A DNA stretch of 64,000 nt from a virus, in IMG/VR virus record IMGVR_UViG_3300027969_000043, positions 64,001 to 128,000 of that record; one strand, given 5' to 3'. This document shows positions 1-64,000 of the stretch, one piece after another. The translations under genes were made by a program, and so were the position numbers. The stretch's first letter is position 1. The number at the start of each line of letters is the position of its first letter. The notes under the pieces are model-generated. The model ran no database searches and was not told the DNA's origin. It saw only the letters and a program-made list of their open reading frames with translations.

Positions 1-2174
1 ACACCAGTATAATATGTTGTAGAACCTGTTGTTATACCTGTAAAAAACCCAGGGTCGGTTAAACCTGTTTGAGCAACAATTTGCGAATACGAAACGCCCC
101 TATATCCTGTACTAGTTGCGCTTAATATTTCCCCTAATGACGATGCGGTTCCAGCACTTGATGTGCTCAAACTAGGTAATGCAAACAAACTAGCATTATA
201 AAAATTACTAAGTAAAGAATCGTTTATTGTTATTGATAGAACAGTACCACCAGTAGTAGCAGCTGAATAATACATCAAATAACTTGATAATGTTGTATAA
301 TTTTGGGTGCTTGTAATTAATGTTGTATTAGCACTAAATGTTGGAATATTAAAACTATTAGCCACTATCTCACTACGTGTTGCTGGTGTAGCAGTACTAT
401 TTGCCTCAGTATATACAGCGCTTTTAATATTAAGAGCGGAACCAGCTGTACCCCAAAAACTCCTTATTGGGTTTGGCGGTCCAACAGTACTAGTTTCATT
501 TATAACCACCTGCCCACCAAAAGCGGCAACTGGTGCGGAAAATGTAAGAACACCGTTACTATTTAAAAACTTAGAATTTGGTCTATCAAGATGCGACATT
601 ACCAAATCGTTGTTATATGGTTTATTTCTAAATACAAACATTTTGGAAGGGTCTGGATATTGATTACTAAGACCACCACCACCTGCATTATATGACGTTT
701 CAAAATATAGTCCTAATGGGGCAGCTGGAGAGTAAATAACAGCCCTAGAAGTACCAAAATTTATCGCTGGGAATGAAGAAGGTAAAAATAAAGTACCCGT
801 ACCCGAAGCACCTTGTGAATATGTAAAATCAGCGTTAGTTGTAATTTGATTAGAACTAAAAAATGGTATCCTACCAGTTGTAGCAGAAAATGCACGTAAT
901 ACACCATTTGTATCAACACTCGTAAGATACGTATCAGCTGATATACCCGCTAATCCTTGAAATCTAACTGGGTTTGTTGTTGCGGTTACATGTAGTGTAT
1001 TGGTTCCCGATAAAACACCAATACCAACAGTTCCACCAGTACTAACCGTTAAAGCATTTGGTATTGTCGAAGAACTAAAGTTTAATGTTTTTTGATTTAA
1101 ATCAACAACCCTATTACCGTTTAAAGCACCGTCACTAGTATATAAGGTATTAATGCTTGAAGCGACTGTTGAAGTAAGTGAAGCAACAGAAATTGAATGT
1201 ACCACACCAACATTGTCAATTGTTAAAACATTTGAATCAGAAGAACCTCCTATACCCTCAATTCTAATTGGGTCAGTAGCTGCCGAAATATGTAATTTTG
1301 TACTAGCCGATAAAACACCAATACCAACTGTACCACCAGTACTAATTGTTAAACTGTTTGGCGCTGTTGATGAACTAAAATTTAATGTTTTTTGGTTTAA
1401 GTCAACACGCCTATCTGATTTTATTGAATCATCTTTACCATACAGTGTTGTTATACCTGTAATACTTAAATTTTTACTTGGGTCAGTAAAATCTAGCGCA
1501 ATTGAAGCACCTGTTTGATTATATGTTGCAGCTGTTGTATATATGTTTGTATAACCTGCAGTAAATCCAGTAACAATAAATACACCACGAGAACTAATTG
1601 GCCTCCAATTAGCTGTATCCCCACTAGGTGGTGTTGGGTTTGCACTAACATTTGCGATTGAGTAGTAATCTAAATTATTAACAGTATATGTAACAACAGT
1701 ACTAGCTGTGTATGCAGAAGATGCGTTCCAGTTACCAGCATAAAATAAACCAGTACGGGTATTTGTTGTGCTTGATGAAAACGTAACAATACCGTTTAAA
1801 GAATTATAAGTACCACCTGTAACGGTCACGTCTGAAGCCAACGAGCTAAGATTTTTTGTTATCCCACCACCAAATGTGTTTAATGTCAAATCATAACTCC
1901 CAAGGTCCCAAGTTAATCCTGTAACCATTTGTATTTGACTCCATGTTGTGTTACCACTATTTAATACGTAATAATCATTAAATGCGCCATTTTTAACACC
2001 AACAATCATTCCCGCTCTTCTTCTTTCAGAAGGTATTTCATTCCTAGCAGTAATATCATTAACATTTCTTAAACTATCAACACCATAAACTGGGTCAATA
2101 ACCGCATAAGTATCTTGGGTATCTGTTGGTGATATAAATCCAGTTATGCGTACTCCGCCATCTATAGTTGCCAT
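1..2174 (-). CDS. Tail fibre/virion structural protein, >720 aa, runs off the window start (not in ORF track)
   Basis: Manual translation from ATG at 2174 (MATIDGGVRITGFISPTDTQDTYAVIDP...) is open to position 1. S/T/G-rich, with an internal ~100-aa duplication and modules shared with the 1996-aa fibre. Confidence 0.75.
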   Translation of the reverse strand, partial: MATIDGGVRITGFISPTDTQDTYAVIDPVYGVDSLRNVNDITARNEIPSERRRAGMIVGVKNGAFNDYYVLNSGNTTWSQIQMVTGLTWDLGSYDLTLNTFGGGITKNLSSLASDVTVTGGTYNSLNGIVTFSSSTTNTRTGLFYAGNWNASSAYTASTVVTYTVNNLDYYSIANVSANPTPPSGDTANWRPISSRGVFIVTGFTAGYTNIYTTAATYNQTGASIALDFTDPSKNLSITGITTLYGKDDSIKSDRRVDLNQKTLNFSSSTAPNSLTISTGGTVGIGVLSASTKLHISAATDPIRIEGIGGSSDSNVLTIDNVGVVHSISVASLTSTVASSINTLYTSDGALNGNRVVDLNQKTLNFSSSTIPNALTVSTGGTVGIGVLSGTNTLHVTATTNPVRFQGLAGISADTYLTSVDTNGVLRAFSATTGRIPFFSSNQITTNADFTYSQGASGTGTLFLPSSFPAINFGTSRAVIYSPAAPLGLYFETSYNAGGGGLSNQYPDPSKMFVFRNKPYNNDLVMSHLDRPNSKFLNSNGVLTFSAPVAAFGGQVVINETSTVGPPNPIRSFWGTAGSALNIKSAVYTEANSTATPATRSEIVANSFNIPTFSANTTLITSTQNYTTLSSYLMYYSAATTGGTVLSITINDSLLSNFYNASLFALPSLSTSSAGTASSLGEILSATSTGYRGVSYSQIVAQTGLTDPGFFTGITTGSTTYYTG
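960..1410 (-). repeat. Intragenic direct duplication, 300-nt period (VDLNQKTLNFSSST..N.LT.STGGTVGIGVLS....LH..A.T.P.R..G)
   Basis: ataccaacagttccaccagtactaaccgtt at 1021 vs ataccaactgtaccaccagtactaattgtt at 1321; tttaatgttttttgatttaa at 1081 vs tttaatgttttttggtttaa at 1381. Confidence 0.85.
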
Positions 2175-2200
2175 ATATTTCTTTTTTTATTTTTTATTTT

Positions 2201-3460
2201 TTAAGAGCACAACCACGCATTTAATGAACCTGCAAAAGCGTTTGTCGTTCTGTATACATTATATGTTGTTGATATACCATATATATTACCAAATGATAAT
2301 GTTCCAACTACAGAGTACGGTATATTACCTATACCACTACAACCAGCTGTAGAATCTTTTAAATTAGTTGGTTGTGATAAACTTTGTGGTATAACTAAAT
2401 AACCATATTCAGGGCTTGCTGTTGACGGCCAAGTAATATAATTATTTGTAACATTAGCAACCAAAGCAGTATTAGTAAGACCACTTGCTTGTGCTGCAGT
2501 TATGCTAGTATTAGGTGACTTGCCATAATACCACCTATTTCTCCAAAAAGCTGTTATATTTCTTGTAAATGTTGTACCTTGACTATTAGTTGCTGTGATT
2601 TTATACAAATCAAGTGCTGTAACAGTAGCCGTTGAACTTGAAATATTAATTGATAATGTTACAGGTTGCGTTCCGTCATTTGCCGAACCACTAACCAATG
2701 TTGTTGTACTTGGTGATAACTGCTCTATAGTTATCGTGTTCGCACTTACATTTGTTGAATTTGATGTGGCCCAAGTAAATGTTTGAGAACCAATTGAAAT
2801 TGGTTGCCCAACTTCATAAACTGTTGTTAAGTTAGTTCTAGCGAATGATGTAAATGCTGGTACTTGATATGGGTATAATAACGCATCAAACATCTGTTGC
2901 ATTGTTTGGTTTAAAAATGTAGTCGATTGCGGTATCCCACCCAACCCTGCTGTTGTGGGTGTAGAATTTGTGTAAGTGGGTGTACTACCAGTAGAAAAAC
3001 CATTTATTATGATTGATGAACCATCACTATTATTTAAAGTTAGTGTACCTAATGTACTATCAGCCGAACCACCCGTTATGAACCCATCAACATTAATAGA
3101 TGAACCATTGGTATTATCCAACGTTAAAATACCTGTAACACTAGAATATGTTGCAGCTGTAACAGAACCAGCACCATCAGCTCCAGCAGCACCAGCAGGA
3201 CCAGCAGCACCAGCAGGACCTGTAGCACCAGCTTCACCTTCGGGACCCGCAGGACCTCTAAAATCATCTAAGTTAATAGACAATGTATCACCATTAAGTC
3301 TATTTAATTGTAGTGTTGTTCCGTTTAAATTGACGTTATCTATATCTAAACCTTTTAGAAATATAAAATTATTGTCAAGTTCGGCTTGACTTAAGACACT
3401 ACCCTTTGTTTCGTCACCGTATGGACTTGTTTGAGTCCTTAATATTAAATTATTTGACAT
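2201..3460 (-). CDS. Collagen-like fibre/structural protein
   Basis: N-terminal fibre-anchor-like KGSVLSQAELDNNF and a Gly-X-Y run GPAGPEGEAGATGPAGAAGPAGAAGADGAG. C-terminal half resembles that of 13482-15248 (FDALLYPYQVP vs FDDILFPVANP; WYYGKS vs YFWGKS). Confidence 0.7.
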   Translation of the reverse strand: MSNNLILRTQTSPYGDETKGSVLSQAELDNNFIFLKGLDIDNVNLNGTTLQLNRLNGDTLSINLDDFRGPAGPEGEAGATGPAGAAGPAGAAGADGAGSVTAATYSSVTGILTLDNTNGSSINVDGFITGGSADSTLGTLTLNNSDGSSIIINGFSTGSTPTYTNSTPTTAGLGGIPQSTTFLNQTMQQMFDALLYPYQVPAFTSFARTNLTTVYEVGQPISIGSQTFTWATSNSTNVSANTITIEQLSPSTTTLVSGSANDGTQPVTLSINISSSTATVTALDLYKITATNSQGTTFTRNITAFWRNRWYYGKSPNTSITAAQASGLTNTALVANVTNNYITWPSTASPEYGYLVIPQSLSQPTNLKDSTAGCSGIGNIPYSVVGTLSFGNIYGISTTYNVYRTTNAFAGSLNAWLCS

Positions 3461-3490
3461 ATTTGTTGATTAGATACTATATTAATAAAA

Positions 3491-3548
3491 AATACCCAAA
3501 TATAAATATTCACCAAAATTGTTTTGACAAATAAAATATTTGGGTATT
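3491..3548 (-). terminator. 13-bp inverted repeat (32-nt loop) followed by a T-run on the - strand; probable terminator of the 1279-aa gene
   Basis: aatacccaaatat (3491-3503) / atatttgggtatt (3536-3548). Confidence 0.5.
3502..3509 (-). promoter_or_regulatory. Putative late promoter ATATTTAT
   Basis: Recurrent sense-strand motif upstream of structural genes (12 sites in the window). Confidence 0.55.
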
Positions 3549-3567
3549 CTTATAATAAACTAAAACA

Positions 3568-6500
3568 CTATTGTTTTACAAATAATATTGATTGATTATA
3601 TGTAATAGCAACATAACTACCTGAAGTTAAGTTTCTCACACTAACCCAATCACCACCAGACGAATAACTAGAAGTTTTAACTGTAACCCCTAATATATTT
3701 TTAATCACCATAGTTCCAGACGTGTTAGAATTTATATATATTGACCTTCTATCTGAATTATAAAAAAACCTTCTAATATTAACTGAAGAACAAGACCTAC
3801 TTAAACTATCCGTTGACGGAAGACCAATGCAACCTATAGGTTCACTAGTATATGTTCTAGATTGTAAACCATTAATACATGTACTCCATTGACTATAAGT
3901 AAATACACATGGTGTTGGAGAAACACATGCTCTTTGAACACTATCCGCAGGAGGAACCCCTGTACAACCTACTGGTGTGGATGTATATGTTCTTGTTTGA
4001 GTTCCATTAGCACATGTTGTCCAAATTCCATATGTAAAATTACAAGGTACTATTGGTGATGTACAACTTCTTTGAATACTATCAGTTGGCGGAAATCCCA
4101 CACATCCAGTTGGAGATGTTACATATGGTCTTGTTTGAACCCCATTATTACACGTTGTCCAAGTTCCGTATGTAAAAATACAAGGTGTTGGAGCAACTGA
4201 ATTATACTGATATATTCCTATTGAAGGTGTTGCACCAACAATATTTCCTTCAAAATCTCTATTAAGACCTACATTTGTACCATTATTTATGGCATAAGAC
4301 GTATCACTAGCAATGTGCATATCCCAATTTTGTGGGTATATGCTAGAACTATCAACAATTAATTTACCATTGATAATTCTTTCGCCTATCGCTAATGTGG
4401 TATTAGGCCCTAAAGACGTAGGTGTAAATGAACCAACCGCTCCCTGATAACCACTAACTAAGTGATAGATATTATTTCTATAAAACGCTTTAGGTCTTTC
4501 AGATTGTGTGTATTTAGCATAAAACCCATTATTAATCCAAAATACATTATTACGAATATCAAATACAGTATCTGCTGCTTGAACACTATGGTCACCTGAC
4601 GCTATCGGCCTCCAAGCGTTTTGGAAGTTTTCTGATGATGGATAACGAGTTGATTTATTAATAGGGTATGGTGGCCAATAAATGAATCCTGTGTTTGCAT
4701 ATGTTTGACCATCACCCATAGCATCACCACCAGCATTGTTACCACTAAAACGTGACATAGAACCTTCTACAAAAAAGTTATTCCAAAAATGTAAATTTTT
4801 AACCTGTGTTGCATATGTTCCTGTAGTATTAACATACGCAATGTTGCTACAATTGATAAATTTATTATAGCAAATTGTATCGTCATCTGGGCCTTGTATA
4901 CCGCCTGGTAAATTTGTGCCAAACTCCATACCACCGCTACAATCAATGAATGTATTATAGGCAATGAATGAACTATCAAAATTATTAATAGTTTCAACAG
5001 CTCCACCTAATAAACCTGAACTAGATGAATTAAAAGGATTGGCATAAGCCCACGAACCTGTAATTCTATTATTTGTTATTCTATATTTACTTCCCGATAA
5101 TAACATTGGGTCAGCACCTATATCAGCTTGACTTGCAGTATCTGTTATCCAACCTGTAGATTTAAAATTACTAAATGTATTATTTTCAATCTTAAAATCT
5201 CTAACAAAGGCAACAATACCATATGCTGTATTACTAAAGTTACAGTTTTTTACCGTGATGTTACTACATTTACAACCATCACTTCCACTACAGTATCCAC
5301 TATCCCCAAACCAAAGTCCTAGCGTTGTAAAAGCACCCGAACGTTTGTCATTGACAGGGAATCTTGTATCATTAAACTGTATACCGTCTATCACAATGTA
5401 ACTTACATTAGCAAACGCCAATACACCTTTTTCGTTTGACCTAACTGAACTTGGATAAGGATATAGTAAGTTTGGGCTTTCTAAATTAATATCACCATAA
5501 TATGTGAATACAATTGGATTAGTAGCAGTACCTGAAGGGAAGCTTAATCCTTCATATCCACCACCATACCATTTTACAGAAGCTACTGTGCTGAACTCGG
5601 TACCATTAGCAAATATTTCACCTCTTTTAAAAGCAAATGTATCACCAGCAGTTGCAATACTACTTAAAGTATTTAATTTTGCTAGTGTTTTCCAAGGGGT
5701 CAATGGATTCTGTGCTTGTGTAACACTATACGAATCATTACCAATTGAACTAAAATAAAATTTTCTACCTCTTGTTGTTGGGGATGCACATGTTCTTGTT
5801 AAACTGTCTGCTGGAGGAACTCCCGTACAATTAGTTGGGGAACTCGTAAACGGTCTTGTTTGTATTCCATTACTACATGTTGTCCAAGTTCCGTATGTGA
5901 AAGTGCACGGTACTATCGGTGTTGTACAACTTCTTTGAATACTATCAGTTGGTGGAACCCCAATACAACCTGTCGGTGTAGGTGTATATGGTCTTGTTTG
6001 TGTTCCGTTAGAACATGTTGTCCAACTACCATATGTAAAAGTACATGGTGTTGGAGTAACCGAACCACCGTATTGGTATATACCCATCGAAGGTATAGCA
6101 CCAACACTATTACCAACAAAATCGCTTGTAAGACCTACATTAACTCCAGAATTTATGGCTGGTGATGTACTTGTTAATGTATAATCCCAATTTAAAGGGT
6201 TAGAGTTTGTTGTATTTGTCCAAATAATTCCAGATGTGGAAATCTCAGTACCGTCTAATGTGAAATTAGTAACACTACCATTAGATAATTTATATATGTT
6301 GTTAGTGTGACTTAAGTTAGCACCATTTAACTGTCCATTTCTTGTTAATGATAAACCATTAGATACCTGAATTATATTATTTTTAAGGATTATAATCCCA
6401 GCTGTAGCCTCTGATGTTGACATAGAAAACATAATACCGCTACTACCCCCTGGATTTGTATTAGGAACGGTTTGTAACATTACATTATTATAAAATTGTA

Positions 6501-7407
6501 AGTTTCTTACCGCAGTTTTATACTGTCCACTATTACTAATATAAACTACTGTGTTGTTATTAATAATCTTGTTGTAATATATTTTATTATTTTGAATTAA
6601 ATTATTAGCAACACCATCATTATTGCTACCAAATTCAAAAATACCATTACAGTCATAAAATGTATTGTAAGCAATCACGTTATTTTCAATAACAGAACCC
6701 TCTTCAAAAAATTCTACACCACCACCATCAAATGTATAATCATAACTAGCGGCATAACAATCGTGAAAGTAGTTGTTAGTAACAATATTATTTGAACTAG
6801 ATAGTTGAACAGGCACCCCACCATAATCGTCATCTGGATTAACAGATGTTGGTGTGTTTCTAATCATCCTTAAATTTCCAATATCACAAGAATCCACGGT
6901 GTTATTATTATTGCCTGGTGGAAAATACACGCCATAACCAGTTCTGTCCATCGTACACTTCCTAATAACTATTCCTGTACATCCTTGATACGTAGCAAAT
7001 ACATTTTGTATCTTAGCTTGAATATATCTATCAGTAGCTGATATTGTTGTATCGCTAATCTTCCAACCATAGAAAGTTAGGTTTGTACAACCATTCAATG
7101 TAATTAAAACACTTACTGTAGAGTTTGTCCCCCAGAATAATGGGTCGGCTCCTGTTCCATACACACCAAAATAAATGTTAGATTTATTTGATAATGTTAA
7201 TGTTCCCGAGAATTTAGAATCTTTTGCAAACAATACAGAATCACCATTAGCAACATTGCTTTGTACTTTAGATAATGTTTGCCAAGGCGTTAATGGATTT
7301 TGCGCTTGTGTTGTTGTGTAACTATCACTACCCGCTGAACTAACGTAAAATTTTCTAGCGCTAGCAAATAATGGAATAAATAAAAGAATTGTTAAAAACT
7401 TTTTCAT
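3568..7407 (-). CDS. Secreted tandem right-handed beta-helix (pectate-lyase-like) protein with 5 TSP1-like repeats and a T9SS-type C-terminal sorting domain
   Basis: Sec signal MKKFLTILLFIPLFASA. Two homologous domains each begin RKFY.SS.G.DSY...QAQNPLTPW.TL.K and end G..P.[MI]GIYQY. CxFTYxxWxTCxNGxQxR repeats. C-terminus IYIN...MVIKNILGVTVK...VSVRNLTSGSYV...FVKQ. Confidence 0.8.
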   Translation of the reverse strand: MKKFLTILLFIPLFASARKFYVSSAGSDSYTTTQAQNPLTPWQTLSKVQSNVANGDSVLFAKDSKFSGTLTLSNKSNIYFGVYGTGADPLFWGTNSTVSVLITLNGCTNLTFYGWKISDTTISATDRYIQAKIQNVFATYQGCTGIVIRKCTMDRTGYGVYFPPGNNNNTVDSCDIGNLRMIRNTPTSVNPDDDYGGVPVQLSSSNNIVTNNYFHDCYAASYDYTFDGGGVEFFEEGSVIENNVIAYNTFYDCNGIFEFGSNNDGVANNLIQNNKIYYNKIINNNTVVYISNSGQYKTAVRNLQFYNNVMLQTVPNTNPGGSSGIMFSMSTSEATAGIIILKNNIIQVSNGLSLTRNGQLNGANLSHTNNIYKLSNGSVTNFTLDGTEISTSGIIWTNTTNSNPLNWDYTLTSTSPAINSGVNVGLTSDFVGNSVGAIPSMGIYQYGGSVTPTPCTFTYGSWTTCSNGTQTRPYTPTPTGCIGVPPTDSIQRSCTTPIVPCTFTYGTWTTCSNGIQTRPFTSSPTNCTGVPPADSLTRTCASPTTRGRKFYFSSIGNDSYSVTQAQNPLTPWKTLAKLNTLSSIATAGDTFAFKRGEIFANGTEFSTVASVKWYGGGYEGLSFPSGTATNPIVFTYYGDINLESPNLLYPYPSSVRSNEKGVLAFANVSYIVIDGIQFNDTRFPVNDKRSGAFTTLGLWFGDSGYCSGSDGCKCSNITVKNCNFSNTAYGIVAFVRDFKIENNTFSNFKSTGWITDTASQADIGADPMLLSGSKYRITNNRITGSWAYANPFNSSSSGLLGGAVETINNFDSSFIAYNTFIDCSGGMEFGTNLPGGIQGPDDDTICYNKFINCSNIAYVNTTGTYATQVKNLHFWNNFFVEGSMSRFSGNNAGGDAMGDGQTYANTGFIYWPPYPINKSTRYPSSENFQNAWRPIASGDHSVQAADTVFDIRNNVFWINNGFYAKYTQSERPKAFYRNNIYHLVSGYQGAVGSFTPTSLGPNTTLAIGERIINGKLIVDSSSIYPQNWDMHIASDTSYAINNGTNVGLNRDFEGNIVGATPSIGIYQYNSVAPTPCIFTYGTWTTCNNGVQTRPYVTSPTGCVGFPPTDSIQRSCTSPIVPCNFTYGIWTTCANGTQTRTYTSTPVGCTGVPPADSVQRACVSPTPCVFTYSQWSTCINGLQSRTYTSEPIGCIGLPSTDSLSRSCSSVNIRRFFYNSDRRSIYINSNTSGTMVIKNILGVTVKTSSYSSGGDWVSVRNLTSGSYVAITYNQSILFVKQ
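3790..4182 (-). repeat. Three tandem TSP1-like 4-Cys repeats (~45 aa)
   Basis: CIFTYGTWTTCNNGVQTR...C...RSC; CNFTYGIWTTCANGTQTR...; CVFTYSQWSTCINGLQSR... Confidence 0.85.
5788..6045 (-). repeat. Two tandem TSP1-like 4-Cys repeats between the beta-helix domains
   Basis: CTFTYGSWTTCSNGTQTR...RSC and CTFTYGTWTTCSNGIQTR...RTC. Confidence 0.85.
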
Positions 7408-7485
7408 TTTAAATTTTTTTTAAAAAATTGTTATATTATAAGTACAATAATATAATAATTAATATATTAATTATATATTAATTAT

Positions 7486-10400
7486 TTATACCGATATATC
7501 ACCCGATAAATACCAAACGTCCCCAGACTTCTTTATTAATGTTGCAAAACTATACTGGCTTCTCAACTTTAATGCACCTCCAGAGCTTAATATAGTTACA
7601 CCAGTACCACCACTGATAGATGTTTGACCAGTACCATTTTGAACAATACCAATTTGAACACCAGTGCTAAAATTGGTTGTAGCACTAGGTGGTATGGATA
7701 CAACATTAGCCGTAGAACTAGTCATTTCAATAATGGTATTATTATTAGCCGCTGAAAGCTGTAAAGTATATGCCGTTCCAATAATAGCACCAAATGACAC
7801 ATTACTACTTGCTGATGTAATTCCTGTGATGGTATTTCCATTTACAGAACCTGTACCTGAAAGAGTGATTGTACCTGTTGCAGAATTATATGTACCACCA
7901 GTTACAGCATTTATTGTATATGTAAGTGCTGTACTACCACCTGAAGTAACACTCAACACATTACCTGACAATGTTGTTGCGCTTATATATGTTGGTAAAT
8001 TAAAATAGGTTGTTGCTGATATTGTTGTTGCTGTTAACCCAGATACAATTGTATTACCAGTTACTGTTAATGTATTTGCTGTCAGGCCAGCTAATCTAGC
8101 ATTACCAGTCACGTTTAACGTATTTGCAGTTAATCCACTAGTAAATATTGTTGCACCATTTACCGTTCCACCAGAAAATGTAGATGAACTAGCAGTAAAC
8201 GGGTCAACTTGAACAATTTTTGTAACCCCACTCAATCTAATTCTTAAATCATTATTTTGAATCCATATATCACCATCGTTTGGTGATGTCGGCGCTGTTG
8301 AACCAGTAATGAGCCTTAATGAAGCTTGAGTTGCAGTTGCGGCTGGAAGTGTTAATCTAGCAGTAGGTGTTTCTACACCAATACCAATCATACCTGTCGC
8401 TGTTGCACCTGTTGATGGATTACCAGTTGTTGTTGCATATGTATTTGAACCAAAAATAACACCACCAATATTAATTCGATTTGATGGTGTTCCAGACAAA
8501 CCTATATTTGTACCTACGATAATATTATTTGAACCTAAGTTACCACGCCAACCCGTTTGATATCCTAACAATATTGATTGGCTACCACCAGTCATAAAAT
8601 AGCCAGCTCTATAACCAATAGCCACTAAATCCGATGGTCCGCCAACAATTGACCTACCTGATTCAGAACCCATGATTATTGATGTTGTAACACCTGTCGA
8701 GCTAATACCAGCACTTTGACCAACAATTATTGAAGTTGATGACCCCGAAGCGTCCAGCCCAGCATTATTACCAACAAAAACAGAATTTAACGCAGTTGTT
8801 GCACCATTACCAGCAGAACTACCAATAAAAATAACGTTTGAAGTTACAAAACCACTAATTGATGAATCAGCACCAGCAGCATTACCAATATAAATTGAGG
8901 ATGAAGGTGTATAATTTCTAGCACCTGCCGACAATCCAATACCGACAGAGCTACTTAACGTAACACCATTAATACCCGCATTAGAACCAATGTACACTGA
9001 CGCAGAAGCACCATTTGTATTTAAACCAGCACTATTACCAATAAAAACAGAATTTGTTGAAGTACCTGACAAATCTTTGCCAGCTTGAAAACCAATAACT
9101 ACTGTATTTGCAAATGTGCTAGCTGTATCAGCAGTATATTGTCTAGATTGAAAACCAGCTTGATTACCAATAATAACCGCACTAGTTGCTTGACCCTTAT
9201 TAGTTTTATACGCTGATGTCCCAATAACAACACTACTCGATAACCTACTAGATGCACGAGCGGCTTCAGTACCAATAACGACCGTATTTTGCGAATTACC
9301 CGAAACAAATGCCCCCGCTAAATTACCTATAAAGGTTGAATTAGCAATTGTACCTGCATTTGTCGAACCAGTTGCTGGAAAATAAGGATTTGTCGCAGCA
9401 TTTGTTCCAATTGCAATAACATTAGCCGCATTATTTGCTGTTGCCGCACTCAAAAGACCGTTAAAACCTATAACAACACCATATGTTAAACCAGTAGACC
9501 TAGAACCAGCATCAGTACCAACTAAAACACTACCATATGACAAATAATTATTAAGACCAGCCCTGTAACCAATATAGTCAGAATAATCATTACCCGTAGC
9601 ACCACTACCAGCTTGATAACCAATGAAATTAAAAAATTTAGTATTAGTTGTACCACTACCAGCTTCATAGCCAATTATATTACCATATTGTATATTACTA
9701 GATAATTGACCAGCTGAAGCACCAATAAGTGTTGTACCTGTTATAGCTGACGCTTGATAACCAGCTTGGTTACCAATAAAATTTAAATCACTATTTACGG
9801 TTACATCTGAAAAAAGAACACCCAAACCCGCATTGTAACCAATAAAATTTGAGAAAGTTATACCAGTTGATGATTCACCAGCACTAGTACCAATAAAATT
9901 TGAAGCTGATGTGTTTCTAGCACCATCACCAGCAGCAGAACCAATAAAAGATGACCCCCCTATATTCCTAGCACCATTACCAGCACCATACCCCATAAAA
10001 TTTGAATAACTTGACTCACTTGCACCACCACCAGCATCACTACCAAATAAATTTGAATTAGTAATATCCGTTGCCTCCTTACCAGCATCCTTACCAATAA
10101 AATTTGAATTGGTAATACCAGAAGCAGAACTCCCAGCATTTGAACCAATAAAATTTGAAGAGGCTAAATCAGAACCGTTCGATGCTGCATTGTAACCAAT
10201 AGCATTTATTTTTAATATATTACCAAACCCATCAGTATTATTAATACCATAACCAGCAGTATCACCAATAAAATTTGAACTAGTAACACCCGTTGTAAGT
10301 CTACCAGCATTATAACCAATGAAATTTGAACGGCTTGTCGCACTTGCCCCATCACCAACATTACTACCAATAAAATTTGAATATATTGAATCGTTAGCGC

Positions 10401-13400
10401 TAATTCCAGCAGAATTACCAATAAAATTTGAATATGTTACACCAGTTGCATTTTGACCAGCATCTGAACCAATAAAATTAGAGTCATCTGAGTTAATTGC
10501 TTGATACCCAGCACCACCACCAATAAAGTTTGAATTACTAGAACTAGACGCATAAATACCAGCATTTTGACCGATAAAATTTGAACCAGTAACACCAGTT
10601 AGTTCAGAACCAGCATAATTGCCAATAAAATTTGAGCTTTGAACATTACTTGCCAAATTACCAGCTCCGATTACAGCAAAAAATGAATTAGTTATACCAC
10701 TCGAAGAAGCACCAGCTTCGGTACCAATAAAACTAGATTGATATATATCAAATGTGTTAGTACCAGCGTTATCACCAAAAAAATCTGCCAATTGGGAATC
10801 AATATTATTTGCCCCAGCATTTTTACCAATAAAGTTCGAGCGAGTAGTGCCCGTACTATTACTACCAGCACCTTGCCCAACAACAAACATATCGTTACCC
10901 AAAGCCTCAGCACCAGAACCGATGGCTATTGAATCGCTAGCTGAAACAACTGGTGGTGTTGTTGGATTTGTTGATGGTTCAGCGTAGTATTTTAAAGAAA
11001 CCGTTGACGCACTGCCTGTTAATCCAGAAACTGGATAAGCATGTAGAACACCATCAGTATCAATACTAACAACAAATGTATCAGCTGTTGTTGCTGTTAA
11101 TCCTTGAAATCTAACAGGGTTTGTTGCTGCTGATATGTGTAATGTGTTGGTTGCAGCTGTTGTACCAAAACCAGTGTTTCCTGATGCATCAACATATAAT
11201 CTAATTGTACCAGCACCGTTAGCGATAACGATGCTATTGGTTAAACCACTTGTAAGTTGTGGTATGTTATTACCAATAACAAGGTTATTGCTTCCTGTTA
11301 TAATACCCTTACCAGCATAATTACCAATATAAATATTATTATCACCACTTGTTTGTCCAGAGCCAGCTAGTAAACCAATTAAAATAGTATTGTTTAAATT
11401 AGCAATACCTGTATAACCACTATTTAATACCCCCGTAGCCCACCCAATACTAGTATTACCTGAACCCGTTTGATTATGATACAATGCTCCTTGACCAACA
11501 CCCGTGTTATTAATACCTGTTGTATTATTATATAACGCGGCGTAACCAATACCTGTATTATAGTTACCTGTTGTGTTAAATCTAAGAGCAACGCTACCAG
11601 TACTAGTATTTCCAGTACCAATAGTACTAGTAGCTAATGACGCATAACCAATTGCTGTGTTTGAGTTACCTGTAGTGTTTACAAGTAGAGCACTAGACCC
11701 AACAGCTGTATTAAAACTACTACCAGTTGTGTCTCTTAATGTACCATTACCAACACCTGTATTACTACCACCAACAGCAAGTTTACTCAACGAACCGTAA
11801 CCAATCGCAAAATTTAAATTACCTGTTGTATTTGCAGCTAAAGCACCAGAGCCAATTGCTAAATTTCTAATTCCCGTAGTATTTAATGATAAACTACCCG
11901 CACCAATAGCAGTATTTTCATAACCAGTAGTATTGTTAGTTAACGCACTAGTACCAATTGCGTTATTAGTATATCCAATTGTATTTTTTGCTAAAGCTTG
12001 ATAACCGATTGCAGTATTGCTATAACCACTTGTAACCCCTGATAATGAACCAGCACCAATACCCACATTACCACCAAAATTAACACCAGAATCAATTGTT
12101 GTAAAATTACCAGCACTATTACCTAAAAATAAGTTATTGGTACCATATGAATGAATAAATCTATTTGAATTCTGATTAATAACACCAGAACTTGATGATG
12201 TGGTACTAGGTATACCAACAGTTGTTGCCGATAAATCACCGTTTACCGTAAACCCACTAACTGTATTAAAGTTTGTTGTAAATGTTCGACCACTAGAATC
12301 ATTTATTGTAAATGTATTTGCTGAAGATATATATCCAAAACTAGTAATAACCGTATCAGTATATCCACTTGTAAATCCTGAAACATCAAACACACCACGA
12401 CCACTCAATGCCAACCAATTAAGTGTATCACCTGTTGGTGGTGTAGCACTAGGCCCAGCATTAGCAGATATTACAAAATAATCTTTATTATTACCACTAT
12501 ATGTAACAACCGTATCTGCTGTATATGCAGACACCGCCCTCCAATTACCAGCATAATACAAACCAGTACGGCTATTGCTAACATTTGAATAAAACGTAAC
12601 AACACCACTGTTTTTATTATAGGTACCACCAGTTACAGTCATATCTGTAGCCAATATACTTAGGCTTACTGTTAATGGTGAGTTATTGTTTTGATTAATG
12701 GTTAAATCATAATCACCCTGACTAAATGTAAAACCAGTCACATAAACATCTTGTGGTAACCCATTATATTGTGTTGCCGATATCGTTGTTGCTGAAAAAG
12801 TATTTGCTGTTAAACCACTAGTAAATATTGTCGCACCACCAACAGAACCACCAGTAAAAGTATCTACTGGTAAATTAAGATATGTTGTTGCTGATATTGT
12901 ATTAGCAGATAATCCACCAGTGAATAAAGTAGCCCCATTAACGGTACCACCAGTAAAGTTACCAACTGGCAGATTAAGGTATGTTGTTGCCGATATTGTA
13001 TTACCACTAAGTCCGTTGGTGAATAAAGTAGCCCCGTTAACGGTACCACCAGTAAAATTACCAACTGGTAAGTTAAGATATGTTGTGGCGCTAATTGTAT
13101 TTGCGGTTAAACCACTAGTAAATATTGTCGCACCACCAACTGAACCACCAGTAAAGTTACCAACTGGTAGGTTAAGATATGTTGTTGCTGATATTGTATT
13201 ACCACTAAGTCCGTTGGTAAATAAAGTAGCTCCGCTAACAGTACCACCATCAAAAGGGTCAATGGTTTTTAATACTAAATCATTATCTGCAATACCATTA
13301 TTATACCAGTATTCAATCACACCAGAACCAGAAAAAATACCAACGGTCAACCCCTTTGTTCTTTGTAATGATAGTATATTAGTATTAGCGTCTGTAACAC

Positions 13401-13476
13401 CACTCCATGGACCGTAACGGTTGTCCAATACTTTTGGTGAGTTACTATTTATATTGTCACTAAGATTTATTCCCAT
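7486..13476 (-). CDS. Giant tail fibre/adhesin (1996 aa) with YadA-head/Hep_Hag-like 14-aa repeats
   Basis: Long arrays of N.AIG..AL..NTTG and SNFIG..AG.... repeats, 33-aa N-terminal repeats, and a common phage-fibre C-terminal domain ending ...ATLIKKSGDVWYLSGDISV. Confidence 0.8.
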   Translation of the reverse strand: MGINLSDNINSNSPKVLDNRYGPWSGVTDANTNILSLQRTKGLTVGIFSGSGVIEYWYNNGIADNDLVLKTIDPFDGGTVSGATLFTNGLSGNTISATTYLNLPVGNFTGGSVGGATIFTSGLTANTISATTYLNLPVGNFTGGTVNGATLFTNGLSGNTISATTYLNLPVGNFTGGTVNGATLFTGGLSANTISATTYLNLPVDTFTGGSVGGATIFTSGLTANTFSATTISATQYNGLPQDVYVTGFTFSQGDYDLTINQNNNSPLTVSLSILATDMTVTGGTYNKNSGVVTFYSNVSNSRTGLYYAGNWRAVSAYTADTVVTYSGNNKDYFVISANAGPSATPPTGDTLNWLALSGRGVFDVSGFTSGYTDTVITSFGYISSANTFTINDSSGRTFTTNFNTVSGFTVNGDLSATTVGIPSTTSSSSGVINQNSNRFIHSYGTNNLFLGNSAGNFTTIDSGVNFGGNVGIGAGSLSGVTSGYSNTAIGYQALAKNTIGYTNNAIGTSALTNNTTGYENTAIGAGSLSLNTTGIRNLAIGSGALAANTTGNLNFAIGYGSLSKLAVGGSNTGVGNGTLRDTTGSSFNTAVGSSALLVNTTGNSNTAIGYASLATSTIGTGNTSTGSVALRFNTTGNYNTGIGYAALYNNTTGINNTGVGQGALYHNQTGSGNTSIGWATGVLNSGYTGIANLNNTILIGLLAGSGQTSGDNNIYIGNYAGKGIITGSNNLVIGNNIPQLTSGLTNSIVIANGAGTIRLYVDASGNTGFGTTAATNTLHISAATNPVRFQGLTATTADTFVVSIDTDGVLHAYPVSGLTGSASTVSLKYYAEPSTNPTTPPVVSASDSIAIGSGAEALGNDMFVVGQGAGSNSTGTTRSNFIGKNAGANNIDSQLADFFGDNAGTNTFDIYQSSFIGTEAGASSSGITNSFFAVIGAGNLASNVQSSNFIGNYAGSELTGVTGSNFIGQNAGIYASSSSNSNFIGGGAGYQAINSDDSNFIGSDAGQNATGVTYSNFIGNSAGISANDSIYSNFIGSNVGDGASATSRSNFIGYNAGRLTTGVTSSNFIGDTAGYGINNTDGFGNILKINAIGYNAASNGSDLASSNFIGSNAGSSASGITNSNFIGKDAGKEATDITNSNLFGSDAGGGASESSYSNFMGYGAGNGARNIGGSSFIGSAAGDGARNTSASNFIGTSAGESSTGITFSNFIGYNAGLGVLFSDVTVNSDLNFIGNQAGYQASAITGTTLIGASAGQLSSNIQYGNIIGYEAGSGTTNTKFFNFIGYQAGSGATGNDYSDYIGYRAGLNNYLSYGSVLVGTDAGSRSTGLTYGVVIGFNGLLSAATANNAANVIAIGTNAATNPYFPATGSTNAGTIANSTFIGNLAGAFVSGNSQNTVVIGTEAARASSRLSSSVVIGTSAYKTNKGQATSAVIIGNQAGFQSRQYTADTASTFANTVVIGFQAGKDLSGTSTNSVFIGNSAGLNTNGASASVYIGSNAGINGVTLSSSVGIGLSAGARNYTPSSSIYIGNAAGADSSISGFVTSNVIFIGSSAGNGATTALNSVFVGNNAGLDASGSSTSIIVGQSAGISSTGVTTSIIMGSESGRSIVGGPSDLVAIGYRAGYFMTGGSQSILLGYQTGWRGNLGSNNIIVGTNIGLSGTPSNRINIGGVIFGSNTYATTTGNPSTGATATGMIGIGVETPTARLTLPAATATQASLRLITGSTAPTSPNDGDIWIQNNDLRIRLSGVTKIVQVDPFTASSSTFSGGTVNGATIFTSGLTANTLNVTGNARLAGLTANTLTVTGNTIVSGLTATTISATTYFNLPTYISATTLSGNVLSVTSGGSTALTYTINAVTGGTYNSATGTITLSGTGSVNGNTITGITSASSNVSFGAIIGTAYTLQLSAANNNTIIEMTSSTANVVSIPPSATTNFSTGVQIGIVQNGTGQTSISGGTGVTILSSGGALKLRSQYSFATLIKKSGDVWYLSGDISV
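12780..13254 (-). repeat. Five tandem 99-nt (33-aa) repeats FTGG.V.GAT.FT.GL..NTISATTYLNLPVGN
   Basis: Directly visible in the translation; the fifth copy is partial. Confidence 0.9.
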
Positions 13477-13481
13477 ATTAT

Positions 13482-15248
13482 TTAATTATTTCTAAATTCT
13501 AATGTTTGTTGCACAGTAGGATAAACACTCCAATGCATTTTATAGTTAATTCCAGACCAATAAGATTCTGGACTTTTAACGGGTTGTAAAACGGCTGTTG
13601 TAATAAAACTATTATCAATATTACCAAAATTAAAACCAGTCTCCCACCATAATGTTTTTGTTGTATATCCAGAATAATAAGCAACCCAAATAAATTCACC
13701 AGTATTTAGTGTATTATATGGTATTGATATCGTACCAGATGCTGATGATAAAACTTTATTTGCTGTACCAGCAGATATAGTATCCGCAATATCCTGAGCC
13801 GTTGGCAATGTATTTGATTTACCCCAGAAATATGGGTATATACCTGTTATAGTAAATGTTGTTGAAGAAAAATTACTACTAGCTGCTTGTGGTGCGTTAA
13901 CAGAACGCACAGCTGGTGTTCTTGTATCAACAACTCCTTTGTTATTATTTTTAGAAGACCCAGAGGCATAATTACCGTCACCGTTATAAATTGTTGTTGA
14001 TGAATTACCCACCACAGGTGCTGGTATAACATACGATTCGGAATACGACGGTGTCATTGTGTACCTAAAATTAGGGTTATTAGGATTCGGATAGGTAAAT
14101 TGATTTGGAACAGCTGTTGTTGAAGATACCGCAAACGTCGTATCGGTAAATAATGAAGAACCATCCCTTAATACCCTTAGCTGTGAAAAAGCACCTGCGT
14201 CATTTTTAACACCAAACACACTAATAGTTGGTGAATATGTTACACCAATCTCTAATGTTTGTGTTGATGGACCAGTCATTGTTATTGTTGGTATTGTGTA
14301 TGTTGGATTAGCAACAGGAAATAAAATATCATCAAACAACTGAACCAATGTTCTACCTGTTAATAATGAAACAGTTGTTCCAGCTGATAACCCACCAATA
14401 CCCCTATCCATTGCTAACCCTCCATCTAAAGCAGTATTATAAAGAGAATATAACGAATTACCGTTCCTACCTAAACCAGTATTTGCTGATACCGTAATCC
14501 CAACGTTTGAAAGATTTGAACCATCACCATAATATGTTGATGCACTAACAGTCGTAGCTGATATGGTACCCATATTAGCAGTTGTTGCTGAAATCAGTCC
14601 AGAACTAATAGATACAGCATTTAACGTATTAAATGTTGCAGCACTATTAACGGTTAAATTACCACTAATAGTTAAACCTGTCATACTATTTACCCTCTGC
14701 GTAAATGTTGCACCGCTAGAATCAAAAATACTAAATGTATTATTTTGATATGTAAAACCAGTAACACGTATATCCGTATACCCACTTGCAAATCCAACAA
14801 CAGGAAATGTACCACCACTATTATTAATAAACGTAACAACACCGTTATTTTTGTCATAAGTACCACCAGTTACCCTCATATCTGTAGCTAGTATCGATAA
14901 AGATTCCGTTGTTGACCAAGTGTCGTTTCTACTTATGGTTAAGTTATAGTTAGCAACATCAAAAGTTAAACCAGTCACATAAACATCGTCAGATGGTTTA
15001 AAAAATCCAGTCACGTCAAACGTTCCACCACTAATATTAGTAAAAGTGATAATACCTGTAGTATCATTATAAGTACCGCCAGTTATTACAGCTTCAACAT
15101 TCAATCCATCGGTTATAAAATTAGCTAAAGTACTTAATGCAACTTTTTTTGTTTGGTTACCATTAACAATAGGCATTACATCATTATTGGTTAATGATGT
15201 GGCAAATGTTAATTGACTAATTTTTTTATTTTCGTTTTGTGCTGGCAT
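13482..15248 (-). CDS. Virion structural/fibre protein
   Basis: N-terminal KKISQL...DVMPIV..QTKKV fibre-type motif, VTGGTY/VTGFTY modules shared with neighbours, C-terminal domain paralogous to 2201-3460. Confidence 0.65.
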   Translation of the reverse strand: MPAQNENKKISQLTFATSLTNNDVMPIVNGNQTKKVALSTLANFITDGLNVEAVITGGTYNDTTGIITFTNISGGTFDVTGFFKPSDDVYVTGLTFDVANYNLTISRNDTWSTTESLSILATDMRVTGGTYDKNNGVVTFINNSGGTFPVVGFASGYTDIRVTGFTYQNNTFSIFDSSGATFTQRVNSMTGLTISGNLTVNSAATFNTLNAVSISSGLISATTANMGTISATTVSASTYYGDGSNLSNVGITVSANTGLGRNGNSLYSLYNTALDGGLAMDRGIGGLSAGTTVSLLTGRTLVQLFDDILFPVANPTYTIPTITMTGPSTQTLEIGVTYSPTISVFGVKNDAGAFSQLRVLRDGSSLFTDTTFAVSSTTAVPNQFTYPNPNNPNFRYTMTPSYSESYVIPAPVVGNSSTTIYNGDGNYASGSSKNNNKGVVDTRTPAVRSVNAPQAASSNFSSTTFTITGIYPYFWGKSNTLPTAQDIADTISAGTANKVLSSASGTISIPYNTLNTGEFIWVAYYSGYTTKTLWWETGFNFGNIDNSFITTAVLQPVKSPESYWSGINYKMHWSVYPTVQQTLEFRNN

Positions 15249-15258
15249 CTTTTTTAAT

Positions 15259-17070
15259 TTATTCTTGTTCTATTGCAAAAGAATCTTCCTGTAAAATCCA
15301 ATAATAATTCTCCAAAAGAATTAGGTTTGCGTTTGATGGATAATACCTAGATACTTCGCTTATATAAATATTCTGTATATCTGTAAAATATAAATCACAG
15401 ATATTAAATTTAAATTGAGATATACCCCCAATAAACGTTCCAGCAAAATTTTCTTGTATTGGTAAACCTAAATCATTTTGGTCTCTACCATCAAATGTTT
15501 GCGTTTCAATTAATCCCTGCGAACCGCCACCTAAACTAATGTTAAACGGAACACCAACTTGCTTTTCCATATGCTCTTCAAGCCTTCTTGCGATAAATTC
15601 ACTAAAATTATTTACAGTAAATTTAAGCCTACCATTAATATAAAACATCAACCTACCAGTTCTTGGTTTTTTATATTTAAAATCACAATCATCATAGTAT
15701 TCATCCATTGTATATCGAATAACAACATTTGTCCATGCGTCATTCTGAACCATTCCGCTTGAAGAATAACCCTCTTGTATTGTTATTCCACTAACATAAG
15801 TTGTTCCAGAACATTGACCAGTCACACTTAAAAGCCTGTATCCAATACTACCATCATCTTTAATTCTAAACCCTAATGCGTTATCTAGGATATCTAATTT
15901 GTAATCTAAATTATCAAATTCAATTGATTCACTAAAACCAGAAAAACTACAAACAGTTTGATTACCAAATCCACTAGGATTAGAATTACCGCATGAATGA
16001 CATCTTGTTGAACCACTACCAGCCCTACCATATATTAAAAACGGATTTTCTGTGTTAGTTATTACTGTTTTTGGTGTTGTAATAACTAATGGCCCACCAG
16101 AATAAGTACAAACAGTTTTGCTACCTAGACCGCTATGATTTACAGCACCGCACGAATGACATCTACTTGGACGCATTCCAGCTCTACCATAGATTAAAAA
16201 TGGATTTGTAATATATTCGGTATTTACACTATCTGGATATAAAGATATCAACTCACCACTCGCACCAGTAATAAAAATTTCTGGTTCTTTAGGTATTGTA
16301 CACCAATCACTTAGTGTATCGGTACAACCAGCTGGGACGGTACAACCACTGGTACAACCAGTATCAGCACCCTCAAACAAATTCCAAAATTTATTTTCAG
16401 CACGCGTACCCATATAAAAGAAAAATCCTTTATTGTTCGGGTATGTGTCATTTAATATTGTATCTGTATAACCAGAACACTGGTCTTCTTGTTTTTTTAA
16501 CCAAAATTGTGCGGCCCAAGCCTTATTTACTCTATTTGGTAAAACATCATATGTTGAACCATCTATCTTATAATATCCCTGATAAAAACCACCACACATT
16601 TGAGCATAATCGCCACTATCGTCATTTAATATATCTATTGGGTATATATAATCACCTGTTGTACCTGTGACCCTATTAAGATGCAATCTGCTATCACCAG
16701 ATGGGATAATCAGAGTTGTACCCGTTAATGCAGATAAAATAGCTTGATTTGTTGGGTCTGATGGATTTTTTTCAAAGGTTACCAATCCATTATCAATACC
16801 TGTAATACCTATCGTACTAAAAGTATATCCAGTATTTGTTGCACCAGTCCAATAATATAGACTTGAAATCGTATTTGCGGATGTTGAACCTGAAGAATAT
16901 ATTGCTGGTTCATTAAAATCAAACCAAACAACAGCACATTCACCAGTTATGGGAATATTGGGTATCAACGATTGATTATCATCGTCATTTGCTAGATAAA
17001 AATCCCAATAATCGCTATTAGATAATCTTAAATCCAGCTTTTTATACTTATAGTTTTTTATGTTTCCCAT
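15259..17070 (-). CDS. Virion structural protein, possible ConA/LamG-like beta-sandwich with duplicated Cys motif
   Basis: WTNVVIRY...LMFYINGRL...FIGGISQFKF resembles LamG strands; two NPFLIYGRAG....RCHSCG units. Confidence 0.5.
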   Translation of the reverse strand: MGNIKNYKYKKLDLRLSNSDYWDFYLANDDDNQSLIPNIPITGECAVVWFDFNEPAIYSSGSTSANTISSLYYWTGATNTGYTFSTIGITGIDNGLVTFEKNPSDPTNQAILSALTGTTLIIPSGDSRLHLNRVTGTTGDYIYPIDILNDDSGDYAQMCGGFYQGYYKIDGSTYDVLPNRVNKAWAAQFWLKKQEDQCSGYTDTILNDTYPNNKGFFFYMGTRAENKFWNLFEGADTGCTSGCTVPAGCTDTLSDWCTIPKEPEIFITGASGELISLYPDSVNTEYITNPFLIYGRAGMRPSRCHSCGAVNHSGLGSKTVCTYSGGPLVITTPKTVITNTENPFLIYGRAGSGSTRCHSCGNSNPSGFGNQTVCSFSGFSESIEFDNLDYKLDILDNALGFRIKDDGSIGYRLLSVTGQCSGTTYVSGITIQEGYSSSGMVQNDAWTNVVIRYTMDEYYDDCDFKYKKPRTGRLMFYINGRLKFTVNNFSEFIARRLEEHMEKQVGVPFNISLGGGSQGLIETQTFDGRDQNDLGLPIQENFAGTFIGGISQFKFNICDLYFTDIQNIYISEVSRYYPSNANLILLENYYWILQEDSFAIEQE

Positions 17071-17078
17071 TATAATAT

Positions 17079-17086
17079 ATAAATAT
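17079..17086 (-). promoter_or_regulatory. Putative late promoter ATATTTAT
   Basis: 8 nt upstream of the ATG at 17070. Confidence 0.55.
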
Positions 17087-17093
17087 CAATTTT

Positions 17094-18797
17094 TTATCTA
17101 GCCTTCAATTCTTTTATTTTTATTTCCAAGTCATTAATTTTAATTAATGCCTCTTGAAGAGATTTTACCGTTAATGCTAAAATACCATCATAATCTAAAC
17201 CATAAACACCATCCTTTTTTTCACCATCACCCAAAACCAACTCTGGCGTGGTTTCTAAAACGTCTTGTGCTATAAATCCATGTCTTTTAATACCAACATA
17301 TTTGTTAAATTCAAATTTTGCTGGTTTTAATTGTAAAATAATTGATGAGCTATCACCTGAAATGTATTCAATATTATTTTTTAATCTTTTGTCTGAGGTT
17401 CCACCACCTGGTGTACTTAATACGCCAGCATCCGTTAATGAAAAAATAAGACTTTTATACCCATCATCAATGATTTCTATGTCACCAGCAAGATTAAGTC
17501 TAAATGTTTTTGATGCCTTTGCCGCACCAAGTGCCGTGTTTGTAACACTTATAAAATCAACATAATCGGTACCACCAATTGTATTACTACCGCTGATATC
17601 AATAAATGCGTTTGCAGGACTACCATTAGTTATTACACTACCTTTACCTGATAATATAGTACTAGCAATACCACTAAAACCACCGCTAACAGTATTATTC
17701 ACATAAGCATCACCTTTTACGACCAATTTAGAGCCGTCCCATGTTAAATTAGCACTAGTTGCTGTTTTGCTAGGTGTAATTTGATAAAGTATTCTATTGT
17801 CCGTACCACTTTCACTTACTATGTTAGTTGCTAACGAAGCAGTTCCGTCTAAAGAACCTATCACTGTTGTGGCACTTATTGTATTTGCTGTTAAACCACC
17901 AGTAAATATTGTTCGACCACTTACAGTACCCCCACTTAATGGTAGATAAGCACCTGATGCAGATGAACTACCTGTATACGCAGACAGGCTTATTGTAAAC
18001 GCTGAATATCCATCAGCCCTATTTTGTCTTAACGTTATTGTATTTGAACTTAACGTAAACCCTGTTACAAAAGTATCTGCTGTTACAGGTAAATTAAGAT
18101 ATGTTGTTGCGGATATACTTGCAGCCGTTAAACCACTAACTATTCTTGTATCACCACTAACATCTAGTGTGAACTGAGGTGAAGTGGTTAATATACCCAA
18201 CCTACCACCACTAGTATTGGTAAACCTAGCTATTGCCGTAGTATGACCCCATATATCCACAAAATTTTGATTGCCACCACCAATCCTTAAAGTACTACTA
18301 TCAATCGATTTAAGAACAACCATTTGTGCATAGTCTGTTGGCCTTAAAAAAGATATGCCACCAGAATCAGAATTAATTGTTAATCCATCAGGTATATTAC
18401 CGCCACTATATGAACCAACGGTTGGCGTTGTTCCAATTAATACTCTACCACCAGAACTATTTGCTAATCTAGTTGTTCCAGAAGAAGTTAATTGACCACT
18501 AACAGTTAATCCACTCATACTGTTAATAGTTGCTGAGAATGTAACACCACTCTCAACTATTGAAAATGTATTATTTGTTGTCGTATAACTAAAAGAAGTT
18601 ATTGAACCACCACCTCCACTAGTACTTCCAGAACTAGATACATTACTCCAAAGATTACTACCATTTTTATTGATATATATTGTACCAGTACTTTTATCTG
18701 TAAACAAAGTTCCTATTGGCGCTAAATGCGTCGGTACACCAAGTCCACTTTGTATTGAACCTGAATTTAAACCATCCTCTCTTATTTCTATTGCCAT
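17094..18797 (-). CDS. Tail fibre/spike with C-terminal peptidase S74 intramolecular chaperone
   Basis: SDKRLKNNI...LKPAKF...HGFIAQDV...PELV...LDYDGILALTVKSLQE followed by a coiled coil. Confidence 0.85.
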   Translation of the reverse strand: MAIEIREDGLNSGSIQSGLGVPTHLAPIGTLFTDKSTGTIYINKNGSNLWSNVSSSGSTSGGGGSITSFSYTTTNNTFSIVESGVTFSATINSMSGLTVSGQLTSSGTTRLANSSGGRVLIGTTPTVGSYSGGNIPDGLTINSDSGGISFLRPTDYAQMVVLKSIDSSTLRIGGGNQNFVDIWGHTTAIARFTNTSGGRLGILTTSPQFTLDVSGDTRIVSGLTAASISATTYLNLPVTADTFVTGFTLSSNTITLRQNRADGYSAFTISLSAYTGSSSASGAYLPLSGGTVSGRTIFTGGLTANTISATTVIGSLDGTASLATNIVSESGTDNRILYQITPSKTATSANLTWDGSKLVVKGDAYVNNTVSGGFSGIASTILSGKGSVITNGSPANAFIDISGSNTIGGTDYVDFISVTNTALGAAKASKTFRLNLAGDIEIIDDGYKSLIFSLTDAGVLSTPGGGTSDKRLKNNIEYISGDSSSIILQLKPAKFEFNKYVGIKRHGFIAQDVLETTPELVLGDGEKKDGVYGLDYDGILALTVKSLQEALIKINDLEIKIKELKAR

Positions 18798-18803
18798 TAT
18801 ATA

Positions 18804-20003
18804 TTAAAATGATTCTAAATTTATTCTTTTCCAGCCATTTTCTGTTTTTAAATACAGATAATTCTCATCTCTTGTAAGGTTACCTAAATCACCCGATAAA
18901 TCTTGTGATGATATTGGTGTAAATGCTGGGATGATTAAACCGTTTGGTTTTAAATTTGTATTTGTTGTCCAATCACCGTTTTCATCTGTTTCTAAAAATG
19001 CGTTTTGGTTATCAGCAATTGCATGTAAAACAATAATACCACCACCAATCGATGTTTGATGATTACCATTATAGTTTAATTCAATATTATTATCTTCAGC
19101 AACAACGGTTTGTGTGTTTAAACTCTCTCTATTTACATTTATTGTAACATCACCATTTACCAATTCTTTTATTGCTTCAACCAATAATGCTGTAACATCT
19201 TTATAATGAACGCTCATATATTTACCATCGTTATGCGTTAACTCTGGAACAACCTCATTTACCTCCTGCGCAATAAAACCTATTTTTGTTGCGTTTCCAC
19301 CGCTATTTCTATCTTTCCAATTAAATGTTACACCCCTAAGGTTTAACACTTTATTTAATGCATCATCAATATTGTTGATATTTTCTTTTAGACTAACATC
19401 TGATGCATTATTCACCAAGAAACCATTTGCATCAATACCAACGTCAATTGTGCCTGGGCCCGAACCTAGATTTGTTATTACCATTCTTTCAGTTCTAGTG
19501 ATGCCAGAGACATCAACCCAAATTGTCCTACCAGTATAATCTAGTGTACCAGCACTTAAATAAGTCAAAAGTGACGTTGTTACGGTACCTGTAAAAACAC
19601 CAGCTGACGGACTAACACAAATTTGTGGTGTGATATCAAAACTAACACCTGAATAGTTTAAGTAATATCTATTTCCATCGGTAGTCCCACTTGTATTACC
19701 CGTATATACTTGACCAGTATTTTGTGTTAAACCACTATTTGTACTTGTTATTGCTGATATACGCGAGTTAGCAATATTCATTTTTGTATCATACCAAGTA
19801 AAAACTGTAACGCCAGTATTACCTGAAAAAGTGCTAAGAACACCAGATACAGTTGAAGTAGCAGCCGTTGTTATTAAATCTGGGCCTGTAGTTAAAGAGC
19901 TAAAAGTAACACCAAATGCGGTTCCACCAGATAAAACACTAAATGTTTCTGGTTGTTGTTTTACCTGTCTTGTTGAAAAATCTAATTTTGTTCTAAATTC
20001 CAT
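18804..20003 (-). CDS. Tail fibre-associated protein with internal peptidase S74 domain
   Basis: SDVSLKENI...LRGVTFNWKD...IGFIAQEV..VVPEL...VHYKDVTALLVEAIKEL, then ~115 further residues. Confidence 0.8.
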   Translation of the reverse strand: MEFRTKLDFSTRQVKQQPETFSVLSGGTAFGVTFSSLTTGPDLITTAATSTVSGVLSTFSGNTGVTVFTWYDTKMNIANSRISAITSTNSGLTQNTGQVYTGNTSGTTDGNRYYLNYSGVSFDITPQICVSPSAGVFTGTVTTSLLTYLSAGTLDYTGRTIWVDVSGITRTERMVITNLGSGPGTIDVGIDANGFLVNNASDVSLKENINNIDDALNKVLNLRGVTFNWKDRNSGGNATKIGFIAQEVNEVVPELTHNDGKYMSVHYKDVTALLVEAIKELVNGDVTINVNRESLNTQTVVAEDNNIELNYNGNHQTSIGGGIIVLHAIADNQNAFLETDENGDWTTNTNLKPNGLIIPAFTPISSQDLSGDLGNLTRDENYLYLKTENGWKRINLESF

Positions 20004-20019
20004 TTTTATTGGTTTTATA

Positions 20020-20049
20020 ATAAATATTCTACGTTTCTAATATATTTAT
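20020..20049. promoter_or_regulatory. Divergent pair of putative late promoters (ATATTTAT on each strand)
   Basis: - strand copy at 20020-20027 and + strand copy at 20042-20049, each 16 nt from its ATG. Confidence 0.65.
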
Positions 20050-20065
20050 TATAAAAGAATTATTT

Positions 20066-20536
20066 ATGCCTATTATTAAAAAACATGAATTAGAAGAACT
20101 TGTTGGCGGCGATGGCGAGGTTATTGGTGGTGATAGAAATGTTACTAGCAATTCAGAAATTGAGACAGGTCCAGTACAAAAACCATGGAACGACAATTCC
20201 GATTACGAAAAAGGGATGTCAACGACTACCGATAGAGCTACAAGATATAGACAAAATATCCCATGGTTTGCCGTTTATAGCTATCGCAGCTCAAGTGGTC
20301 GTGGATTACCAATAAACGAAACAAATAAAAAAGTCAAAAAAAAGAGTCAAATAGAAGAAGAAATCATGGAAGATTTAGTTAAAAAGTCAAAAAAAGACCA
20401 TGATATGATAGAAAAAAACTTTGACGCTAAAGTTGAAAAAATGGTTGATACAATAGAAGATATTGATTTAAGCAAGGAACAGTTAAATAAAATAAAAACT
20501 GCAATCATTAATAAAATAAAAAATAAAGATGCCTAA
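20066..20536 (+). CDS. Hypothetical protein (late, possibly head-associated)
   Basis: 156-aa ORF after the late motif; overlaps the next gene. Confidence 0.6.
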   Translation: MPIIKKHELEELVGGDGEVIGGDRNVTSNSEIETGPVQKPWNDNSDYEKGMSTTTDRATRYRQNIPWFAVYSYRSSSGRGLPINETNKKVKKKSQIEEEIMEDLVKKSKKDHDMIEKNFDAKVEKMVDTIEDIDLSKEQLNKIKTAIINKIKNKDA

Positions 20537-20984
20537 TTCCGATTTAAAAGATAAAATATATAATGTACCTGCCCAACATCAAAATTTTTTGGGACAGACA
20601 ATATCATATCATAATCTTAAAATGACAAAAACTAGGCTAAACCAAGCAAAGAAAGATAAAAACCAACAAGAATTTAATAGAAAGGGTGGTGAAAACGTAT
20701 TACAGTGGGTAAACAATACATTAAAAACTGACCGAGACGCTATTTATAATAAGAAAAAAACTGGTATGGATGCTGGAAGAGAAAACGAGTTTATAAAAGA
20801 CCACGAAAAAGATAAAAGCGCTAACGCAACAAAAGTTGGTGGTGTACCAAAAATAACAAAAGGTAGCGTGTTTAGAAAAATAATGACTAACAAAGAAGTA
20901 TATAATGAATCCGTTAATAAAGAAATCAAGGATATTTTATATTTAATGGAGTACATGAATAACAATAAAAAAGAAAATTTATAA
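20529..20984 (+). CDS. Hypothetical basic protein
   Basis: 151-aa Lys-rich ORF in the operon. Confidence 0.6.
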   Translation: MPNSDLKDKIYNVPAQHQNFLGQTISYHNLKMTKTRLNQAKKDKNQQEFNRKGGENVLQWVNNTLKTDRDAIYNKKKTGMDAGRENEFIKDHEKDKSANATKVGGVPKITKGSVFRKIMTNKEVYNESVNKEIKDILYLMEYMNNNKKENL

Positions 20985-20987
20985 ATT

Positions 20988-21401
20988 ATGCCAAGTAATT
21001 ACATTCCAAGACCCGTTCCTGGACAAAATGTCGGAGGTCAATCTGATATGGAATACGCAGCTATTCTTCAAAGAAATACCTTGATTCCTATTAATACTTA
21101 TAATAGTTATGCTTCCGCAAACCAATACGGTCTTACACACACTAGAGCTATAACTGATAACCAAACACCAAACGCTGGTAGAGGTACTGGCGTTTTTTTA
21201 GATATCAATAATTATGGTGCTGGTTTAGATTGGGACAAATTAGGTAACCCACAACCAGGAAGTATCGTAGGTGCTGGTGCTGGCAGATTGCCGTCATTAA
21301 CATACAATAACGCAACTTGGGGTATGGGACCAGTCGCAATAGGGATGACAAACTATGCACCACCAAATACGGCACTAAACATTGGTCAAGTAATAATATA
21401 A
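20988..21401 (+). CDS. Hypothetical protein (Gly/Asn-rich, possibly structural)
   Basis: 137-aa ORF, tightly packed. Confidence 0.6.
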   Translation: MPSNYIPRPVPGQNVGGQSDMEYAAILQRNTLIPINTYNSYASANQYGLTHTRAITDNQTPNAGRGTGVFLDINNYGAGLDWDKLGNPQPGSIVGAGAGRLPSLTYNNATWGMGPVAIGMTNYAPPNTALNIGQVII

Positions 21402-21402
21402 T

Positions 21403-21831
21403 ATGAAACTTTACAATTTATTTGAAGAGATTATATTAGAAGAGAAAAGGTTATTAGCTGAAAATGTTAGTGACCAAGAAATAAATGATGCAATTAAAGG
21501 AAAATACAACATAAATATACTTTATGATGATTATCCAGATGTTGTACCATCAGTCGCACCTAGCAAAAGATATATACAAGTATATAATCTTGCTGAAACA
21601 AAAGCTGGTAACAAAGCAATAAGAGCATTTCAAATTTTTGGTGGTTCAAAAACAACACCAAAACAGGGTGCGTGGAAAATATTTAGATTAGACAGAATAC
21701 GCGGTTGGTTTCCGACAAAAATGAAATTTTATAACCCAGTTTCTGATTTAGACGCAAATATTCCTACGTACAATAAAAATGGTGACAGAGCAATGTCACG
21801 CGTTATAAATAAAGTAGAATTTAATAGATAA
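21403..21831 (+). CDS. Stand-alone WYL-like domain protein
   Basis: I..AI......I.Y...R.I.VY.L...AIRAF...WKIFRLDRI matches the WYL fold signature (R.FRLDRI); no HTH. Confidence 0.65.
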   Translation: MKLYNLFEEIILEEKRLLAENVSDQEINDAIKGKYNINILYDDYPDVVPSVAPSKRYIQVYNLAETKAGNKAIRAFQIFGGSKTTPKQGAWKIFRLDRIRGWFPTKMKFYNPVSDLDANIPTYNKNGDRAMSRVINKVEFNR

Positions 21832-21836
21832 TTTTT

Positions 21837-22409
21837 ATGGATGCACCACAACCAGTAGATTTAAATAAATTAAAAAACATTCTTGGAAATGCCAAGGCTG
21901 TAATGAATAAGGTTGAAAACAATAGTTTTAAAACGGGGAATATTAATGGGCGAGCGTTAACAGAAGAAGGCGTAGCTGAATTACAGTCAGAAGGGGTTAG
22001 GCCAGTATCTACATCGCCCATGACATATAATGAGGAAATGATTAAGAATTCTAAATTACCAGCAGCAATTAAAAAGGCGATGCTAGAAAACCCAATTCCA
22101 CAATTATCTGGACCAAGCCATACATTTAATATAAACGACGTATCTGACTTGATTGACGAAAAACCAATGCCATATCCTAAAGCACCTAAAACAAAAGTTG
22201 TCAACGAAACATATAGCAATAATAAGTCAGATACAATTACTATAAGCAAATCTGATTTAAAAGAGATGGTTAATGATTTGGTTAATGAAAAATTATTAGA
22301 GTTTTTTGTTAAAAACCACAATAAATCAGTTACTGAAGACGCTGTTAAAAGAACAATTACAACCCTGATAAAAGAAGGTAAAATACAACAAAAGAAAAGA
22401 ACACTATAA
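21837..22409 (+). CDS. Hypothetical protein
   Basis: 190-aa ORF ending before a terminator. Confidence 0.6.
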   Translation: MDAPQPVDLNKLKNILGNAKAVMNKVENNSFKTGNINGRALTEEGVAELQSEGVRPVSTSPMTYNEEMIKNSKLPAAIKKAMLENPIPQLSGPSHTFNINDVSDLIDEKPMPYPKAPKTKVVNETYSNNKSDTITISKSDLKEMVNDLVNEKLLEFFVKNHNKSVTEDAVKRTITTLIKEGKIQQKKRTL

Positions 22410-22430
22410 CAATAAAAAAATATTTTATTA

Positions 22431-22456
22431 AAAGGGGATTAATTTCCCCTTTTTTT
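22431..22456 (+). terminator. Rho-independent terminator
   Basis: aaagggga-ttaatt-tcccctttttttt. Confidence 0.8.
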
Positions 22457-22457
22457 A

Positions 22458-22485
22458 TTGACTAATATTACATATTCATTATTAT
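22458..22485 (+). promoter_or_regulatory. sigma70-like promoter TTGACT-N16-TATTAT upstream of the GT/nucleotide-metabolism operon
   Basis: Similar elements at 43489, 56046 (-) and 60800 (-). Confidence 0.45.
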
Positions 22486-22514
22486 TAACTCATAATTACA
22501 TTTAAAAAATTAAT

Positions 22515-23780
22515 ATGAGTAAAATTAAAGTTTTAGTAGTACCCTCTGACCGTACTGGTGTCGGATACTTTAGAAGCACAAAACCACACATTGCATTAGA
22601 AGAAAAATACCCCGACGAATTTCATGTCGATATCGAGTATGAACCAGAGTTAAACAATGACGAATGGTTAAAACAATACGATGTTATACATTATCATAGA
22701 ACCCTAGGTGCTTACGAACAACAAGAAGCCCTATTAAATAAATTGGATAATTTAGGTATTGCAACAATAATGGATTTAGATGATTATTGGTCACCTGGCC
22801 AACATCATCCAGCTTTTTTATTGATTAAAAATAGCGGTTTAGATAAAATGATTTTGAATAATATTAGAATTGCTAAAAATGTAACAACAACAACTAGTAT
22901 ATTTGCTGAAGAAATTGCAAAATATAACAAAAATGTTTATGTTTTACCAAATGCAATTGACCCGAATGAAAAACAATATACCCCAACGCCAGAAAAAAGC
23001 GATAGATTAAGAATTGGATGGCTTGGTGGTAGTAGCCATTTAAAAGATTTAGAAATATTAAAAGGAGTTGTTGGTAGATTGCACAATGACGGATTGTTAG
23101 ATAAAGTTCAATTTGTTTTGTGTGGTTATGATTTAAGAGGAACAATGACCATTATTGATGAGCAAACTGGTCAACAAACACAAAGACCAATTAAACCAAC
23201 AGAAAGTGTTTGGTATCATTACGAAAGAATTTTTACAGAAGACTACACAACGGTCAGCCCAGAATATAAAGAATTTTTATTAAAATTCAAAAATGAGGAA
23301 TATCCTAATGTTGCAAATGAACCATACAGAAGAGTTTGGACAAAACCGATTAGTAGCTACGCCTCAAATTATAATTTATTCGATATATCATTAGCACCAA
23401 TTGAAGAAAATATTTTTAATAAAGTTAAAAGCCAACTTAAAGTTATCGAAGCTGGGTTTCATAAGAAAGCTTTAATCGCACAAGATTTTGGTCCGTATCA
23501 GATAGACGTTAAAAGCGCACATCAATTTGGTGGTGGTTGGGACAAAAATGGCAACGGTATACTGATTGAAACAAATAAAAATCATAAAGATTGGTACAAG
23601 TTTATTAAAAAATTAATACTAGAACCAGAATTAGTTCAACAACTAAGTGAAAACCTGCACAATACAATTAAAGATTTATATTCTGTTGGAGCGGTTAGCG
23701 ATAGCAGACGTGATTTATATAAAAAACTGAAATCACAAATGGATGAAAAACAATCAGCTAAAAAAATGGTTTTAAATTAG
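22515..23780 (+). CDS. Glycosyltransferase, GT-B fold (GT4-like)
   Basis: DLDDYW, VLPNAID, RIGWLGGSSHLKDL, DISLAP...FNKVKSQLKVIEAG. Confidence 0.85.
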   Translation: MSKIKVLVVPSDRTGVGYFRSTKPHIALEEKYPDEFHVDIEYEPELNNDEWLKQYDVIHYHRTLGAYEQQEALLNKLDNLGIATIMDLDDYWSPGQHHPAFLLIKNSGLDKMILNNIRIAKNVTTTTSIFAEEIAKYNKNVYVLPNAIDPNEKQYTPTPEKSDRLRIGWLGGSSHLKDLEILKGVVGRLHNDGLLDKVQFVLCGYDLRGTMTIIDEQTGQQTQRPIKPTESVWYHYERIFTEDYTTVSPEYKEFLLKFKNEEYPNVANEPYRRVWTKPISSYASNYNLFDISLAPIEENIFNKVKSQLKVIEAGFHKKALIAQDFGPYQIDVKSAHQFGGGWDKNGNGILIETNKNHKDWYKFIKKLILEPELVQQLSENLHNTIKDLYSVGAVSDSRRDLYKKLKSQMDEKQSAKKMVLN

Positions 23781-23816
23781 ACTTTTTAATTTGTTTTTGG
23801 TATATTTGTAAAAAAT

Positions 23817-24392
23817 ATGAATATGATTAAACAAGAACAAATTGTAAAAAACACTAAAAAGTATTTTCAAACAGCTCAAGAACAAGGATTTATGACTGAA
23901 GAGTTAATGTCTTTTTTAGGTGAAAATTTTATAAAAGCTCCAGCATCAACAATGTTGGATTTACATAATGCGTTTGAAGGTGGTCTAATTGACCATCTTT
24001 TGCGTGTTACAAAATATGCTGTTTCAATCAATGAAACAATTCTACCCGAAAATCTAAAACTACAGAAGAAAGACATCATTAAAGTTTGCTTTTTACATCA
24101 AATAGGTAAAGCACATCTTTATACCCCATGCACTTCTGATTGGCATGTTAAAAATCAAGGAAAAATGTACGACTTTAATGATAACCTAACTTCAATGCGT
24201 GTTGGTGAGCGTTCAGCACATTACGCATTAAATAATGGGGTTACACTCACCGAAGAAGAATATCAAGCAATTATAAATTTTGATAAGGATGATAGCGATA
24301 AGCAAGCAAAATATCATAATTCTTTATTAGGTGACTTATTAAAGATGGCTAATCAATTGGCGATAACAGAAGAAAAAAATCAAAAAAATTAA
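23817..24392 (+). CDS. HD-superfamily protein (HD replaced by HQ)
   Basis: APAS...HNAFEGGLIDHLLRV...FLHQIGK. Confidence 0.7.
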   Translation: MNMIKQEQIVKNTKKYFQTAQEQGFMTEELMSFLGENFIKAPASTMLDLHNAFEGGLIDHLLRVTKYAVSINETILPENLKLQKKDIIKVCFLHQIGKAHLYTPCTSDWHVKNQGKMYDFNDNLTSMRVGERSAHYALNNGVTLTEEEYQAIINFDKDDSDKQAKYHNSLLGDLLKMANQLAITEEKNQKN

Positions 24393-24393
24393 T

Positions 24394-24966
24394 ATGGACA
24401 TAGCAGAAAAAATGAGAAAAAAAATTTTTGATATAATTGACCCAAATGTAAATTATACACAAGAAGATTTTGAAAAAGAATTTAGTCGTATTGACTATAC
24501 TAACACTACTGATTACAAATTAAGTATTCGTTTTGTAAACGAATCAACAAACCCAAACCCAGAATATGCAACCGAAGGTTCATCTGGTTTTGATTTAAGA
24601 GCAAACTTACAAAACCCTATTGAAATACCTAGTGGCGGCATTCAAATTATACCAACAGGATTATATTTTGAAATTCCACAGGGTTTAGAAATTCAAGTTA
24701 GACCTAGAAGTGGATTAGCTGCAAAAAATGGTGTTACGGTGTTAAACACACCTGGTACGGTTGATTCGGATTATCGTGGTGAGGTTAAGGTTATACTTAT
24801 TAACCATGGAAAAGAAATTTTTACCATTAACCACGGTGATAGAATAGCGCAGGCTGTCATTGCATCTGTAATGGCTAACAATCTCATCGAGCTAAACAAA
24901 GTTTCAAAAATTTCAAATGACACTATTAGGTCATCTAATGGTTTTGGTAGTACAGGTTTACAATAA
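24394..24966 (+). CDS. dut: dUTP diphosphatase
   Basis: SSGFDLRA, RPRSGLA, GTVDSDYRGE, GDRIAQ, RSSNGFGSTG. Confidence 0.95.
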   Translation: MDIAEKMRKKIFDIIDPNVNYTQEDFEKEFSRIDYTNTTDYKLSIRFVNESTNPNPEYATEGSSGFDLRANLQNPIEIPSGGIQIIPTGLYFEIPQGLEIQVRPRSGLAAKNGVTVLNTPGTVDSDYRGEVKVILINHGKEIFTINHGDRIAQAVIASVMANNLIELNKVSKISNDTIRSSNGFGSTGLQ

Positions 24967-24976
24967 AAAAAATAAA

Positions 24977-25969
24977 ATGAAATTAGATTTTAACGATTTG
25001 TTAATCGTACCAAAAGAAATAACAAATATAAATAGTCGAACTGAAATTAATCCGTACATTTTTGCGATGCTACCATTAATTACCGCACCTATGGACACTG
25101 TTGTATCCAAAGAAAATGCGGGGTTATATATTATTAATAATATAAATGTATGCCTACCTAGAAACGTAGACTGTGATTTAGGATTTAAAGCATATTCAAT
25201 ATCTCAGATGAATGATTTATTAAATTCTAATAGAGGTATTTTAGAAAATGGGTATTATTTAATTGATGTTGCTAATGGGCATATGGACTCGGTAATAAAC
25301 ATCACAAAAAAAATAAAACAAAAAAATAAGAAAGTTAAATTAATGGTTGGCAATATCGCTAACCCAGAAACATATCGATTACTGTCTGACGCAGGTGCCG
25401 ACTATATTAGAGTTGGCATTGGAAATGGTGGTGGATGCCTAACAACGCAAAATACAGGTGTTGGATATCCAATGGCGTCATTGATTAAAGAATGTTATGA
25501 TATATCTGCTACGTTAGACAACCCCGCATATATAGTTGCCGACGGTGGAATGCAAACATACAGTGACATAATTAAAGCTCTTGCATTAGGTGCTGATTAT
25601 GTTATGCTTGGTAGCGTTTTAAATAAATCACTTGAATCTGCTGGTGATAATTACCTTTGGAAAAAAATAAAAGTATCACAAACAATGGCTAAGAAAGCGT
25701 ATAAACTAGGTATACCCGTTTATAAAATGTTTAGAGGTATGAGCACCAAAGAAGTTCAAAAAAAATGGGGTGCCAAAGTCATTAAAACTTCTGAGGGTGT
25801 TGTAAGATATCGAAGAGTAGAATACACACTATCTCAATGGTCTGAGAACTTTGAACATTACTTACGTTCAGCAATGAGCTATACAGGCTCACATAAACTA
25901 AGCGAATTTATCGGTAAAGCAAATTTAATACAAATAACAAATAACGCATATAAAAGATTTAACAAATGA
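24977..25969 (+). CDS. IMP dehydrogenase/GMP reductase family protein
   Basis: APMDTV, IDVANGH, GIGNGGGCLTT (catalytic Cys loop), ADGG, ALALGADYVMLG, FRGMS, SEG. Start moved to ATG 24977; no CBS domains. Confidence 0.9.
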   Translation: MKLDFNDLLIVPKEITNINSRTEINPYIFAMLPLITAPMDTVVSKENAGLYIINNINVCLPRNVDCDLGFKAYSISQMNDLLNSNRGILENGYYLIDVANGHMDSVINITKKIKQKNKKVKLMVGNIANPETYRLLSDAGADYIRVGIGNGGGCLTTQNTGVGYPMASLIKECYDISATLDNPAYIVADGGMQTYSDIIKALALGADYVMLGSVLNKSLESAGDNYLWKKIKVSQTMAKKAYKLGIPVYKMFRGMSTKEVQKKWGAKVIKTSEGVVRYRRVEYTLSQWSENFEHYLRSAMSYTGSHKLSEFIGKANLIQITNNAYKRFNK

Positions 25970-27429
25970 TAACAGTAGTATATTGTACTAGAGAATCAAA
26001 TCCTAAACACACAGAACACATTATTAAAATGTCTGGTTTAGGTAAACACATTGAAGTGATTGAAATTATAAATAATGGAGAATCATTAACAAAATGTTAT
26101 AACCGTGGATTAAAAGCTGCGAAAAACGATATTGTTGTGTTTATGCACGACGATGTAATAATTGAAACTTCTGCTTGGGGTAGCAAAGTTATCAAACATT
26201 TTGAAAGCAACCCAGAATTTGGAATACTTGGTGTTGCTGGAACAACAGATATGCCATTAAGTGGCAGATGGTGGGACGACAGAACAAAAATGGTCGGTAT
26301 TGTTAACCACGAAAATGAAGGTAAAAAATGGGAGTCAAAATACTCTAAGAATTGGGCTAATGATATTGTAGAAGTACTTTCTGTTGATGGATTGTTTTTT
26401 GCGGTTAATAAAAATAGGGTTAAAAATAATTTTGATGAGAATGTAGAAGGGTTCCACTTTTATGAAATTGATTTTGTATTTTCTAATTATTTAGCAGGTG
26501 TTAAAGTTGGTGTTCTTTTTAATGTACGATTAACTCACAAATCAATTGGTATGACAAATGAACAGTGGGAAGAAAATAGACTTAACTTTGTTAAAAAGTT
26601 TAATGATGACTTACCAGAAAAATTAGTACCTGAAATGTATCAACCAAAAGAATCTGGTAATAAAAACACCAAGGTTAATATTAAAGTTGTGATACAATCA
26701 CATGGAGATGTTGCCGTTTTCGAAACAATATACAATAAGATTAAATCATTTAATTATCCTAACTTAACAATTTCATTAATAACAAATGAAAATTCATACG
26801 ATAAATTTAAAGATTTAAATTATGAAGGTGTTAAAATCTATGAAGGGTTTTACGATACGCTACCAAAAAATTTATCAATATTAAAATTTGAAGATGATTT
26901 TGTTACCAATAATGACGATTTAATCTTTTTTATGAATGACAAGATTGAAATCGTGAATAATATATTTTTAAGTTTTTCTAAAATATATACAATAAATAAA
27001 AATACTTTTGGTTGTGGATTCCCATTATCGTACAATGATAATAAAACAGTATTTAGCTCTAGTTTAGAAATCTTTGCAAATAAAGAAGGCAAGGTCGCAA
27101 TCAATATGAGAGATAGTAATACGTATTATAATGTTTATTACGGTACCATTTTAAATAGTTTTGGAAATCTTGCTGATTGTTTTGTAACAACATATACAAA
27201 CTTAAAATCTTTAGATTGGTTTAAATTAAATTATGAAACACCACTGTACTTTAATGAATTTTCGCTTAGATTATCATTGAAAAATAAATTAACATACAAT
27301 GATACTAATTCATTAACTGTGCAGAAATCTTTTATGGGCGAATCAAATATCCAACAAGATTTTCAAAACCTTATTAATTTTATTAGTACTGATGAAAAAT
27401 TAAAAACACTAGTTAAAAATATCGAATGA
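25966..27429 (+). CDS. Glycosyltransferase GT-A fold (GT2-like) with a second degenerate domain
   Basis: YNRGL...VVFMHDDV...GILGVAG...VDGLFFA...FDE...GFHFY. Confidence 0.85.
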   Translation: MITVVYCTRESNPKHTEHIIKMSGLGKHIEVIEIINNGESLTKCYNRGLKAAKNDIVVFMHDDVIIETSAWGSKVIKHFESNPEFGILGVAGTTDMPLSGRWWDDRTKMVGIVNHENEGKKWESKYSKNWANDIVEVLSVDGLFFAVNKNRVKNNFDENVEGFHFYEIDFVFSNYLAGVKVGVLFNVRLTHKSIGMTNEQWEENRLNFVKKFNDDLPEKLVPEMYQPKESGNKNTKVNIKVVIQSHGDVAVFETIYNKIKSFNYPNLTISLITNENSYDKFKDLNYEGVKIYEGFYDTLPKNLSILKFEDDFVTNNDDLIFFMNDKIEIVNNIFLSFSKIYTINKNTFGCGFPLSYNDNKTVFSSSLEIFANKEGKVAINMRDSNTYYNVYYGTILNSFGNLADCFVTTYTNLKSLDWFKLNYETPLYFNEFSLRLSLKNKLTYNDTNSLTVQKSFMGESNIQQDFQNLINFISTDEKLKTLVKNIE

Positions 27430-28208
27430 TAAAGATAGCTTCTGGTTATACAAATAAAGGCGGGTCAACGATTGCATTTATTAACTTAACAAATGCATTA
27501 AATGATGCTGGTTATGATTGTACATTTTATGGTCCACATGAGTGGCACCTAGATAAATGTAAATCTGGGTTATTAAATCAACTATCTTTTGATAAAGAGG
27601 ATAGTGTTATATCACATTATTTAAATTTAGAACAAAGGCCAGACGTAAAAAAAATTGTTTTATCGTGCCATGAAAAATGGTGGTTTAGTTTTAGTAAAAC
27701 TAATAAATACTTTGATACTGCAGTATTTTTACATGAAGCGCACAGAAATTTTCACTCAGATTATTACGGCGATTATACCATAATACCAAATCTAAAAGAA
27801 AATTTAATACCAAAAGAAAAATCAGAATTAGATTTAGTTGCTGGTATAATTGGCTCTATTGAAGATAGAAAACAAACTCATGTTTCTATACAAAGAGCTA
27901 TGAAAGATAAATGTAAAAAAATATATTTATTTGGTTCAATAAATGAAGAAGAATATTTCAACAACTACGTTAAACCACTTTTAAACCCAAAAATAGAAAC
28001 GCTTGGGCATTCAACAAATAAACAAGAAATGTATGATATGATTGGAAGAGTGTATCATTCATCAAAAGGTGAGGTGGCTTGTTTAGTTAAAGACGAATGC
28101 TATCTAACAAATACAAAATTTTTTGGTAATGAAGAAACAGAGAATGAAGTTTCAACGTTAACAAATGAAGAGATAATATTATTATGGAAAAAAACACTTA
28201 ATTTATGA
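27426..28208 (+). CDS. Glycosyltransferase-like protein, GT-B fold
   Basis: GGSTIAFINLTNAL, GIIGSIEDRKQTH, YHSSKGEVACLV. Confidence 0.65.
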   Translation: MIKIASGYTNKGGSTIAFINLTNALNDAGYDCTFYGPHEWHLDKCKSGLLNQLSFDKEDSVISHYLNLEQRPDVKKIVLSCHEKWWFSFSKTNKYFDTAVFLHEAHRNFHSDYYGDYTIIPNLKENLIPKEKSELDLVAGIIGSIEDRKQTHVSIQRAMKDKCKKIYLFGSINEEEYFNNYVKPLLNPKIETLGHSTNKQEMYDMIGRVYHSSKGEVACLVKDECYLTNTKFFGNEETENEVSTLTNEEIILLWKKTLNL

Positions 28209-28924
28209 TTATACACGCACACATATTAGCTTGGAATGAAGAAAAAATTCTGCCATTTACGTTAGATTATTATTCACAATTTTGTGAAAAAATTTTTATT
28301 CATGACAACATGTCTACTGACGGTTCTGATGAAATATATTCTAGATACCCAAACGTAACTGTTTTAAAATGGAGCAGTAATAATGAAATCAATGAAATTA
28401 ATTACGTTAAAATAAAGTCAGAAGCCTATAGAAAATATAGCCGAGAATCCGATTGGGTTATCGTATGCGATTGTGATGAAATTTTATATCATCCTAGATT
28501 ACTTGAAAAATTAGAATATTATAAAGCTAACGGCATTACCGTACCGAAAGTTAATGGTCATGATATGGTAAGTGATAAATTTCCAGAGTATGATGGTGAA
28601 CTAATAACAAAAAAAGTAAAAACTGGTTCACCAGAGGTCAGCATACCGTTTTCAAAAAATATAATTTTTAACCCAAAAATAGATGTTACTTTTGGTATCG
28701 GCGCACATTCGTTTAGTTCAAATAAAACAATTTATTCAAATTCACCAGAATTGAAATTATTACATTATAAATTTTTGGGTGTTGAATATGTTGAAAATCT
28801 CTACAAAAGCAGAGTTGAGAGACTTAGTGATTTTAATAAAACAAACAAGCTTGGTGAACATTATTTCAATGTGCCATACGACCACATTAATAGAATACTA
28901 AATGAAAAAATTGAAATAATATGA
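28205..28924 (+). CDS. Glycosyltransferase family 2-like
   Basis: WNEEKILPF, HDNMSTDGS, WVIVCDCDE, LLHYK. Confidence 0.85.
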   Translation: MIIHAHILAWNEEKILPFTLDYYSQFCEKIFIHDNMSTDGSDEIYSRYPNVTVLKWSSNNEINEINYVKIKSEAYRKYSRESDWVIVCDCDEILYHPRLLEKLEYYKANGITVPKVNGHDMVSDKFPEYDGELITKKVKTGSPEVSIPFSKNIIFNPKIDVTFGIGAHSFSSNKTIYSNSPELKLLHYKFLGVEYVENLYKSRVERLSDFNKTNKLGEHYFNVPYDHINRILNEKIEII

Positions 28925-29631
28925 AAAAAATTGGAATCATAATTGTAACATACAACGTATCTGATTTACTAGATAGTCAAATTTTAAGCATACGTAAAAA
29001 TTGTACCGATAAAGATTATAAAATTATAATTATTGACAATAGTACTAATCCAGTACATATAGATAATATAGAAAAATATTGTGCTAAAAATAATATTATT
29101 AGAGCTAAAGTTGATTATAATGTATTTGACCCAAGCACAAATCATGCAATGGCATTAAATTTTGCGTACTACGCTTTCTCCAAAAAGTTTGATTATTTAT
29201 TTTTTCTAGACCATGACTTATTTCCAATTAAAAAATTTAATGTTAGCGATATAATGGACGGCAAACTAATGGCTGGTAGAGAAGTTAAATTATCAAACAC
29301 ATATCTTTGGCCTGGATGCTTAATGATGGCGAAATTAGAGGAAAAGGTTGACTTTATACCTATAAATGATTTAGACACTGGTGGCCGACTTCATACGGTT
29401 GTTTCTAAAGACCCAAATAGTATCGTTGTTTTTGATTTAAAAAATCAGTCATTTGGCGATGATGTAAAATTCAATAATTATTTCATGCATGAATATTATG
29501 AATTAATTTTTAATGAAACTTTCATGCATTTTATTAAGGCTAGTAACTGGTGCAATGTAACACCTGAAATTTTTAAAGCTAGACAAGATTTACTCATTAA
29601 AACATTAAACGATTATAATAGTGAAAAATAA
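28921..29631 (+). CDS. Glycosyltransferase family 2-like
   Basis: IIIVTYN, IIDNS, FLDHDLF, DTGG. Confidence 0.75.
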   Translation: MKKIGIIIVTYNVSDLLDSQILSIRKNCTDKDYKIIIIDNSTNPVHIDNIEKYCAKNNIIRAKVDYNVFDPSTNHAMALNFAYYAFSKKFDYLFFLDHDLFPIKKFNVSDIMDGKLMAGREVKLSNTYLWPGCLMMAKLEEKVDFIPINDLDTGGRLHTVVSKDPNSIVVFDLKNQSFGDDVKFNNYFMHEYYELIFNETFMHFIKASNWCNVTPEIFKARQDLLIKTLNDYNSEK

Positions 29632-30454
29632 TAAAAAAATATTGATATCCGATTTTACAACTAAAGAAGCGCCACATGGTGGTTCAGAGTGGGTTAATGA
29701 AGTCCTAATTAAAAAATTTAATTTAGATTTTGAATATTCCTCACAGCTACAATCGTGGGACCCTGAAAATTTTTATATTATATCAAATATTTCATTGATG
29801 AATCCAACATTGGTTAGAGAAATACCAAAATTAAATTATATTATCATTGAAAACGATTACAAGATATGCGAAAGTAGACACCCTTGGCGTTATCCAAATT
29901 CAATCGTCCCAAAAAACCAAAGAATAAACTACGATATTTACAAAAATGCTAAAGCTGTATTTGTTCAAACAACAGACCATTTTAATGTCTATAAATCAAA
30001 TCAGGTTGATGGTAATTTTATAAACCTAAATTGTTCTATATGGTCTGATGAAGATTTAGAAATGTTAAACAATTTTTTAATTAACAAACCAATAAAAAAT
30101 GGCAAAACAGCCGTATATTACACCAACAATTGGATAAAAAATAGTGAAGGTGCTATTAATTATTGTAATGATAACGGGTTAACACCTGAACTTATTGAAA
30201 ACAACCCAAACAGAAAAGATTTTTTAGATAAATTATCTAATTGTTCACAATTAGTTTTTTTACCAATTGCTAGAGAAACCTTTTGTCGTTTAGTTGTTGA
30301 GGCTAGATGTATGGGGTTAGAAGTAATAACAACTAAAAATTATGGTGCTTCTTTAGAGAATTGGTTTGATATGAAAGGTGCTGACATGTTAAAGTTTTTA
30401 AAGTTTAAAACCGATAAGAATTTAAAAATAATAGAAAACTATATAAATAACTAA
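29621..30454 (+). CDS. Glycosyltransferase-like protein, GT-B fold
   Basis: HGGSE N-terminal motif; LVFLP..RETFCRLVVEARCMG (E-x7-E). Confidence 0.7.
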   Translation: MKNNKKILISDFTTKEAPHGGSEWVNEVLIKKFNLDFEYSSQLQSWDPENFYIISNISLMNPTLVREIPKLNYIIIENDYKICESRHPWRYPNSIVPKNQRINYDIYKNAKAVFVQTTDHFNVYKSNQVDGNFINLNCSIWSDEDLEMLNNFLINKPIKNGKTAVYYTNNWIKNSEGAINYCNDNGLTPELIENNPNRKDFLDKLSNCSQLVFLPIARETFCRLVVEARCMGLEVITTKNYGASLENWFDMKGADMLKFLKFKTDKNLKIIENYINN

Positions 30455-30455
30455 A

Positions 30456-31349
30456 ATGTTTTTAAAAAAATGGATTAAGAAAAATATAGCTGCGCTATCA
30501 ATTGCGTTTTCAAATGTTGAAAAAAATGTTTTTGGTCAAAAAGGTGATGACATGACATTAGATACGGAAAAACAACAAAGACATACGCAAGGCATGTTAG
30601 CTGATTCTTTATTAAATGGTAAAATTACCGAAGAAGTTAAAAGATTAAGGTGGAGAACATATAAGGTGTTAAAAGCTGCTTATGGCAATACAGTAATTCT
30701 TGAAGGTTATGACGAAAATGATAATCCAATATATAAGTTAACTAATAAAAATGATAAAACGCTTTTAAAAAAAATAAATATTGATACTTCTGATGATTTT
30801 GATTTAGAAATGGTTTTTGAAAATAAAGCTATTGAGAATGGTATTAATGATACTATTAGTGTATTAGACGACGAAAATAGTATTAATTTAATCGAATATT
30901 TAATTAAAAATAAAGTCGAAAAACCCTTACTTATAGACAGGAAAGACTACCCAAGGTTTTACATTGAAAATTATACAAAAAAAATAAATATTCGTCGAAT
31001 AACGGATGATGAAAAAATGCTAGAGTTTTATATTAGCGAGTACCCCGATGAGTACAATAAAAATAGTGTGATTTTTTTAAACCAAATTAAAAAATTAATT
31101 AATTCGGAATTAAAAAATACTAAATTTTTAGATTTTGATGAAGTTTCATTTATAACAAACAACACACTCGGAGCTCAAGATTTTTTACTTTTTAGTTACG
31201 GTGAAATTAAATTTGACAAAATAATTGAATTTGATGGTAACTATGTAATTAAATTTAAATCCAAGATAATAAAAAACGGGGAAGATATATTAATCAACTA
31301 TATCGATTCAGAATTAGAAAAAAAATATAATAATAAAGAAAAAAAATAA
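30456..31349 (+). CDS. Hypothetical protein
   Basis: 297-aa ORF with no recognisable motif. Confidence 0.6.
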   Translation: MFLKKWIKKNIAALSIAFSNVEKNVFGQKGDDMTLDTEKQQRHTQGMLADSLLNGKITEEVKRLRWRTYKVLKAAYGNTVILEGYDENDNPIYKLTNKNDKTLLKKINIDTSDDFDLEMVFENKAIENGINDTISVLDDENSINLIEYLIKNKVEKPLLIDRKDYPRFYIENYTKKINIRRITDDEKMLEFYISEYPDEYNKNSVIFLNQIKKLINSELKNTKFLDFDEVSFITNNTLGAQDFLLFSYGEIKFDKIIEFDGNYVIKFKSKIIKNGEDILINYIDSELEKKYNNKEKK

Positions 31350-31355
31350 TTTTTT

Positions 31356-32075
31356 ATGATTACAGCGATATTAAACGGATATAAAAGACCACAATTTTTA
31401 AAAGAACAAATCGATGCAATTAAAAATCAAACAATACCACCTGAAGAAATAATGTTGTGGCAAAACCACACTGAAGGGTTTGATGCTGAGCTAACTAGCC
31501 AACTAACAACTGCATCTTGTAATAAAAATATGGGTGTGTGGGCTAGATTTGCATTTGCATTAAACGCTAAAACAGAGTATATTTGCATATTTGATGACGA
31601 TACAATACCAGGCTCAATGTGGTTTGAAAATTGTATTAGTACTATGAAAACACATGAAGGCCTACTTGGAACTGTAGGACTAATTTATGAAACTCCAAAT
31701 TCGTATCGCCCAAATACTAGATACGGTTGGACAGAAATAAATAATCCCAAGACGATTAGGGTTGATATCGTAGGGCATGCGTGGTTTTTTAAACGTGAAT
31801 GGCTATCAGCATTCTGGAGAGAATTACCACCACCAGATTTAACAACTGTTGGGGAAGATATGCACTTCTCATATATGTTGCAAAAATATTTAGGTTTAAA
31901 TACATATGTCCCACCACACCCAGAACATTTTAAAGAAATGTGGGGAAGCACTAAAGGTTGGGAAATGGGGACCGAGAAAAATGCGCTATCCTTCAATGAA
32001 GGTAATATCCTTAAAATGGATAAGTATCATAAAGACCTTATAAATAGAGGATTTAAATTAGTAAAACATGGATAA
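31356..32075 (+). CDS. Glycosyltransferase family 2-like
   Basis: YKRPQFL..QI.AI..QT, YICIFDDDTIPG, GEDMHFS. Confidence 0.8.
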   Translation: MITAILNGYKRPQFLKEQIDAIKNQTIPPEEIMLWQNHTEGFDAELTSQLTTASCNKNMGVWARFAFALNAKTEYICIFDDDTIPGSMWFENCISTMKTHEGLLGTVGLIYETPNSYRPNTRYGWTEINNPKTIRVDIVGHAWFFKREWLSAFWRELPPPDLTTVGEDMHFSYMLQKYLGLNTYVPPHPEHFKEMWGSTKGWEMGTEKNALSFNEGNILKMDKYHKDLINRGFKLVKHG

Positions 32076-32787
32076 ATTTACATTAGATTTTGACAATTTT
32101 TGGTCAATGATTGAAAATAATATAAATTTTACGTTTGCAAGATATGCCGACGGAGAGGTTATGTTGATGGGTGGCGAAGCTGTTGGCAAAATAACACAAG
32201 CATTTAAAGTAGATAAATGGGAGGCACCAAATACTTTAACAAGAGCGGGTAAAGAATTACTAGAAACAATAAATCATACTGAAGATAATTACCATTATGC
32301 TATCTCAGGTGTTAATGACAATATTAATGATTATAGGTTTTTAAAAAATAAAATAAAACATAAAGAAAGTAATATAACATTTGTTAATCTTTGGATTAAT
32401 GCAAATTACAGGAAATCGTTTAAAAAATATGCATCTTTAAAAAGAGATGTTATTTTAATATGTAACCAAGACGCAAAAAAAGAAAACTTCCCATTTAATG
32501 TGGTTGATATCCACCCATTTCCAAATGACTGCATAACTTTTTGGGAAGAAAATTCGGATAAATTTATTAATGAATTACTAGAAAAATATGGTAGTTTAAA
32601 TGACCAGTTATTTTTTATTTCATGTGGTCCAATATCTGAAATAATAATACATAAACTATATCAAAATAATCCTAATAACACATATATGGATGTTGGTTCA
32701 TCAATCGATGAATTTGTACATGGCGAAATAACAAGGCCATACATGGACCCATCATCAATATATTCAAAATTTAAATCTAATTTTTAA
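32068..32787 (+). CDS. GT-D fold (DUF1792-like) glycosyltransferase
   Basis: FARYADGE, FISCGP and DVGS resemble the GT-D motifs RFGDGE, ALGP and DIGH. Confidence 0.6.
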   Translation: MDKFTLDFDNFWSMIENNINFTFARYADGEVMLMGGEAVGKITQAFKVDKWEAPNTLTRAGKELLETINHTEDNYHYAISGVNDNINDYRFLKNKIKHKESNITFVNLWINANYRKSFKKYASLKRDVILICNQDAKKENFPFNVVDIHPFPNDCITFWEENSDKFINELLEKYGSLNDQLFFISCGPISEIIIHKLYQNNPNNTYMDVGSSIDEFVHGEITRPYMDPSSIYSKFKSNF

Positions 32788-33485
32788 TGGTACAAGTAGC
32801 TTATTCAAACTCTAACTGCATTGACTTATGGGAAGCGTTTCAAAAACAAATGTTTAAACACTCAAAATTAAAACTTTATTTAATATCAGATAAAGAACCT
32901 GTCGATTTTGGTCTTGCTGGTGTTAGTATATATGATAATAGTGAACCATACTATAAAGTTTGGGTGGATGGATTAAATAAATTCAATGAAGACTATTTCA
33001 TATATTTACAAGAAGACTTTTTCCTATACGACGACATAAACGAAAGCAAGTTAAACGAATATCTTGATTTTTTAAAAAATAACCCAAAGTATTCTTTTGT
33101 CAGATTGTTTAAATGCGGACATGTAAACAATAATAAAATTACTGAAACACTTTACGAAATTGAATCAAAAAATCATGATATTTTTTCAATGCAAACCACA
33201 ATATGGCGAACATCTGATTACATCAAATTAATGGAGTATGTTAAAGATGATAAATGGTTAGAAAACGATAAATATAGAAAAGCCGCTATCGAATTAAATT
33301 TAAATGGTGTTTATCATTATGATAACGAACAGAAAAGAGGGTGGACACATTATGATTCAAGCATATATCCTTGCATTTCAACAGCGTTAAATAAAGGTCA
33401 ATGGAATCTTAGTGAATACCCAAAAGAATTAAAACCAATTTTAGACGAATATTGTATCGATATATTAAAAAGAGGTGCCGTTTAA
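32787..33485 (+). CDS. Putative glycosyltransferase (GT-A-like)
   Basis: YFIYLQEDFFL, VRL, SMQTTIW, KGQW; GT-cluster context. Confidence 0.5.
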   Translation: MVQVAYSNSNCIDLWEAFQKQMFKHSKLKLYLISDKEPVDFGLAGVSIYDNSEPYYKVWVDGLNKFNEDYFIYLQEDFFLYDDINESKLNEYLDFLKNNPKYSFVRLFKCGHVNNNKITETLYEIESKNHDIFSMQTTIWRTSDYIKLMEYVKDDKWLENDKYRKAAIELNLNGVYHYDNEQKRGWTHYDSSIYPCISTALNKGQWNLSEYPKELKPILDEYCIDILKRGAV

Positions 33486-33512
33486 TTAAATAATAAATAT
33501 CAAATTGAAATT

Positions 33513-34187
33513 ATGAAAGTTTTTTTATGTTTTTATACAAACGAAAAATTTAGGTCGCGTGAAGATTGGTTAATTAATGAATATTCAAAATCTGGATTTT
33601 CAAACATAATATCGTATCGTTCCGAAAATGTTAAAACTGGTGTTTTTTACGAAGAAAATAAGGAAATTTTAGATTGTAAAACTGGTGACGGATACTGGTT
33701 ATGGAAACCAAAAATAATATTAGACACATTTGAAAAAATGGAATACGGTGACGTATTGGTATATGTAGATGCTGGAGATTTTGTTAATGTAAATGAGAAC
33801 GAAATATTTGATTTTGCTAAAATTAATGATTACTATTTTACAAATTGGAATGGTGTTAGGTGGCCTCAAAAAATATGTACTAAAAGGGATTGTTTTATAT
33901 TAATGGATTGTGATACAGAAATTTATCATGAGACATCACAAATGGAAGCTGGATTTTTAATCTTTAAAAAAACGGACCAAGTCATTCTATTACTTAACGA
34001 TTATTTATATTATTGTAAAAACAAAAACATTGTCGATAACGAACCTAATATACATGGAGATAATTTTCCTAATTGGCAATTCCATAGAAATGACCAAAGT
34101 ATTTTAACAAATTTAATTGTAAAACATGGTTTAACATTTAATAGTACTCTTGACAATAAAATAAAATGTAATATTTTTATACCATGA
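33513..34187 (+). CDS. Putative glycosyltransferase-like protein
   Basis: GYWLWKPKII, VYVDAG, HRNDQSILT. Confidence 0.55.
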   Translation: MKVFLCFYTNEKFRSREDWLINEYSKSGFSNIISYRSENVKTGVFYEENKEILDCKTGDGYWLWKPKIILDTFEKMEYGDVLVYVDAGDFVNVNENEIFDFAKINDYYFTNWNGVRWPQKICTKRDCFILMDCDTEIYHETSQMEAGFLIFKKTDQVILLLNDYLYYCKNKNIVDNEPNIHGDNFPNWQFHRNDQSILTNLIVKHGLTFNSTLDNKIKCNIFIP

Positions 34188-34945
34188 AATTTATAGCACT
34201 TAATTATAACTACGATTTGGATAAAATGTCAGATATTGGTAGAAAATGGGCTTACGATGTCTATAAAAATAATGACTTTATTTCCGAATATTCATCTGCT
34301 TCATACGCAACATTTATTGATAAAAATCCATCACATAAACTACATCTTTATACTGATAATGTAGATTATATGAAGACAAAAATGGATAAATACAATATCG
34401 ACCAAAGTCGAATTATATATATCGATTATTCAGAAAACTTAAAACAATATGATAAAAATTTAAAATATAGTTTTACAATTTTAAATGATTTTATTAACTT
34501 TGCAAAATCTGATACAGAATATACAATTAAAATAGACAACGATTTAATATTCACAAAAGAATTAAAACTTCCAGATTTAAATAGTATATTAGTTTGGAAG
34601 TATGAAAGAATTGTTAAACACGGCGATACTAGGTGGGGTGAAATAAAAATATGTAACGAAGTATTAAACAATACCGATTTTAAAGTATACAATTTAGGTA
34701 TTTTTGGTCTACCACCAGAATATCAAACGGTAGAAGCAAAAGAAATAATGGACAGAATGATTTCAGTTGACATTTCTGATGTAACTGACGTAGATTCAAA
34801 AATTTACCATTGTTGTGAGCAGACAGCAAACAATTGGATATTTAACAAATATAATTATAATATCATAGAAGCACATACACAAGTTGACCATCTATTTGAC
34901 AATAAAGGAATGTGTATAGAAAGAGCTAAATACTTATTAAAATGA
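34184..34945 (+). CDS. Putative nucleotide-diphospho-sugar transferase
   Basis: LYTD, IDND (DxD), YNLGIFG, CEQ. Confidence 0.5.
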   Translation: MKFIALNYNYDLDKMSDIGRKWAYDVYKNNDFISEYSSASYATFIDKNPSHKLHLYTDNVDYMKTKMDKYNIDQSRIIYIDYSENLKQYDKNLKYSFTILNDFINFAKSDTEYTIKIDNDLIFTKELKLPDLNSILVWKYERIVKHGDTRWGEIKICNEVLNNTDFKVYNLGIFGLPPEYQTVEAKEIMDRMISVDISDVTDVDSKIYHCCEQTANNWIFNKYNYNIIEAHTQVDHLFDNKGMCIERAKYLLK

Positions 34946-35709
34946 AAACTACCTGTTTATTAACAATCCATAATAAAGAATTTTTAGCTGAAAGGGTTTG
35001 TCAATCGTTAGTTAATAATCTATCAGAGAATAACGACCAAATTATTGTTGTTTTTGATGGTTGTACAGACAATAGTGAAGCATTGGCTAGAAATGTTTTA
35101 GATAGCGTAACCAATAAAAAAATTGATTATGTATATACCAACGATGTTTATGAGACAAAAGCTAATAATGCTGGTTTAAAATTAGTTCAAAACGATTACG
35201 TTGTACTTATTCAAGACGACATGGTTGTAAATGAAAATAATTTTGATACGCGAATGCTAGAACCTTTTTTAAAATTTAATGATGTGTTTGCTGTCACGTC
35301 ATTTGTTGCTCATAATAACATATACAATGAAATAACAAAACAAATAAACTATATTGATGTAGCAGCAAAAGATTCTTCGGAGAGAGATATTTTTTATGCT
35401 AGAGAATATGCTAATAGAGGACCTTTAATGTATAATTTTAATGATGTTGTTAAACTTAATTTTTTGGATGAATATTTTGCACCACAAAATTATGATGATA
35501 TGGACATCTCAATGAGAGCGTTTAAAGAACTTGGTAAAGTATCTGGATTATATTGGGTTGACTATACATCTGACCCTAGTTGGGGAACGACTAGACAAAA
35601 GAAAACATCATTATATAATGATTTAGTTTATATTAACGCCGCAAAAATACTTGAAAAACATAAAGATTTGTTATACAGTAACAAATTTGTAGAAAATAGA
35701 AAAATGTAA
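34942..35709 (+). CDS. Glycosyltransferase family 2
   Basis: TIHNKE, VFDGCTDNS, ANNAGL, IQDDM, DDMD. Confidence 0.85.
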   Translation: MKTTCLLTIHNKEFLAERVCQSLVNNLSENNDQIIVVFDGCTDNSEALARNVLDSVTNKKIDYVYTNDVYETKANNAGLKLVQNDYVVLIQDDMVVNENNFDTRMLEPFLKFNDVFAVTSFVAHNNIYNEITKQINYIDVAAKDSSERDIFYAREYANRGPLMYNFNDVVKLNFLDEYFAPQNYDDMDISMRAFKELGKVSGLYWVDYTSDPSWGTTRQKKTSLYNDLVYINAAKILEKHKDLLYSNKFVENRKM

Positions 35710-35711
35710 TT

Positions 35712-36302
35712 ATGAAAATTAAACCATCAGACGATACACAATGGAGAGCCGAAAATGGTGATAATACTTATCGAATAAACTATAATTTAAATAATGAATC
35801 TGTTATTGTTGATTTAGGGGCTAGACATGGAGACTGGTCAGACCTAATTAAACAAAAATACAACCCAAAAATTTATTGTTTTGAAGTGGTTCCAGAGTTT
35901 TGTAATCAATTAAAACACAAAGGGTATAATACTTTTTGTTCTGCCGTTTCAAATAAAAAAGAAAAAATAAAATTAGGTGTTTTTGAATCTGAAGCTTCTA
36001 TATTCTATACTGAATCAGACTTTGAATGTGATGCTATTTCGGCTAGTGAAATTTTTAATCTTATCAAAAAAAATCATATAGATTTAATGAAAATAAATGT
36101 TGAGGGTGCTGAATATAAAATACTTAATGAATTAATTGATAACAAAAATATAGATAAAGTCGATAACATACAAGTACAATTCCATTTATTTGACAATTCT
36201 GAAAATGATGAATATGAAAAATTATCTGAAAAACTATCAAAAACACATGAGATATCTTGGAGATTTCCATTTGTCTGGGAAAATTGGACATTAAAAAAAT
36301 AA
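35712..36302 (+). CDS. FkbM-family methyltransferase
   Basis: VDLGARHG, CFEV, IDLMKINVEGAEY, QVQFH. Confidence 0.85.
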   Translation: MKIKPSDDTQWRAENGDNTYRINYNLNNESVIVDLGARHGDWSDLIKQKYNPKIYCFEVVPEFCNQLKHKGYNTFCSAVSNKKEKIKLGVFESEASIFYTESDFECDAISASEIFNLIKKNHIDLMKINVEGAEYKILNELIDNKNIDKVDNIQVQFHLFDNSENDEYEKLSEKLSKTHEISWRFPFVWENWTLKK

Positions 36303-36308
36303 AAAAAT

Positions 36309-36893
36309 ATGATAAAAACACCAATTAAAAAAGAAAAATGGGTTGAAGCCCAAATAGAAGAAAAAATACATCACATGCACGAAAATGTTGATGCCTCAGT
36401 AAATAGATGGGGTGAAATATATAATTTTTATTTTAGATATTTAGACATTGATACTAATCTTGAAAATAAGACTATTTTAGAAATAGGTCCAGCTAAAATT
36501 GCTGCATTAATTTATTGTAATAATTATGGTCCTTCATTTATTGTTGAACCAACTAAATATGAAGATACTGAACATTTGTATGTTGATAAACCAATTACTT
36601 TTATTAGAGATACATATGAAGATTGCGAATCACCTGTTGTTGATGAAATTTGGCTTTTTAATGTTTTACAACACATTGTAGACCCTGATTTGTTTATTGA
36701 AAAATGTAAAAAAAGTGCTAAAATAATTAAATTTTTTGAACCGATAAACACACCAATAGAAGTACATCACCCACATTCATTTACTTTTGATGAATATGTT
36801 AAATATTTTGGTGATTCTGTTAAATTATATAACGGGTCCACAGAAATTTACCATACAGCAGATTGCGTATATGGTATTTATAAATGCCAATAA
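36309..36893 (+). CDS. Class I SAM-dependent methyltransferase-like protein
   Basis: ILEIGPA, VEP, FNVLQHIVDP. Confidence 0.65.
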   Translation: MIKTPIKKEKWVEAQIEEKIHHMHENVDASVNRWGEIYNFYFRYLDIDTNLENKTILEIGPAKIAALIYCNNYGPSFIVEPTKYEDTEHLYVDKPITFIRDTYEDCESPVVDEIWLFNVLQHIVDPDLFIEKCKKSAKIIKFFEPINTPIEVHHPHSFTFDEYVKYFGDSVKLYNGSTEIYHTADCVYGIYKCQ

Positions 36894-36906
36894 AAAATAA
36901 AATAAA

Positions 36907-37545
36907 ATGAAAACATATTCACAGTGTGGGCAAGATTTATTTGTCCTAAATCTTTTAAAAATTAAAAATGGTACTTTTTTAGATTTAGGTTGCTACTTGC
37001 CTAAAAATATCAATAACACATTTTTACTAGAACAAAATGGTTGGGTTGGTATCTCATTAGATATTAACGATTATTCGAATGAATGGTCGGTTAGAAAAAA
37101 TAAATTTATTCAATGTGATTGTTTAAATCAAGATTATAATGAATTGTTAAGTAAGAATTATGATAGTAACGTAATCGATTATTTAACATTAGATATGGAG
37201 GCCTTAGGTGACAGATATGCATTATTAGATATTATTTTAAAAACTAATTATGAATTTAAAATAATCACAATTGAACACGATTCACATTTAGGTCAACAAT
37301 ATGTTAATAATGAAAAAATACCGCAAAGAGAATTACTAACAAAAATGGGTTACGACCTTGTTTGTGCCGATGTTTCACATAAGGATTACCCTAATGATTT
37401 TTACGAAGATTGGTGGGTCAATAAAAAATATTTTACAGAAAATGAATATAAGTCTTGGATTTCAAACAAAGAAAGTTTTGATAAAATCCTAAATAAAAAT
37501 AATATAAATCATGAAAGTACTACCGAATCAATGTCGTGGTATTAA
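36907..37545 (+). CDS. FkbM-like methyltransferase
   Basis: YSQCGQD, GTFLDLGC, NNT..LE..GW.G, IDYLTLDME, ITIEH, EDWWV. Confidence 0.75.
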   Translation: MKTYSQCGQDLFVLNLLKIKNGTFLDLGCYLPKNINNTFLLEQNGWVGISLDINDYSNEWSVRKNKFIQCDCLNQDYNELLSKNYDSNVIDYLTLDMEALGDRYALLDIILKTNYEFKIITIEHDSHLGQQYVNNEKIPQRELLTKMGYDLVCADVSHKDYPNDFYEDWWVNKKYFTENEYKSWISNKESFDKILNKNNINHESTTESMSWY

Positions 37546-37566
37546 TTAAAATTAACAATAAATAAA

Positions 37567-38592
37567 ATGAAAAGAATATTAGTACTAGGTGGTGGAGGAT
37601 TTATTGGTGGACACTTAGCAAAAAAATTAAAAGATGCGGGTCATTGGGTTAGAGTTGTTGACATTAAAAAACATGAATACTTTAAAACTGAAGAGTTCTG
37701 TAGTGAATTTATAATAGGTGATTTAAAAGATAGGATGCTAGTGTCTAGAGTTATGCTAAGCCCAACACAAACATCGTTAAACGATGCTGAAAATGCTTTT
37801 GATGAAGTATACCAGCTTGCTGCTGATATGGGTGGTGCTGGTTATATATTCACTGGTGAAAACGACTTTAACGTTATGCATAATTCATGTATGATTAATT
37901 TAAATGTTGTTGAGCATGCGGTTAAATTTAATGTTAAAAAATTATTTTATTCTTCATCAGCATGTATGTATCCAGAACATAATCAACTAGACCCAAATAA
38001 CCCAAATTGCGAAGAAAGTTCAGCATATCCAGCAAATCCAGATTCTGAATATGGTTGGGAAAAATTATTTAGTGAAAGAATATATTTAACAGCTAATCGT
38101 AATTATAATTTAAATGTTAGAATTGCAAGATTTCATAATATATTCGGTCCTCAGGGTACTTGGAAAGGTGGTAAAGAAAAGGCACCTGCAGCTATGTGTA
38201 GAAAAGCTTGCGAAACACCTGATGGTGGTACTTTAGAAGTTTGGGGTGATGGAAGTCAAACACGCTCATTTTTATATATTGATGAATGTGTTGAGGCAGT
38301 ATTACGATTAATGGACAGCGATTTTATCGGACCTGTAAATATTGGTTCTGAAGAAAAAGTTACAATTAATGAACTAGCTGAAATGGCGATTAAACTATCT
38401 GGTAAAAATATCCATATTAAAAACATATATGGTGAAGAGTTTATTCAAAAATACGGACACAAATGTCCACTTGGTGTAAAAGGAAGAAATTCTGACAATA
38501 AATTATACAAAGAAAAAATTGGATGGTCAGTAAACGAACCGTTAATTAATGGGTTAACTAAAACATACCAATGGATAAAGACAATGAATTAA
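37567..38592 (+). CDS. NAD-dependent nucleotide-sugar epimerase, GDP-mannose 3,5-epimerase-like
   Basis: GGGGFIG, LAADMGGAGYI, SSACMYP, YGWEK, RFHNIFGP, EKAPAAMCRK, WGDGSQTRSF, GVKGRNSDN. Confidence 0.85.
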   Translation: MKRILVLGGGGFIGGHLAKKLKDAGHWVRVVDIKKHEYFKTEEFCSEFIIGDLKDRMLVSRVMLSPTQTSLNDAENAFDEVYQLAADMGGAGYIFTGENDFNVMHNSCMINLNVVEHAVKFNVKKLFYSSSACMYPEHNQLDPNNPNCEESSAYPANPDSEYGWEKLFSERIYLTANRNYNLNVRIARFHNIFGPQGTWKGGKEKAPAAMCRKACETPDGGTLEVWGDGSQTRSFLYIDECVEAVLRLMDSDFIGPVNIGSEEKVTINELAEMAIKLSGKNIHIKNIYGEEFIQKYGHKCPLGVKGRNSDNKLYKEKIGWSVNEPLINGLTKTYQWIKTMN

Positions 38593-39197
38593 AACAAAAA
38601 TTTGCAATTGTAGTACAAGGGCCATCGAATCATGTTGAAGAAATAAAAAAAGCTTGGGATGGATTTACAATTATTTGGTCAACTTGGATTGGTGAAGAAA
38701 GTAAGTATAATTTTAATGATATTGTAATTTTTAACGAATACCCACAAGACCGAGGTGTTAATAATTTAGGATTGCAAAAAATATCAACAATTGAAGGTAT
38801 TAAAAAAGCAAAAGAATTAGGCTTTAAACATGTTTTAAAATGGAGAAGTGATTTAATACCAAATAATTCTAATGAATTAATAAAATCTTTTAAAGACAAC
38901 CATTTGAATTTTTTATCTTGGCATATTGAAGGTGAATATTTTATTGATTACTTTTTAGGTGGTGGTATTGATGATGTCTATGAAGCATGGAATTTAAATA
39001 CGACATCTGGTCCATTTCCTGAAAGAGTTATAACAGATAATATTCTTGATAAGAAATTTAAAAATTTTAATTTTATTGCTAACGAATTATCTAAAGATAA
39101 TGAAGTTTTTTGGCCAAAATATAATGTGTATCTTTCTAGTTATAATGGCCTACCAGGTAGCAATGTAGATGTTGTTAAATATAAAATTTTAGAATGA
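38571..39197 (+). CDS. WavE-like glycan synthesis protein
   Basis: IVVQGP, IIWSTW, Q..ST..G, KWRSD. Confidence 0.6.
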   Translation: MDKDNELKQKFAIVVQGPSNHVEEIKKAWDGFTIIWSTWIGEESKYNFNDIVIFNEYPQDRGVNNLGLQKISTIEGIKKAKELGFKHVLKWRSDLIPNNSNELIKSFKDNHLNFLSWHIEGEYFIDYFLGGGIDDVYEAWNLNTTSGPFPERVITDNILDKKFKNFNFIANELSKDNEVFWPKYNVYLSSYNGLPGSNVDVVKYKILE

Positions 39198-40552
39198 TGA
39201 TTAAATTAATTATTTTTGATTTAGATGGTGTTTTATTTGATGGTAAAGATATACATTTTGATACACTAAACGAAGCATTAGGTCCAGAATATTATATTGA
39301 TTGGGGTGAACATTTAAGTAAATATGACGGACTTAAAACAATCCAAAAGCTTGAAATGTTAACAAAAGAAAAGGGGTTACCAATAAATAAATACGATGAA
39401 ATTTGGAAAAATAAACAACGGCTCACCATTGAAAAAATAAAAAATATTAAGTCATCAACACAACTAAAAGTCTGCATCGATACTTTATCAAAAAAAGGTT
39501 ATAAATTAGTTTGTTGTAGTAATAGTATTAGAAAAACAATATTAACTGTACTATCAAAATTAGAAATTATTGAATATTTTGATTTGATTCTTTCAAACGA
39601 AGATGTTAAAAATAGCAAACCACATCCAGAAATTTATTGGAAAGCAATATCAATAATGGGTGTTATACCAGAAGAAACATTAATTATTGAAGATTCACCA
39701 TATGGTTTATTGGCGGCAAGTAGAAGCAATTCTCATGTTATGAGAGTATCATCACCAAAAGATGTAACATATGATAATATATTTAAAAACTTAAATAAAG
39801 AAAAAATGAATATAATACCAAAATGGAAAGACGAAAAATTAAATATATTAATACCTATGGCTGGAGCTGGGAGTAGATTTGAAAATGCTGGTTACACATT
39901 TCCAAAACCACTTATTGATGTCAATGGAAAACCAATGATTCAATTAGTTGTTGAAAACCTAAATTTAGACGCGAACTATATTTACATTGTTCAAAAATCA
40001 CATCGTCAAAAATACAATTTGGATACTTTATTAAATTTAATAACGCCAAATTGTAAAATAATTGATGTTGATGGGTTAACAGAAGGCGCAGCTTGCACCG
40101 CATTATTAGCTAAAGATTATATAAATAATCAAAACCCTTTATTTTTTGCTAATTCAGACCAATTTGTTGAATGGGATTCAAATGAATTTATGTATAAAAT
40201 GCAAGAGACAAATACCGATGGTGGTATTGTTACATTTAAATCAACGCATCCAAAATGGTCATTTGTTAAATTAAATACAAATACTAATTTAGTTGAAGAA
40301 GTTGCAGAAAAAAATCCAATATCTGATAATGCGACTGTTGGTTATTATTATTGGAAACATGGTAGTGATTTTGTAAATTATGCCGAAAAAATGATTCAAA
40401 AAAACATACGTGTTAATAATGAATTTTATGTTTGCCCTGTATTTAATCAAGCAATCGAAGATAATAAAAAAATAAGAATTTTTAATGCCACAAAAATGTG
40501 GGGACTAGGTACACCAGAAGATTTAAAATATTTTTTAGAAAATAATAAATAA
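39194..40552 (+). CDS. HAD phosphatase fused to sugar nucleotidyltransferase-like domain
   Basis: FDLDGVL, KPHPEIY, IEDS..G; then IPMAGAGSRF...PKPLI...EKNPIS...EFYV...GLGTPEDL. Confidence 0.85.
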   Translation: MMIKLIIFDLDGVLFDGKDIHFDTLNEALGPEYYIDWGEHLSKYDGLKTIQKLEMLTKEKGLPINKYDEIWKNKQRLTIEKIKNIKSSTQLKVCIDTLSKKGYKLVCCSNSIRKTILTVLSKLEIIEYFDLILSNEDVKNSKPHPEIYWKAISIMGVIPEETLIIEDSPYGLLAASRSNSHVMRVSSPKDVTYDNIFKNLNKEKMNIIPKWKDEKLNILIPMAGAGSRFENAGYTFPKPLIDVNGKPMIQLVVENLNLDANYIYIVQKSHRQKYNLDTLLNLITPNCKIIDVDGLTEGAACTALLAKDYINNQNPLFFANSDQFVEWDSNEFMYKMQETNTDGGIVTFKSTHPKWSFVKLNTNTNLVEEVAEKNPISDNATVGYYYWKHGSDFVNYAEKMIQKNIRVNNEFYVCPVFNQAIEDNKKIRIFNATKMWGLGTPEDLKYFLENNK

Positions 40553-40573
40553 AACAAAACAAAACAAAAAAAA

Positions 40574-41182
40574 ATGGAAAAAAAGATTTATGTAGAAGTT
40601 GGTTCAAATACTGGAACCGATACACAACGATTTGTTAACGATGATTCAATAGTTTATTGCTTTGAGCCATCAATGGAATTATCGTTTAATTTATGGGAGC
40701 GATATAAACATCACGATAATGTAATTGTATTACCTTTTGCTATTGATATTGAAAACAGTATTAAAAAATTTAACGTTGCTGGTACATCAAATTGGGGTTG
40801 CAGTAGTTTAAATAATTTTGATAGTAATATTGCACATAAATGGCCAGGTAGACCTGATTTTATGTTTACCCATTCATATGTGGTACCAACAATAACACTT
40901 TACGATTTTATTAATTTATATAATATTGAACACATTGATTATCTGTGGATAGATGCCCAAGGTCATGATTTTAATGTTATTAAAAGCCTTAAAGATAAAA
41001 TTAATATAGTAAAAGAAGGCAGATGCGAAGCCGCTCATAATGTTACGTTGTACGAAGGTGTTAATAACAATTATCAAGATATTATCGATTATTTAAGTAA
41101 CTTTGGATTTGAATCAGAAATTGAATTAGACCGTTCTGGATTTGGTGCTGAATGTGATGTTTCATTTAAAAAAAGAATATGA
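40574..41182 (+). CDS. FkbM-family methyltransferase
   Basis: VEVGSNTG, CFEP, IDYLWIDAQGHD. Confidence 0.8.
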   Translation: MEKKIYVEVGSNTGTDTQRFVNDDSIVYCFEPSMELSFNLWERYKHHDNVIVLPFAIDIENSIKKFNVAGTSNWGCSSLNNFDSNIAHKWPGRPDFMFTHSYVVPTITLYDFINLYNIEHIDYLWIDAQGHDFNVIKSLKDKINIVKEGRCEAAHNVTLYEGVNNNYQDIIDYLSNFGFESEIELDRSGFGAECDVSFKKRI

Positions 41183-41628
41183 TATTAATATCACATAGAG
41201 GAAATACCATTGGGCCAATACCTAATTTGGAAAATGAACCAAAATATATAGATAATGCAATTTCTGATGGTTTTGATGTTGAAGTTGATGTTTGGTGTAT
41301 AAAAAATAAAGAAGATAATTGGCAATTATTTTTAGGTCATGATGAACCACAATATGGTATAAATTATGATTGGCTTTCTGATAGAATTGCAAATCTTTGG
41401 GTACATTGTAAAAATATCGAAGCTATTGAATTTTTTAAAAATACAAAAATTAATTATTTTTGGCATCAATATGATACATTAACACTAACATCAAACAAAT
41501 ATATTTGGGCGTATCCTGGAAAACAACCAATAAGTGGTAGCATTGCTGTTATGCCTGAAATTAATTCTGATAACATAACTAAATGTATTGGTGTTTGCTC
41601 TGATTATATAAAAAATTATAAAAAATGA
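41179..41628 (+). CDS. Small glycerophosphodiester phosphodiesterase-like protein
   Basis: ISHRGN...EN...GFDVEVDV...LGHD...WVHCKN...GVCSD. Confidence 0.7.
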   Translation: MILISHRGNTIGPIPNLENEPKYIDNAISDGFDVEVDVWCIKNKEDNWQLFLGHDEPQYGINYDWLSDRIANLWVHCKNIEAIEFFKNTKINYFWHQYDTLTLTSNKYIWAYPGKQPISGSIAVMPEINSDNITKCIGVCSDYIKNYKK

Positions 41629-42629
41629 TATTATTAACTTACGGGACTAGACCAGAATATATAAAAATTAAACCATTAATTAACGAAATGGTGAAACAAA
41701 ATATATCATTTAAAACATTATTTACAGGTCAACATAAAGACATAGTAAATAATGATGCTGATTTTGTTTTAGATATGAAAAATTATGGTGAAAATAGATT
41801 GGATAATATTATACAAAATTGTATGAATATGCCGTCAAGCTGGTTTGATGGGATTGACTATATTTTAGTTCAAGGCGATACAACATCGGTTACTGGATTA
41901 GCGCTAGCGGCACTACATAGAAAAATAAAATTAATACATCTAGAAGCTGGCCTTAGAACATATGACACCGAAAATCCTTACCCCGAAGAAAATAATAGAC
42001 GAATCGTTTCAACAATTGCTGACATACATCTATGTCCAACAGAGCAAAATAAAATTAATTTATTAAACGAAAACATTCCTGAGAATAAAATATATGTTGT
42101 TGGTAATACTGGTTTAGATAATTTATTAAATTTAAACTATGAAATAAAATACGATAATAAAATTTTAATAACTCTTCATAGACGTGAAAATCATGAAAAA
42201 ATGGATGAGTGGTTTATTGCTTTAAACAATATTGCAAAAAGATACAAAGATTACGAATTTATATTACCAATACATCCAAACCCAAATGTTCAAAAACATA
42301 AACATTTGTTAACAGACATTAAAGTTATCAACCCATTAAATCATGAAGAACTTATAAAATATTTATTTACTATAAAATTAGTTATTACCGATAGCGGTGG
42401 TATACAAGAAGAATGTAGTTTTTTAAACAAAAAATGTTTGGTTTGTCGAAAAATAACAGAAAGACCAGAATCGGTAGGTTTAACCAGTTTTTTAGTTGAT
42501 GAACCAGAAAATTTATATGGGCTGTTTGAAGAACATATTAAATCAGCAACATCAATGGATGACCAAAAATGTCCATTCGGTGACGGAAAATCATCCGAAA
42601 GAATTTGTAATATTTTTAGATATTTATAG
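41625..42629 (+). CDS. wecB: UDP-N-acetylglucosamine 2-epimerase (non-hydrolysing)
   Basis: GTRPE.IK, TGQH, VQGDT, HLEAGLR, PEE.NR, TLHRREN, TDSGGIQEE, TERPE, FGDG. Confidence 0.92.
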   Translation: MILLTYGTRPEYIKIKPLINEMVKQNISFKTLFTGQHKDIVNNDADFVLDMKNYGENRLDNIIQNCMNMPSSWFDGIDYILVQGDTTSVTGLALAALHRKIKLIHLEAGLRTYDTENPYPEENNRRIVSTIADIHLCPTEQNKINLLNENIPENKIYVVGNTGLDNLLNLNYEIKYDNKILITLHRRENHEKMDEWFIALNNIAKRYKDYEFILPIHPNPNVQKHKHLLTDIKVINPLNHEELIKYLFTIKLVITDSGGIQEECSFLNKKCLVCRKITERPESVGLTSFLVDEPENLYGLFEEHIKSATSMDDQKCPFGDGKSSERICNIFRYL

Positions 42630-42638
42630 TAAAAATAC

Positions 42639-43487
42639 ATGAACAAAAAAAGCACAGATAGAAAACCAAAAACAAGAAGAAATGCTGATATTGAACTATC
42701 AGCATTTTCTGAATCTAACGGTGAAACAACCCCAAAAAAAGAAGTCTTATCAACAATTAGACTTGAAATAAAACATAAAAACGAGACACAAAAAAAGTTA
42801 ACACAAGCAATAAAAAAGAACGATGTTACAATATGCGCTGGACCCGCTGGTACAGGCAAAACCCTGCTTAGTGTATTTGAAGCTTTGCTATTGTTGAAAA
42901 CCTATCCAGAAAAATATAAAGAAATCAAGTTGGTTAAATCAATAACACAACTTAAAAATGAAGACCTTGGTATACTGCCTGGTGATGAGAAAGAAAAAAT
43001 GAAATTTCTCATGATGTCTTATTTAGATGCTTTTTATAAAATTATTGGCGAAGGTCTTACAAATAAACTAATTGATTCTGGGTTAATTAAAATGGAGGTT
43101 TTTGGTGCTATACGTGGAAGGTCTTTTACAAACTGCATTATATTAGTTGACGAATTTCAAAACATTACCCACGATAATGCAAAAACATTCCTAACTAGAT
43201 TTTCAGACGATACAAAGGTTATTGTTTTAGGTGATACGGGTCAAATTGATTTAAAAAATAAAAAAGATAGTTCATTAGAAAGATTAATTGAAAGGGTAAA
43301 TTTAACACCAATCGAAGGCGTTGGAGTTGTTGAATTTAATGAATCAGAAACTGTTAGACACAGACTTACTAGCTACTTTATTAACGTATTTAAAGAACCA
43401 GAACAACCCAAACAAGAACAGCAACAAAACAAAAAAAATACAAAAAAATCTATTTTTAAAAGTTTTATCGATTTATTTAAAAAATAA
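42639..43487 (+). CDS. phoH: PhoH-family ATPase
   Basis: GPAGTGKT, LGILPG, RGRSF, DEFQN, LTR, GD..QID, VRH. Confidence 0.92.
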   Translation: MNKKSTDRKPKTRRNADIELSAFSESNGETTPKKEVLSTIRLEIKHKNETQKKLTQAIKKNDVTICAGPAGTGKTLLSVFEALLLLKTYPEKYKEIKLVKSITQLKNEDLGILPGDEKEKMKFLMMSYLDAFYKIIGEGLTNKLIDSGLIKMEVFGAIRGRSFTNCIILVDEFQNITHDNAKTFLTRFSDDTKVIVLGDTGQIDLKNKKDSSLERLIERVNLTPIEGVGVVEFNESETVRHRLTSYFINVFKEPEQPKQEQQQNKKNTKKSIFKSFIDLFKK

Positions 43488-43488
43488 C

Positions 43489-43516
43489 TTGACTTTATTC
43501 TTATAATTACTATCAT
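43489..43516 (+). promoter_or_regulatory. sigma70-like promoter TTGACT-N16-TATCAT
   Basis: Immediately upstream of ATG 43523. Confidence 0.45.
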
Positions 43517-43522
43517 TCTACC

Positions 43523-44125
43523 ATGAATATAGGTATATCAATAAATGAAGTTTTAAGAGATTTTTTAGGTCAGTTATTATACACATACGACAAGTATATT
43601 GAAAAAACTGATATTAAAGAAACAGAAATTACCAGTCTAAACTTAACAGAATTTTTAAAATTCGAGAGCGTAGACGAATGTAATAAGTTTTTATATTTAG
43701 AAGCACCCCTAGAAATCTTTGGCCATGCAGATTTAAAATTTGATGGCGTAATGGCTCACTTTAATAATCTTTTAATGGACATTAAAGATGAGGAAGAACA
43801 CCAAATTATTTTGGTTGGTAAAGAAATAAACAAAAGCATCCCATCAACATTTTTCTTTTTATCCAAAACTGGATGTAGAGCAGAAAAAATAAATTTTGTT
43901 CAAAACGCAATAAACGAATGGGATAATGTTGATTTATTAATTACCGCAAACCCAGATGCGCTTCAAAATAAACCGAACGGTAAAATTAGCGTAAAGGTTA
44001 AAGCACCATACAACGAAAATGTATCCGCCGATTACGAAATCGATTCTATTTTAGATTTTATTAAAGACCAAGACTTAAGAGATAAAATCATAAATTCAAA
44101 AATAACAACTTACGAAGAAATTTAA
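43523..44125 (+). CDS. 5'(3')-nucleotidase-like HAD-fold protein with degenerate active site
   Basis: MNIGISINEVLRD (cf. IGIDIDGVLRD), DLLITAN, APYN. Confidence 0.5.
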   Translation: MNIGISINEVLRDFLGQLLYTYDKYIEKTDIKETEITSLNLTEFLKFESVDECNKFLYLEAPLEIFGHADLKFDGVMAHFNNLLMDIKDEEEHQIILVGKEINKSIPSTFFFLSKTGCRAEKINFVQNAINEWDNVDLLITANPDALQNKPNGKISVKVKAPYNENVSADYEIDSILDFIKDQDLRDKIINSKITTYEEI

Positions 44126-44128
44126 ACT

Positions 44129-44488
44129 ATGTTAGAATTTGGTGACTCAGTCTTTTATATAGACTTAAAAGCTTTTGACAAAGCCATTACTATTATTGAT
44201 GGTAAAAACCCAGAAGATTTAAATGTAGAAACAGAAACAAAAACAACACTAAATGAAAAAGGTGAAATTTTAATGAGTGAAGTGTTTCAAAGAACAAGCC
44301 AAAGAGGTAAAGAAATTGATGCAACAAAATATGATTTACTTAAAACATTTATTGAGTACATTATAGATTATGAAGACGAAAGCGACGACACACTAGGTGC
44401 CGACAGAGCGCTATCTCAAACACCTCTAGGATATAAAATAGTATTTAATACCTTATTAAAGGAGAATATATTAAAAGAAAAACCATAA
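44129..44488 (+). CDS. Hypothetical protein
   Basis: 119-aa ORF in the operon. Confidence 0.6.
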   Translation: MLEFGDSVFYIDLKAFDKAITIIDGKNPEDLNVETETKTTLNEKGEILMSEVFQRTSQRGKEIDATKYDLLKTFIEYIIDYEDESDDTLGADRALSQTPLGYKIVFNTLLKENILKEKP

Positions 44489-44515
44489 TAAAAAATAAAA
44501 ATAAAAAAAAAAGAA

Positions 44516-45637
44516 ATGGTAGACGAAAAAGTAAAACAAGTTAATGAGATTATTGAAAAATTAGACAAAAAAGATTTTAGTCTATATTTTTTCACACTTG
44601 ACACAAAGGGAAACCCAACAGCAGGAATTGCAAACATTTATGAGCACGTAAAAGTATTAAATGAATTGGGTTACAATGCAAAAATTTTGCATGAGAAAAA
44701 TGATTACAAATTAAGAGGTGATGAAAGTGGTATGGGTATTGCAGATTGGTTAGGTGAAGAATATGCTGCACTACCACACGCATCAATCGAAAATCAAAAT
44801 TTAAATGTTTCACCAGCTGACTTTATTGTCATCCCAGAAATATTTCCAACACTAATGGACCAAATTAAAGGATTTCCATGTAGAAAAATTGTATTATCTC
44901 AGTGTTATGATTATTTATTGGACCTTTTACCAATCGGAAAAAGATGGGAAGCCGATTATGGTTTTGGACATGTGATTACAACTAGCGATAAACAAGCTAA
45001 TTATCTAAGAAATCTTTTTCCGTCTATTAAAACACATACAATACCTGTATCAATACCAAGTTATTTCAAACCAAATGAAAAACCAAAAGTTCCAGTTATT
45101 GCAATCTTAACAAGAAATCAAGGTGATGCGGCTAAAATGGCAAAATCATTTTATTTACAATATCCAATTTACAAATGGGTTAGTTTTAAAGAATTAAGAG
45201 GTCTATCTAGACAACAATTTGCTGAGGAATTATCTAAATGTTGTTTAGCTGTATGGATTGACGATAATTCTGGATTTGGAACATTCCCAATTGAAGCTAT
45301 GGAGTGCGGAACGCCTGTTATTGGTAAAATACCAAACATGGTTCCTGAGTGGATGGAAACAATTGACGAGACTGGTAATCAAGCTATCAATAATAACGGA
45401 GTTTGGACAAACACAACACTTAATATCCCAGAATTAATTGCAACATACATGAAGGTTTGGTTTGAAGATTCAGTACCATCTGATTTAATCGAATCAATTA
45501 AAAAATCTACTGGTTTATATTCACCTGAAAAACAAAAAGAAACAATTGAACGCGTATACGGTCAACTAATTGAAGAAAGAATACAAGAATTTAATAACAT
45601 TTTAAAAGCTCAAACAGCTGTAGAAGAAAGTAAATAA
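44516..45637 (+). CDS. Glycosyltransferase, GT-B fold (GT4-like)
   Basis: GIANIYEHV..L..LGY, VIPE, SGFGTFPIEAMECGTPVIG. Confidence 0.85.
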   Translation: MVDEKVKQVNEIIEKLDKKDFSLYFFTLDTKGNPTAGIANIYEHVKVLNELGYNAKILHEKNDYKLRGDESGMGIADWLGEEYAALPHASIENQNLNVSPADFIVIPEIFPTLMDQIKGFPCRKIVLSQCYDYLLDLLPIGKRWEADYGFGHVITTSDKQANYLRNLFPSIKTHTIPVSIPSYFKPNEKPKVPVIAILTRNQGDAAKMAKSFYLQYPIYKWVSFKELRGLSRQQFAEELSKCCLAVWIDDNSGFGTFPIEAMECGTPVIGKIPNMVPEWMETIDETGNQAINNNGVWTNTTLNIPELIATYMKVWFEDSVPSDLIESIKKSTGLYSPEKQKETIERVYGQLIEERIQEFNNILKAQTAVEESK

Positions 45638-45646
45638 TTTAAAAAT

Positions 45647-46450
45647 ATGAAAAAAAGTAACTCAAATATCTCGGTAATCTTACCTGTACACGAATTAACC
45701 GAAGAAACAAAACCAATGTTTTTAAACGCCATTAAAAGCGTTGAACAACAAACTGTAAAACCTGATGAATTAGTTATTGTAATTCCAAAAGGTAGCGGTA
45801 TTGCTAAATATATCAAAACCGTAGATTTCGGCGAAATAAAAGAAATCGTGTCGGTTGTTGAAAATGACGGTGAAACTGATTTTGCTAGCCAAATAAATTA
45901 CGGTGTATCTAAAGCAAAATCTGAATGGGTTTCATTCTTAGAATTAGATGACGAATATGCTAACATCTGGTTTAAAAATGTTTTAGAATACACAAAGGCT
46001 CATACCAATGTTGAATTGTTTATGCCACTTGTTGTTGATGTAGATGCAAATGGCTCATTTGTTGGGTTTACTAACGAAGCTGTTTGGGCAACTGGATTCT
46101 CAGACGAATTAGGTGTGTTAGATTTAAACGCATTATTAATGTATCAGAATTTTAATATTGATGGTATTGTTGTTAAAAAATCTATATTTGAATCATATGG
46201 TGGATTTAAACCTAGTATTAAATTAACATTTATATATGAATTCTTATTAAGAATGACATTTAAAGATGTTAAGGTAATGACAATTCCTAGATTTGGATAC
46301 AAACACGTAAATCAAAGACCTGGTTCTTTATTTGATAATTACAAAAATACAATTGACCCAGCTGAAGCTAGATGGTGGTTAAGTCAAGCAAAAAAAGAAT
46401 ATTATTTCGATAAAGATAGAAAAATAACGTATGAAACACAAAAAGTGTAA
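45647..46450 (+). CDS. Glycosyltransferase family 2
   Basis: ISVILPVH, SV.QQT, IN.G...AKSEWVSFLELDD, GGF. Confidence 0.85.
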   Translation: MKKSNSNISVILPVHELTEETKPMFLNAIKSVEQQTVKPDELVIVIPKGSGIAKYIKTVDFGEIKEIVSVVENDGETDFASQINYGVSKAKSEWVSFLELDDEYANIWFKNVLEYTKAHTNVELFMPLVVDVDANGSFVGFTNEAVWATGFSDELGVLDLNALLMYQNFNIDGIVVKKSIFESYGGFKPSIKLTFIYEFLLRMTFKDVKVMTIPRFGYKHVNQRPGSLFDNYKNTIDPAEARWWLSQAKKEYYFDKDRKITYETQKV

Positions 46451-47179
46451 ATGGTTAGCAAAAGAGGACGCAAAAGAAAGAATGAAATGTATTTTGGTCC
46501 AGACGAAGAAAATGCCGTTAACGAATACTTAGCATCAACTGATGATACCGAAAGAAACTTGATTTACAACAAATGGTTAAAAGAGCCATTGGATAAAATG
46601 ATAGAATCTATTATTAGAAAATATAAATTATATAGAAAGGGTGAAACGTTTGAAGATTTACACAGCGACACCCTTTCATTTCTAATGACAAAAGCACATA
46701 AGTTTGAACATGGTAGAGGTAAAAAAGCATATTCTTACTATGGCACGATATGTAAACATTATATTTTAGGATTATTAATCAAGGATGAAAAGTATATTAA
46801 ACAAACAGCATCCTATGAAGATATATCTTCCGACTTAGAAGAACGTAAAGAGTTAAGCTATGTTATTGATGAAGATGATTTTCAAATGGATGAGTTTTTT
46901 AAAAAACTTACAAATGGTATCAAGGATGAATTAGACGATGAGAACTTACCACCAAAAAAACGATTAACCGAAAATGAAAAAAAAGTAGGTCAATCCCTGA
47001 TTGAAATATTACAAAATTGGGAAACATCGTTTGATGCTATGAGTGGTGGTTCTAAATATAATAAAAACTCCGTACTAGAAACCATGCGAAACTACACCAA
47101 TCTATCAACCAAAGATATAAGATTGGCTATGAGAAGATTTAAAGAGTTATACGAATTTTTAAAATTCAAAACCCTGTAA
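46451..47179 (+). CDS. Phage sigma factor, T4 gp55-like late sigma
   Basis: sigma70 region-2-like EDL.SDTLSFL..KAHKF..GRGKKAYSYYGTICKH; short; lies just upstream of late genes. Confidence 0.7.
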   Translation: MVSKRGRKRKNEMYFGPDEENAVNEYLASTDDTERNLIYNKWLKEPLDKMIESIIRKYKLYRKGETFEDLHSDTLSFLMTKAHKFEHGRGKKAYSYYGTICKHYILGLLIKDEKYIKQTASYEDISSDLEERKELSYVIDEDDFQMDEFFKKLTNGIKDELDDENLPPKKRLTENEKKVGQSLIEILQNWETSFDAMSGGSKYNKNSVLETMRNYTNLSTKDIRLAMRRFKELYEFLKFKTL

Positions 47180-47203
47180 ACGTATTTAAAAATCTTTTAC
47201 TTA

Positions 47204-47211
47204 ATATTTAT
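47204..47211 (+). promoter_or_regulatory. Putative late promoter ATATTTAT
   Basis: 16 nt upstream of ATG 47228. Confidence 0.6.
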
Positions 47212-47227
47212 ATAAAAATATATTATC

Positions 47228-47611
47228 ATGCCAAGGAAAAAAAAACAAGATGTAAAAGTAAATGACGTTGAAAGCTTAGAGGGTTTAATGCAAGAAACTT
47301 ACAATGATGCGTGTCTACAAATAAATGATGCTCAACGAAGCATAAATGAATTAGCATCAAGCGCCACACCACAAGATGTAGACGATTTAACAAAAATAGC
47401 TAAAGAAAAAGGTGGTCTTTTAAAGGTAAAAGATTCTGCGATTAGAATTAAACTAGAATTAGCAAAACTACAAAGCGATATACTTAAAAATAGAGGCGAT
47501 GCCGAAACAGCAATTCAAGAAAGAACTGATGGCAAAGCGTCTTTAAATGATTTTAAATCAATTAGGGAAATGCTTAAAAACGATAAGGATATTGAGAACC
47601 AACAAGATTAA
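47228..47611 (+). CDS. Hypothetical helical protein
   Basis: 127-aa ORF after the late motif. Confidence 0.6.
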   Translation: MPRKKKQDVKVNDVESLEGLMQETYNDACLQINDAQRSINELASSATPQDVDDLTKIAKEKGGLLKVKDSAIRIKLELAKLQSDILKNRGDAETAIQERTDGKASLNDFKSIREMLKNDKDIENQQD

Positions 47612-47613
47612 TA

Positions 47614-49128
47614 ATGTCTAATTTAGTCAAAAAAAAGCAAATATTTGGTAACATTGCGGCAGACAGGACGATTACTGAGGGTATGCCAAAATTAAAGACT
47701 ACCTCATCAATGCCATCAATTAATAACACTGGCAATGTGGTTGCTTTTTTAACAGATTTAATCAAGGCGCTTGATGGTTATGAAGAACTAGTAGATACTG
47801 TAATTGATACAATCACAAAATATCTTGGTACAATTGAAACCGAGATAAAAAATGCGCTTCAACTAGAATTAAAAGCTATCGTAAGCTGTGGTGTCAACCC
47901 TAGCCTACCCGATTATATTAAATCAACAGGTAACGGGATAAAATTTACTGTTGATAAGATAGATTTTACAAACATATTAAAAATTGACCCAAGTTCAACT
48001 GCTGGTGGACTTATTTATACCGATTTAACACCAAATCTAATTGATAGCAAAGATTTTAATACTTTTTTATACCAAGTAATACAAAATGATGGGTCTGTTA
48101 ATGGATGGGGTCATCAAACAACGGGTGCTGACATATTAACGTTTCAGTTTAAATCTGTTGACATTGCGGGTATAGACCCAAACAATACTCTAACTATTAA
48201 AGCGGCTCAATCATATGATAATAAATCATTAAGCGACATAAACAATAATTTTATAAATAGTGTGACACTATTTGATTCAGCAAAACTATTAACAAAACTA
48301 GTTGATAATATATTTGGTACTGTATCTAACCTAGCAAAAACATCAAAAAACTTTTTAGAGAGTAAATCAAAAACAAATTTTATTATTAATAAAATTACAA
48401 ATACCGAGGGTAATGATATACTTTCAGACAATTTTTTTGATTTTTCAAATAAAGATAAAAAATTTTTTGAAGACGAAGCTAATTTATGGAAACAAGGAAA
48501 AGCCATATATAAAACATCTGGCGAATTCACTTCACAAATATCAGATGTATCATTAAAAAATATGACCAAATCTGTTTCTGGTGCAACAACCGAAGCAGCA
48601 AAAAAAGATGCGATAAAAAAATCTTTAAACGACTTAACAAATCAAATTACAAAAGCGTCAAATGATGCAACCAAATTGATTAACAATAGAAACAATCAAT
48701 TAAAAAAATTAAGTAATAAACTTGATTCTTTTAGTAAAATTAAAATTGACCATAAAGCATTAAGCTTAAATTTTATTCAACAAATTATAAATGATTTTGT
48801 TAAAGTTATTGTTAATGTTTTATTATCGCCAAAGATTGTTACAATATTTCTTTTAAATTTTAAAATTATATACGGCCCAAACGAAACATTTTCAGACCCA
48901 ATTGATTTTATCAAAAAAAATAGAAATTTAGTTAAAAATGTTGTAAAAAGAGTAAGTGGTATTATAATAAAAATATTATTAAAAAAAGTAATAAAAAGAA
49001 TAACAAAGTTAATTGCAGAATCTAGACTTAAAAAAGAAATTGATAAAAACAAAGCAAAAGTAACACAATTGTTAAGTTTAGTTGGCGTTCCGCAAGATGT
49101 ACTTAGACAAATAAACGGACTTATATGA
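47614..49128 (+). CDS. Hypothetical protein (baseplate region)
   Basis: 504-aa ORF with an amphipathic basic C-terminus. Confidence 0.55.
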   Translation: MSNLVKKKQIFGNIAADRTITEGMPKLKTTSSMPSINNTGNVVAFLTDLIKALDGYEELVDTVIDTITKYLGTIETEIKNALQLELKAIVSCGVNPSLPDYIKSTGNGIKFTVDKIDFTNILKIDPSSTAGGLIYTDLTPNLIDSKDFNTFLYQVIQNDGSVNGWGHQTTGADILTFQFKSVDIAGIDPNNTLTIKAAQSYDNKSLSDINNNFINSVTLFDSAKLLTKLVDNIFGTVSNLAKTSKNFLESKSKTNFIINKITNTEGNDILSDNFFDFSNKDKKFFEDEANLWKQGKAIYKTSGEFTSQISDVSLKNMTKSVSGATTEAAKKDAIKKSLNDLTNQITKASNDATKLINNRNNQLKKLSNKLDSFSKIKIDHKALSLNFIQQIINDFVKVIVNVLLSPKIVTIFLLNFKIIYGPNETFSDPIDFIKKNRNLVKNVVKRVSGIIIKILLKKVIKRITKLIAESRLKKEIDKNKAKVTQLLSLVGVPQDVLRQINGLI

Positions 49129-49574
49129 GTGATGCTAACACAGAAAAAAAATCAGAATTTTCAACTGATGATTTAAATTTTAACTCTATTGGTAGTGTAC
49201 TAGATTTAATATTATCAGCCTTTAAATTACAAAAACCTCCAATCGAGGCATTACCACCACCATTATTATTAGCTGGCGGTCAATTACGCCCAGGCGTAAC
49301 CGCAACCGAAGTAGCCGCTAGAATAATATCTAGACAATCCGAATCGGGTGCGCTTGTTGGTGATGTTTTTGCTGATGGAGATAATATTGCTCAAGCAATG
49401 GAGTTAATTAGAATTCAAGAAATAATGGACTCCCTATTAACCGAAGGCAAAATAGAAGTTATAATACCACCTGGGATACCTGTACAAACACTTGGAATTG
49501 GTAATCTCGGTGCACCAGTCGCTTCATTTGGCGCAACTACAACATTTGCATCTGGATGGGGTGTTTTACGTTAA
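49125..49574 (+). CDS. Hypothetical protein (baseplate region)
   Basis: 149-aa ORF overlapping the upstream stop. Confidence 0.55.
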   Translation: MSDANTEKKSEFSTDDLNFNSIGSVLDLILSAFKLQKPPIEALPPPLLLAGGQLRPGVTATEVAARIISRQSESGALVGDVFADGDNIAQAMELIRIQEIMDSLLTEGKIEVIIPPGIPVQTLGIGNLGAPVASFGATTTFASGWGVLR

Positions 49575-49584
49575 AAAAATTTTT

Positions 49585-49788
49585 ATGGAAAAAAATGAAA
49601 AAAAATCTTTGTTTGAAGAATTAGAAGAAAAATCTAATAATGAAATTTTATTTGAAATCAAACAAATGGAGGCTGACCACGAAGCCTTAAAATTAAAAAT
49701 GATAAAAGATTACGATAAATTAATCGAAATCGAAAAAAAATTTGAAAGAGCAAATTTAATATTACTTAAAAGATTAAAAGGGGAATAA
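49585..49788 (+). CDS. Small coiled-coil protein
   Basis: Likely start at ATG 49585 (MEKNEKK), not 49492. Confidence 0.5.
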   Translation: MEKNEKKSLFEELEEKSNNEILFEIKQMEADHEALKLKMIKDYDKLIEIEKKFERANLILLKRLKGE

Positions 49789-49789
49789 T

Positions 49790-50755
49790 ATGGGTGCCGA
49801 AAATAAATATATTACCAACCTACCAACCGTACTATCCGAAGTAAGCAAAGTCAGAACGGTTCAACTAGGTATTGTTGCAAGTGTTGAAGACCCAAATGGG
49901 TTAGGTAGAATAAAAATTAGAATTCCAGGCCAACCAAACGTTGGCGGTGACGCTGATTCAACAATTGACGAATTACCGTGGGCAACCCCAATGGAATCAA
50001 AATTTTTTACCAGCCAACCAAAAGTTGGTGAAGGTGTTTTTGTATTAACATTTAGTAATCAAAAAGCCCATTCTGATAGATTATATTTTGGGCCGATAAT
50101 ATCACAGCTAGACAAATTAAATTTTGATTCATTAAATGTAACTGGTTTAAATTCTTTTACATTTGGTACAACAACCCCAAATGTTTCAATGAATAGAATT
50201 CCAGCAATAAAGGGTGTTTTCCCAAAACAAGATGATATCTCGGTACAGGGTAGATACAACACTGATATTATACTAAGAAAAAATGAAATATTAATACGCG
50301 CTGGTAAATTTGTTGAATCAAAAGCCGATATAAATAATCCATACCCATTTCAATTTAATAATACAACACAAGGATTTATTCAAATTAAAAATAATGTTAA
50401 TTTAGTTAGGGATGGTCAAGATTTGGGTAGCGTAACAAATATTGTTGGTAGTAAAATCAATTTAATCACACATAAAGATGGTACCCCTAGATTTAATGTT
50501 ATGAATCAAGATTCACAAGTTAGTGATGAAGAAATTCTAAACATTCTTGAAAATGCACACCCACTACCATTTGGCGATTTACTTGTTGAATATTTAAGAC
50601 TCCTAAAAAATGCGTTTTTAAACCACGTACACAATTACCATGGCATACCACCAACCGATTTAACCGTCGGAGTAACACTTCCAGTTAAAGAATTTAATGA
50701 TAAAGCTGAAGACCTAGAAAGTAGAATGTTATCGAAGAATATCCGCATAAATTAA
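49790..50755 (+). CDS. Baseplate central spike, gp5/gpV-like OB-fold protein
   Basis: GIV..VEDP..LGRIKIRIPG...LPWA.P...PKVGE.V.V; C-terminal HVH metal-binding tip motif; no lysozyme domain. Confidence 0.8.
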   Translation: MGAENKYITNLPTVLSEVSKVRTVQLGIVASVEDPNGLGRIKIRIPGQPNVGGDADSTIDELPWATPMESKFFTSQPKVGEGVFVLTFSNQKAHSDRLYFGPIISQLDKLNFDSLNVTGLNSFTFGTTTPNVSMNRIPAIKGVFPKQDDISVQGRYNTDIILRKNEILIRAGKFVESKADINNPYPFQFNNTTQGFIQIKNNVNLVRDGQDLGSVTNIVGSKINLITHKDGTPRFNVMNQDSQVSDEEILNILENAHPLPFGDLLVEYLRLLKNAFLNHVHNYHGIPPTDLTVGVTLPVKEFNDKAEDLESRMLSKNIRIN

Positions 50756-50764
50756 TATTACCAG

Positions 50765-50772
50765 ATATTTAT
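50765..50772 (+). promoter_or_regulatory. Putative late promoter ATATTTAT
   Basis: 12 nt upstream of ATG 50785. Confidence 0.6.
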
Positions 50773-50784
50773 TAATAAAAAGAA

Positions 50785-52191
50785 ATGGTAATTAGAACAT
50801 TTTTCGACAAGAATAATACCATAGTTAGAAATGAAGTTGTTAATACAGCTAGAAACCCAGTAACCGAATTATTTTACGGTGGGCCTACTGGTGAAAACAA
50901 ATATAGCCGTTACTTATTTCATTTTGATGAAACTAGATTAGTCAACATGTATGATAATGGTACATTTACTGATTTAACTAAACTAAAACACACATTAAAA
51001 CTAACTAATACAGCGTCATTTGACGAAGGGTTATTAAATGGTTCGTATCAATCAAAAGAAAGAGCGTGCTCATTCGACCTAATTGTTTTTAAAGTGGGTC
51101 AAGAGTGGGACGAAGGTGTTGGTTATGACTATTTATCCTGTAACCTGCTAACTGGCGATTGTGCTATATCAACAAAACCATCAACATGGGTTAATCCACA
51201 AACTGGTATAGTTTGGACTGGCGGTTCTGGTGTCTACTCAGGTTCACCAAGTGGGTTAACAATTGCAACACAACATTTTGATTTAGGTAATGAAAACCTA
51301 GAAGTTGATATTACAGATTACGTTAATGGTGTTATGACAGGAAACACAAATAATGGACTAGGTATAGCATACGCTCTCCCGTTTGAAATAACAAGTACAC
51401 AAAATATGCAATACGTTGGTTTTTTTACCAAATATACACAAACATTTTACGAGCCATACATTGAAACCATATATAGCAATTACATAACAGACGATAGAAA
51501 TAATTTCTTTTTGGATAAACCAAATAAACTTTATCTATACGTTAACGTAGCTGGAAACCCAACAAATTTAGATAACCTACCAACAGTATCAATACTTGAC
51601 GAAAACGGTGTAGCGTATACCTTTATTGAATCATCTGGTGTAACGCACGTAACAAAAGGTGTTTATTCAGTTGATTTAACAATTCCATCTGGGGATGGTG
51701 AAATAGGAACATTATTTAATGATGTTTGGCAGGATTTAGTAATCAACGGGGTTTCTAGACCAGATGTTAATCTCTATTTTGAATTAAAAGATAGTTTTGG
51801 TTATTATAACCTAGGCGACAGTGATTCGTTACCGAAAAAAGTAGCTGTATCGATATCTGGGGTTAGAAACCAAGAAAAAATAAAAAGGGGTGACACTAGA
51901 AAAGTAATTGTATCAACTAGAATACCATATACCATAGAACAAACACAAAACATATCAAATATAAAATATAGAATATATGTAACCGAAGGTAAAAATGAAC
52001 TAACCGTAGTTGATTTTCAACCTGTTGAACTAGCATCTAATTATAATTATTTCTTATTAGACACCCTAAGCCTAATTCCAAATGTATATTATTTAGATAT
52101 GTTAGTTGAATCTAATTTAGAGGTAACAACGTTAAAAAATGTTTTAAATTTTACTATTGTTAGCGAATCAAACTTAAGACAATCACAATGA
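50785..52191 (+). CDS. Putative virion structural protein
   Basis: SRYLFHFD, WDEGVG, VDITDYV..., NNGL; beta-rich; late motif upstream. Confidence 0.55.
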   Translation: MVIRTFFDKNNTIVRNEVVNTARNPVTELFYGGPTGENKYSRYLFHFDETRLVNMYDNGTFTDLTKLKHTLKLTNTASFDEGLLNGSYQSKERACSFDLIVFKVGQEWDEGVGYDYLSCNLLTGDCAISTKPSTWVNPQTGIVWTGGSGVYSGSPSGLTIATQHFDLGNENLEVDITDYVNGVMTGNTNNGLGIAYALPFEITSTQNMQYVGFFTKYTQTFYEPYIETIYSNYITDDRNNFFLDKPNKLYLYVNVAGNPTNLDNLPTVSILDENGVAYTFIESSGVTHVTKGVYSVDLTIPSGDGEIGTLFNDVWQDLVINGVSRPDVNLYFELKDSFGYYNLGDSDSLPKKVAVSISGVRNQEKIKRGDTRKVIVSTRIPYTIEQTQNISNIKYRIYVTEGKNELTVVDFQPVELASNYNYFLLDTLSLIPNVYYLDMLVESNLEVTTLKNVLNFTIVSESNLRQSQ

Positions 52192-52541
52192 TGAAAGAAT
52201 TTATAAGAGAAAACTTAAGACTTAATACCCTTATTACAGAGAAAATAATTGACGGCCAAAAAATGAATCCGCAATTACAAACATTATGTAACACAATGAG
52301 TGTGAGAAGTTACCATGAAGTTTTGGGTAGACTCATTGCTGCTATTGGACACCCAGAAGAAAACCATGAATTATGGGCTAAGATAAAAAAACCCCTAGAT
52401 ATGCTTGAAAAAGCTAGCAAAGATTTAAATAAAGAAAAAAAAGAAAATGGTATGACAGGTGATTCAGAAGTAGACGAAGCAAATACTTGGTGGTCCGCAA
52501 TACAATCAACTCTTTGTGAACAAGGTCCAGAATTTCAATAA
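52188..52541 (+). CDS. Hypothetical protein with MKEFIRENL...ITE N-terminal tag
   Basis: 117-aa ORF. Confidence 0.55.
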   Translation: MMKEFIRENLRLNTLITEKIIDGQKMNPQLQTLCNTMSVRSYHEVLGRLIAAIGHPEENHELWAKIKKPLDMLEKASKDLNKEKKENGMTGDSEVDEANTWWSAIQSTLCEQGPEFQ

Positions 52542-52569
52542 TTAACTTTACATTTTTTTATTTTTTATT

Positions 52570-52577
52570 ATATTTAT
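52570..52577 (+). promoter_or_regulatory. Putative late promoter ATATTTAT preceding a ~100-nt structured leader
   Basis: Motif match; next ATG at 52681. Confidence 0.45.
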
Positions 52578-52580
52578 TTT

Positions 52581-52650
52581 ATACGTTAACTCACGTATTG
52601 GTATCGAGCTATAAGCTTTAGAGTTGTCTAGGCAACAAAGATATTAGTAC
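52581..52650 (+). other. Candidate structured 5' leader RNA
   Basis: 11-bp helix gtattggtatc (52595-52605) / gatattagtac (52640-52650) with 3 G-U pairs, enclosing gttgt-ctag-gcaac; alternative hairpin atacgt/acgtat. Confidence 0.45.
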
Positions 52651-52680
52651 ATAATAACAAAAATTAAAAGTTAAAAAAAA

Positions 52681-53523
52681 ATGAAAAGAAGAATCTCTAT
52701 CGGGGAACCGATATCTAATCCTACAGCACAAATCTGTATCAACAAATCCAGACTTAAAGTCTACAACAAAGAAACCTCACCAACTTATTATTTAGAAAAA
52801 GGACAAGAGTTTCAAATCGAATTATTCAATCCAACAAAAAACACACTTTTAGCAAAAATCCAATTAAATGGAAAAGCTATATCACAAGGTGGTTTGGTGT
52901 TAAAGCCTGGCCAACGCGTGTTTTTAGAACGCTATTTAGATGTTGCTAAAAAATTCATGTTTGACACATACGAAGTATCAAATACAGAAGAAGTTAAAAA
53001 AGCCATCGAAGACAACGGCGATTTTAAAGTTGAATTTTATAAAGAATCTAATCCAACCCTTGTATATGGTACGGTAACAACATATAATACAAACAATCGA
53101 TTTACACTAACTGATAATTTTAATACTACAGCTCCTAATAATTACCTTAATCTTACTGGTAATATTACAAATACAACTTCGACGTATAGCTCTGGTATTG
53201 TAAATTGTAGTAATAGCTTTACTAATAATGTAACCAATGATAGCTTTGAACCTATACAACAAAAACCAAGACTTAGAAAAAGCTTAACCAAAAGCATAGA
53301 AACTGGTCGTGTTGAAGCTGGAAGTAGTTCAGACCAAAAATTTGAATATGTAAACAAAAGTTTTGATTACTACGCATTTCACACCGTAGAATGTAAACTA
53401 CTACCAATATCACAAAAAATAAATACGGCAGAAGATATCAACGTAAAAAGATATTGCACAAACTGTGGGACAAAACAAAAACCAGAATTTAAATTTTGTC
53501 CTAGCTGCGGAGAAAAATGCTAA
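52681..53523 (+). CDS. Hypothetical protein with C-terminal zinc ribbon
   Basis: YCTNCG...KFCPSCG; beta-rich N-domain and an N/T-rich linker. Confidence 0.7.
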   Translation: MKRRISIGEPISNPTAQICINKSRLKVYNKETSPTYYLEKGQEFQIELFNPTKNTLLAKIQLNGKAISQGGLVLKPGQRVFLERYLDVAKKFMFDTYEVSNTEEVKKAIEDNGDFKVEFYKESNPTLVYGTVTTYNTNNRFTLTDNFNTTAPNNYLNLTGNITNTTSTYSSGIVNCSNSFTNNVTNDSFEPIQQKPRLRKSLTKSIETGRVEAGSSSDQKFEYVNKSFDYYAFHTVECKLLPISQKINTAEDINVKRYCTNCGTKQKPEFKFCPSCGEKC

Positions 53524-53534
53524 AATAATAACTA

Positions 53535-53546
53535 GAGTTAACGTAT
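53535..53546. repeat. Right arm of a 12-bp inverted repeat flanking the zinc-ribbon gene
   Basis: gagttaacgtat is the exact reverse complement of atacgttaactc at 52581-52592. Confidence 0.8.
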
Positions 53547-53547
53547 T

Positions 53548-53573
53548 AAAAAAGCCCAGATTGTCTGGGCTTT
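53548..53573. terminator. Bidirectional terminator between convergent genes
   Basis: aaagcccaga-ttg-tctgggcttt. Confidence 0.8.
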
Positions 53574-53958
53574 ATTTATTTGGATATCTAATCATTGTAT
53601 TTCTAAACCTGAAATCTTTATACTTACCAGTATTTGAACCAAAACCAAATCGTTTATAGAAGCGTAATAAGCCTGTTTTAGAGCTTTCTGTGTCTTCTGG
53701 GGTTAATACACATAATAAATCATATTTATCACACAGCGCTGTTATTTCCGTCATCAATGCCGTTCCTAACCCCTGTCTTCTTTGCGCCTTGTCTTTTACC
53801 TTGATTGAGGCTACTTCAATTGCATCATTACCTTTCAAATATATCCAACAAGCCATACCCAATGCATCATATTTTTGTATGATACCATCTAATTCTGCTT
53901 GAATTTTAAATCTTGCATCATCTTCAACAACCTCTTGTAATATTTGTAATATTTTCAT
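53572..53958 (-). CDS. GNAT-family acetyltransferase
   Basis: I.V....RRQGLGTALM (acetyl-CoA motif A), L.RFYKRFGF. Confidence 0.85.
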   Translation of the reverse strand: MKILQILQEVVEDDARFKIQAELDGIIQKYDALGMACWIYLKGNDAIEVASIKVKDKAQRRQGLGTALMTEITALCDKYDLLCVLTPEDTESSKTGLLRFYKRFGFGSNTGKYKDFRFRNTMIRYPNK

Positions 53959-53961
53959 ATA

Positions 53962-54726
53962 TTAATTTCTCATATTTTTACCCAGCAAACCTTCTCTATG
54001 CATTCTAAGTTTTAATTCTTTACGCCATTTGGCCCTTGTTTCACCTGTAAACTTATTATTAACACTATGCAATGATGGCGATAACTCTAACATATCTTGG
54101 AATGTCATCTCATCCCACATATCTTTATGTTTATTATACACTTGTTTAACATTATGAATTTGAGCTTGAATTTCCATTCTTGTTGCGTCTACAGGTATAC
54201 CACCTAAACTTGTTGTATTACGCTCCCTTGCTTTATCAACTCTTGCCTCAATATGTTTATTATTTAAAGTATCATCAATCCAATGTGCTAATTCATGATG
54301 TATACTACCTTTGATTCTTGCCTCGGTAAACTCTTTAATCAAGCTTTTTCTTTGTTTTTCATCGCTTAATTCGTCCAATGCCTTTTCTATATTGCCTTTA
54401 GCATAATTCATAACAAAACTAATAGCGTTTTTAAATGCGCCAATACCAATTATTTTATGTTTTGGGTTATAGAAATTAAGGCCTGGGTTTATTTTTATAA
54501 CGCATGGATTTAATTCATGACACTTAATTGAATCAGGTGACATTAAAATCGAAGTATCCGTTTCAGCCTCTTCAAACATTGAGCTAGTAACAAATCCTGT
54601 TCTTTCAATAGCATCAACATCATCCTTAAAATATTTATCATACAACATATCAACATCGCTATCAACTTCTGTTAATTTTTCTGACAAAAGATTTTCACGT
54701 AATAATTTTTTAATAAATGATTTCAT
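53962..54726 (-). CDS. Putative zinc metallopeptidase-like protein (HExxH)
   Basis: SIHHELAHWID and downstream EIQA; N-terminal MKSFIKKLLRENLLSE tag. Confidence 0.5.
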   Translation of the reverse strand: MKSFIKKLLRENLLSEKLTEVDSDVDMLYDKYFKDDVDAIERTGFVTSSMFEEAETDTSILMSPDSIKCHELNPCVIKINPGLNFYNPKHKIIGIGAFKNAISFVMNYAKGNIEKALDELSDEKQRKSLIKEFTEARIKGSIHHELAHWIDDTLNNKHIEARVDKARERNTTSLGGIPVDATRMEIQAQIHNVKQVYNKHKDMWDEMTFQDMLELSPSLHSVNNKFTGETRAKWRKELKLRMHREGLLGKNMRN

Positions 54727-54727
54727 A

Positions 54728-55318
54728 TTATTTTACCAAAAATTTAGAATAGTCCATAGTCGATGGTTTATCATTTTTAAAATAATACTTTTCAACTTTA
54801 TTACCGTACTTGATTGTTTTATAATAACCATCTGGAATTGTCGCACCTGTACTTAACTTAATTGATGATTTTGAAAAAACACATTGTATCTCAACATTAA
54901 CAATTTTATTTTCATTTGCCAATAATCTTTCACGCGCTTCTAATAATCGCCATGTTGTTCTATTTAAATCTTGATTTTGAAGTGAACAGTTTAAATAACT
55001 AAATGTTTTATACAGCATCTCTTTAGTACAATTAAAATCAGCTGCTGGTGCCATATGACCCTTATCATATATATTATTCACATAATCCATGTGGTCAGAT
55101 GTTTTAACACTATCTATGGTATAAAAATCCATACCCTTTCTAGACGCGTCGCCATTAGGACACTTTACAGTATATTTAACCCACACAGGTTGTTCCAAAA
55201 CTTCAGAATATATTACCTCGTAGATATCGGTTTTAATATGAACCTTATCTCTTAATTTTTGTGAAAATATACTTAACGGTATAATACCAATTAGTATAAT
55301 TAATAACATTTTTTTCAT
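54728..55318 (-). CDS. Secreted DNA/RNA non-specific endonuclease (NucA/EndoG family)
   Basis: Signal peptide MKKMLLIILIGIIPLSIFS; YDKGHMAPAADF...TFSYLN..LQ...LNR..W..LE. Confidence 0.88.
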   Translation of the reverse strand: MKKMLLIILIGIIPLSIFSQKLRDKVHIKTDIYEVIYSEVLEQPVWVKYTVKCPNGDASRKGMDFYTIDSVKTSDHMDYVNNIYDKGHMAPAADFNCTKEMLYKTFSYLNCSLQNQDLNRTTWRLLEARERLLANENKIVNVEIQCVFSKSSIKLSTGATIPDGYYKTIKYGNKVEKYYFKNDKPSTMDYSKFLVK

Positions 55319-56010
55319 ACTAATAAATATCTTGAACCCTTAGAAAGATTTTCAGTTCCCCATAGAGGTTGAAGATTACATAAATCCCAACATTCCTTAA
55401 ACTCTGGGTCATCCAATGATGTAAAATTAAAACTAGACATTGGTCTTATATGGTCAACATGCCATTGACCATAATTATCCCATGTCATACCTTCAGTAAA
55501 TTGTTTTTCCAAATGCTGCATCAACTCTTCAATTGTATAACCAAGTAATGCAAATGTAGAGCGATACTTAGCGACATTTTTTTCTTTTAAACATGTCCAT
55601 AGCGCTGTTCGTGTATTTCTACTTAACCTATATCTAGGGTCAATAGCGCATTTATTTTTATTGTATTCTCTAGAATATGCATTTACGTGCTCTCTATTTT
55701 CTTCCCTCCATTTAGTGTGTTGTTTGCGCACATAATTCCTATTTTTTTTAGACCATTTTTTATAAAATTCACTTCTTTTTAATCTTGTACCCACTTTAGT
55801 CTCATATTTTTTTTGTGCGACGGACCTACCACCAATGTTACGTCTTCCAGATGGACCAATCACAACCCCATTTTCTTTTAATGTTCTTATTATAATTGTT
55901 TTATGTATACCCATATGTTCACTTATAGTTGTGGAGCCTAATAATTCCTTAGTATACATTCTTATACACTCATCTACTTGCTCTTTTGTTAATTCAATTT
56001 TTTTACTCAT
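55315..56010 (-). CDS. HNH endonuclease (free-standing homing type) with N-terminal HTH-like region
   Basis: HLEKQF..GMTWDNYG.WHVDHIRP...NLQPLW..ENLSK. Confidence 0.85.
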   Translation of the reverse strand: MSKKIELTKEQVDECIRMYTKELLGSTTISEHMGIHKTIIIRTLKENGVVIGPSGRRNIGGRSVAQKKYETKVGTRLKRSEFYKKWSKKNRNYVRKQHTKWREENREHVNAYSREYNKNKCAIDPRYRLSRNTRTALWTCLKEKNVAKYRSTFALLGYTIEELMQHLEKQFTEGMTWDNYGQWHVDHIRPMSSFNFTSLDDPEFKECWDLCNLQPLWGTENLSKGSRYLLV

Positions 56011-56014
56011 AATT

Positions 56015-56046
56015 ATAAATATACAAACAACCTATATAAAAGTCAA
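56015..56046 (-). promoter_or_regulatory. Overlapping TTGACT-N17-TATATT and ATATTTAT motifs for the HNH gene
   Basis: - strand reads ttgact tttatataggttgtttg tatatttataatt atg. Confidence 0.5.
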
Positions 56047-56057
56047 GTTATTAAAAC

Positions 56058-56085
56058 AAAAAAGGTGGAAATTATTCCACCTTTT
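56058..56085 (-). terminator. Rho-independent terminator after major capsid gene
   Basis: aaaaggtggaa-atta-ttccacctttt. Confidence 0.85.
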
Positions 56086-56107
56086 AAGTTTATAGTTTTA
56101 GAAATGA

Positions 56108-57958
56108 TTATCTCAATTCAGCAACATTAAATGTTGGAATACCATCTACTCTTACATGTCCGTAAAATCTATTATTGACACTCTTCTTAGCGTAACGAGT
56201 CATGATACCTTTAACTGGAGCAAAGTTAAATGGATTGTACATGGTTGGAGTTAATTGCAACGGCACGTATGGTGCGTAGATGTAACCTGTATCCAACAAT
56301 GACTTACCTTTATGTCCAATAATTATAGAGTATGATGGAGAATACGGGTCACGATAAACTTGATATCTACCGCCTAATGTACCGATTCTTTCAATACCCA
56401 TGTTATATTGGTCTTGCTCAGGATTAGCATCACTTACGTGGAAATATTCTAAATCATCGAATACTGCAGATACTTCTGAAGATACAACGATAAAGTTAGC
56501 ACCACCACGAAGAGTTGACTTGTGGATTTGAGCAGAAATTTGGTTAACTTTAGTTATTAAAGTTTGGTTCCAATCTTTCTGTGTGTAAGGACTAGAAGAT
56601 GAAGAAGCTTTTCTCCAACCGTTATAATCCCAACGTAATTGCCATGCAGCAACTTTACGCAAATCTCTCAAGATTTCTCTATCGATTTCCGCAGCAACTT
56701 GCTCAGATAACATTGCTGTTAATTCAGCTTCAGCATCGATGTTGTGGAATGCACTAACGTCTTGCGCTAATTCTGGAGACCAAGTAGCTCTTAATTTTCT
56801 TTCTTCTACAGAAACTACAACGTCAGTTAAAGTGAAAGAAACTTCACCCATTTCAGTTTCAAGTTCCAATGTAGCGTATTCAGCCCAAGCAGCAGTAAGT
56901 GCAGAGAATGAAGCTAATGTAGTTGCAGAAGCACCAACATAACCATCAAAAGTAGCCGTACCAGCAGCAGCAGAACCAGATGCAGTTGTACCAACTGGGT
57001 GAGTTAAGTCAAGACCCAAGAAGATATAACCAGTGTTATCAGTTAAATTTGTGTAATTAACGATACCTTGACCATATACTTGAGTAATAACACGGAAAGG
57101 AATAGCTCTGTTAGCAGCAACAATAACATTACCAGCATTATCTAAAATGTTAGAGCTAGTAACAACTTGTAAAGAAGCTAAGAAAGATTCTGTATCCATT
57201 GGGTTACCATCAGGACCAGTTAATACTTGTTTGTTAGAAGCACCACCTGTAAAACCAGATACAGCAACAACTAATTGTCTTAACGAACCATCAGCAGCAA
57301 CAGGACCTACAACAGCTGTAGAAACCGCAGCAACACGTGTGTATGAACCATCGCCGTTACCAGAGAAAACTGGAACATTACTCATAGTACGGATAGTCAA
57401 TGTACCTTTTGAGTTATCAAATAAACCATCATCATAGAATAAATCATAAAGATTTTTTGCTAAGAATGGTGTAACTACGCAAGTACCAGCAGCTGGTAAT
57501 ACGCAACTAGGAATACCAGAAGATGCAAAGCTAGTATGAGCTGAGAATGTTGTACCGTAAACATCAGAACCAGGTTGGTTTTGTGTATAGTCATTACCAG
57601 CAACACCAGAACCGTCTACACGACTAGAAGTCTGAGGTACGAAATAGAACAATTTACCAATTGGCATGTTCATAGCTTGTACAGACACGATGTCATTAGC
57701 TAATAATTTAGAGAATACTCTTCTCACGATAGGGAATACAACAGTTTCGAATGAACCTGAAGAGGTTGAAGTTGTTGATTCAGTTAATAATGAAGAAGCT
57801 TGGTTCTCATATAATTGAGCGATGTTTTCTTTTACGTGTCCTTTAAGACCTTCAAGAAAACCTAAGCTTTCCCATTTTGCTTGGGTTTCTTTACGGATAG
57901 CCTTCATGTGGTTTAATCCGATGTTCCCAACTTGTCCAGATGTTAATAAATGTGACAT
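56108..57958 (-). CDS. gp23: Major capsid protein (T4 gp23-like) with large insertion
   Basis: FPIVRRVF, VSVQAMNMPIG, RKLRATWSPELAQD..AFH.IDAEAEL, EIDREI, GYIYAPYVPL, GIMTRY. Confidence 0.95.
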   Translation of the reverse strand: MSHLLTSGQVGNIGLNHMKAIRKETQAKWESLGFLEGLKGHVKENIAQLYENQASSLLTESTTSTSSGSFETVVFPIVRRVFSKLLANDIVSVQAMNMPIGKLFYFVPQTSSRVDGSGVAGNDYTQNQPGSDVYGTTFSAHTSFASSGIPSCVLPAAGTCVVTPFLAKNLYDLFYDDGLFDNSKGTLTIRTMSNVPVFSGNGDGSYTRVAAVSTAVVGPVAADGSLRQLVVAVSGFTGGASNKQVLTGPDGNPMDTESFLASLQVVTSSNILDNAGNVIVAANRAIPFRVITQVYGQGIVNYTNLTDNTGYIFLGLDLTHPVGTTASGSAAAGTATFDGYVGASATTLASFSALTAAWAEYATLELETEMGEVSFTLTDVVVSVEERKLRATWSPELAQDVSAFHNIDAEAELTAMLSEQVAAEIDREILRDLRKVAAWQLRWDYNGWRKASSSSSPYTQKDWNQTLITKVNQISAQIHKSTLRGGANFIVVSSEVSAVFDDLEYFHVSDANPEQDQYNMGIERIGTLGGRYQVYRDPYSPSYSIIIGHKGKSLLDTGYIYAPYVPLQLTPTMYNPFNFAPVKGIMTRYAKKSVNNRFYGHVRVDGIPTFNVAELR

Positions 57959-57980
57959 AATTTTTTTAGGTTTTTATTTT

Positions 57981-59270
57981 TTAATATTTATCTTTATTTT
58001 CAACTCTATTAATTAAATCTTTAATTCTTTGAGTCGAAGGGTCAACATACGCAGTAGCTTCGTTTAATTGTTTTGAGCTACCTGTTGCAACCTCTTTGAT
58101 TATTTTACTACCGATTGATTCGTTAACTGGCTTTCTGCTAGATAATTCGTTAATGATAGTTTTGTATAACTTTTTAGACTCTTTAAGGTTAGTTACTTCC
58201 TCATCAAATCTTTGAATTATTTTTTTCTTTTCTTCTTTAGTAGTAGAATGTTCCATGAATAACTTAGTTACGTAACTTAAATTCGAATTGAAAACTACAG
58301 TTTCTACCAACATGCCTCTGAATTTCTTAAGAGCTTTTCTAAAGTCTTCATTTTCGGCTTTTAATTGTGTTGCTTCGTTTAACAATTTCTTGTACTTAAC
58401 CTCAGCTTCAATGATAACATTTTTAGAAGACACGGATTCTTTTTTTACGCCTGGACCTTTTGTGTAAATGTCTGGAAGATTAGAATGACCACCAACGCTT
58501 TTACCAACACCAGATTTAATTTTTTCTTGTACAGGGTTTTCGTCAGTTTCTTCTACTTCAGCAACAACTTCGTCAGATTCGTCAGACTCTTCTAAATTAG
58601 CATCATCTTTGTCTTCATCTTCCATCATTGTTGAATCTTCACCCATAGCTATTTCATAAGTTAACTCTTCTATTCCCTCATAGCCTTCTTCCATCTCATA
58701 TCCTTCCTCTTCCATAGACTCATCGCCCATTTCAGATTGGCCGCCCATTCCAAGTGCACCTTTTTTAACGATGTACTCGCCTGGTTCTGAGATGTTAAGG
58801 TGGATTTCATCACCAACAATTTCGATTTCATCATCACCACTCAATTTCTTGTAAATAGCGATAACGTCATCATCTGATGCGTCAGTCATATCCAAATCAT
58901 CTCCTCCTAGTGCATCGTCTGCACTCGTGCCTATTTCTTGGTCGTCTTCTGGACCAACTTCTGGAGACATTTCGTCGTCGTCATCAGATTCGTCGTCTCC
59001 GATTTCAATATCAGTATCATCATCTTCAGTACCTTCAACATCATCACCTTCTGGTGAATCAGTTTCGTCTCCTTCAGAATCAGAACCTTCAATCTCATCT
59101 TCAACGGCTTCTTCTTCGTAGCCAGCTTCTTCAAGCGACTCTTTCACCATACCATCAATTTCTTCTCTCGCAACGGAGCGAAGTATTTCTTTGGTGTTGG
59201 CATTTAAAGCTTCTTGGATAACTTTGATATCCAAAAGAGCTCCTTCATAAATTGATTTTTTTTCTGCCAT
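57981..59270 (-). CDS. Prohead core/scaffolding protein
   Basis: Highly acidic middle and coiled-coil C-terminus; lies between protease and MCP genes. Confidence 0.75.
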   Translation of the reverse strand: MAEKKSIYEGALLDIKVIQEALNANTKEILRSVAREEIDGMVKESLEEAGYEEEAVEDEIEGSDSEGDETDSPEGDDVEGTEDDDTDIEIGDDESDDDDEMSPEVGPEDDQEIGTSADDALGGDDLDMTDASDDDVIAIYKKLSGDDEIEIVGDEIHLNISEPGEYIVKKGALGMGGQSEMGDESMEEEGYEMEEGYEGIEELTYEIAMGEDSTMMEDEDKDDANLEESDESDEVVAEVEETDENPVQEKIKSGVGKSVGGHSNLPDIYTKGPGVKKESVSSKNVIIEAEVKYKKLLNEATQLKAENEDFRKALKKFRGMLVETVVFNSNLSYVTKLFMEHSTTKEEKKKIIQRFDEEVTNLKESKKLYKTIINELSSRKPVNESIGSKIIKEVATGSSKQLNEATAYVDPSTQRIKDLINRVENKDKY

Positions 59271-59334
59271 TGTATTTTTTTTGTTATTTTAATTATTATT
59301 AAATAATAAATAGTGAGTACACCCCACGTACATA

Positions 59335-59342
59335 ATAAATAT
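59335..59342 (-). promoter_or_regulatory. Putative late promoter ATATTTAT for scaffold-MCP
   Basis: Followed by a 64-nt leader containing a small hairpin (gtggg..ctcac). Confidence 0.55.
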
Positions 59343-59391
59343 GTAATTATTTATGAAAAATTCTTTTTTGCTAAAAAATTTAGAAATATAA

Positions 59392-60090
59392 TTAACCGAT
59401 TAAGAAATTATCTAAACCCTCATTAAGATTTGATTTTTGTATGATTTTGTTTTCAACAAAGGGTTTTGCTTCTTCTCTGTTTTTAAACATCCAAGAGCCT
59501 GGGGTACTAGGCGCAGTAACAACGTCCCAACATATTAATTCAAAGTCGTCTTGAACAATGAAATCACCCTTGATTTCTTTTAATGAACCTACACCTCTAG
59601 AAGACACACCAATCATGATATTATTTCTTAATAAGTTTGCAACTTCGTCACCCTTTGTTGAAACAATACCGTAATTAATATACCCCTTGGTCATTAGGAT
59701 TTCCATTTTACCCATTAGGGTTTTTCCTTCCCACCATGTTTGTATGATATTATGGGATACTCTATCACCAGCAATAACGCTAGATTCAGGGTGGTCTAAT
59801 TCTCCAATCGCCCTTCTTTCCCTGATGGCTTGTTGATAAATTTCGTTTTGTGTTTTAAGTATTTCTTCTGGATAAATCCTTCCGTTTCTATTTTTTACAC
59901 CATATTTTTGGAGCACCACATAAACAACTAGGCTATCTGAGTCATCTTGACCCATTTCTAATTTTTTAAACTCTCTTATAAGAGATTGGTTTTTAGGGTC
60001 ACTAGGTGATATGAATCCAGCGTCATTTTCAATCAAATAACCTGTACCAACTTGACCAGCCTTTATTACTTTTAAATCCATATTTATCAT
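59392..60090 (-). CDS. gp21: Prohead maturation protease (T4 gp21-like)
   Basis: NRNGRIYP, GELDHP, VSH, GVSSRGVGS, DF.L..WDVV..PS. Confidence 0.93.
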   Translation of the reverse strand: MINMDLKVIKAGQVGTGYLIENDAGFISPSDPKNQSLIREFKKLEMGQDDSDSLVVYVVLQKYGVKNRNGRIYPEEILKTQNEIYQQAIRERRAIGELDHPESSVIAGDRVSHNIIQTWWEGKTLMGKMEILMTKGYINYGIVSTKGDEVANLLRNNIMIGVSSRGVGSLKEIKGDFIVQDDFELICWDVVTAPSTPGSWMFKNREEAKPFVENKIIQKSNLNEGLDNFLIG

Positions 60091-60098
60091 TTATTACA

Positions 60099-60106
60099 AT
60101 AAATAT
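60099..60106 (-). promoter_or_regulatory. Putative late promoter ATATTTAT
   Basis: 8 nt upstream of ATG 60090. Confidence 0.55.
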
Positions 60107-60117
60107 GTTAAAAGAAT

Positions 60118-60144
60118 AAAAAACCCCGAATTAATCGGGGCTTT
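60118..60144 (-). terminator. Rho-independent terminator
   Basis: ccccga-attaa-tcgggg with a T-run on the - strand. Confidence 0.7.
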
Positions 60145-60146
60145 AT

Positions 60147-60305
60147 TTATCTTTTAATTTTATCATTTTTGTGAAAGGAATCAATTAACTCATTAATTGA
60201 TATTAGTTTATCTTCAGTACTTAACGATGAATTTTGTAATATTTCACTTATTGGTAAAATGCAGTTATAGTACATTTCAGTTCTTGTGTATACTAAATAG
60301 TTCAT
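60147..60305 (-). CDS. Small hypothetical protein (52 aa)
   Basis: ATG at 60305, 1 nt after the upstream stop; ends before the terminator. Confidence 0.4.
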   Translation of the reverse strand: MNYLVYTRTEMYYNCILPISEILQNSSLSTEDKLISINELIDSFHKNDKIKR

Positions 60306-60306
60306 A

Positions 60307-60750
60307 TTATTTTTTTCTTTTGTAAAACTTAAAATACTCGTTATTTTCAAATACCGAATTAATAGATGTTTCGATTAGGTTATATATTGTTGGCTTTAAC
60401 GCATCCGAATTTACTGGAATCTCATTTTTCATGTAAAGCGTCACTTCACAGTTTGTAAAACTTCTTTTACCATACTTAACCCCCGATTCTCTAATATCAA
60501 AATCTACGATTGTTTTATCTTTAAAAAAAGGTACTAAAGTATTCGATTCAATCGAATTATAGACCGTTTGTCTTAAATTTTTATCGGTGTCTCGTATAAC
60601 TCTATTATAATTTGATAACCCCTCTATTTTTGGTTCGGCCCACGCTGAAATATTAATATAAATTGCTTTTGGGTTTTTATTGTTTACACTACCATAAACA
60701 ACATTGTAGTTTTTAAATTCGTTGACTTTTAATTCTTTTCCTTTTTTCAT
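60307..60750 (-). CDS. Hypothetical protein
   Basis: 147-aa ORF with its own sigma70-like promoter. Confidence 0.6.
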   Translation of the reverse strand: MKKGKELKVNEFKNYNVVYGSVNNKNPKAIYINISAWAEPKIEGLSNYNRVIRDTDKNLRQTVYNSIESNTLVPFFKDKTIVDFDIRESGVKYGKRSFTNCEVTLYMKNEIPVNSDALKPTIYNLIETSINSVFENNEYFKFYKRKK

Positions 60751-60771
60751 ATACCTGGTGTTTTTTATTCA

Positions 60772-60800
60772 AGTATAGTAAAAAATAATTAACCTGTCAA
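60772..60800 (-). promoter_or_regulatory. sigma70-like promoter TTGACA-N17-TATACT
   Basis: Near-consensus match upstream of ATG 60750. Confidence 0.55.
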
Positions 60801-60811
60801 TACCCCTAACC

Positions 60812-61144
60812 CTATTTTTTAAGGAAAAATATAACAAATCCTAGAACAATTTGTAAAAATGTGACAATAGCAACCGTAGCTACCCATTTATTTTTTTGAC
60901 TATAAATTTCGTCTTTGGCTTCTTTCATTTGCTGCGGTGACCAAACGTCATTAACTTTTTCAATCCAAGCCTTGTGGTCAGAAACTAATCTTTCGGTATT
61001 TTTAAAATCTGATAACGTATTTTGCATTTCTTGAAAACGAGAATCTATATCTAGTCTCATTTTTTCATAGTTATCATTTAATCTTTCTAGTTCTTTAAGA
61101 ACTAATTTACTATAATCACCCCAAGTTTCGTTTTGTGTGCTCAT
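60812..61144 (-). CDS. Coiled-coil protein with single C-terminal transmembrane helix (possible holin-like)
   Basis: WVATVAIVTFLQIVLGFVIFFLKK; likely ATG at 61144. Confidence 0.5.
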   Translation of the reverse strand: MSTQNETWGDYSKLVLKELERLNDNYEKMRLDIDSRFQEMQNTLSDFKNTERLVSDHKAWIEKVNDVWSPQQMKEAKDEIYSQKNKWVATVAIVTFLQIVLGFVIFFLKK

Positions 61145-61146
61145 CT

Positions 61147-61398
61147 TTAACAAAATTTAAATTGACTCACCATTATTTTTAAATTTTGAAACATTTTTTC
61201 GTAACATTTTACTTTCTCGTCAACATCTTTTTGGTCACTAATTTTTGACGCTTCCAAATCTATTATTTTATTGATTTCAGACGCAATAATTTTATTATTA
61301 TTGTCATCAGTTTCTTCTTCAAAACTATTTAAACAAAGTTTATCACTTAGTTCTTTAAGTTTATTTAAATTTGAACTTGTTTCAATAGAACTATTCAT
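61147..61398 (-). CDS. Hypothetical protein
   Basis: 83-aa ORF. Confidence 0.5.
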   Translation of the reverse strand: MNSSIETSSNLNKLKELSDKLCLNSFEEETDDNNNKIIASEINKIIDLEASKISDQKDVDEKVKCYEKMFQNLKIMVSQFKFC

Positions 61399-61420
61399 TT
61401 TAATTATGAATTAAATTGTC

Positions 61421-62200
61421 TTAATTATCAATTAAGTTATTTTTCAATTCCATAAGTTTAGAAATCTTATCAAGAAATTTATCGTTGTCAATTTCTTGGT
61501 CTTCTAATAACTTAGCTTTAACCTTTAATAATTTTTCTTTAGCTTCACCTGATTCTTCAGTTAACAACGTATCAATTATCTTAACACACTCATTAACTTC
61601 TTTTTGGTATAACTCTTTTTTCGCGTCAACATCTGGATTGATTAAAACCTTGATTACTTCTTTGTCAGCCTCGCTTAATGATGAATATTTGTCATTATAT
61701 TTCTCAACCATTAATTTTGATAACATACTTAACGGTAAATCAAAACTCTCGTTGACTTCTTTTGGTTTATTGGCTAAAATATAATCTGTTATATTTTTAA
61801 CCTCGGTCATAACGCTCTCAATATTTTGAGGTGTTTTATTAATAAACGTTAATTTTGTGATTGATTCGTGTAAATTCGATAAATTATATTTATCATCAAC
61901 ATTGTGTTTAATACCAATCAACATTGATGCCAATTTTGAATTTTCTTTCAAAATATCTTTTTGATTATACTTTTCTAATAATCTTAAGTTTTCTGAAACA
62001 AAAGAAAAAACAGATAATGAATCATCACCTATTTTATTTTCTATATTACTATAAATTAAAAATTGAGTTCTTAATATTTCACTTTCTTTAATTGTTTTAA
62101 TGTATTTTTTAAACAACTTTTTAGTGTTTTCATCTTTTTTTGCAATAGCCTCAACTAGTAAATTATTGAACGTATTTTTAATTTTACCAAAATTTTGCAT
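61421..62200 (-). CDS. Hypothetical helical protein, probably prohead-associated
   Basis: Between portal and protease genes; several [LIV]-X-E sites; late motif upstream. Confidence 0.55.
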   Translation of the reverse strand: MQNFGKIKNTFNNLLVEAIAKKDENTKKLFKKYIKTIKESEILRTQFLIYSNIENKIGDDSLSVFSFVSENLRLLEKYNQKDILKENSKLASMLIGIKHNVDDKYNLSNLHESITKLTFINKTPQNIESVMTEVKNITDYILANKPKEVNESFDLPLSMLSKLMVEKYNDKYSSLSEADKEVIKVLINPDVDAKKELYQKEVNECVKIIDTLLTEESGEAKEKLLKVKAKLLEDQEIDNDKFLDKISKLMELKNNLIDN

Positions 62201-62217
62201 TAGTACTATTTTACTTT

Positions 62218-62225
62218 ATAAATAT
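62218..62225 (-). promoter_or_regulatory. Putative late promoter ATATTTAT
   Basis: 17 nt upstream of ATG 62200. Confidence 0.55.
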
Positions 62226-62250
62226 CATTATTTGTATGAAAAAAAATAAA

Positions 62251-64000
62251 TTATTTGTTTAACATGTCATCAATATCGTTAATCATATTGTTAATACCCT
62301 CATTTATTTTTAAATTTTTATTGTAAATTTTGGTATTTTCTATTGGTTTAGGTTCGTTATCAACCATAGTGATTAACCTGTCAACAAATATAGATTTATA
62401 TTTTTCAGCCCTTTCGTTTAATTTATTTTGAATTTTTTTCTTTTCCTCAACTAATAAATTATCAATTCTTTTAATTTCTTCAGCGGTTGTTTCAGCTGCG
62501 GTCTCTTCAGCACCAGCAACTTCACCAGCAGCCGCTGCTTCACCACCAGCTTCAGTAGAAGCTGCCGCTTCTTCACCCTCAGCACCAGCTTCACCACCAC
62601 TAAAATCTAAATCAGTTTCAGTTGTACCACCACCACCAAATCCGCCACCTAATCCAGCTGTGCTACCACCGCCTCCACCTCCACCCGCAGGGGCTGCACC
62701 ACCATCAGCTGCCGCACCACCGCCACCTTCCATTGCAGCATTAATATCACCATAAATTCTATCAACAGTATCAAACATACCAGTATGCTTGATAACTTGT
62801 GCTGTATTTGCAATTTCTGCAGCTGCTGCTTTTTCCATTCTTTGCTCTAGAAGGTCTTGCTTGATATCGTCATCAGACCAACCAAGAATTTCTCTCTTAG
62901 CTCTTGTCATTGACATAGCACCAAAACCATTACCAGCATCAGAAACAGCATCTTTGTACAACGTAACTTTTAATTGCGTATGTTCAACCTTAAGCATTTC
63001 GGCCTGTGTTGATGGGTTATTTAATGTTAATGTAAAATTATCCAAATCATCCTCAAAACCCAATACGTATAAGTGAATGATAACAATTTTATTTAATTCT
63101 TGTAACATTGCTTGCTGTATTCTATTAACGGTTCTAGAGAATCTGATATCCTGAAGCGCTAGGTTTTTACCCTCACCAGTTGTTTCATCAAAACCTAAAA
63201 ATGGTTTAGGAACTCTTAGTGCTGTAAATAATTTTTTCTGTAAGTATTCAATATCGGCTATCTGGTCTAGATTAGCAGCACCAGGCAACGTATCAATCGG
63301 ATTTGGTGCGTCCTCGGTTCTTACTGGAATGAAGTAATCTTGGTCGTTTGATAATTGATTGTATCTTAAATCAATTTGACCTGTTGCGGGGTCAACAATA
63401 GGTGCTCTTTTAAATCTATTGGCAATTTCATTTACGTATGCTTCAACATCCTTATCATCAATATTACCAACATAAATTTTATATATCCTTCTTTCTGGTG
63501 CTCTAGTAACACGATATACCAACATAGCATCTTCAGAAAGAATTAGTTGTTTCCAAATTCTTCTAGCCTTTTCCAAAACAGATGTACCGTATGGTAATCT
63601 TCTATCATCACCTAACAATCTAAAGTGCGCCATTTGCCAAGAATTAAACTCAACGTCACGACCTCTCCAGTAAAATTTAACCTTGTCTGATATATAATTT
63701 TCATCTGTTTTTTGTGTTAGCATATCAAATAAGCCACCATCACGTCTTTCCATTTCATAGTTTGGCATTTGTTTAACACCAACAACACCATTCTCATCGT
63801 CAATGTTAAGGTACACAAAATTATCACCATATTTACAAGTATTTCTTGTCCACATTGGTAACGATGTATGTATATCAAGTCTATTAAACAATAAATCCTC
63901 AACTATACCCTTAACTCTTTTGCTTTCAGAATAAACATTAACCATTCTACCGCTAGAATTTAATGTTGTTGATTCCTCCATCATGATATCCAAAGCAGCA
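62251..64000 (-). CDS. gp20: Portal protein (T4 gp20-like), 5' end outside the window
   Basis: KQLILSEDAMLVYRVTRAPERRIYKIYVGN, DYFIPVR, IDTLPG, LFTALRVPK; frame open to the window end (AALDIM). Confidence 0.93.
   Translation of the reverse strand, partial: AALDIMMEESTTLNSSGRMVNVYSESKRVKGIVEDLLFNRLDIHTSLPMWTRNTCKYGDNFVYLNIDDENGVVGVKQMPNYEMERRDGGLFDMLTQKTDENYISDKVKFYWRGRDVEFNSWQMAHFRLLGDDRRLPYGTSVLEKARRIWKQLILSEDAMLVYRVTRAPERRIYKIYVGNIDDKDVEAYVNEIANRFKRAPIVDPATGQIDLRYNQLSNDQDYFIPVRTEDAPNPIDTLPGAANLDQIADIEYLQKKLFTALRVPKPFLGFDETTGEGKNLALQDIRFSRTVNRIQQAMLQELNKIVIIHLYVLGFEDDLDNFTLTLNNPSTQAEMLKVEHTQLKVTLYKDAVSDAGNGFGAMSMTRAKREILGWSDDDIKQDLLEQRMEKAAAAEIANTAQVIKHTGMFDTVDRIYGDINAAMEGGGGAAADGGAAPAGGGGGGGSTAGLGGGFGGGGTTETDLDFSGGEAGAEGEEAAASTEAGGEAAAAGEVAGAEETAAETTAEEIKRIDNLLVEEKKKIQNKLNERAEKYKSIFVDRLITMVDNEPKPIENTKIYNKNLKINEGINNMINDIDDMLNK

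Follow-up and report, generated by a model that had tools for sequence, protein, structure and literature searches.

The tetrapeptide [ST][GA]xT crowds the outer tail proteins of a T4-like jumbo phage that probably infects Bacteroidota, and, at about even odds, we read it as chiefly a strand-turn-strand signature, hydrophobic-[S/T]-[G/A]-x-T-hydrophobic, that marks a phage-restricted family of beta-rich fibre modules. The phage is represented by the 169-kb IMG/VR record IMGVR_UViG_3300027969_000043, which is ~48% complete and contains the whole fibre block and the sugar cluster beside it; positions given here refer to the window, the stretch of 64,000 nucleotides that was analysed (Table 1). 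The fibre block spans ~52 kb, extends past the left edge of the window and includes 15 or more fibre genes, mosaic paralogues assembled from common modules. With expected counts taken from 1000 residue shuffles, six of the eight ORFs at positions 1-20003 together hold 159 motifs where 32 would be expected, and the z-scores of the single ORFs run from 6 to 17. A sequence-only reading of this DNA had proposed the motif as a recognition site for phage glycosyltransferases (GTs); its hand counts were exact or nearly so on recount, and its estimate that 35-55% of [ST][GA] dipeptides in fibre proteins have T at +3 compares with a computed fraction of 0.37-0.53 in the motif-rich ORFs. The shuffle control that it had suggested, applied across the record, restricted the excess to the fibre block, all remaining ORFs of the record together carrying 24 motifs against 29.3 expected, which is chance.

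Table 1. Features of the window, with motif counts given as observed vs expected
Feature	Position	Strand	Motif count or remark
724-aa C-terminal part of a 1582-aa mosaic tail-fibre ORF	3..2174	-	23 vs 4.8; ORF continues left of the window
419-aa fibre-like protein, short collagen-like stretch	2201..3460	-	4 vs 3.2
1279-aa beta-helix protein, T9SS-cargo-like family	3568..7407	-	0
1996-aa mosaic fibre	7486..13476	-	79 vs 16.9
17/51-aa-period 'SNFIG..AG..TGxT' region of the 1996-aa ORF	about 9577-10899		
33-aa tandem repeat of the 1996-aa ORF	12779-13249		4.7 copies
588-aa fibre	13482..15248	-	18 vs 3.5
Residues 50-200 of the 588-aa ORF	14649-15101		modelled beta-meander units
603-aa Cys-rich virion protein, ConA/LamG-like lectin fold	15259..17070	-	13 vs 1.2
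567-aa fibre, C-terminal Peptidase_S74 intramolecular chaperone domain	17094..18797	-	15 vs 3.5
399-aa fibre, Peptidase_S74 chaperone domain	18804..20003	-	11 vs 1.6
Soluble glycan-biosynthesis cluster	25966..46450	+	~24 kb, adjoins the fibre block
Six GT2-family genes	25966, 28205, 28921, 31356, 34942, 45647	+	
FkbM methyltransferases	35712, 40574	+	
SDR epimerase/reductase	37567	+	
beta-PGM-like/nucleotidyltransferase fusion	39194	+	
WecB UDP-GlcNAc 2-epimerase	41625	+	
GT1	44516	+	weak match
gp23-type major capsid protein, ~330-aa N-terminal extension	56108..57958	-	4 vs 1.6

The signal is confined to a narrow pattern. Among position-permuted patterns, Ser instead of Thr at +3 gave 0.95x, so that Thr is required there, while Thr at +2 gave 1.45x and Thr at +4 gave 1.1x. 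With hydrophobic residues at -1 and +4 the excess rose to 19x, which favours a structural origin, and the combination of hydrophobic flanks with intolerance of Ser at +3 is typical of a packing constraint. Neighbouring motifs are clustered, 3-5 residues apart. Codons at motif positions match background usage, with both Ser codon families present, which places the signal at the protein level and rules out a DNA-level word as its cause. We give almost no credence to the view that composition, low complexity or such a word produces the excess as a side effect: the proteins are rich in S/T/G, and S/T/G/A patches raise permuted patterns on the capsid alignment, but z = 22 against composition-preserving shuffles, and neither the fibres nor the family of the 603-aa protein are enriched in permuted patterns of equal composition.

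The case for a structural signature rests on the modules. All-versus-all BLASTP connects the motif-rich ORFs with E values down to 1e-128, the value that joins the ORF at 3-2174 to its 1996-aa paralogue, and the proteins that had been described as unrelated and differently folded are for the most part mosaic paralogues; the description holds for the 603-aa lectin-fold protein. Depending on whether liberal or composition-corrected settings are used, 333 or 170 of 355 motif instances fall within paralogous segments (48-94%), and in 314 or 139 instances, respectively, the partner carries a motif where the two align. Among the modules are a tandem unit of 33 aa, beta-meander units of ~35 aa and a unit with a 17/51-aa period, and alignments place the recurring motif at fixed positions in them. 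Near-invariant T-G-G-T-Y and G-G-T-F in the module alignment and a median 6.3x motif excess among 120 metagenomic module homologues likewise favour a structural origin. The family comprises 889 representative clusters, and a single protein may contain as many as 14 repeats. The modules matched no Pfam family and had no solved homologue, neither they nor the 603-aa protein had a homologue among cultured phages, and Foldseek with the module model returned solely local beta-propeller-blade-like matches (TM <0.1). This beta-rich family of tail-fibre repeats is large, confined to phages and undescribed so far.

An AF2 model of the 588-aa ORF (pLDDT 80-94 over residues 50-200) shows four ~35-aa three-stranded beta-meander units in that stretch, in which motif positions are fixed, with TGxT in the first strand of every unit and SGx-T across the turn preceding strand 3. 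In such a unit Ser/Thr at position 0 may cap a tight turn or the beginning of a strand, Gly/Ala would permit the needed backbone geometry, and the beta-branched Thr would begin or continue the next strand beside a core-facing aromatic or aliphatic residue; module duplication and shuffling could then multiply the tetrapeptide. The model also holds a point against a single structural role, in that the motif has two distinct contexts, in-strand and turn: of the eight modelled sites, four place T-G-x-T inside a strand, three form S-G-x turns just ahead of one, and the last belongs to a longer loop.

Shared modules do not absorb the whole excess. Conservative masking of robust paralogy leaves 170 motifs against 49.4 expected (3.4x), a remainder that argues against a structural origin; together with its recurrence in the lectin-fold family, this bears out the earlier statement that the excess is not one single repeat. 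Across 121 orthologues of the 603-aa protein the mean count is 15.6 against 1.5 expected, or 10x, and remote homology of this family to the fibre modules was not found by phmmer and had an hhalign probability of 0.2%. The family has seven fixed motif sites and 20 of variable occupancy, compared with 0-6 in independent control patterns. In the model of the 603-aa protein most sites lie in low-confidence insertions, not regular sheet, again contrary to a structural role. The same local element in an unrelated lectin-fold virion protein suggests that the motif is a lineage-wide building habit of outer tail proteins. Nor is it a generic feature of tail fibres: T4 gp34, gp37, gp10 and gp12 are at chance, and Flavobacterium phage immuto has 1.5x overall with fibres that lack the excess, while Mel-JY01 has 1.3x. 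The absence of a general excess from fibres such as those of T4 and immuto calls for a lineage-specific cause, which also weighs against a structural one.

An enzyme that modifies the motif might supply such a cause. Conceivably, although we regard it as doubtful, the motif or its [S/T]-[G/A] turn is the acceptor of a phage-encoded cytoplasmic O-glycosylation, in which a transferase of the sugar cluster would start the glycan and other GTs and methyltransferases would extend it, giving glycan-coated fibres. This would be compatible with a structural role, since the bacterial autotransporter heptosyltransferases (BAHT) TibC and Aah act on autotransporter beta-helices in which the structural turn is the acceptor. 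Consistent with it are the protein-level, lineage-specific excess in at least two unrelated folds, the part of the excess that survives masking and the many sites gained and lost in the 603-aa family. A notion that this family keeps its number of motifs while the sites move was rejected, for the counts are over-dispersed (variance 8.4 vs 5.2), and their inconstancy speaks against an acceptor. In its most specific form, which we consider unlikely, the proposal would make hydrophobic-[S/T]-[G/A]-x-T-hydrophobic a new sequon for O-glycosylation; a soluble transferase from the cluster, not of the BAHT family, would recognise it in the cytoplasm once the strand-turn-strand units of fibre and outer baseplate proteins have folded.

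The cluster itself counts for an acceptor and against an exclusively structural motif. The claim of soluble glycosyltransferases at 22515-46450 captured a real cluster of sugar-nucleotide, GT2 and FkbM genes adjoining the fibres, with no transmembrane segment in any ORF; the ORF at 22515 matched no family and drops out. In one relative the order fibre block, dUTPase, Glyco_tranf_2_5 GT is conserved, which also favours an acceptor; in the present phage the conserved Glyco_tranf_2_5 protein has 487 aa and is encoded at 25966-27429. GTs acting on lipid-linked sugars likewise have no transmembrane segments, so that solubility is no proof of a protein acceptor, and the link between cluster and motif is circumstantial. 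The thymidylate-synthase/hydroxymethylase family, which would hint at DNA glycosylation, had no match in the record, itself half a genome. Among module-bearing relatives, TibC-type BAHT enzymes (NCBIfam TIGR04414, GT9-like fold) occur in 11 of 38, often inside fibre blocks, and score above cut-off in none of 14 control genomes, which points to an acceptor and away from a purely structural motif. Against this, the 169-kb, 48% complete record gave no BAHT/GT9 match to TIGR04414 or PF01075, nor with phage BAHT homologues as queries. Heptose-specific enzymes above cut-off are absent from the cluster, and the host could supply the ADP-heptose donor.

The relatives weaken the tie between motif and GTs. 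GT2 is present in 25 of 31 large module-carrying records, which are fragments with linked genes, and also in three to four of five outgroup phages without the module; the predicted co-occurrence of motif and GT therefore does no better than the outgroup baseline, and GT2 does not discriminate in favour of an acceptor. Outgroup phages with GT2 or BAHT genes show no motif excess, in keeping with a structural origin, and Mel-JY01, which has a BAHT domain, is a case in point. Conversely, the small phage G053 (27.9 kb, CheckV 87% complete) carries motif-rich modules (33 vs 8.2, 16 vs 3.6 and 15 vs 5.1), and none of its ORFs encodes a GT. The sequence-only reading had itself named enrichment in GT-less relatives as evidence against dependence on GTs, and this phage, the single GT-less carrier, is such a relative and supports a structural origin. 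Further GT-less carriers were sought: TerL relatives of G053 had no modules, its fibre as query matched only itself, and four further module contexts proved to be fragments of large phages.

Proteins outside the motif-rich set lend the acceptor little. The 419-aa ORF shows no enrichment, neither the capsid protein nor the 468-aa protein at 50785 (3 vs 0.7) is significant alone, and the remaining exposed virion proteins are likewise without enrichment, which counts against a glycan acceptor. The four capsid motifs that had been reported are there, but not all inside the insertion: sites 139 and 234 lie in the N-terminal extension, 344 and 352 within the gp23-aligned part. On the alignment of 79 capsid orthologues, local S/T/G/A patches lift every permuted pattern above shuffle expectation, and enrichment of the insertion gave no clear signal, the 56 motif columns being no clear outlier beside 30-54 for permuted patterns. 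The exported 1279-aa protein, put forward as a negative control, indeed has T at +3 after none of its 38 [ST][GA] dipeptides, but in its orthologues the depletion is unexceptional (0.66x, within the 0.46-1.85x of permuted patterns), so that avoidance of a sequon is not supported, a further point against an acceptor. The proposal of a recognition site for phage GTs thus retains the adjoining cluster, the masked excess, the unrelated fold and the TibC precedent, and loses GT2 co-occurrence, G053, the capsid and the 1279-aa control.

The lineage-specific excess in unrelated outer tail proteins would also suit a reader that is not a GT, be it an enzyme that makes some other modification, a factor in the assembly or chaperoning of the fibre apparatus, or a flat surface, rich in Thr, in contact with host polysaccharide. 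We think this improbable. The motif spacings of 3-5 residues and the Peptidase_S74 chaperone domains in two fibres fit it, but no candidate reader was identified and nothing in the data puts it ahead of the structural signature or the glycan acceptor.

If the motif is structural only, it defines a very large undescribed fibre-module family, those 889 clusters being without a Pfam, solved or cultured member, and it cautions that sequon-like short motifs in fibres can stem from the shuffling of modules. As an acceptor, the motif would give phage tail-fibre glycosylation its first defined sequon, and the strand-loop-strand principle behind autotransporter heptosylation would be carried over to viruses. 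Glycan coats on the virions of abundant aquatic jumbo phages could then be tested for directly, which would bear on how such phages recognise hosts, avoid adsorbing to cell debris and keep their particles stable. Were the new sequon true, the tail apparatus would be coated with methylated glycans across a large clade of aquatic jumbo phages of Bacteroidota.

Among known systems, T4 gp34/gp37 and endosialidase-type fibres resemble the present proteins in their long beta-rich form, shuffled repeat modules, Peptidase_S74 domains (two ORFs here) and paralogous mosaicism; they differ in that the modules described here have no counterpart in Pfam, in solved structures or in cultured phages, and T4 fibres lack the motif. 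In the chloroviruses, with their capsid glycans, and in the mimiviruses, with their fibrils, large clusters that combine soluble GTs with sugar methyltransferases and sugar-nucleotide enzymes, and that lack export genes, decorate virion surface proteins. The likeness to these glycan factories is in gene content alone, since they belong to eukaryotic viruses and use other enzymes and acceptors. A further comparison is with the mycobacteriophages, where, in the portion of Freeman et al. (2023) relayed by PMC12619734, glycans are placed on C-terminal extensions of capsid and tail-tube subunits. There too, as far as that account goes, GT genes adjoin virion structural genes and virion proteins are proposed to be modified in the cytoplasm (PMC12619734), whereas the candidate sites in our phage are internal turns of fibre repeats and the capsid shows no clear signal. 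Another parallel is that of the BAHT enzymes TibC and Aah, which act on TibA and AIDA-I. It is imperfect: this record has neither a BAHT member nor a heptose pathway, Mel-JY01 has the domain yet no motif excess, and TibC acts on Ser, not Thr, with Thr at +3 being no part of the known acceptor. Nevertheless, these are cytoplasmic enzymes with many Ser acceptors in S-[G/A]-[G/A] turns of a repetitive strand-loop-strand structure (PMC4358343), the soluble heptosyltransferase TibC heptosylates Ser in N-S-G-G-A-V and T-S-A-A-V turns (PMC4358343), a resemblance to the motif that supports an acceptor, and true members of the family occur in relatives of this phage, often within the fibre gene blocks.

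Enrichment of the motif [ST][GA]xT (S/T at position 0, G/A at +1, T at +3) is real and specific. Relative to 1000 residue shuffles of each protein, six of the eight ORFs at 1-20003 are enriched (pooled, 159 motifs versus 32.2 expected, z = 22), bearing out the saturation noticed in the sequence-only reading; the 419-aa and 1279-aa ORFs show no enrichment. The pattern tolerates little change: the ratio to expectation is 0.95x with Ser at +3, 1.45x with Thr at +2, 1.1x with Thr at +4 and 0.78x for [ST] without G/A at +1, and reaches 19x when hydrophobic residues occupy -1 and +4. Neither N-x-S/T nor the Bacteroidota D-[ST]-[AILVMT] sequon is enriched in the pooled rich ORFs. Codon usage at motif positions is close to background, with both Ser codon families in use, indicating protein-level selection. 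Across the genome, the excess coincides with a fibre block of ~52 kb at genome 31.9-84 kb, which reaches left beyond the window and contains further rich ORFs (979 aa, 67 versus 9.7; 373 aa, 25 versus 4.6), and the 111 ORFs outside it together hold 24 motifs versus 29.3 expected. T4 gp34 (1 versus 4.0), gp37 (7 versus 3.3), gp10 and gp12 are at chance, showing that the motif is not a general feature of fibres.

Features of the window, with motif counts observed and expected from residue shuffles
Feature	Coordinates	Strand	Observed	Expected
Partial ORF	3-2174	-	23	4.8
419-aa ORF	2201-3460	-	4	3.2
1279-aa ORF, beta-helix protein	3568-7407	-	0	4.6
1996-aa ORF	7486-13476	-	79	16.9
99-nt tandem repeat, 4.7 copies	12779-13249
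588-aa ORF	13482-15248	-	18	3.5
603-aa ORF	15259-17070	-	13	1.2
567-aa ORF	17094-18797	-	15	3.5
399-aa ORF	18804-20003	-	11	1.6
dUTPase/dCTP-deaminase-like and GMP-reductase/IMPDH-like genes, into first GT2 gene	24394-27429	+
Six GT2-family genes	within 25966-46450
Two FkbM methyltransferases	within 25966-46450
SDR epimerase/reductase	within 25966-46450
Beta-phosphoglucomutase-like/nucleotidyltransferase fusion	within 25966-46450
True WecB	within 25966-46450
About fourteen co-oriented ORFs, 190-300 aa	27426-37545	+
gp23-type capsid protein	56108-57958	-

The motif had been thought to recur in unrelated proteins of different folds, which does not hold for most of them. The rich ORFs are interlinked in all-versus-all BLASTP (25-47% identity, E down to 1e-128), two end in a Peptidase_S74 intramolecular chaperone domain of the kind typical of tail fibres, and the same motif contexts recur among them, including a 33-aa tandem unit, 'GGTVNGATLFTNGLSGNTISATTYLNLPV', confirmed as a tandem repeat in the DNA, as well as 'VTGGTYN..G.VTF', 'SNFIG..AG...TG.T' and 'HISAATNPVRFQGL'. 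With liberal BLASTP settings, 333 of the block's 355 motif instances fall where the sequence is homologous to another fibre segment, and in 314 cases the partner has a motif at the aligned position; these figures drop to 170 and 139 under composition correction with E < 1e-5. Even so, conservative masking of paralogy leaves 170 motifs in unmasked residues versus 49.4 expected, and sequence comparison thus assigns part, not all, of the excess to paralogy.

The 603-aa protein also stands apart from the modules, the beta-rich repeat units common to the paralogous fibre ORFs, with no similarity by phmmer at maximum sensitivity and a profile-profile probability of 0.2%. Its family is conserved and single-copy, with at least 1858 homologues, and the protein has a ConA/LamG-type lectin jelly-roll fold. 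Its 121 orthologues average 15.6 motifs versus 1.5 expected (total 1882, where permuted patterns of equal composition reach 69-899); position 0 alternates between S and T, +1 is almost always G and +3 always T, and motifs occupy seven fixed and twenty variable-occupancy columns, versus 0-6 for independent control patterns. The claim that no single repeat explains the bias therefore stands in part, although most of the proteins are mutually related. The number of motifs varies among members of the 603-aa family rather than being held constant. Most sites fall in low-confidence insertions of the predicted model. The protein is Cys-rich (16 Cys), with two 'NPFLIYGRAG...C-x-x-C-G' copies inserted in the jelly-roll, and 'TGCTSGCT', including both Cys, is 100% conserved in the 121 orthologues; this insert could be metal- or disulfide-stabilised.

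The sequence-only reading had also drawn on two other proteins, the 1279-aa protein as a motif-free contrast and the capsid protein as a motif carrier. Orthologues of the exported 1279-aa protein carry the motif at 0.66x, inside the 0.46-1.85x range of permuted patterns, and so are not exceptionally depleted; the capsid protein is no outlier. Homologues of the former in Ferruginibacter and other Bacteroidota bear SprB repeats and a T9SS C-terminal sorting domain (PF18962), suggesting that the phage carries a T9SS-cargo-like protein and infects a Bacteroidota host. The capsid protein has a ~330-aa N-terminal extension or insertion and is conserved over its full length in at least 80 relatives (55-82% identity).

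As far as homology searches reach, the fibre modules make up a family that is very large and restricted to phages. Metagenomic homologues of the motif-rich stretch in the 567-aa ORF number at least 289; among the 120 best, the median excess is 6.3x (4105 motifs in total versus 661). Residues 1-320 of the 588-aa ORF match 889 representative clusters, in which one protein may hold as many as 14 repeats. A search of 185,579 species genomes gave six matches only, mostly short MAG contigs. A 61.8-kb contig binned as Methanobacterium (PLXT01000007.1) and a Chitinophagaceae chromosome (OZ245715.1) each carry a module, which could be explained by a prophage or by mis-binning of a phage contig. The module is absent from cultured phages, and no solved structure is related to it. 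Several module-bearing fibres of relatives (P0004, P0006 and P0007, tied to the 979-aa ORF left of the window) have the precomputed Pfam label PF26696, which matched nothing in a Pfam scan of the window ORFs. T-G-G-T-Y and G-G-T-F hardly vary across 36 aligned segments. The AlphaFold model of the 588-aa ORF is confident over residues 50-200 (pLDDT 80-94), where every one of four ~35-aa three-stranded beta-meander units has 'TGxT' in its first strand, and 'SGx|T' crosses the turn preceding the third; Foldseek returned local blade-like matches only. The best-supported cause of the enrichment, to which we give about an even chance, is a structural strand-turn-strand element of this huge, undescribed mosaic fibre-module family, and this element would have multiplied as modules were duplicated and shuffled.

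The full record, of which the window takes up bases 64001-128000, is a T4-like myovirus of 168,871 bp (48% complete by CheckV) with a gp23-type capsid protein, T4-type portal and prohead protease. Its capsid relatives (55-82% identity) lie on contigs reaching 345-363 kb, indicating that the record is a jumbo-phage fragment; among cultured phages, Flavobacterium phage immuto has the closest capsid (42%). A recent paper reports large aquatic Bacteroidota phages whose core genes include glycosyltransferases (PMC12619734). The soluble GT cluster proposed beside the fibres is real by Pfam and NCBIfam, with no transmembrane-like segment in any ORF between 20 and 47 kb, but the putative GT at 22515 matches no family. 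The genes leading into the first GT2 gene have overlapping stop and start codons, and this dUTPase-GT neighbourhood recurs in one relative; of the co-oriented ORFs that follow, some match GT2 or FkbM and the rest no family.

The motif turns may additionally be where a phage-encoded system attaches O-glycans, in the manner of TibC/AIDA-I; we regard this as a live hypothesis, though a less likely one, and two of the arguments first offered for it fail. Evidence tying the cluster to the motif is circumstantial, and the tests gave mixed results. Of the 31 module-bearing records that reach 60 kb, 25 have GT2 genes; such genes also adjoin fibres in several smaller fragments, and one relative keeps the order fibre-dUTPase-GT. 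However, among the five outgroup phages nearest by capsid, none has the module and three or four have GT2 genes, so the expected co-occurrence is no better than baseline. G053, a non-T4-like phage (27.9 kb, 87% complete), has motif-rich modules (33 versus 8.2, 16 versus 3.6 and 15 versus 5.1) and no GT among all its ORFs, a single case of what the sequence-only reading had named as contrary evidence: the same enrichment in a relative without GTs. Its TerL relatives lack modules, indicating that modules move horizontally. More favourably, clear members of BAHT, the TibC/Aah-type heptosyltransferase family, occur in 11 of 38 relatives, often within fibre blocks, yet a BAHT domain is also encoded by Microcystis phage Mel-JY01, whose motifs are not in excess (60 versus 45). 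BAHT domains sit in long open frames (852-1503 aa) in uncultured jumbo phages (G021:C1:101424-102491, G011 and G016) and in the cultured Mel-JY01 (PP395634.1 7339-8421), and homologues of ~300-350 aa lie within fibre gene blocks. Unlike the TibC/Aah systems, this 168,871-bp record contains no BAHT enzyme that we could find. TibC acts on Ser within the turns NSGGAV and TSAAV (PMC4358343), a real mechanistic precedent by analogy: turns are the acceptors in TibC/AIDA-I, and the motif turns are candidate acceptors here.

Follow-up and report, generated by a model that had tools for sequence, protein, structure and literature searches.

In a large freshwater Bacteroidota phage, does a gene whose product combines an export leader, two beta-helices and a C-terminus resembling that of type IX secretion system (T9SS) cargo encode a protein that the infected cell secretes, or one that is built into the virion? 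The gene occupies positions 3568-7407 on the minus strand of a 64,000-nt window, the whole stretch of DNA analyzed here and itself part of a 168,871-bp IMG/VR virus record; the coordinates of the open reading frame are exact and it encodes 1279 amino acids. A preliminary description had proposed that the phage uses the host T9SS for the export of this protein. With confidence somewhat better than even, we favor the reading that this phage-borne gene derives from a family of T9SS cargo found in Chitinophagaceae (Bacteroidota) and that its product is a proposed T9SS-exported glycanase, which the infected cell probably exports rather than builds into the virion.

Integrity of the Gene and Domain Organization

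Homologues of the protein are frequent in Chitinophagaceae MAGs, as would be expected of a bacterial gene misplaced on a phage contig through mis-assembly or mis-binning. At least five contigs hold the identical protein in the same context, one of them from Logan, an independent assembly in which the neighbors are unchanged; five or more assemblies thereby concur on contiguity, and synteny is kept in two further, independent assemblies, those of the 320-kb relatives L002 and L003. The GC content of the gene is in line with that of the adjacent fiber genes, and the cellular genomes searched yielded no copy of the variant C-terminal tail described below. Chimerism, which the preliminary description had listed as a risk, is thus excluded, and mis-assembly is effectively refuted as an explanation. 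The resulting domain organization is given in Table 1.

Table 1. Features of the gene and its 3' flank, in positions of the 64,000-nt window.
Feature	Residues	Position	Strand	Basis and remarks
Signal peptide, MKKFLTILLFIPLFASA	1-17	7357..7407	-	predicted SPase I cut after ASA; sequence and family-wide heuristic
Beta-helix 1 (H1 type)	18-452	6052..7356	-	abuts signal peptide; AF2, Foldseek, profile against PDB
Cys repeats 1-2 (46 aa, 4 Cys each)	453-544	5776..6051	-	repeat consensus
Beta-helix 2 (H2 type)	545-1073	4189..5775	-	paralogue of helix 1, 29% identity
Cys repeats 3-5	1074-1208	3784..4188	-	last repeat AF2 pLDDT ~80-84
Divergent T9SS type-A-like CTD, end ILFVKQ	1209-1279	3571..3783	-	profiles, model, docking
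Long hairpin then U-run, terminator-like, just past stop codon		3478..3560	-	folding energy

Leader, Beta-Helices and Cysteine-Rich Repeats

The N-terminus consists of MKK, the hydrophobic stretch FLTILLFIPLF and ASA, followed by RKFYVSS, which together resemble a leader of the SPase I type (MKKFLTILLFIPLFASA before RK). Of the 124 family members with a presequence, 122 show a hydrophobic core by our own heuristic, and position -1 is A, S or G in 123 of the 124 (-3/-1 rule). It is this n/h/c pattern that is kept family-wide, the leader sequence itself not being conserved, and on this heuristic basis the cleavable Sec signal of the preliminary description is borne out.

The two beta-helices align over their full length (E 1e-39), and AF2 models helix 1 as a right-handed parallel beta-helix (pLDDT 93.3, pTM 0.93), confirming that the protein holds two paralogous domains of this kind. 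A Pfam scan of the whole protein gave no match, and the NCBIfam para_beta_helix repeat was detected in helix 2 at a sub-threshold 16.2 bits. The top structural matches of helix 1 in Foldseek were GH136 lacto-N-biosidases (E 1.9e-10), the pectate lyase Pel9A, RbmB and PL6 lyases; GH136 enzymes (LnbX, TnX, BsaX), PsAly, PL6, PL9 Pel9A and RbmB share the right-handed parallel beta-helix with the phage protein. When a profile of the helix was compared with PDB sequences, GH136 was matched at E 1.5e-20, over only the first ~165 positions, and the alginate lyase PsAly at E 2.2e-6, the alignments stopping short of the known catalytic regions. GH136 enzymes require a helical partner or domain (PMC8106489). 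Two glutamates, within GGxVE and xEFG (GGVE/FEFG), are common to both helices, and a set of acidic residues is invariant or nearly so (D39, D102, D177, D206, E215, E241, E371 and D412, domain numbering). By sequence, the nearest relatives of the helix are GH136 hydrolases, and a glycan activity, lyase or hydrolase, is putative.

The Cys-rich spacers noted earlier resolve into five copies of a 46-aa, four-Cys unit, starting at residues 453, 499, 1074, 1120 and 1165, with the consensus PCxFTYGxWxTCxNGxQTRxYTxxPxGCxGxPPxDSxxRxC. The units show a weak likeness to pleiotrophin/midkine (TSR-like; PDB E 0.87, Atlas score 0.77), and in 7 of the 44 repeats PTN_MK_C matches, again weakly (E 0.038 at best). 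Modules of the disulfide type suit extracytoplasmic proteins.

Genomic Context and the Case for a Virion Protein

In the phage studied here and in L002 and L003, the gene lies at a syntenic position inside a tail-fiber cluster. In the phage studied here it stands between tail-fiber or tail-spike genes on the same strand, and four of the seven neighbor genes scanned, on either side of it, have PHROG tail-fiber/tail-spike matches. Such a position fits a virion-associated depolymerase or tailspike, whose hydrophobic N-terminus and C-terminal sandwich would be remnants of a host gene that the phage took up, or would have been re-used for attachment. The beta-helix fold is likewise common to the phage tailspikes Dettilon gp208 and HK620 and a K64-1 depolymerase, all of which are among the Foldseek matches of helix 1, and the tailspikes (HK620, Dettilon gp208, K64-1 S2-4) are also alike in their fiber-cluster position and in the swapping of helices between related phages. 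Moreover, the same locus of L002 holds an extra 510-aa paralogue with neither signal peptide nor CTD, as would be expected of a form domesticated for the virion or the cytoplasm.

The anatomy of the protein argues against this explanation. Helix 1 starts at residue 18 and therefore leaves no room for an N-terminal adaptor or particle-binding domain, and the protein differs further from the tailspikes in having a signal peptide, Cys repeats and a CTD-like tail. The signal-peptide pattern is kept in all but two of the 124 relatives, none of the eight fiber-cluster neighbors has a signal peptide, and 20 Cys spread over five small repeats would be ill suited to assembly in the cytoplasm. Between the gene and the next fiber gene stands the terminator-like hairpin (MFE -23.5 kcal/mol, z -5.09), which none of 200 shuffles equaled in folding. 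Furthermore, in six other phage contigs the gene is found amid non-structural or lysis genes, it stands away from the tail-fiber module in L001, L004 and L088-L092, and in most phages it lies outside structural modules. In L001 it belongs to a series of eight genes with signal peptides, and one gene of this series encodes a protein with a T9SS type-B CTD that scores above its cut-off. We consider a role in the virion to be distinctly improbable.

A Divergent C-Terminal Domain

The preliminary description had assigned the C-terminus to the type-A CTDs, and this call proved only partly right. The 71-aa C-terminus contains the central VIKNILGVTV and LTSGSYVA as well as the terminal ILFVKQ, so that the named motifs are present, but the N-terminal PNP motif is absent, with FYYN (FFYN) in its place, and the HMM check on which the call was to be judged came out negative, with PF18962 reaching 13.6-14.7 bits against a GA of 27 and TIGR04183 15 bits against 23. 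A six-frame search of the whole phage record with TIGR04183 returned nothing. The motifs of type-A CTDs specify the fold, and only the C-terminal Lys is near-invariant (PMC10994853); its counterpart here is Lys1278, and R or K occupies this place in most relatives.

Since the curated models stay below their cut-offs on this protein, the CTD label rests on family-level evidence, which puts the tail on a divergent branch of the type-A CTDs. PF18962 is matched by 33 of 40 relatives (E<=1 taken as a match, best E 1.8e-6), and several relatives carry precomputed PF18962 matches. Alignment with hhalign against the canonical CTDs of cellular homologues gave 73.6% probability (E 2.9e-5), and an exhaustive search of 1.8 billion proteins with a profile of the variant tail recovered canonical CTDs with the PNP motif, their E values ranging from 1e-4 to 9e-4. 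In a set of 301 Chitinophagaceae genomes, the six matches inspected (the best-scoring, fetched as loci) were without exception canonical C-terminal YPNP...K tails, one of them ending in LQFVKQ, like the phage protein. The cellular homologues of the helix point to the same bacteria, nearly all being proteins of Chitinophagaceae, Ferruginibacter or Sediminibacterium; a canonical CTD was also found on more than 50 of 80 loci fetched from the homologue-bearing genomes, and the genomes with the nearest cellular homologues encode PorV, which scores 432-445 bits where the curated cut-off is 250.

The same tail can be explained as an ordinary Ig-like or carbohydrate-binding module on a Sec-exported, non-T9SS protein that acts in the periplasm or at the outer membrane, or that lysis simply releases as a soluble depolymerase. 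This explanation agrees with the sub-threshold HMM scores and the loss of PNP, and it is also favored by the placement of the domain in some homologues, where it is internal and followed by a SprB repeat (P0040, P0174, P0184); the peptidase C1 proteins P0181, P0183, P0196 and P0218 likewise contain a related domain in an internal place. Such placements show that the domain is able to act simply as an Ig module. In addition, the phage encodes another member of the family (878 aa, G000:C1:57400-60036) that, like many homologues, carries a signal peptide but ends in a SprB repeat and lacks a CTD, so that periplasmic export alone seems enough for some members. The variant tail was found in none of about 380 cellular genomes examined, and hence no host protein is known to be exported with such a tail.

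Set against these points, no other segment is as well conserved between orthologues as the tail, which surpasses the passenger in this respect, and its dN/dS relative to the L002 orthologue is ~0.27, which indicates purifying selection. In the phage protein the domain stands at the extreme C-terminus, ending at the stop codon, of a protein with an N-terminal leader (heuristic), and the variant tail keeps to the very end of the chain on passengers of three unrelated types, which include an M43 peptidase as well as a PKD-like protein. The terminal K or R is kept as well, and the tail profile selects canonical CTDs specifically.

Structural Models and Predicted PorV Docking

AF2 models the CTD as a 7-stranded beta-sandwich (pLDDT 91-96) that superimposes on the FspA CTD (8glj_D) with a Z of 8.0 and 2.5 A over 70 aa; other CTDs gave Z values of 7.1-7.3 (NucA 7.3, RgpB 7.2, mirolase 7.1, also RemA and RemZ). 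The structure thus agrees with a CTD, but the fold is not specific to one, as DUF3244 (Z 9.4) and GH9 Ig domains (Z 8.2-8.6) are matched at least as well, a further point for the non-T9SS explanation. In a predicted complex with a Chitinophagaceae PorV, a stand-in for that of the phage host, the CTD scored 0.81 against 0.01 for the best of three controls, with at least 92% of contacts in common between runs and a partner pLDDT of at least 84; of 80 solved complexes, 58 attain the mark applied to this score, as do 2 of 110 mismatched pairs. PorV-CTD complexes have already been solved, so the docking result may reflect likeness rather than binding. It nevertheless counts against an ordinary module, and overall we regard the non-T9SS explanation as unlikely, albeit less so than a place in the virion.

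The earlier proposal that the phage uses the host T9SS therefore holds in part: the signal peptide, the CTD homology and the predicted PorV docking speak for it, whereas the scores below the HMM cut-offs, the missing PNP and the fiber-cluster position speak against it. The in silico evidence gathered fits a glycan-active phage protein exported by Sec and the T9SS, a reading that is partly supported and from which we infer the T9SS dependence, the substrate and the role.

Proposed Route of Export

If the protein is T9SS cargo, as we favor, the precursor would cross the inner membrane by Sec and be cut by signal peptidase I after Ala17, upon which both beta-helices and all five four-Cys modules would fold and oxidize in the periplasm. 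The C-terminal sandwich would then be taken by the PorV/SprA translocon of the host in the manner of a type-A CTD, and the protein would be released, or linked to the surface once the CTD is removed. Outside the cell, the two different beta-helix domains may bind or cut a polysaccharide of the host surface or matrix (capsule, EPS, O-antigen). The phage could benefit from destruction of the receptor or capsule on the infected cell, which would limit superinfection and spare progeny from loss on debris, and from a loosened matrix, which would ease spread.

Relation to Known Systems and Significance

For the 'Cryophage', Bellas et al. (2020; PMC7468147) have already proposed phage-encoded T9SS cargo, and crAss-BACON phages carry ORFs with T9SS sorting domains (de Jonge et al., 2019; PMC6949934). 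As in the present case, these are genes of Bacteroidota phages for glycan-active proteins with a T9SS type-A domain, they are hypervariable between related phages, and hijacking of the host T9SS was proposed from computational evidence only, with possible roles in superinfection or competition (PMC7468147; PMC6949934). Whereas the domains in those studies were called by the standard model, the tail described here represents a divergent subclass that falls short of the curated cut-offs and was seen only on phage-like contigs; its passenger is a different, unnamed beta-helix family, tandem-duplicated and joined by four-Cys repeats, and in this lineage the gene lies in the tail-fiber cluster. Because the general idea has been available since 2019-2020, the gain is a new, widespread and testable family rather than a new principle.

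Among the cellular T9SS type-A cargo proteins of Chitinophagaceae, P0091, P0092 and P0105 (Ferruginibacter, annotated 'T9SS type A sorting domain-containing protein') have, like the phage protein, a signal peptide and a C-terminal sandwich at the same position, and they share its H1-type helix at 33-55% identity. They differ in their canonical YPNP...KxIKL tail, in additional SprB and BiPBP_C domains, in the lack of four-Cys repeats and in having a single helix or a triple H1.

A broader proposition, which we put forward as tentative and rather doubtful, is that freshwater Chitinophagaceae phages have evolved a T9SS tail subclass of their own (FYYN for PNP), missed by curated models and not found in the ~380 cellular genomes, as a portable tag on beta-helix glycanases, M43 peptidase and PKD-like proteins, and that helix modules shuttle between secreted forms and forms without tail or leader in the fiber locus. 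If true, this would make visible how glycanases secreted by the host turn into tailspikes of phages, or how tailspikes turn into secreted glycanases. The gene also shows that the curated CTD models miss part of the cargo carried by phages. Should the tail be functional, phages would borrow the Bacteroidota-specific T9SS and alter the surface of an infected cell ahead of its lysis, in the present case with two different glycan-active domains on each chain. This would bear on the origins of tailspike depolymerases, on the looseness of T9SS substrate recognition, for which a PNP-less tail would be a natural test of specificity, and on how phages of abundant freshwater Bacteroidota handle capsules and superinfection.

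Protein Architecture and Signal Peptide

The preliminary description of this phage gene had proposed a signal peptide, two beta-helix domains, Cys-rich spacers and a tail resembling the C-terminal domain (CTD) of type IX secretion system (T9SS) cargo, and this anatomy was confirmed in the 1279-aa product. The pattern of a cleavable Sec signal was borne out across the family: by our own heuristic, used in place of SignalP, 122 of the 124 members having a presequence showed a hydrophobic core and 123 of the 124 carried A, S or G at position -1, with a small or neutral residue at -3. Since this pattern is kept while the letters of the presequence vary across the 124 members, it is maintained by function. 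The spacers were present as four-Cys repeats with the pattern C..Y..W..C.NG.Q.R...C.G.P..DS..R.C, whose matches to the pleiotrophin/midkine and thrombospondin type-1 (TSR) families were weak (PDB E 0.87, Pfam best 0.038, Atlas 0.77); that the repeat is a TSR-like module of bacteria or phages is a lead and not a finding.

Parts of the flagged protein and related loci (G000:C1, whole phage record; L numbers, fetched loci)
Feature	Position	Strand	Details
Flagged ORF	window 3568-7407	-	1279 aa
Leader			MKKFLTILLFIPLFASA, then directly RKFYVSS
Beta-helix H1	residues 18-452		
Two Cys repeats	residues 453-544 (nt 5776-6051)		46 aa, four Cys each
Beta-helix H2	residues 545-1073		start same as H1: RKFYFSS...TQAQNPLTPW
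Three further Cys repeats	residues 1074-1208 (nt 3784-4188)		
Tail	residues 1209-1279		71 aa, C-terminus ILFVKQ
Fibre proteins	window 3-2174, 7486-13476, 13482-15248	-	shuffled blocks
Endonuclease	window 54728-55318	-	signal peptide; Endonuclease_NS E 1.6e-23
Second family member	G000:C1:57400-60036 (L105)	-	878 aa, ~4 kb ahead of the window
NlpC/P60 peptidase	G000:C1:139408-139986 (L106)	-	signal peptide; E 6e-26
Signal-peptide gene run	L001:4456-13193		eight consecutive genes beside a holin
Helix paralogue	L002:8400-9932	+	510 aa, no signal peptide, no CTD
Variant-tail genes	L109:8001-9623, L109:13504-15495		80-kb phage-like contig (also L110)

Beta-Helix Domains

A whole-protein Pfam scan gave no match and PHROGs nothing useful. 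Aligned end to end, H1 and H2 share 29% identity (E 1e-39), in agreement with the earlier view that they are paralogous. A profile of 63 H1 sequences matched GH136 lacto-N-biosidases over its first ~165 positions (E 1.5e-20) and the alginate lyase PsAly (E 2.2e-6). Because the AF2 model of the helix is a right-handed parallel beta-helix (pLDDT 93.3) and in structure most resembles GH136, Pel9A, RbmB, PL6 lyases and phage tailspikes, the term "pectate-lyase-like" is right as a description of fold. The alignments with GH136 and PsAly end before the published catalytic residues, and the chemistry may be of either the hydrolase or the lyase kind. Acidic residues are invariant within the family, and two Glu (GGVE and FEFG) are common to H1 and H2. 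Relatives carry H1 alone, H2 alone, H1+H2, H1+H1, H2+H1 or a triple H1-like arrangement, a modular shuffling that would be typical of surface-glycan arms races.

The Variant C-Terminal Tail

The assignment of the tail to the type-A CTDs held in part. By curated criteria the flagged tail is not a member, with scores of 13.6-14.7 bits for PF18962 (cut-off 27) and 15 for TIGR04183 (cut-off 23), and the position of the PNP motif reads FFYN. At the level of the family, however, PF18962 matched 33 of 40 relatives (best E 1.8e-6), cellular helix homologues bear canonical YPNP...KxIKL tails at the same position, and profile-profile comparison of the variant and canonical tail sets gave E 2.9e-5. Additionally, when 1.8 billion proteins were searched exhaustively, the variant profile retrieved canonical CTDs (E 1e-4 to 9e-4), and among 301 Chitinophagaceae genomes the six best-scoring fetched matches were all canonical C-terminal CTDs, one of them ending LQFVKQ; against PDB sequences the profile found nothing meaningful. 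Despite the failed curated models, the homology evidence from these sequence comparisons and from the modeled fold is consistent.

The tail was modeled as a confident 7-stranded sandwich that aligned with the translocon-bound FspA CTD at Z 8.0 and with five other CTDs at Z 7.1-7.3, values which unrelated Ig domains reach alike, and Foldseek returned no match at E<=0.001, with T9SS CTDs only at E 0.05-0.1. According to Lauber et al. (PMC10994853), the motifs of CTDs do no more than specify the fold, binding takes place in a plastic pocket, and solely a C-terminal Lys is near-invariant; Lys1278 of the flagged tail fits this residue. The predicted complex of the tail with PorV of a Chitinophagaceae genome scored 0.81, a mark attained among solved complexes by 58 of 80 and among mismatched pairs by 2 of 110, as against 0.01 for the best of three controls, and the runs agreed on at least 92% of contacts with a partner pLDDT of at least 84. 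Since structures of PorV-CTD complexes already exist and the PorV used here is a stand-in, the prediction indicates likeness and not binding.

Furthermore, the tail is the best-kept segment between orthologues (77% vs. 40-56% identity; dN/dS about 0.27). The same variant also terminates an M43 peptidase and a PKD-like protein, and by its place on these passengers it appears to behave like a portable tag. Two variant-tail genes lie on one 80-kb phage-like contig, one with a PKD_6 passenger and the other with a beta-helix; this contig also encodes a GH19 endolysin, a ClpP-like protease and a Prim-Pol.

As counter-evidence, the variant-type domain is internal and followed by a SprB repeat in three homologues (P0040, P0174 and P0184), and some C1 peptidases have a related domain in an internal position. 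The second family member of the same phage, which lies outside the window, combines a signal peptide with an N-domain of ~120 aa, a helix of H2 type (37% identity to H2) and a SprB repeat ending ...SSVVVCP, and lacks a CTD-like tail. The phage record holds no further CTD-like domain and no type-B CTD, the latter a weak result, the same family search being silent in all control genomes. The variant tail was found in none of the cellular genomes examined, so that there is no precedent for a host T9SS using it. The placement of the gene among fibre genes in this lineage was also counted against T9SS cargo.

Many family members (P0014-P0044, P0062, P0090, L105) end, in place of the tail, in a SprB repeat whose last three residues include a Cys (...KLSSNCN, ...SSVVVCP, ...ARRRRNC), and others end in ...SRLKFxN; such C-termini may serve as a different signal for sorting or anchoring.

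Genomic Context and Host

The IMG/VR record spans 168,871 bp (the window being bases 64,001-128,000), with an estimated completeness of 48%. Genes with PHROG tail-fibre or tail-spike matches lie on the same strand on both sides of the ORF, and no signal peptide occurs in any of them. The giant fibre proteins carry shuffled blocks common to one another and to fibres of a 320-kb relative (L002), e.g., ...LSILATDMTVTGGTYN.... In a Logan contig (L107), the product of the gene downstream of the ORF extends to at least 1582 aa and includes a PTL_trimer domain. A chimeric assembly was excluded: at least five contigs carry the identical 1279-aa protein, one being an independent Logan assembly with upstream and downstream genes unchanged, and the order 603 / 593 / 2007 / helix genes / collagen-like fibre is kept in two further assemblies of the 320-kb relative. 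The contiguity that the preliminary description had wished confirmed is thus secure.

A U-run hairpin (z -5.1) directly follows the stop codon. We make no promoter claim, since neither the T4-type late motif TATAAATA (22 seen, 19.4 expected) nor the Bacteroidota motif TTTG-N18-22-TAnnTTTG (5 seen, 5.8 expected) was enriched.

GenBank phages gave neither a DNA nor a protein match, and no cultured phage is known as a carrier of the family. Fibre-cluster placement occurs only in the jumbo lineage; in L004, as in five IMG/VR contigs, the gene has small or replication-type genes as its neighbours. On a ~61-kb phage contig (L001), the homologue is one of a row of signal-peptide genes for NlpC/P60, an unknown protein of 330 aa, a PD40+OmpA protein resembling PorE, PKD_6, a protein with a T9SS type-B CTD (TIGR04131, 48 bits; cut-off 35), a PKD protein, the homologue itself with its beta-helix, and YkuD; the row looks like a phage "secretome island". 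The L002 helix paralogue (32% identity to H2), directly upstream of a signal peptide+H2+CTD gene, may be the version of this module used in the virion or the cytoplasm.

The present phage encodes two further signal-peptide proteins, a DNA/RNA non-specific endonuclease and an NlpC/P60 peptidase, and on this basis is predicted to export several proteins. Regarding the host, the best 80 genomic loci are nearly all from Chitinophagaceae, Ferruginibacter or Sediminibacterium, and PorV scored above its curated cut-off in three such genomes.

Implications

The principle of phage T9SS cargo is not new: "Cryophage" carries three type-A cargo genes, for which hijack of the host system was proposed (Bellas et al., 2020, PMC7468147), and crAss-BACON phages carry T9SS sorting domains (de Jonge et al., 2019, PMC6949934). 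Our literature search found no experimental test of phage-encoded T9SS cargo. That the flagged gene encodes a T9SS-exported, glycan-active protein is plausible and strengthened in silico, and we rate it at slightly better than an even chance. The novelty lies in three things: the tail belongs to a divergent subclass that was encountered on phage-like contigs alone; the cargo family, in which two helices are combined with four-Cys repeats, is widespread and has no name; and this family is linked to a tail-fibre locus.
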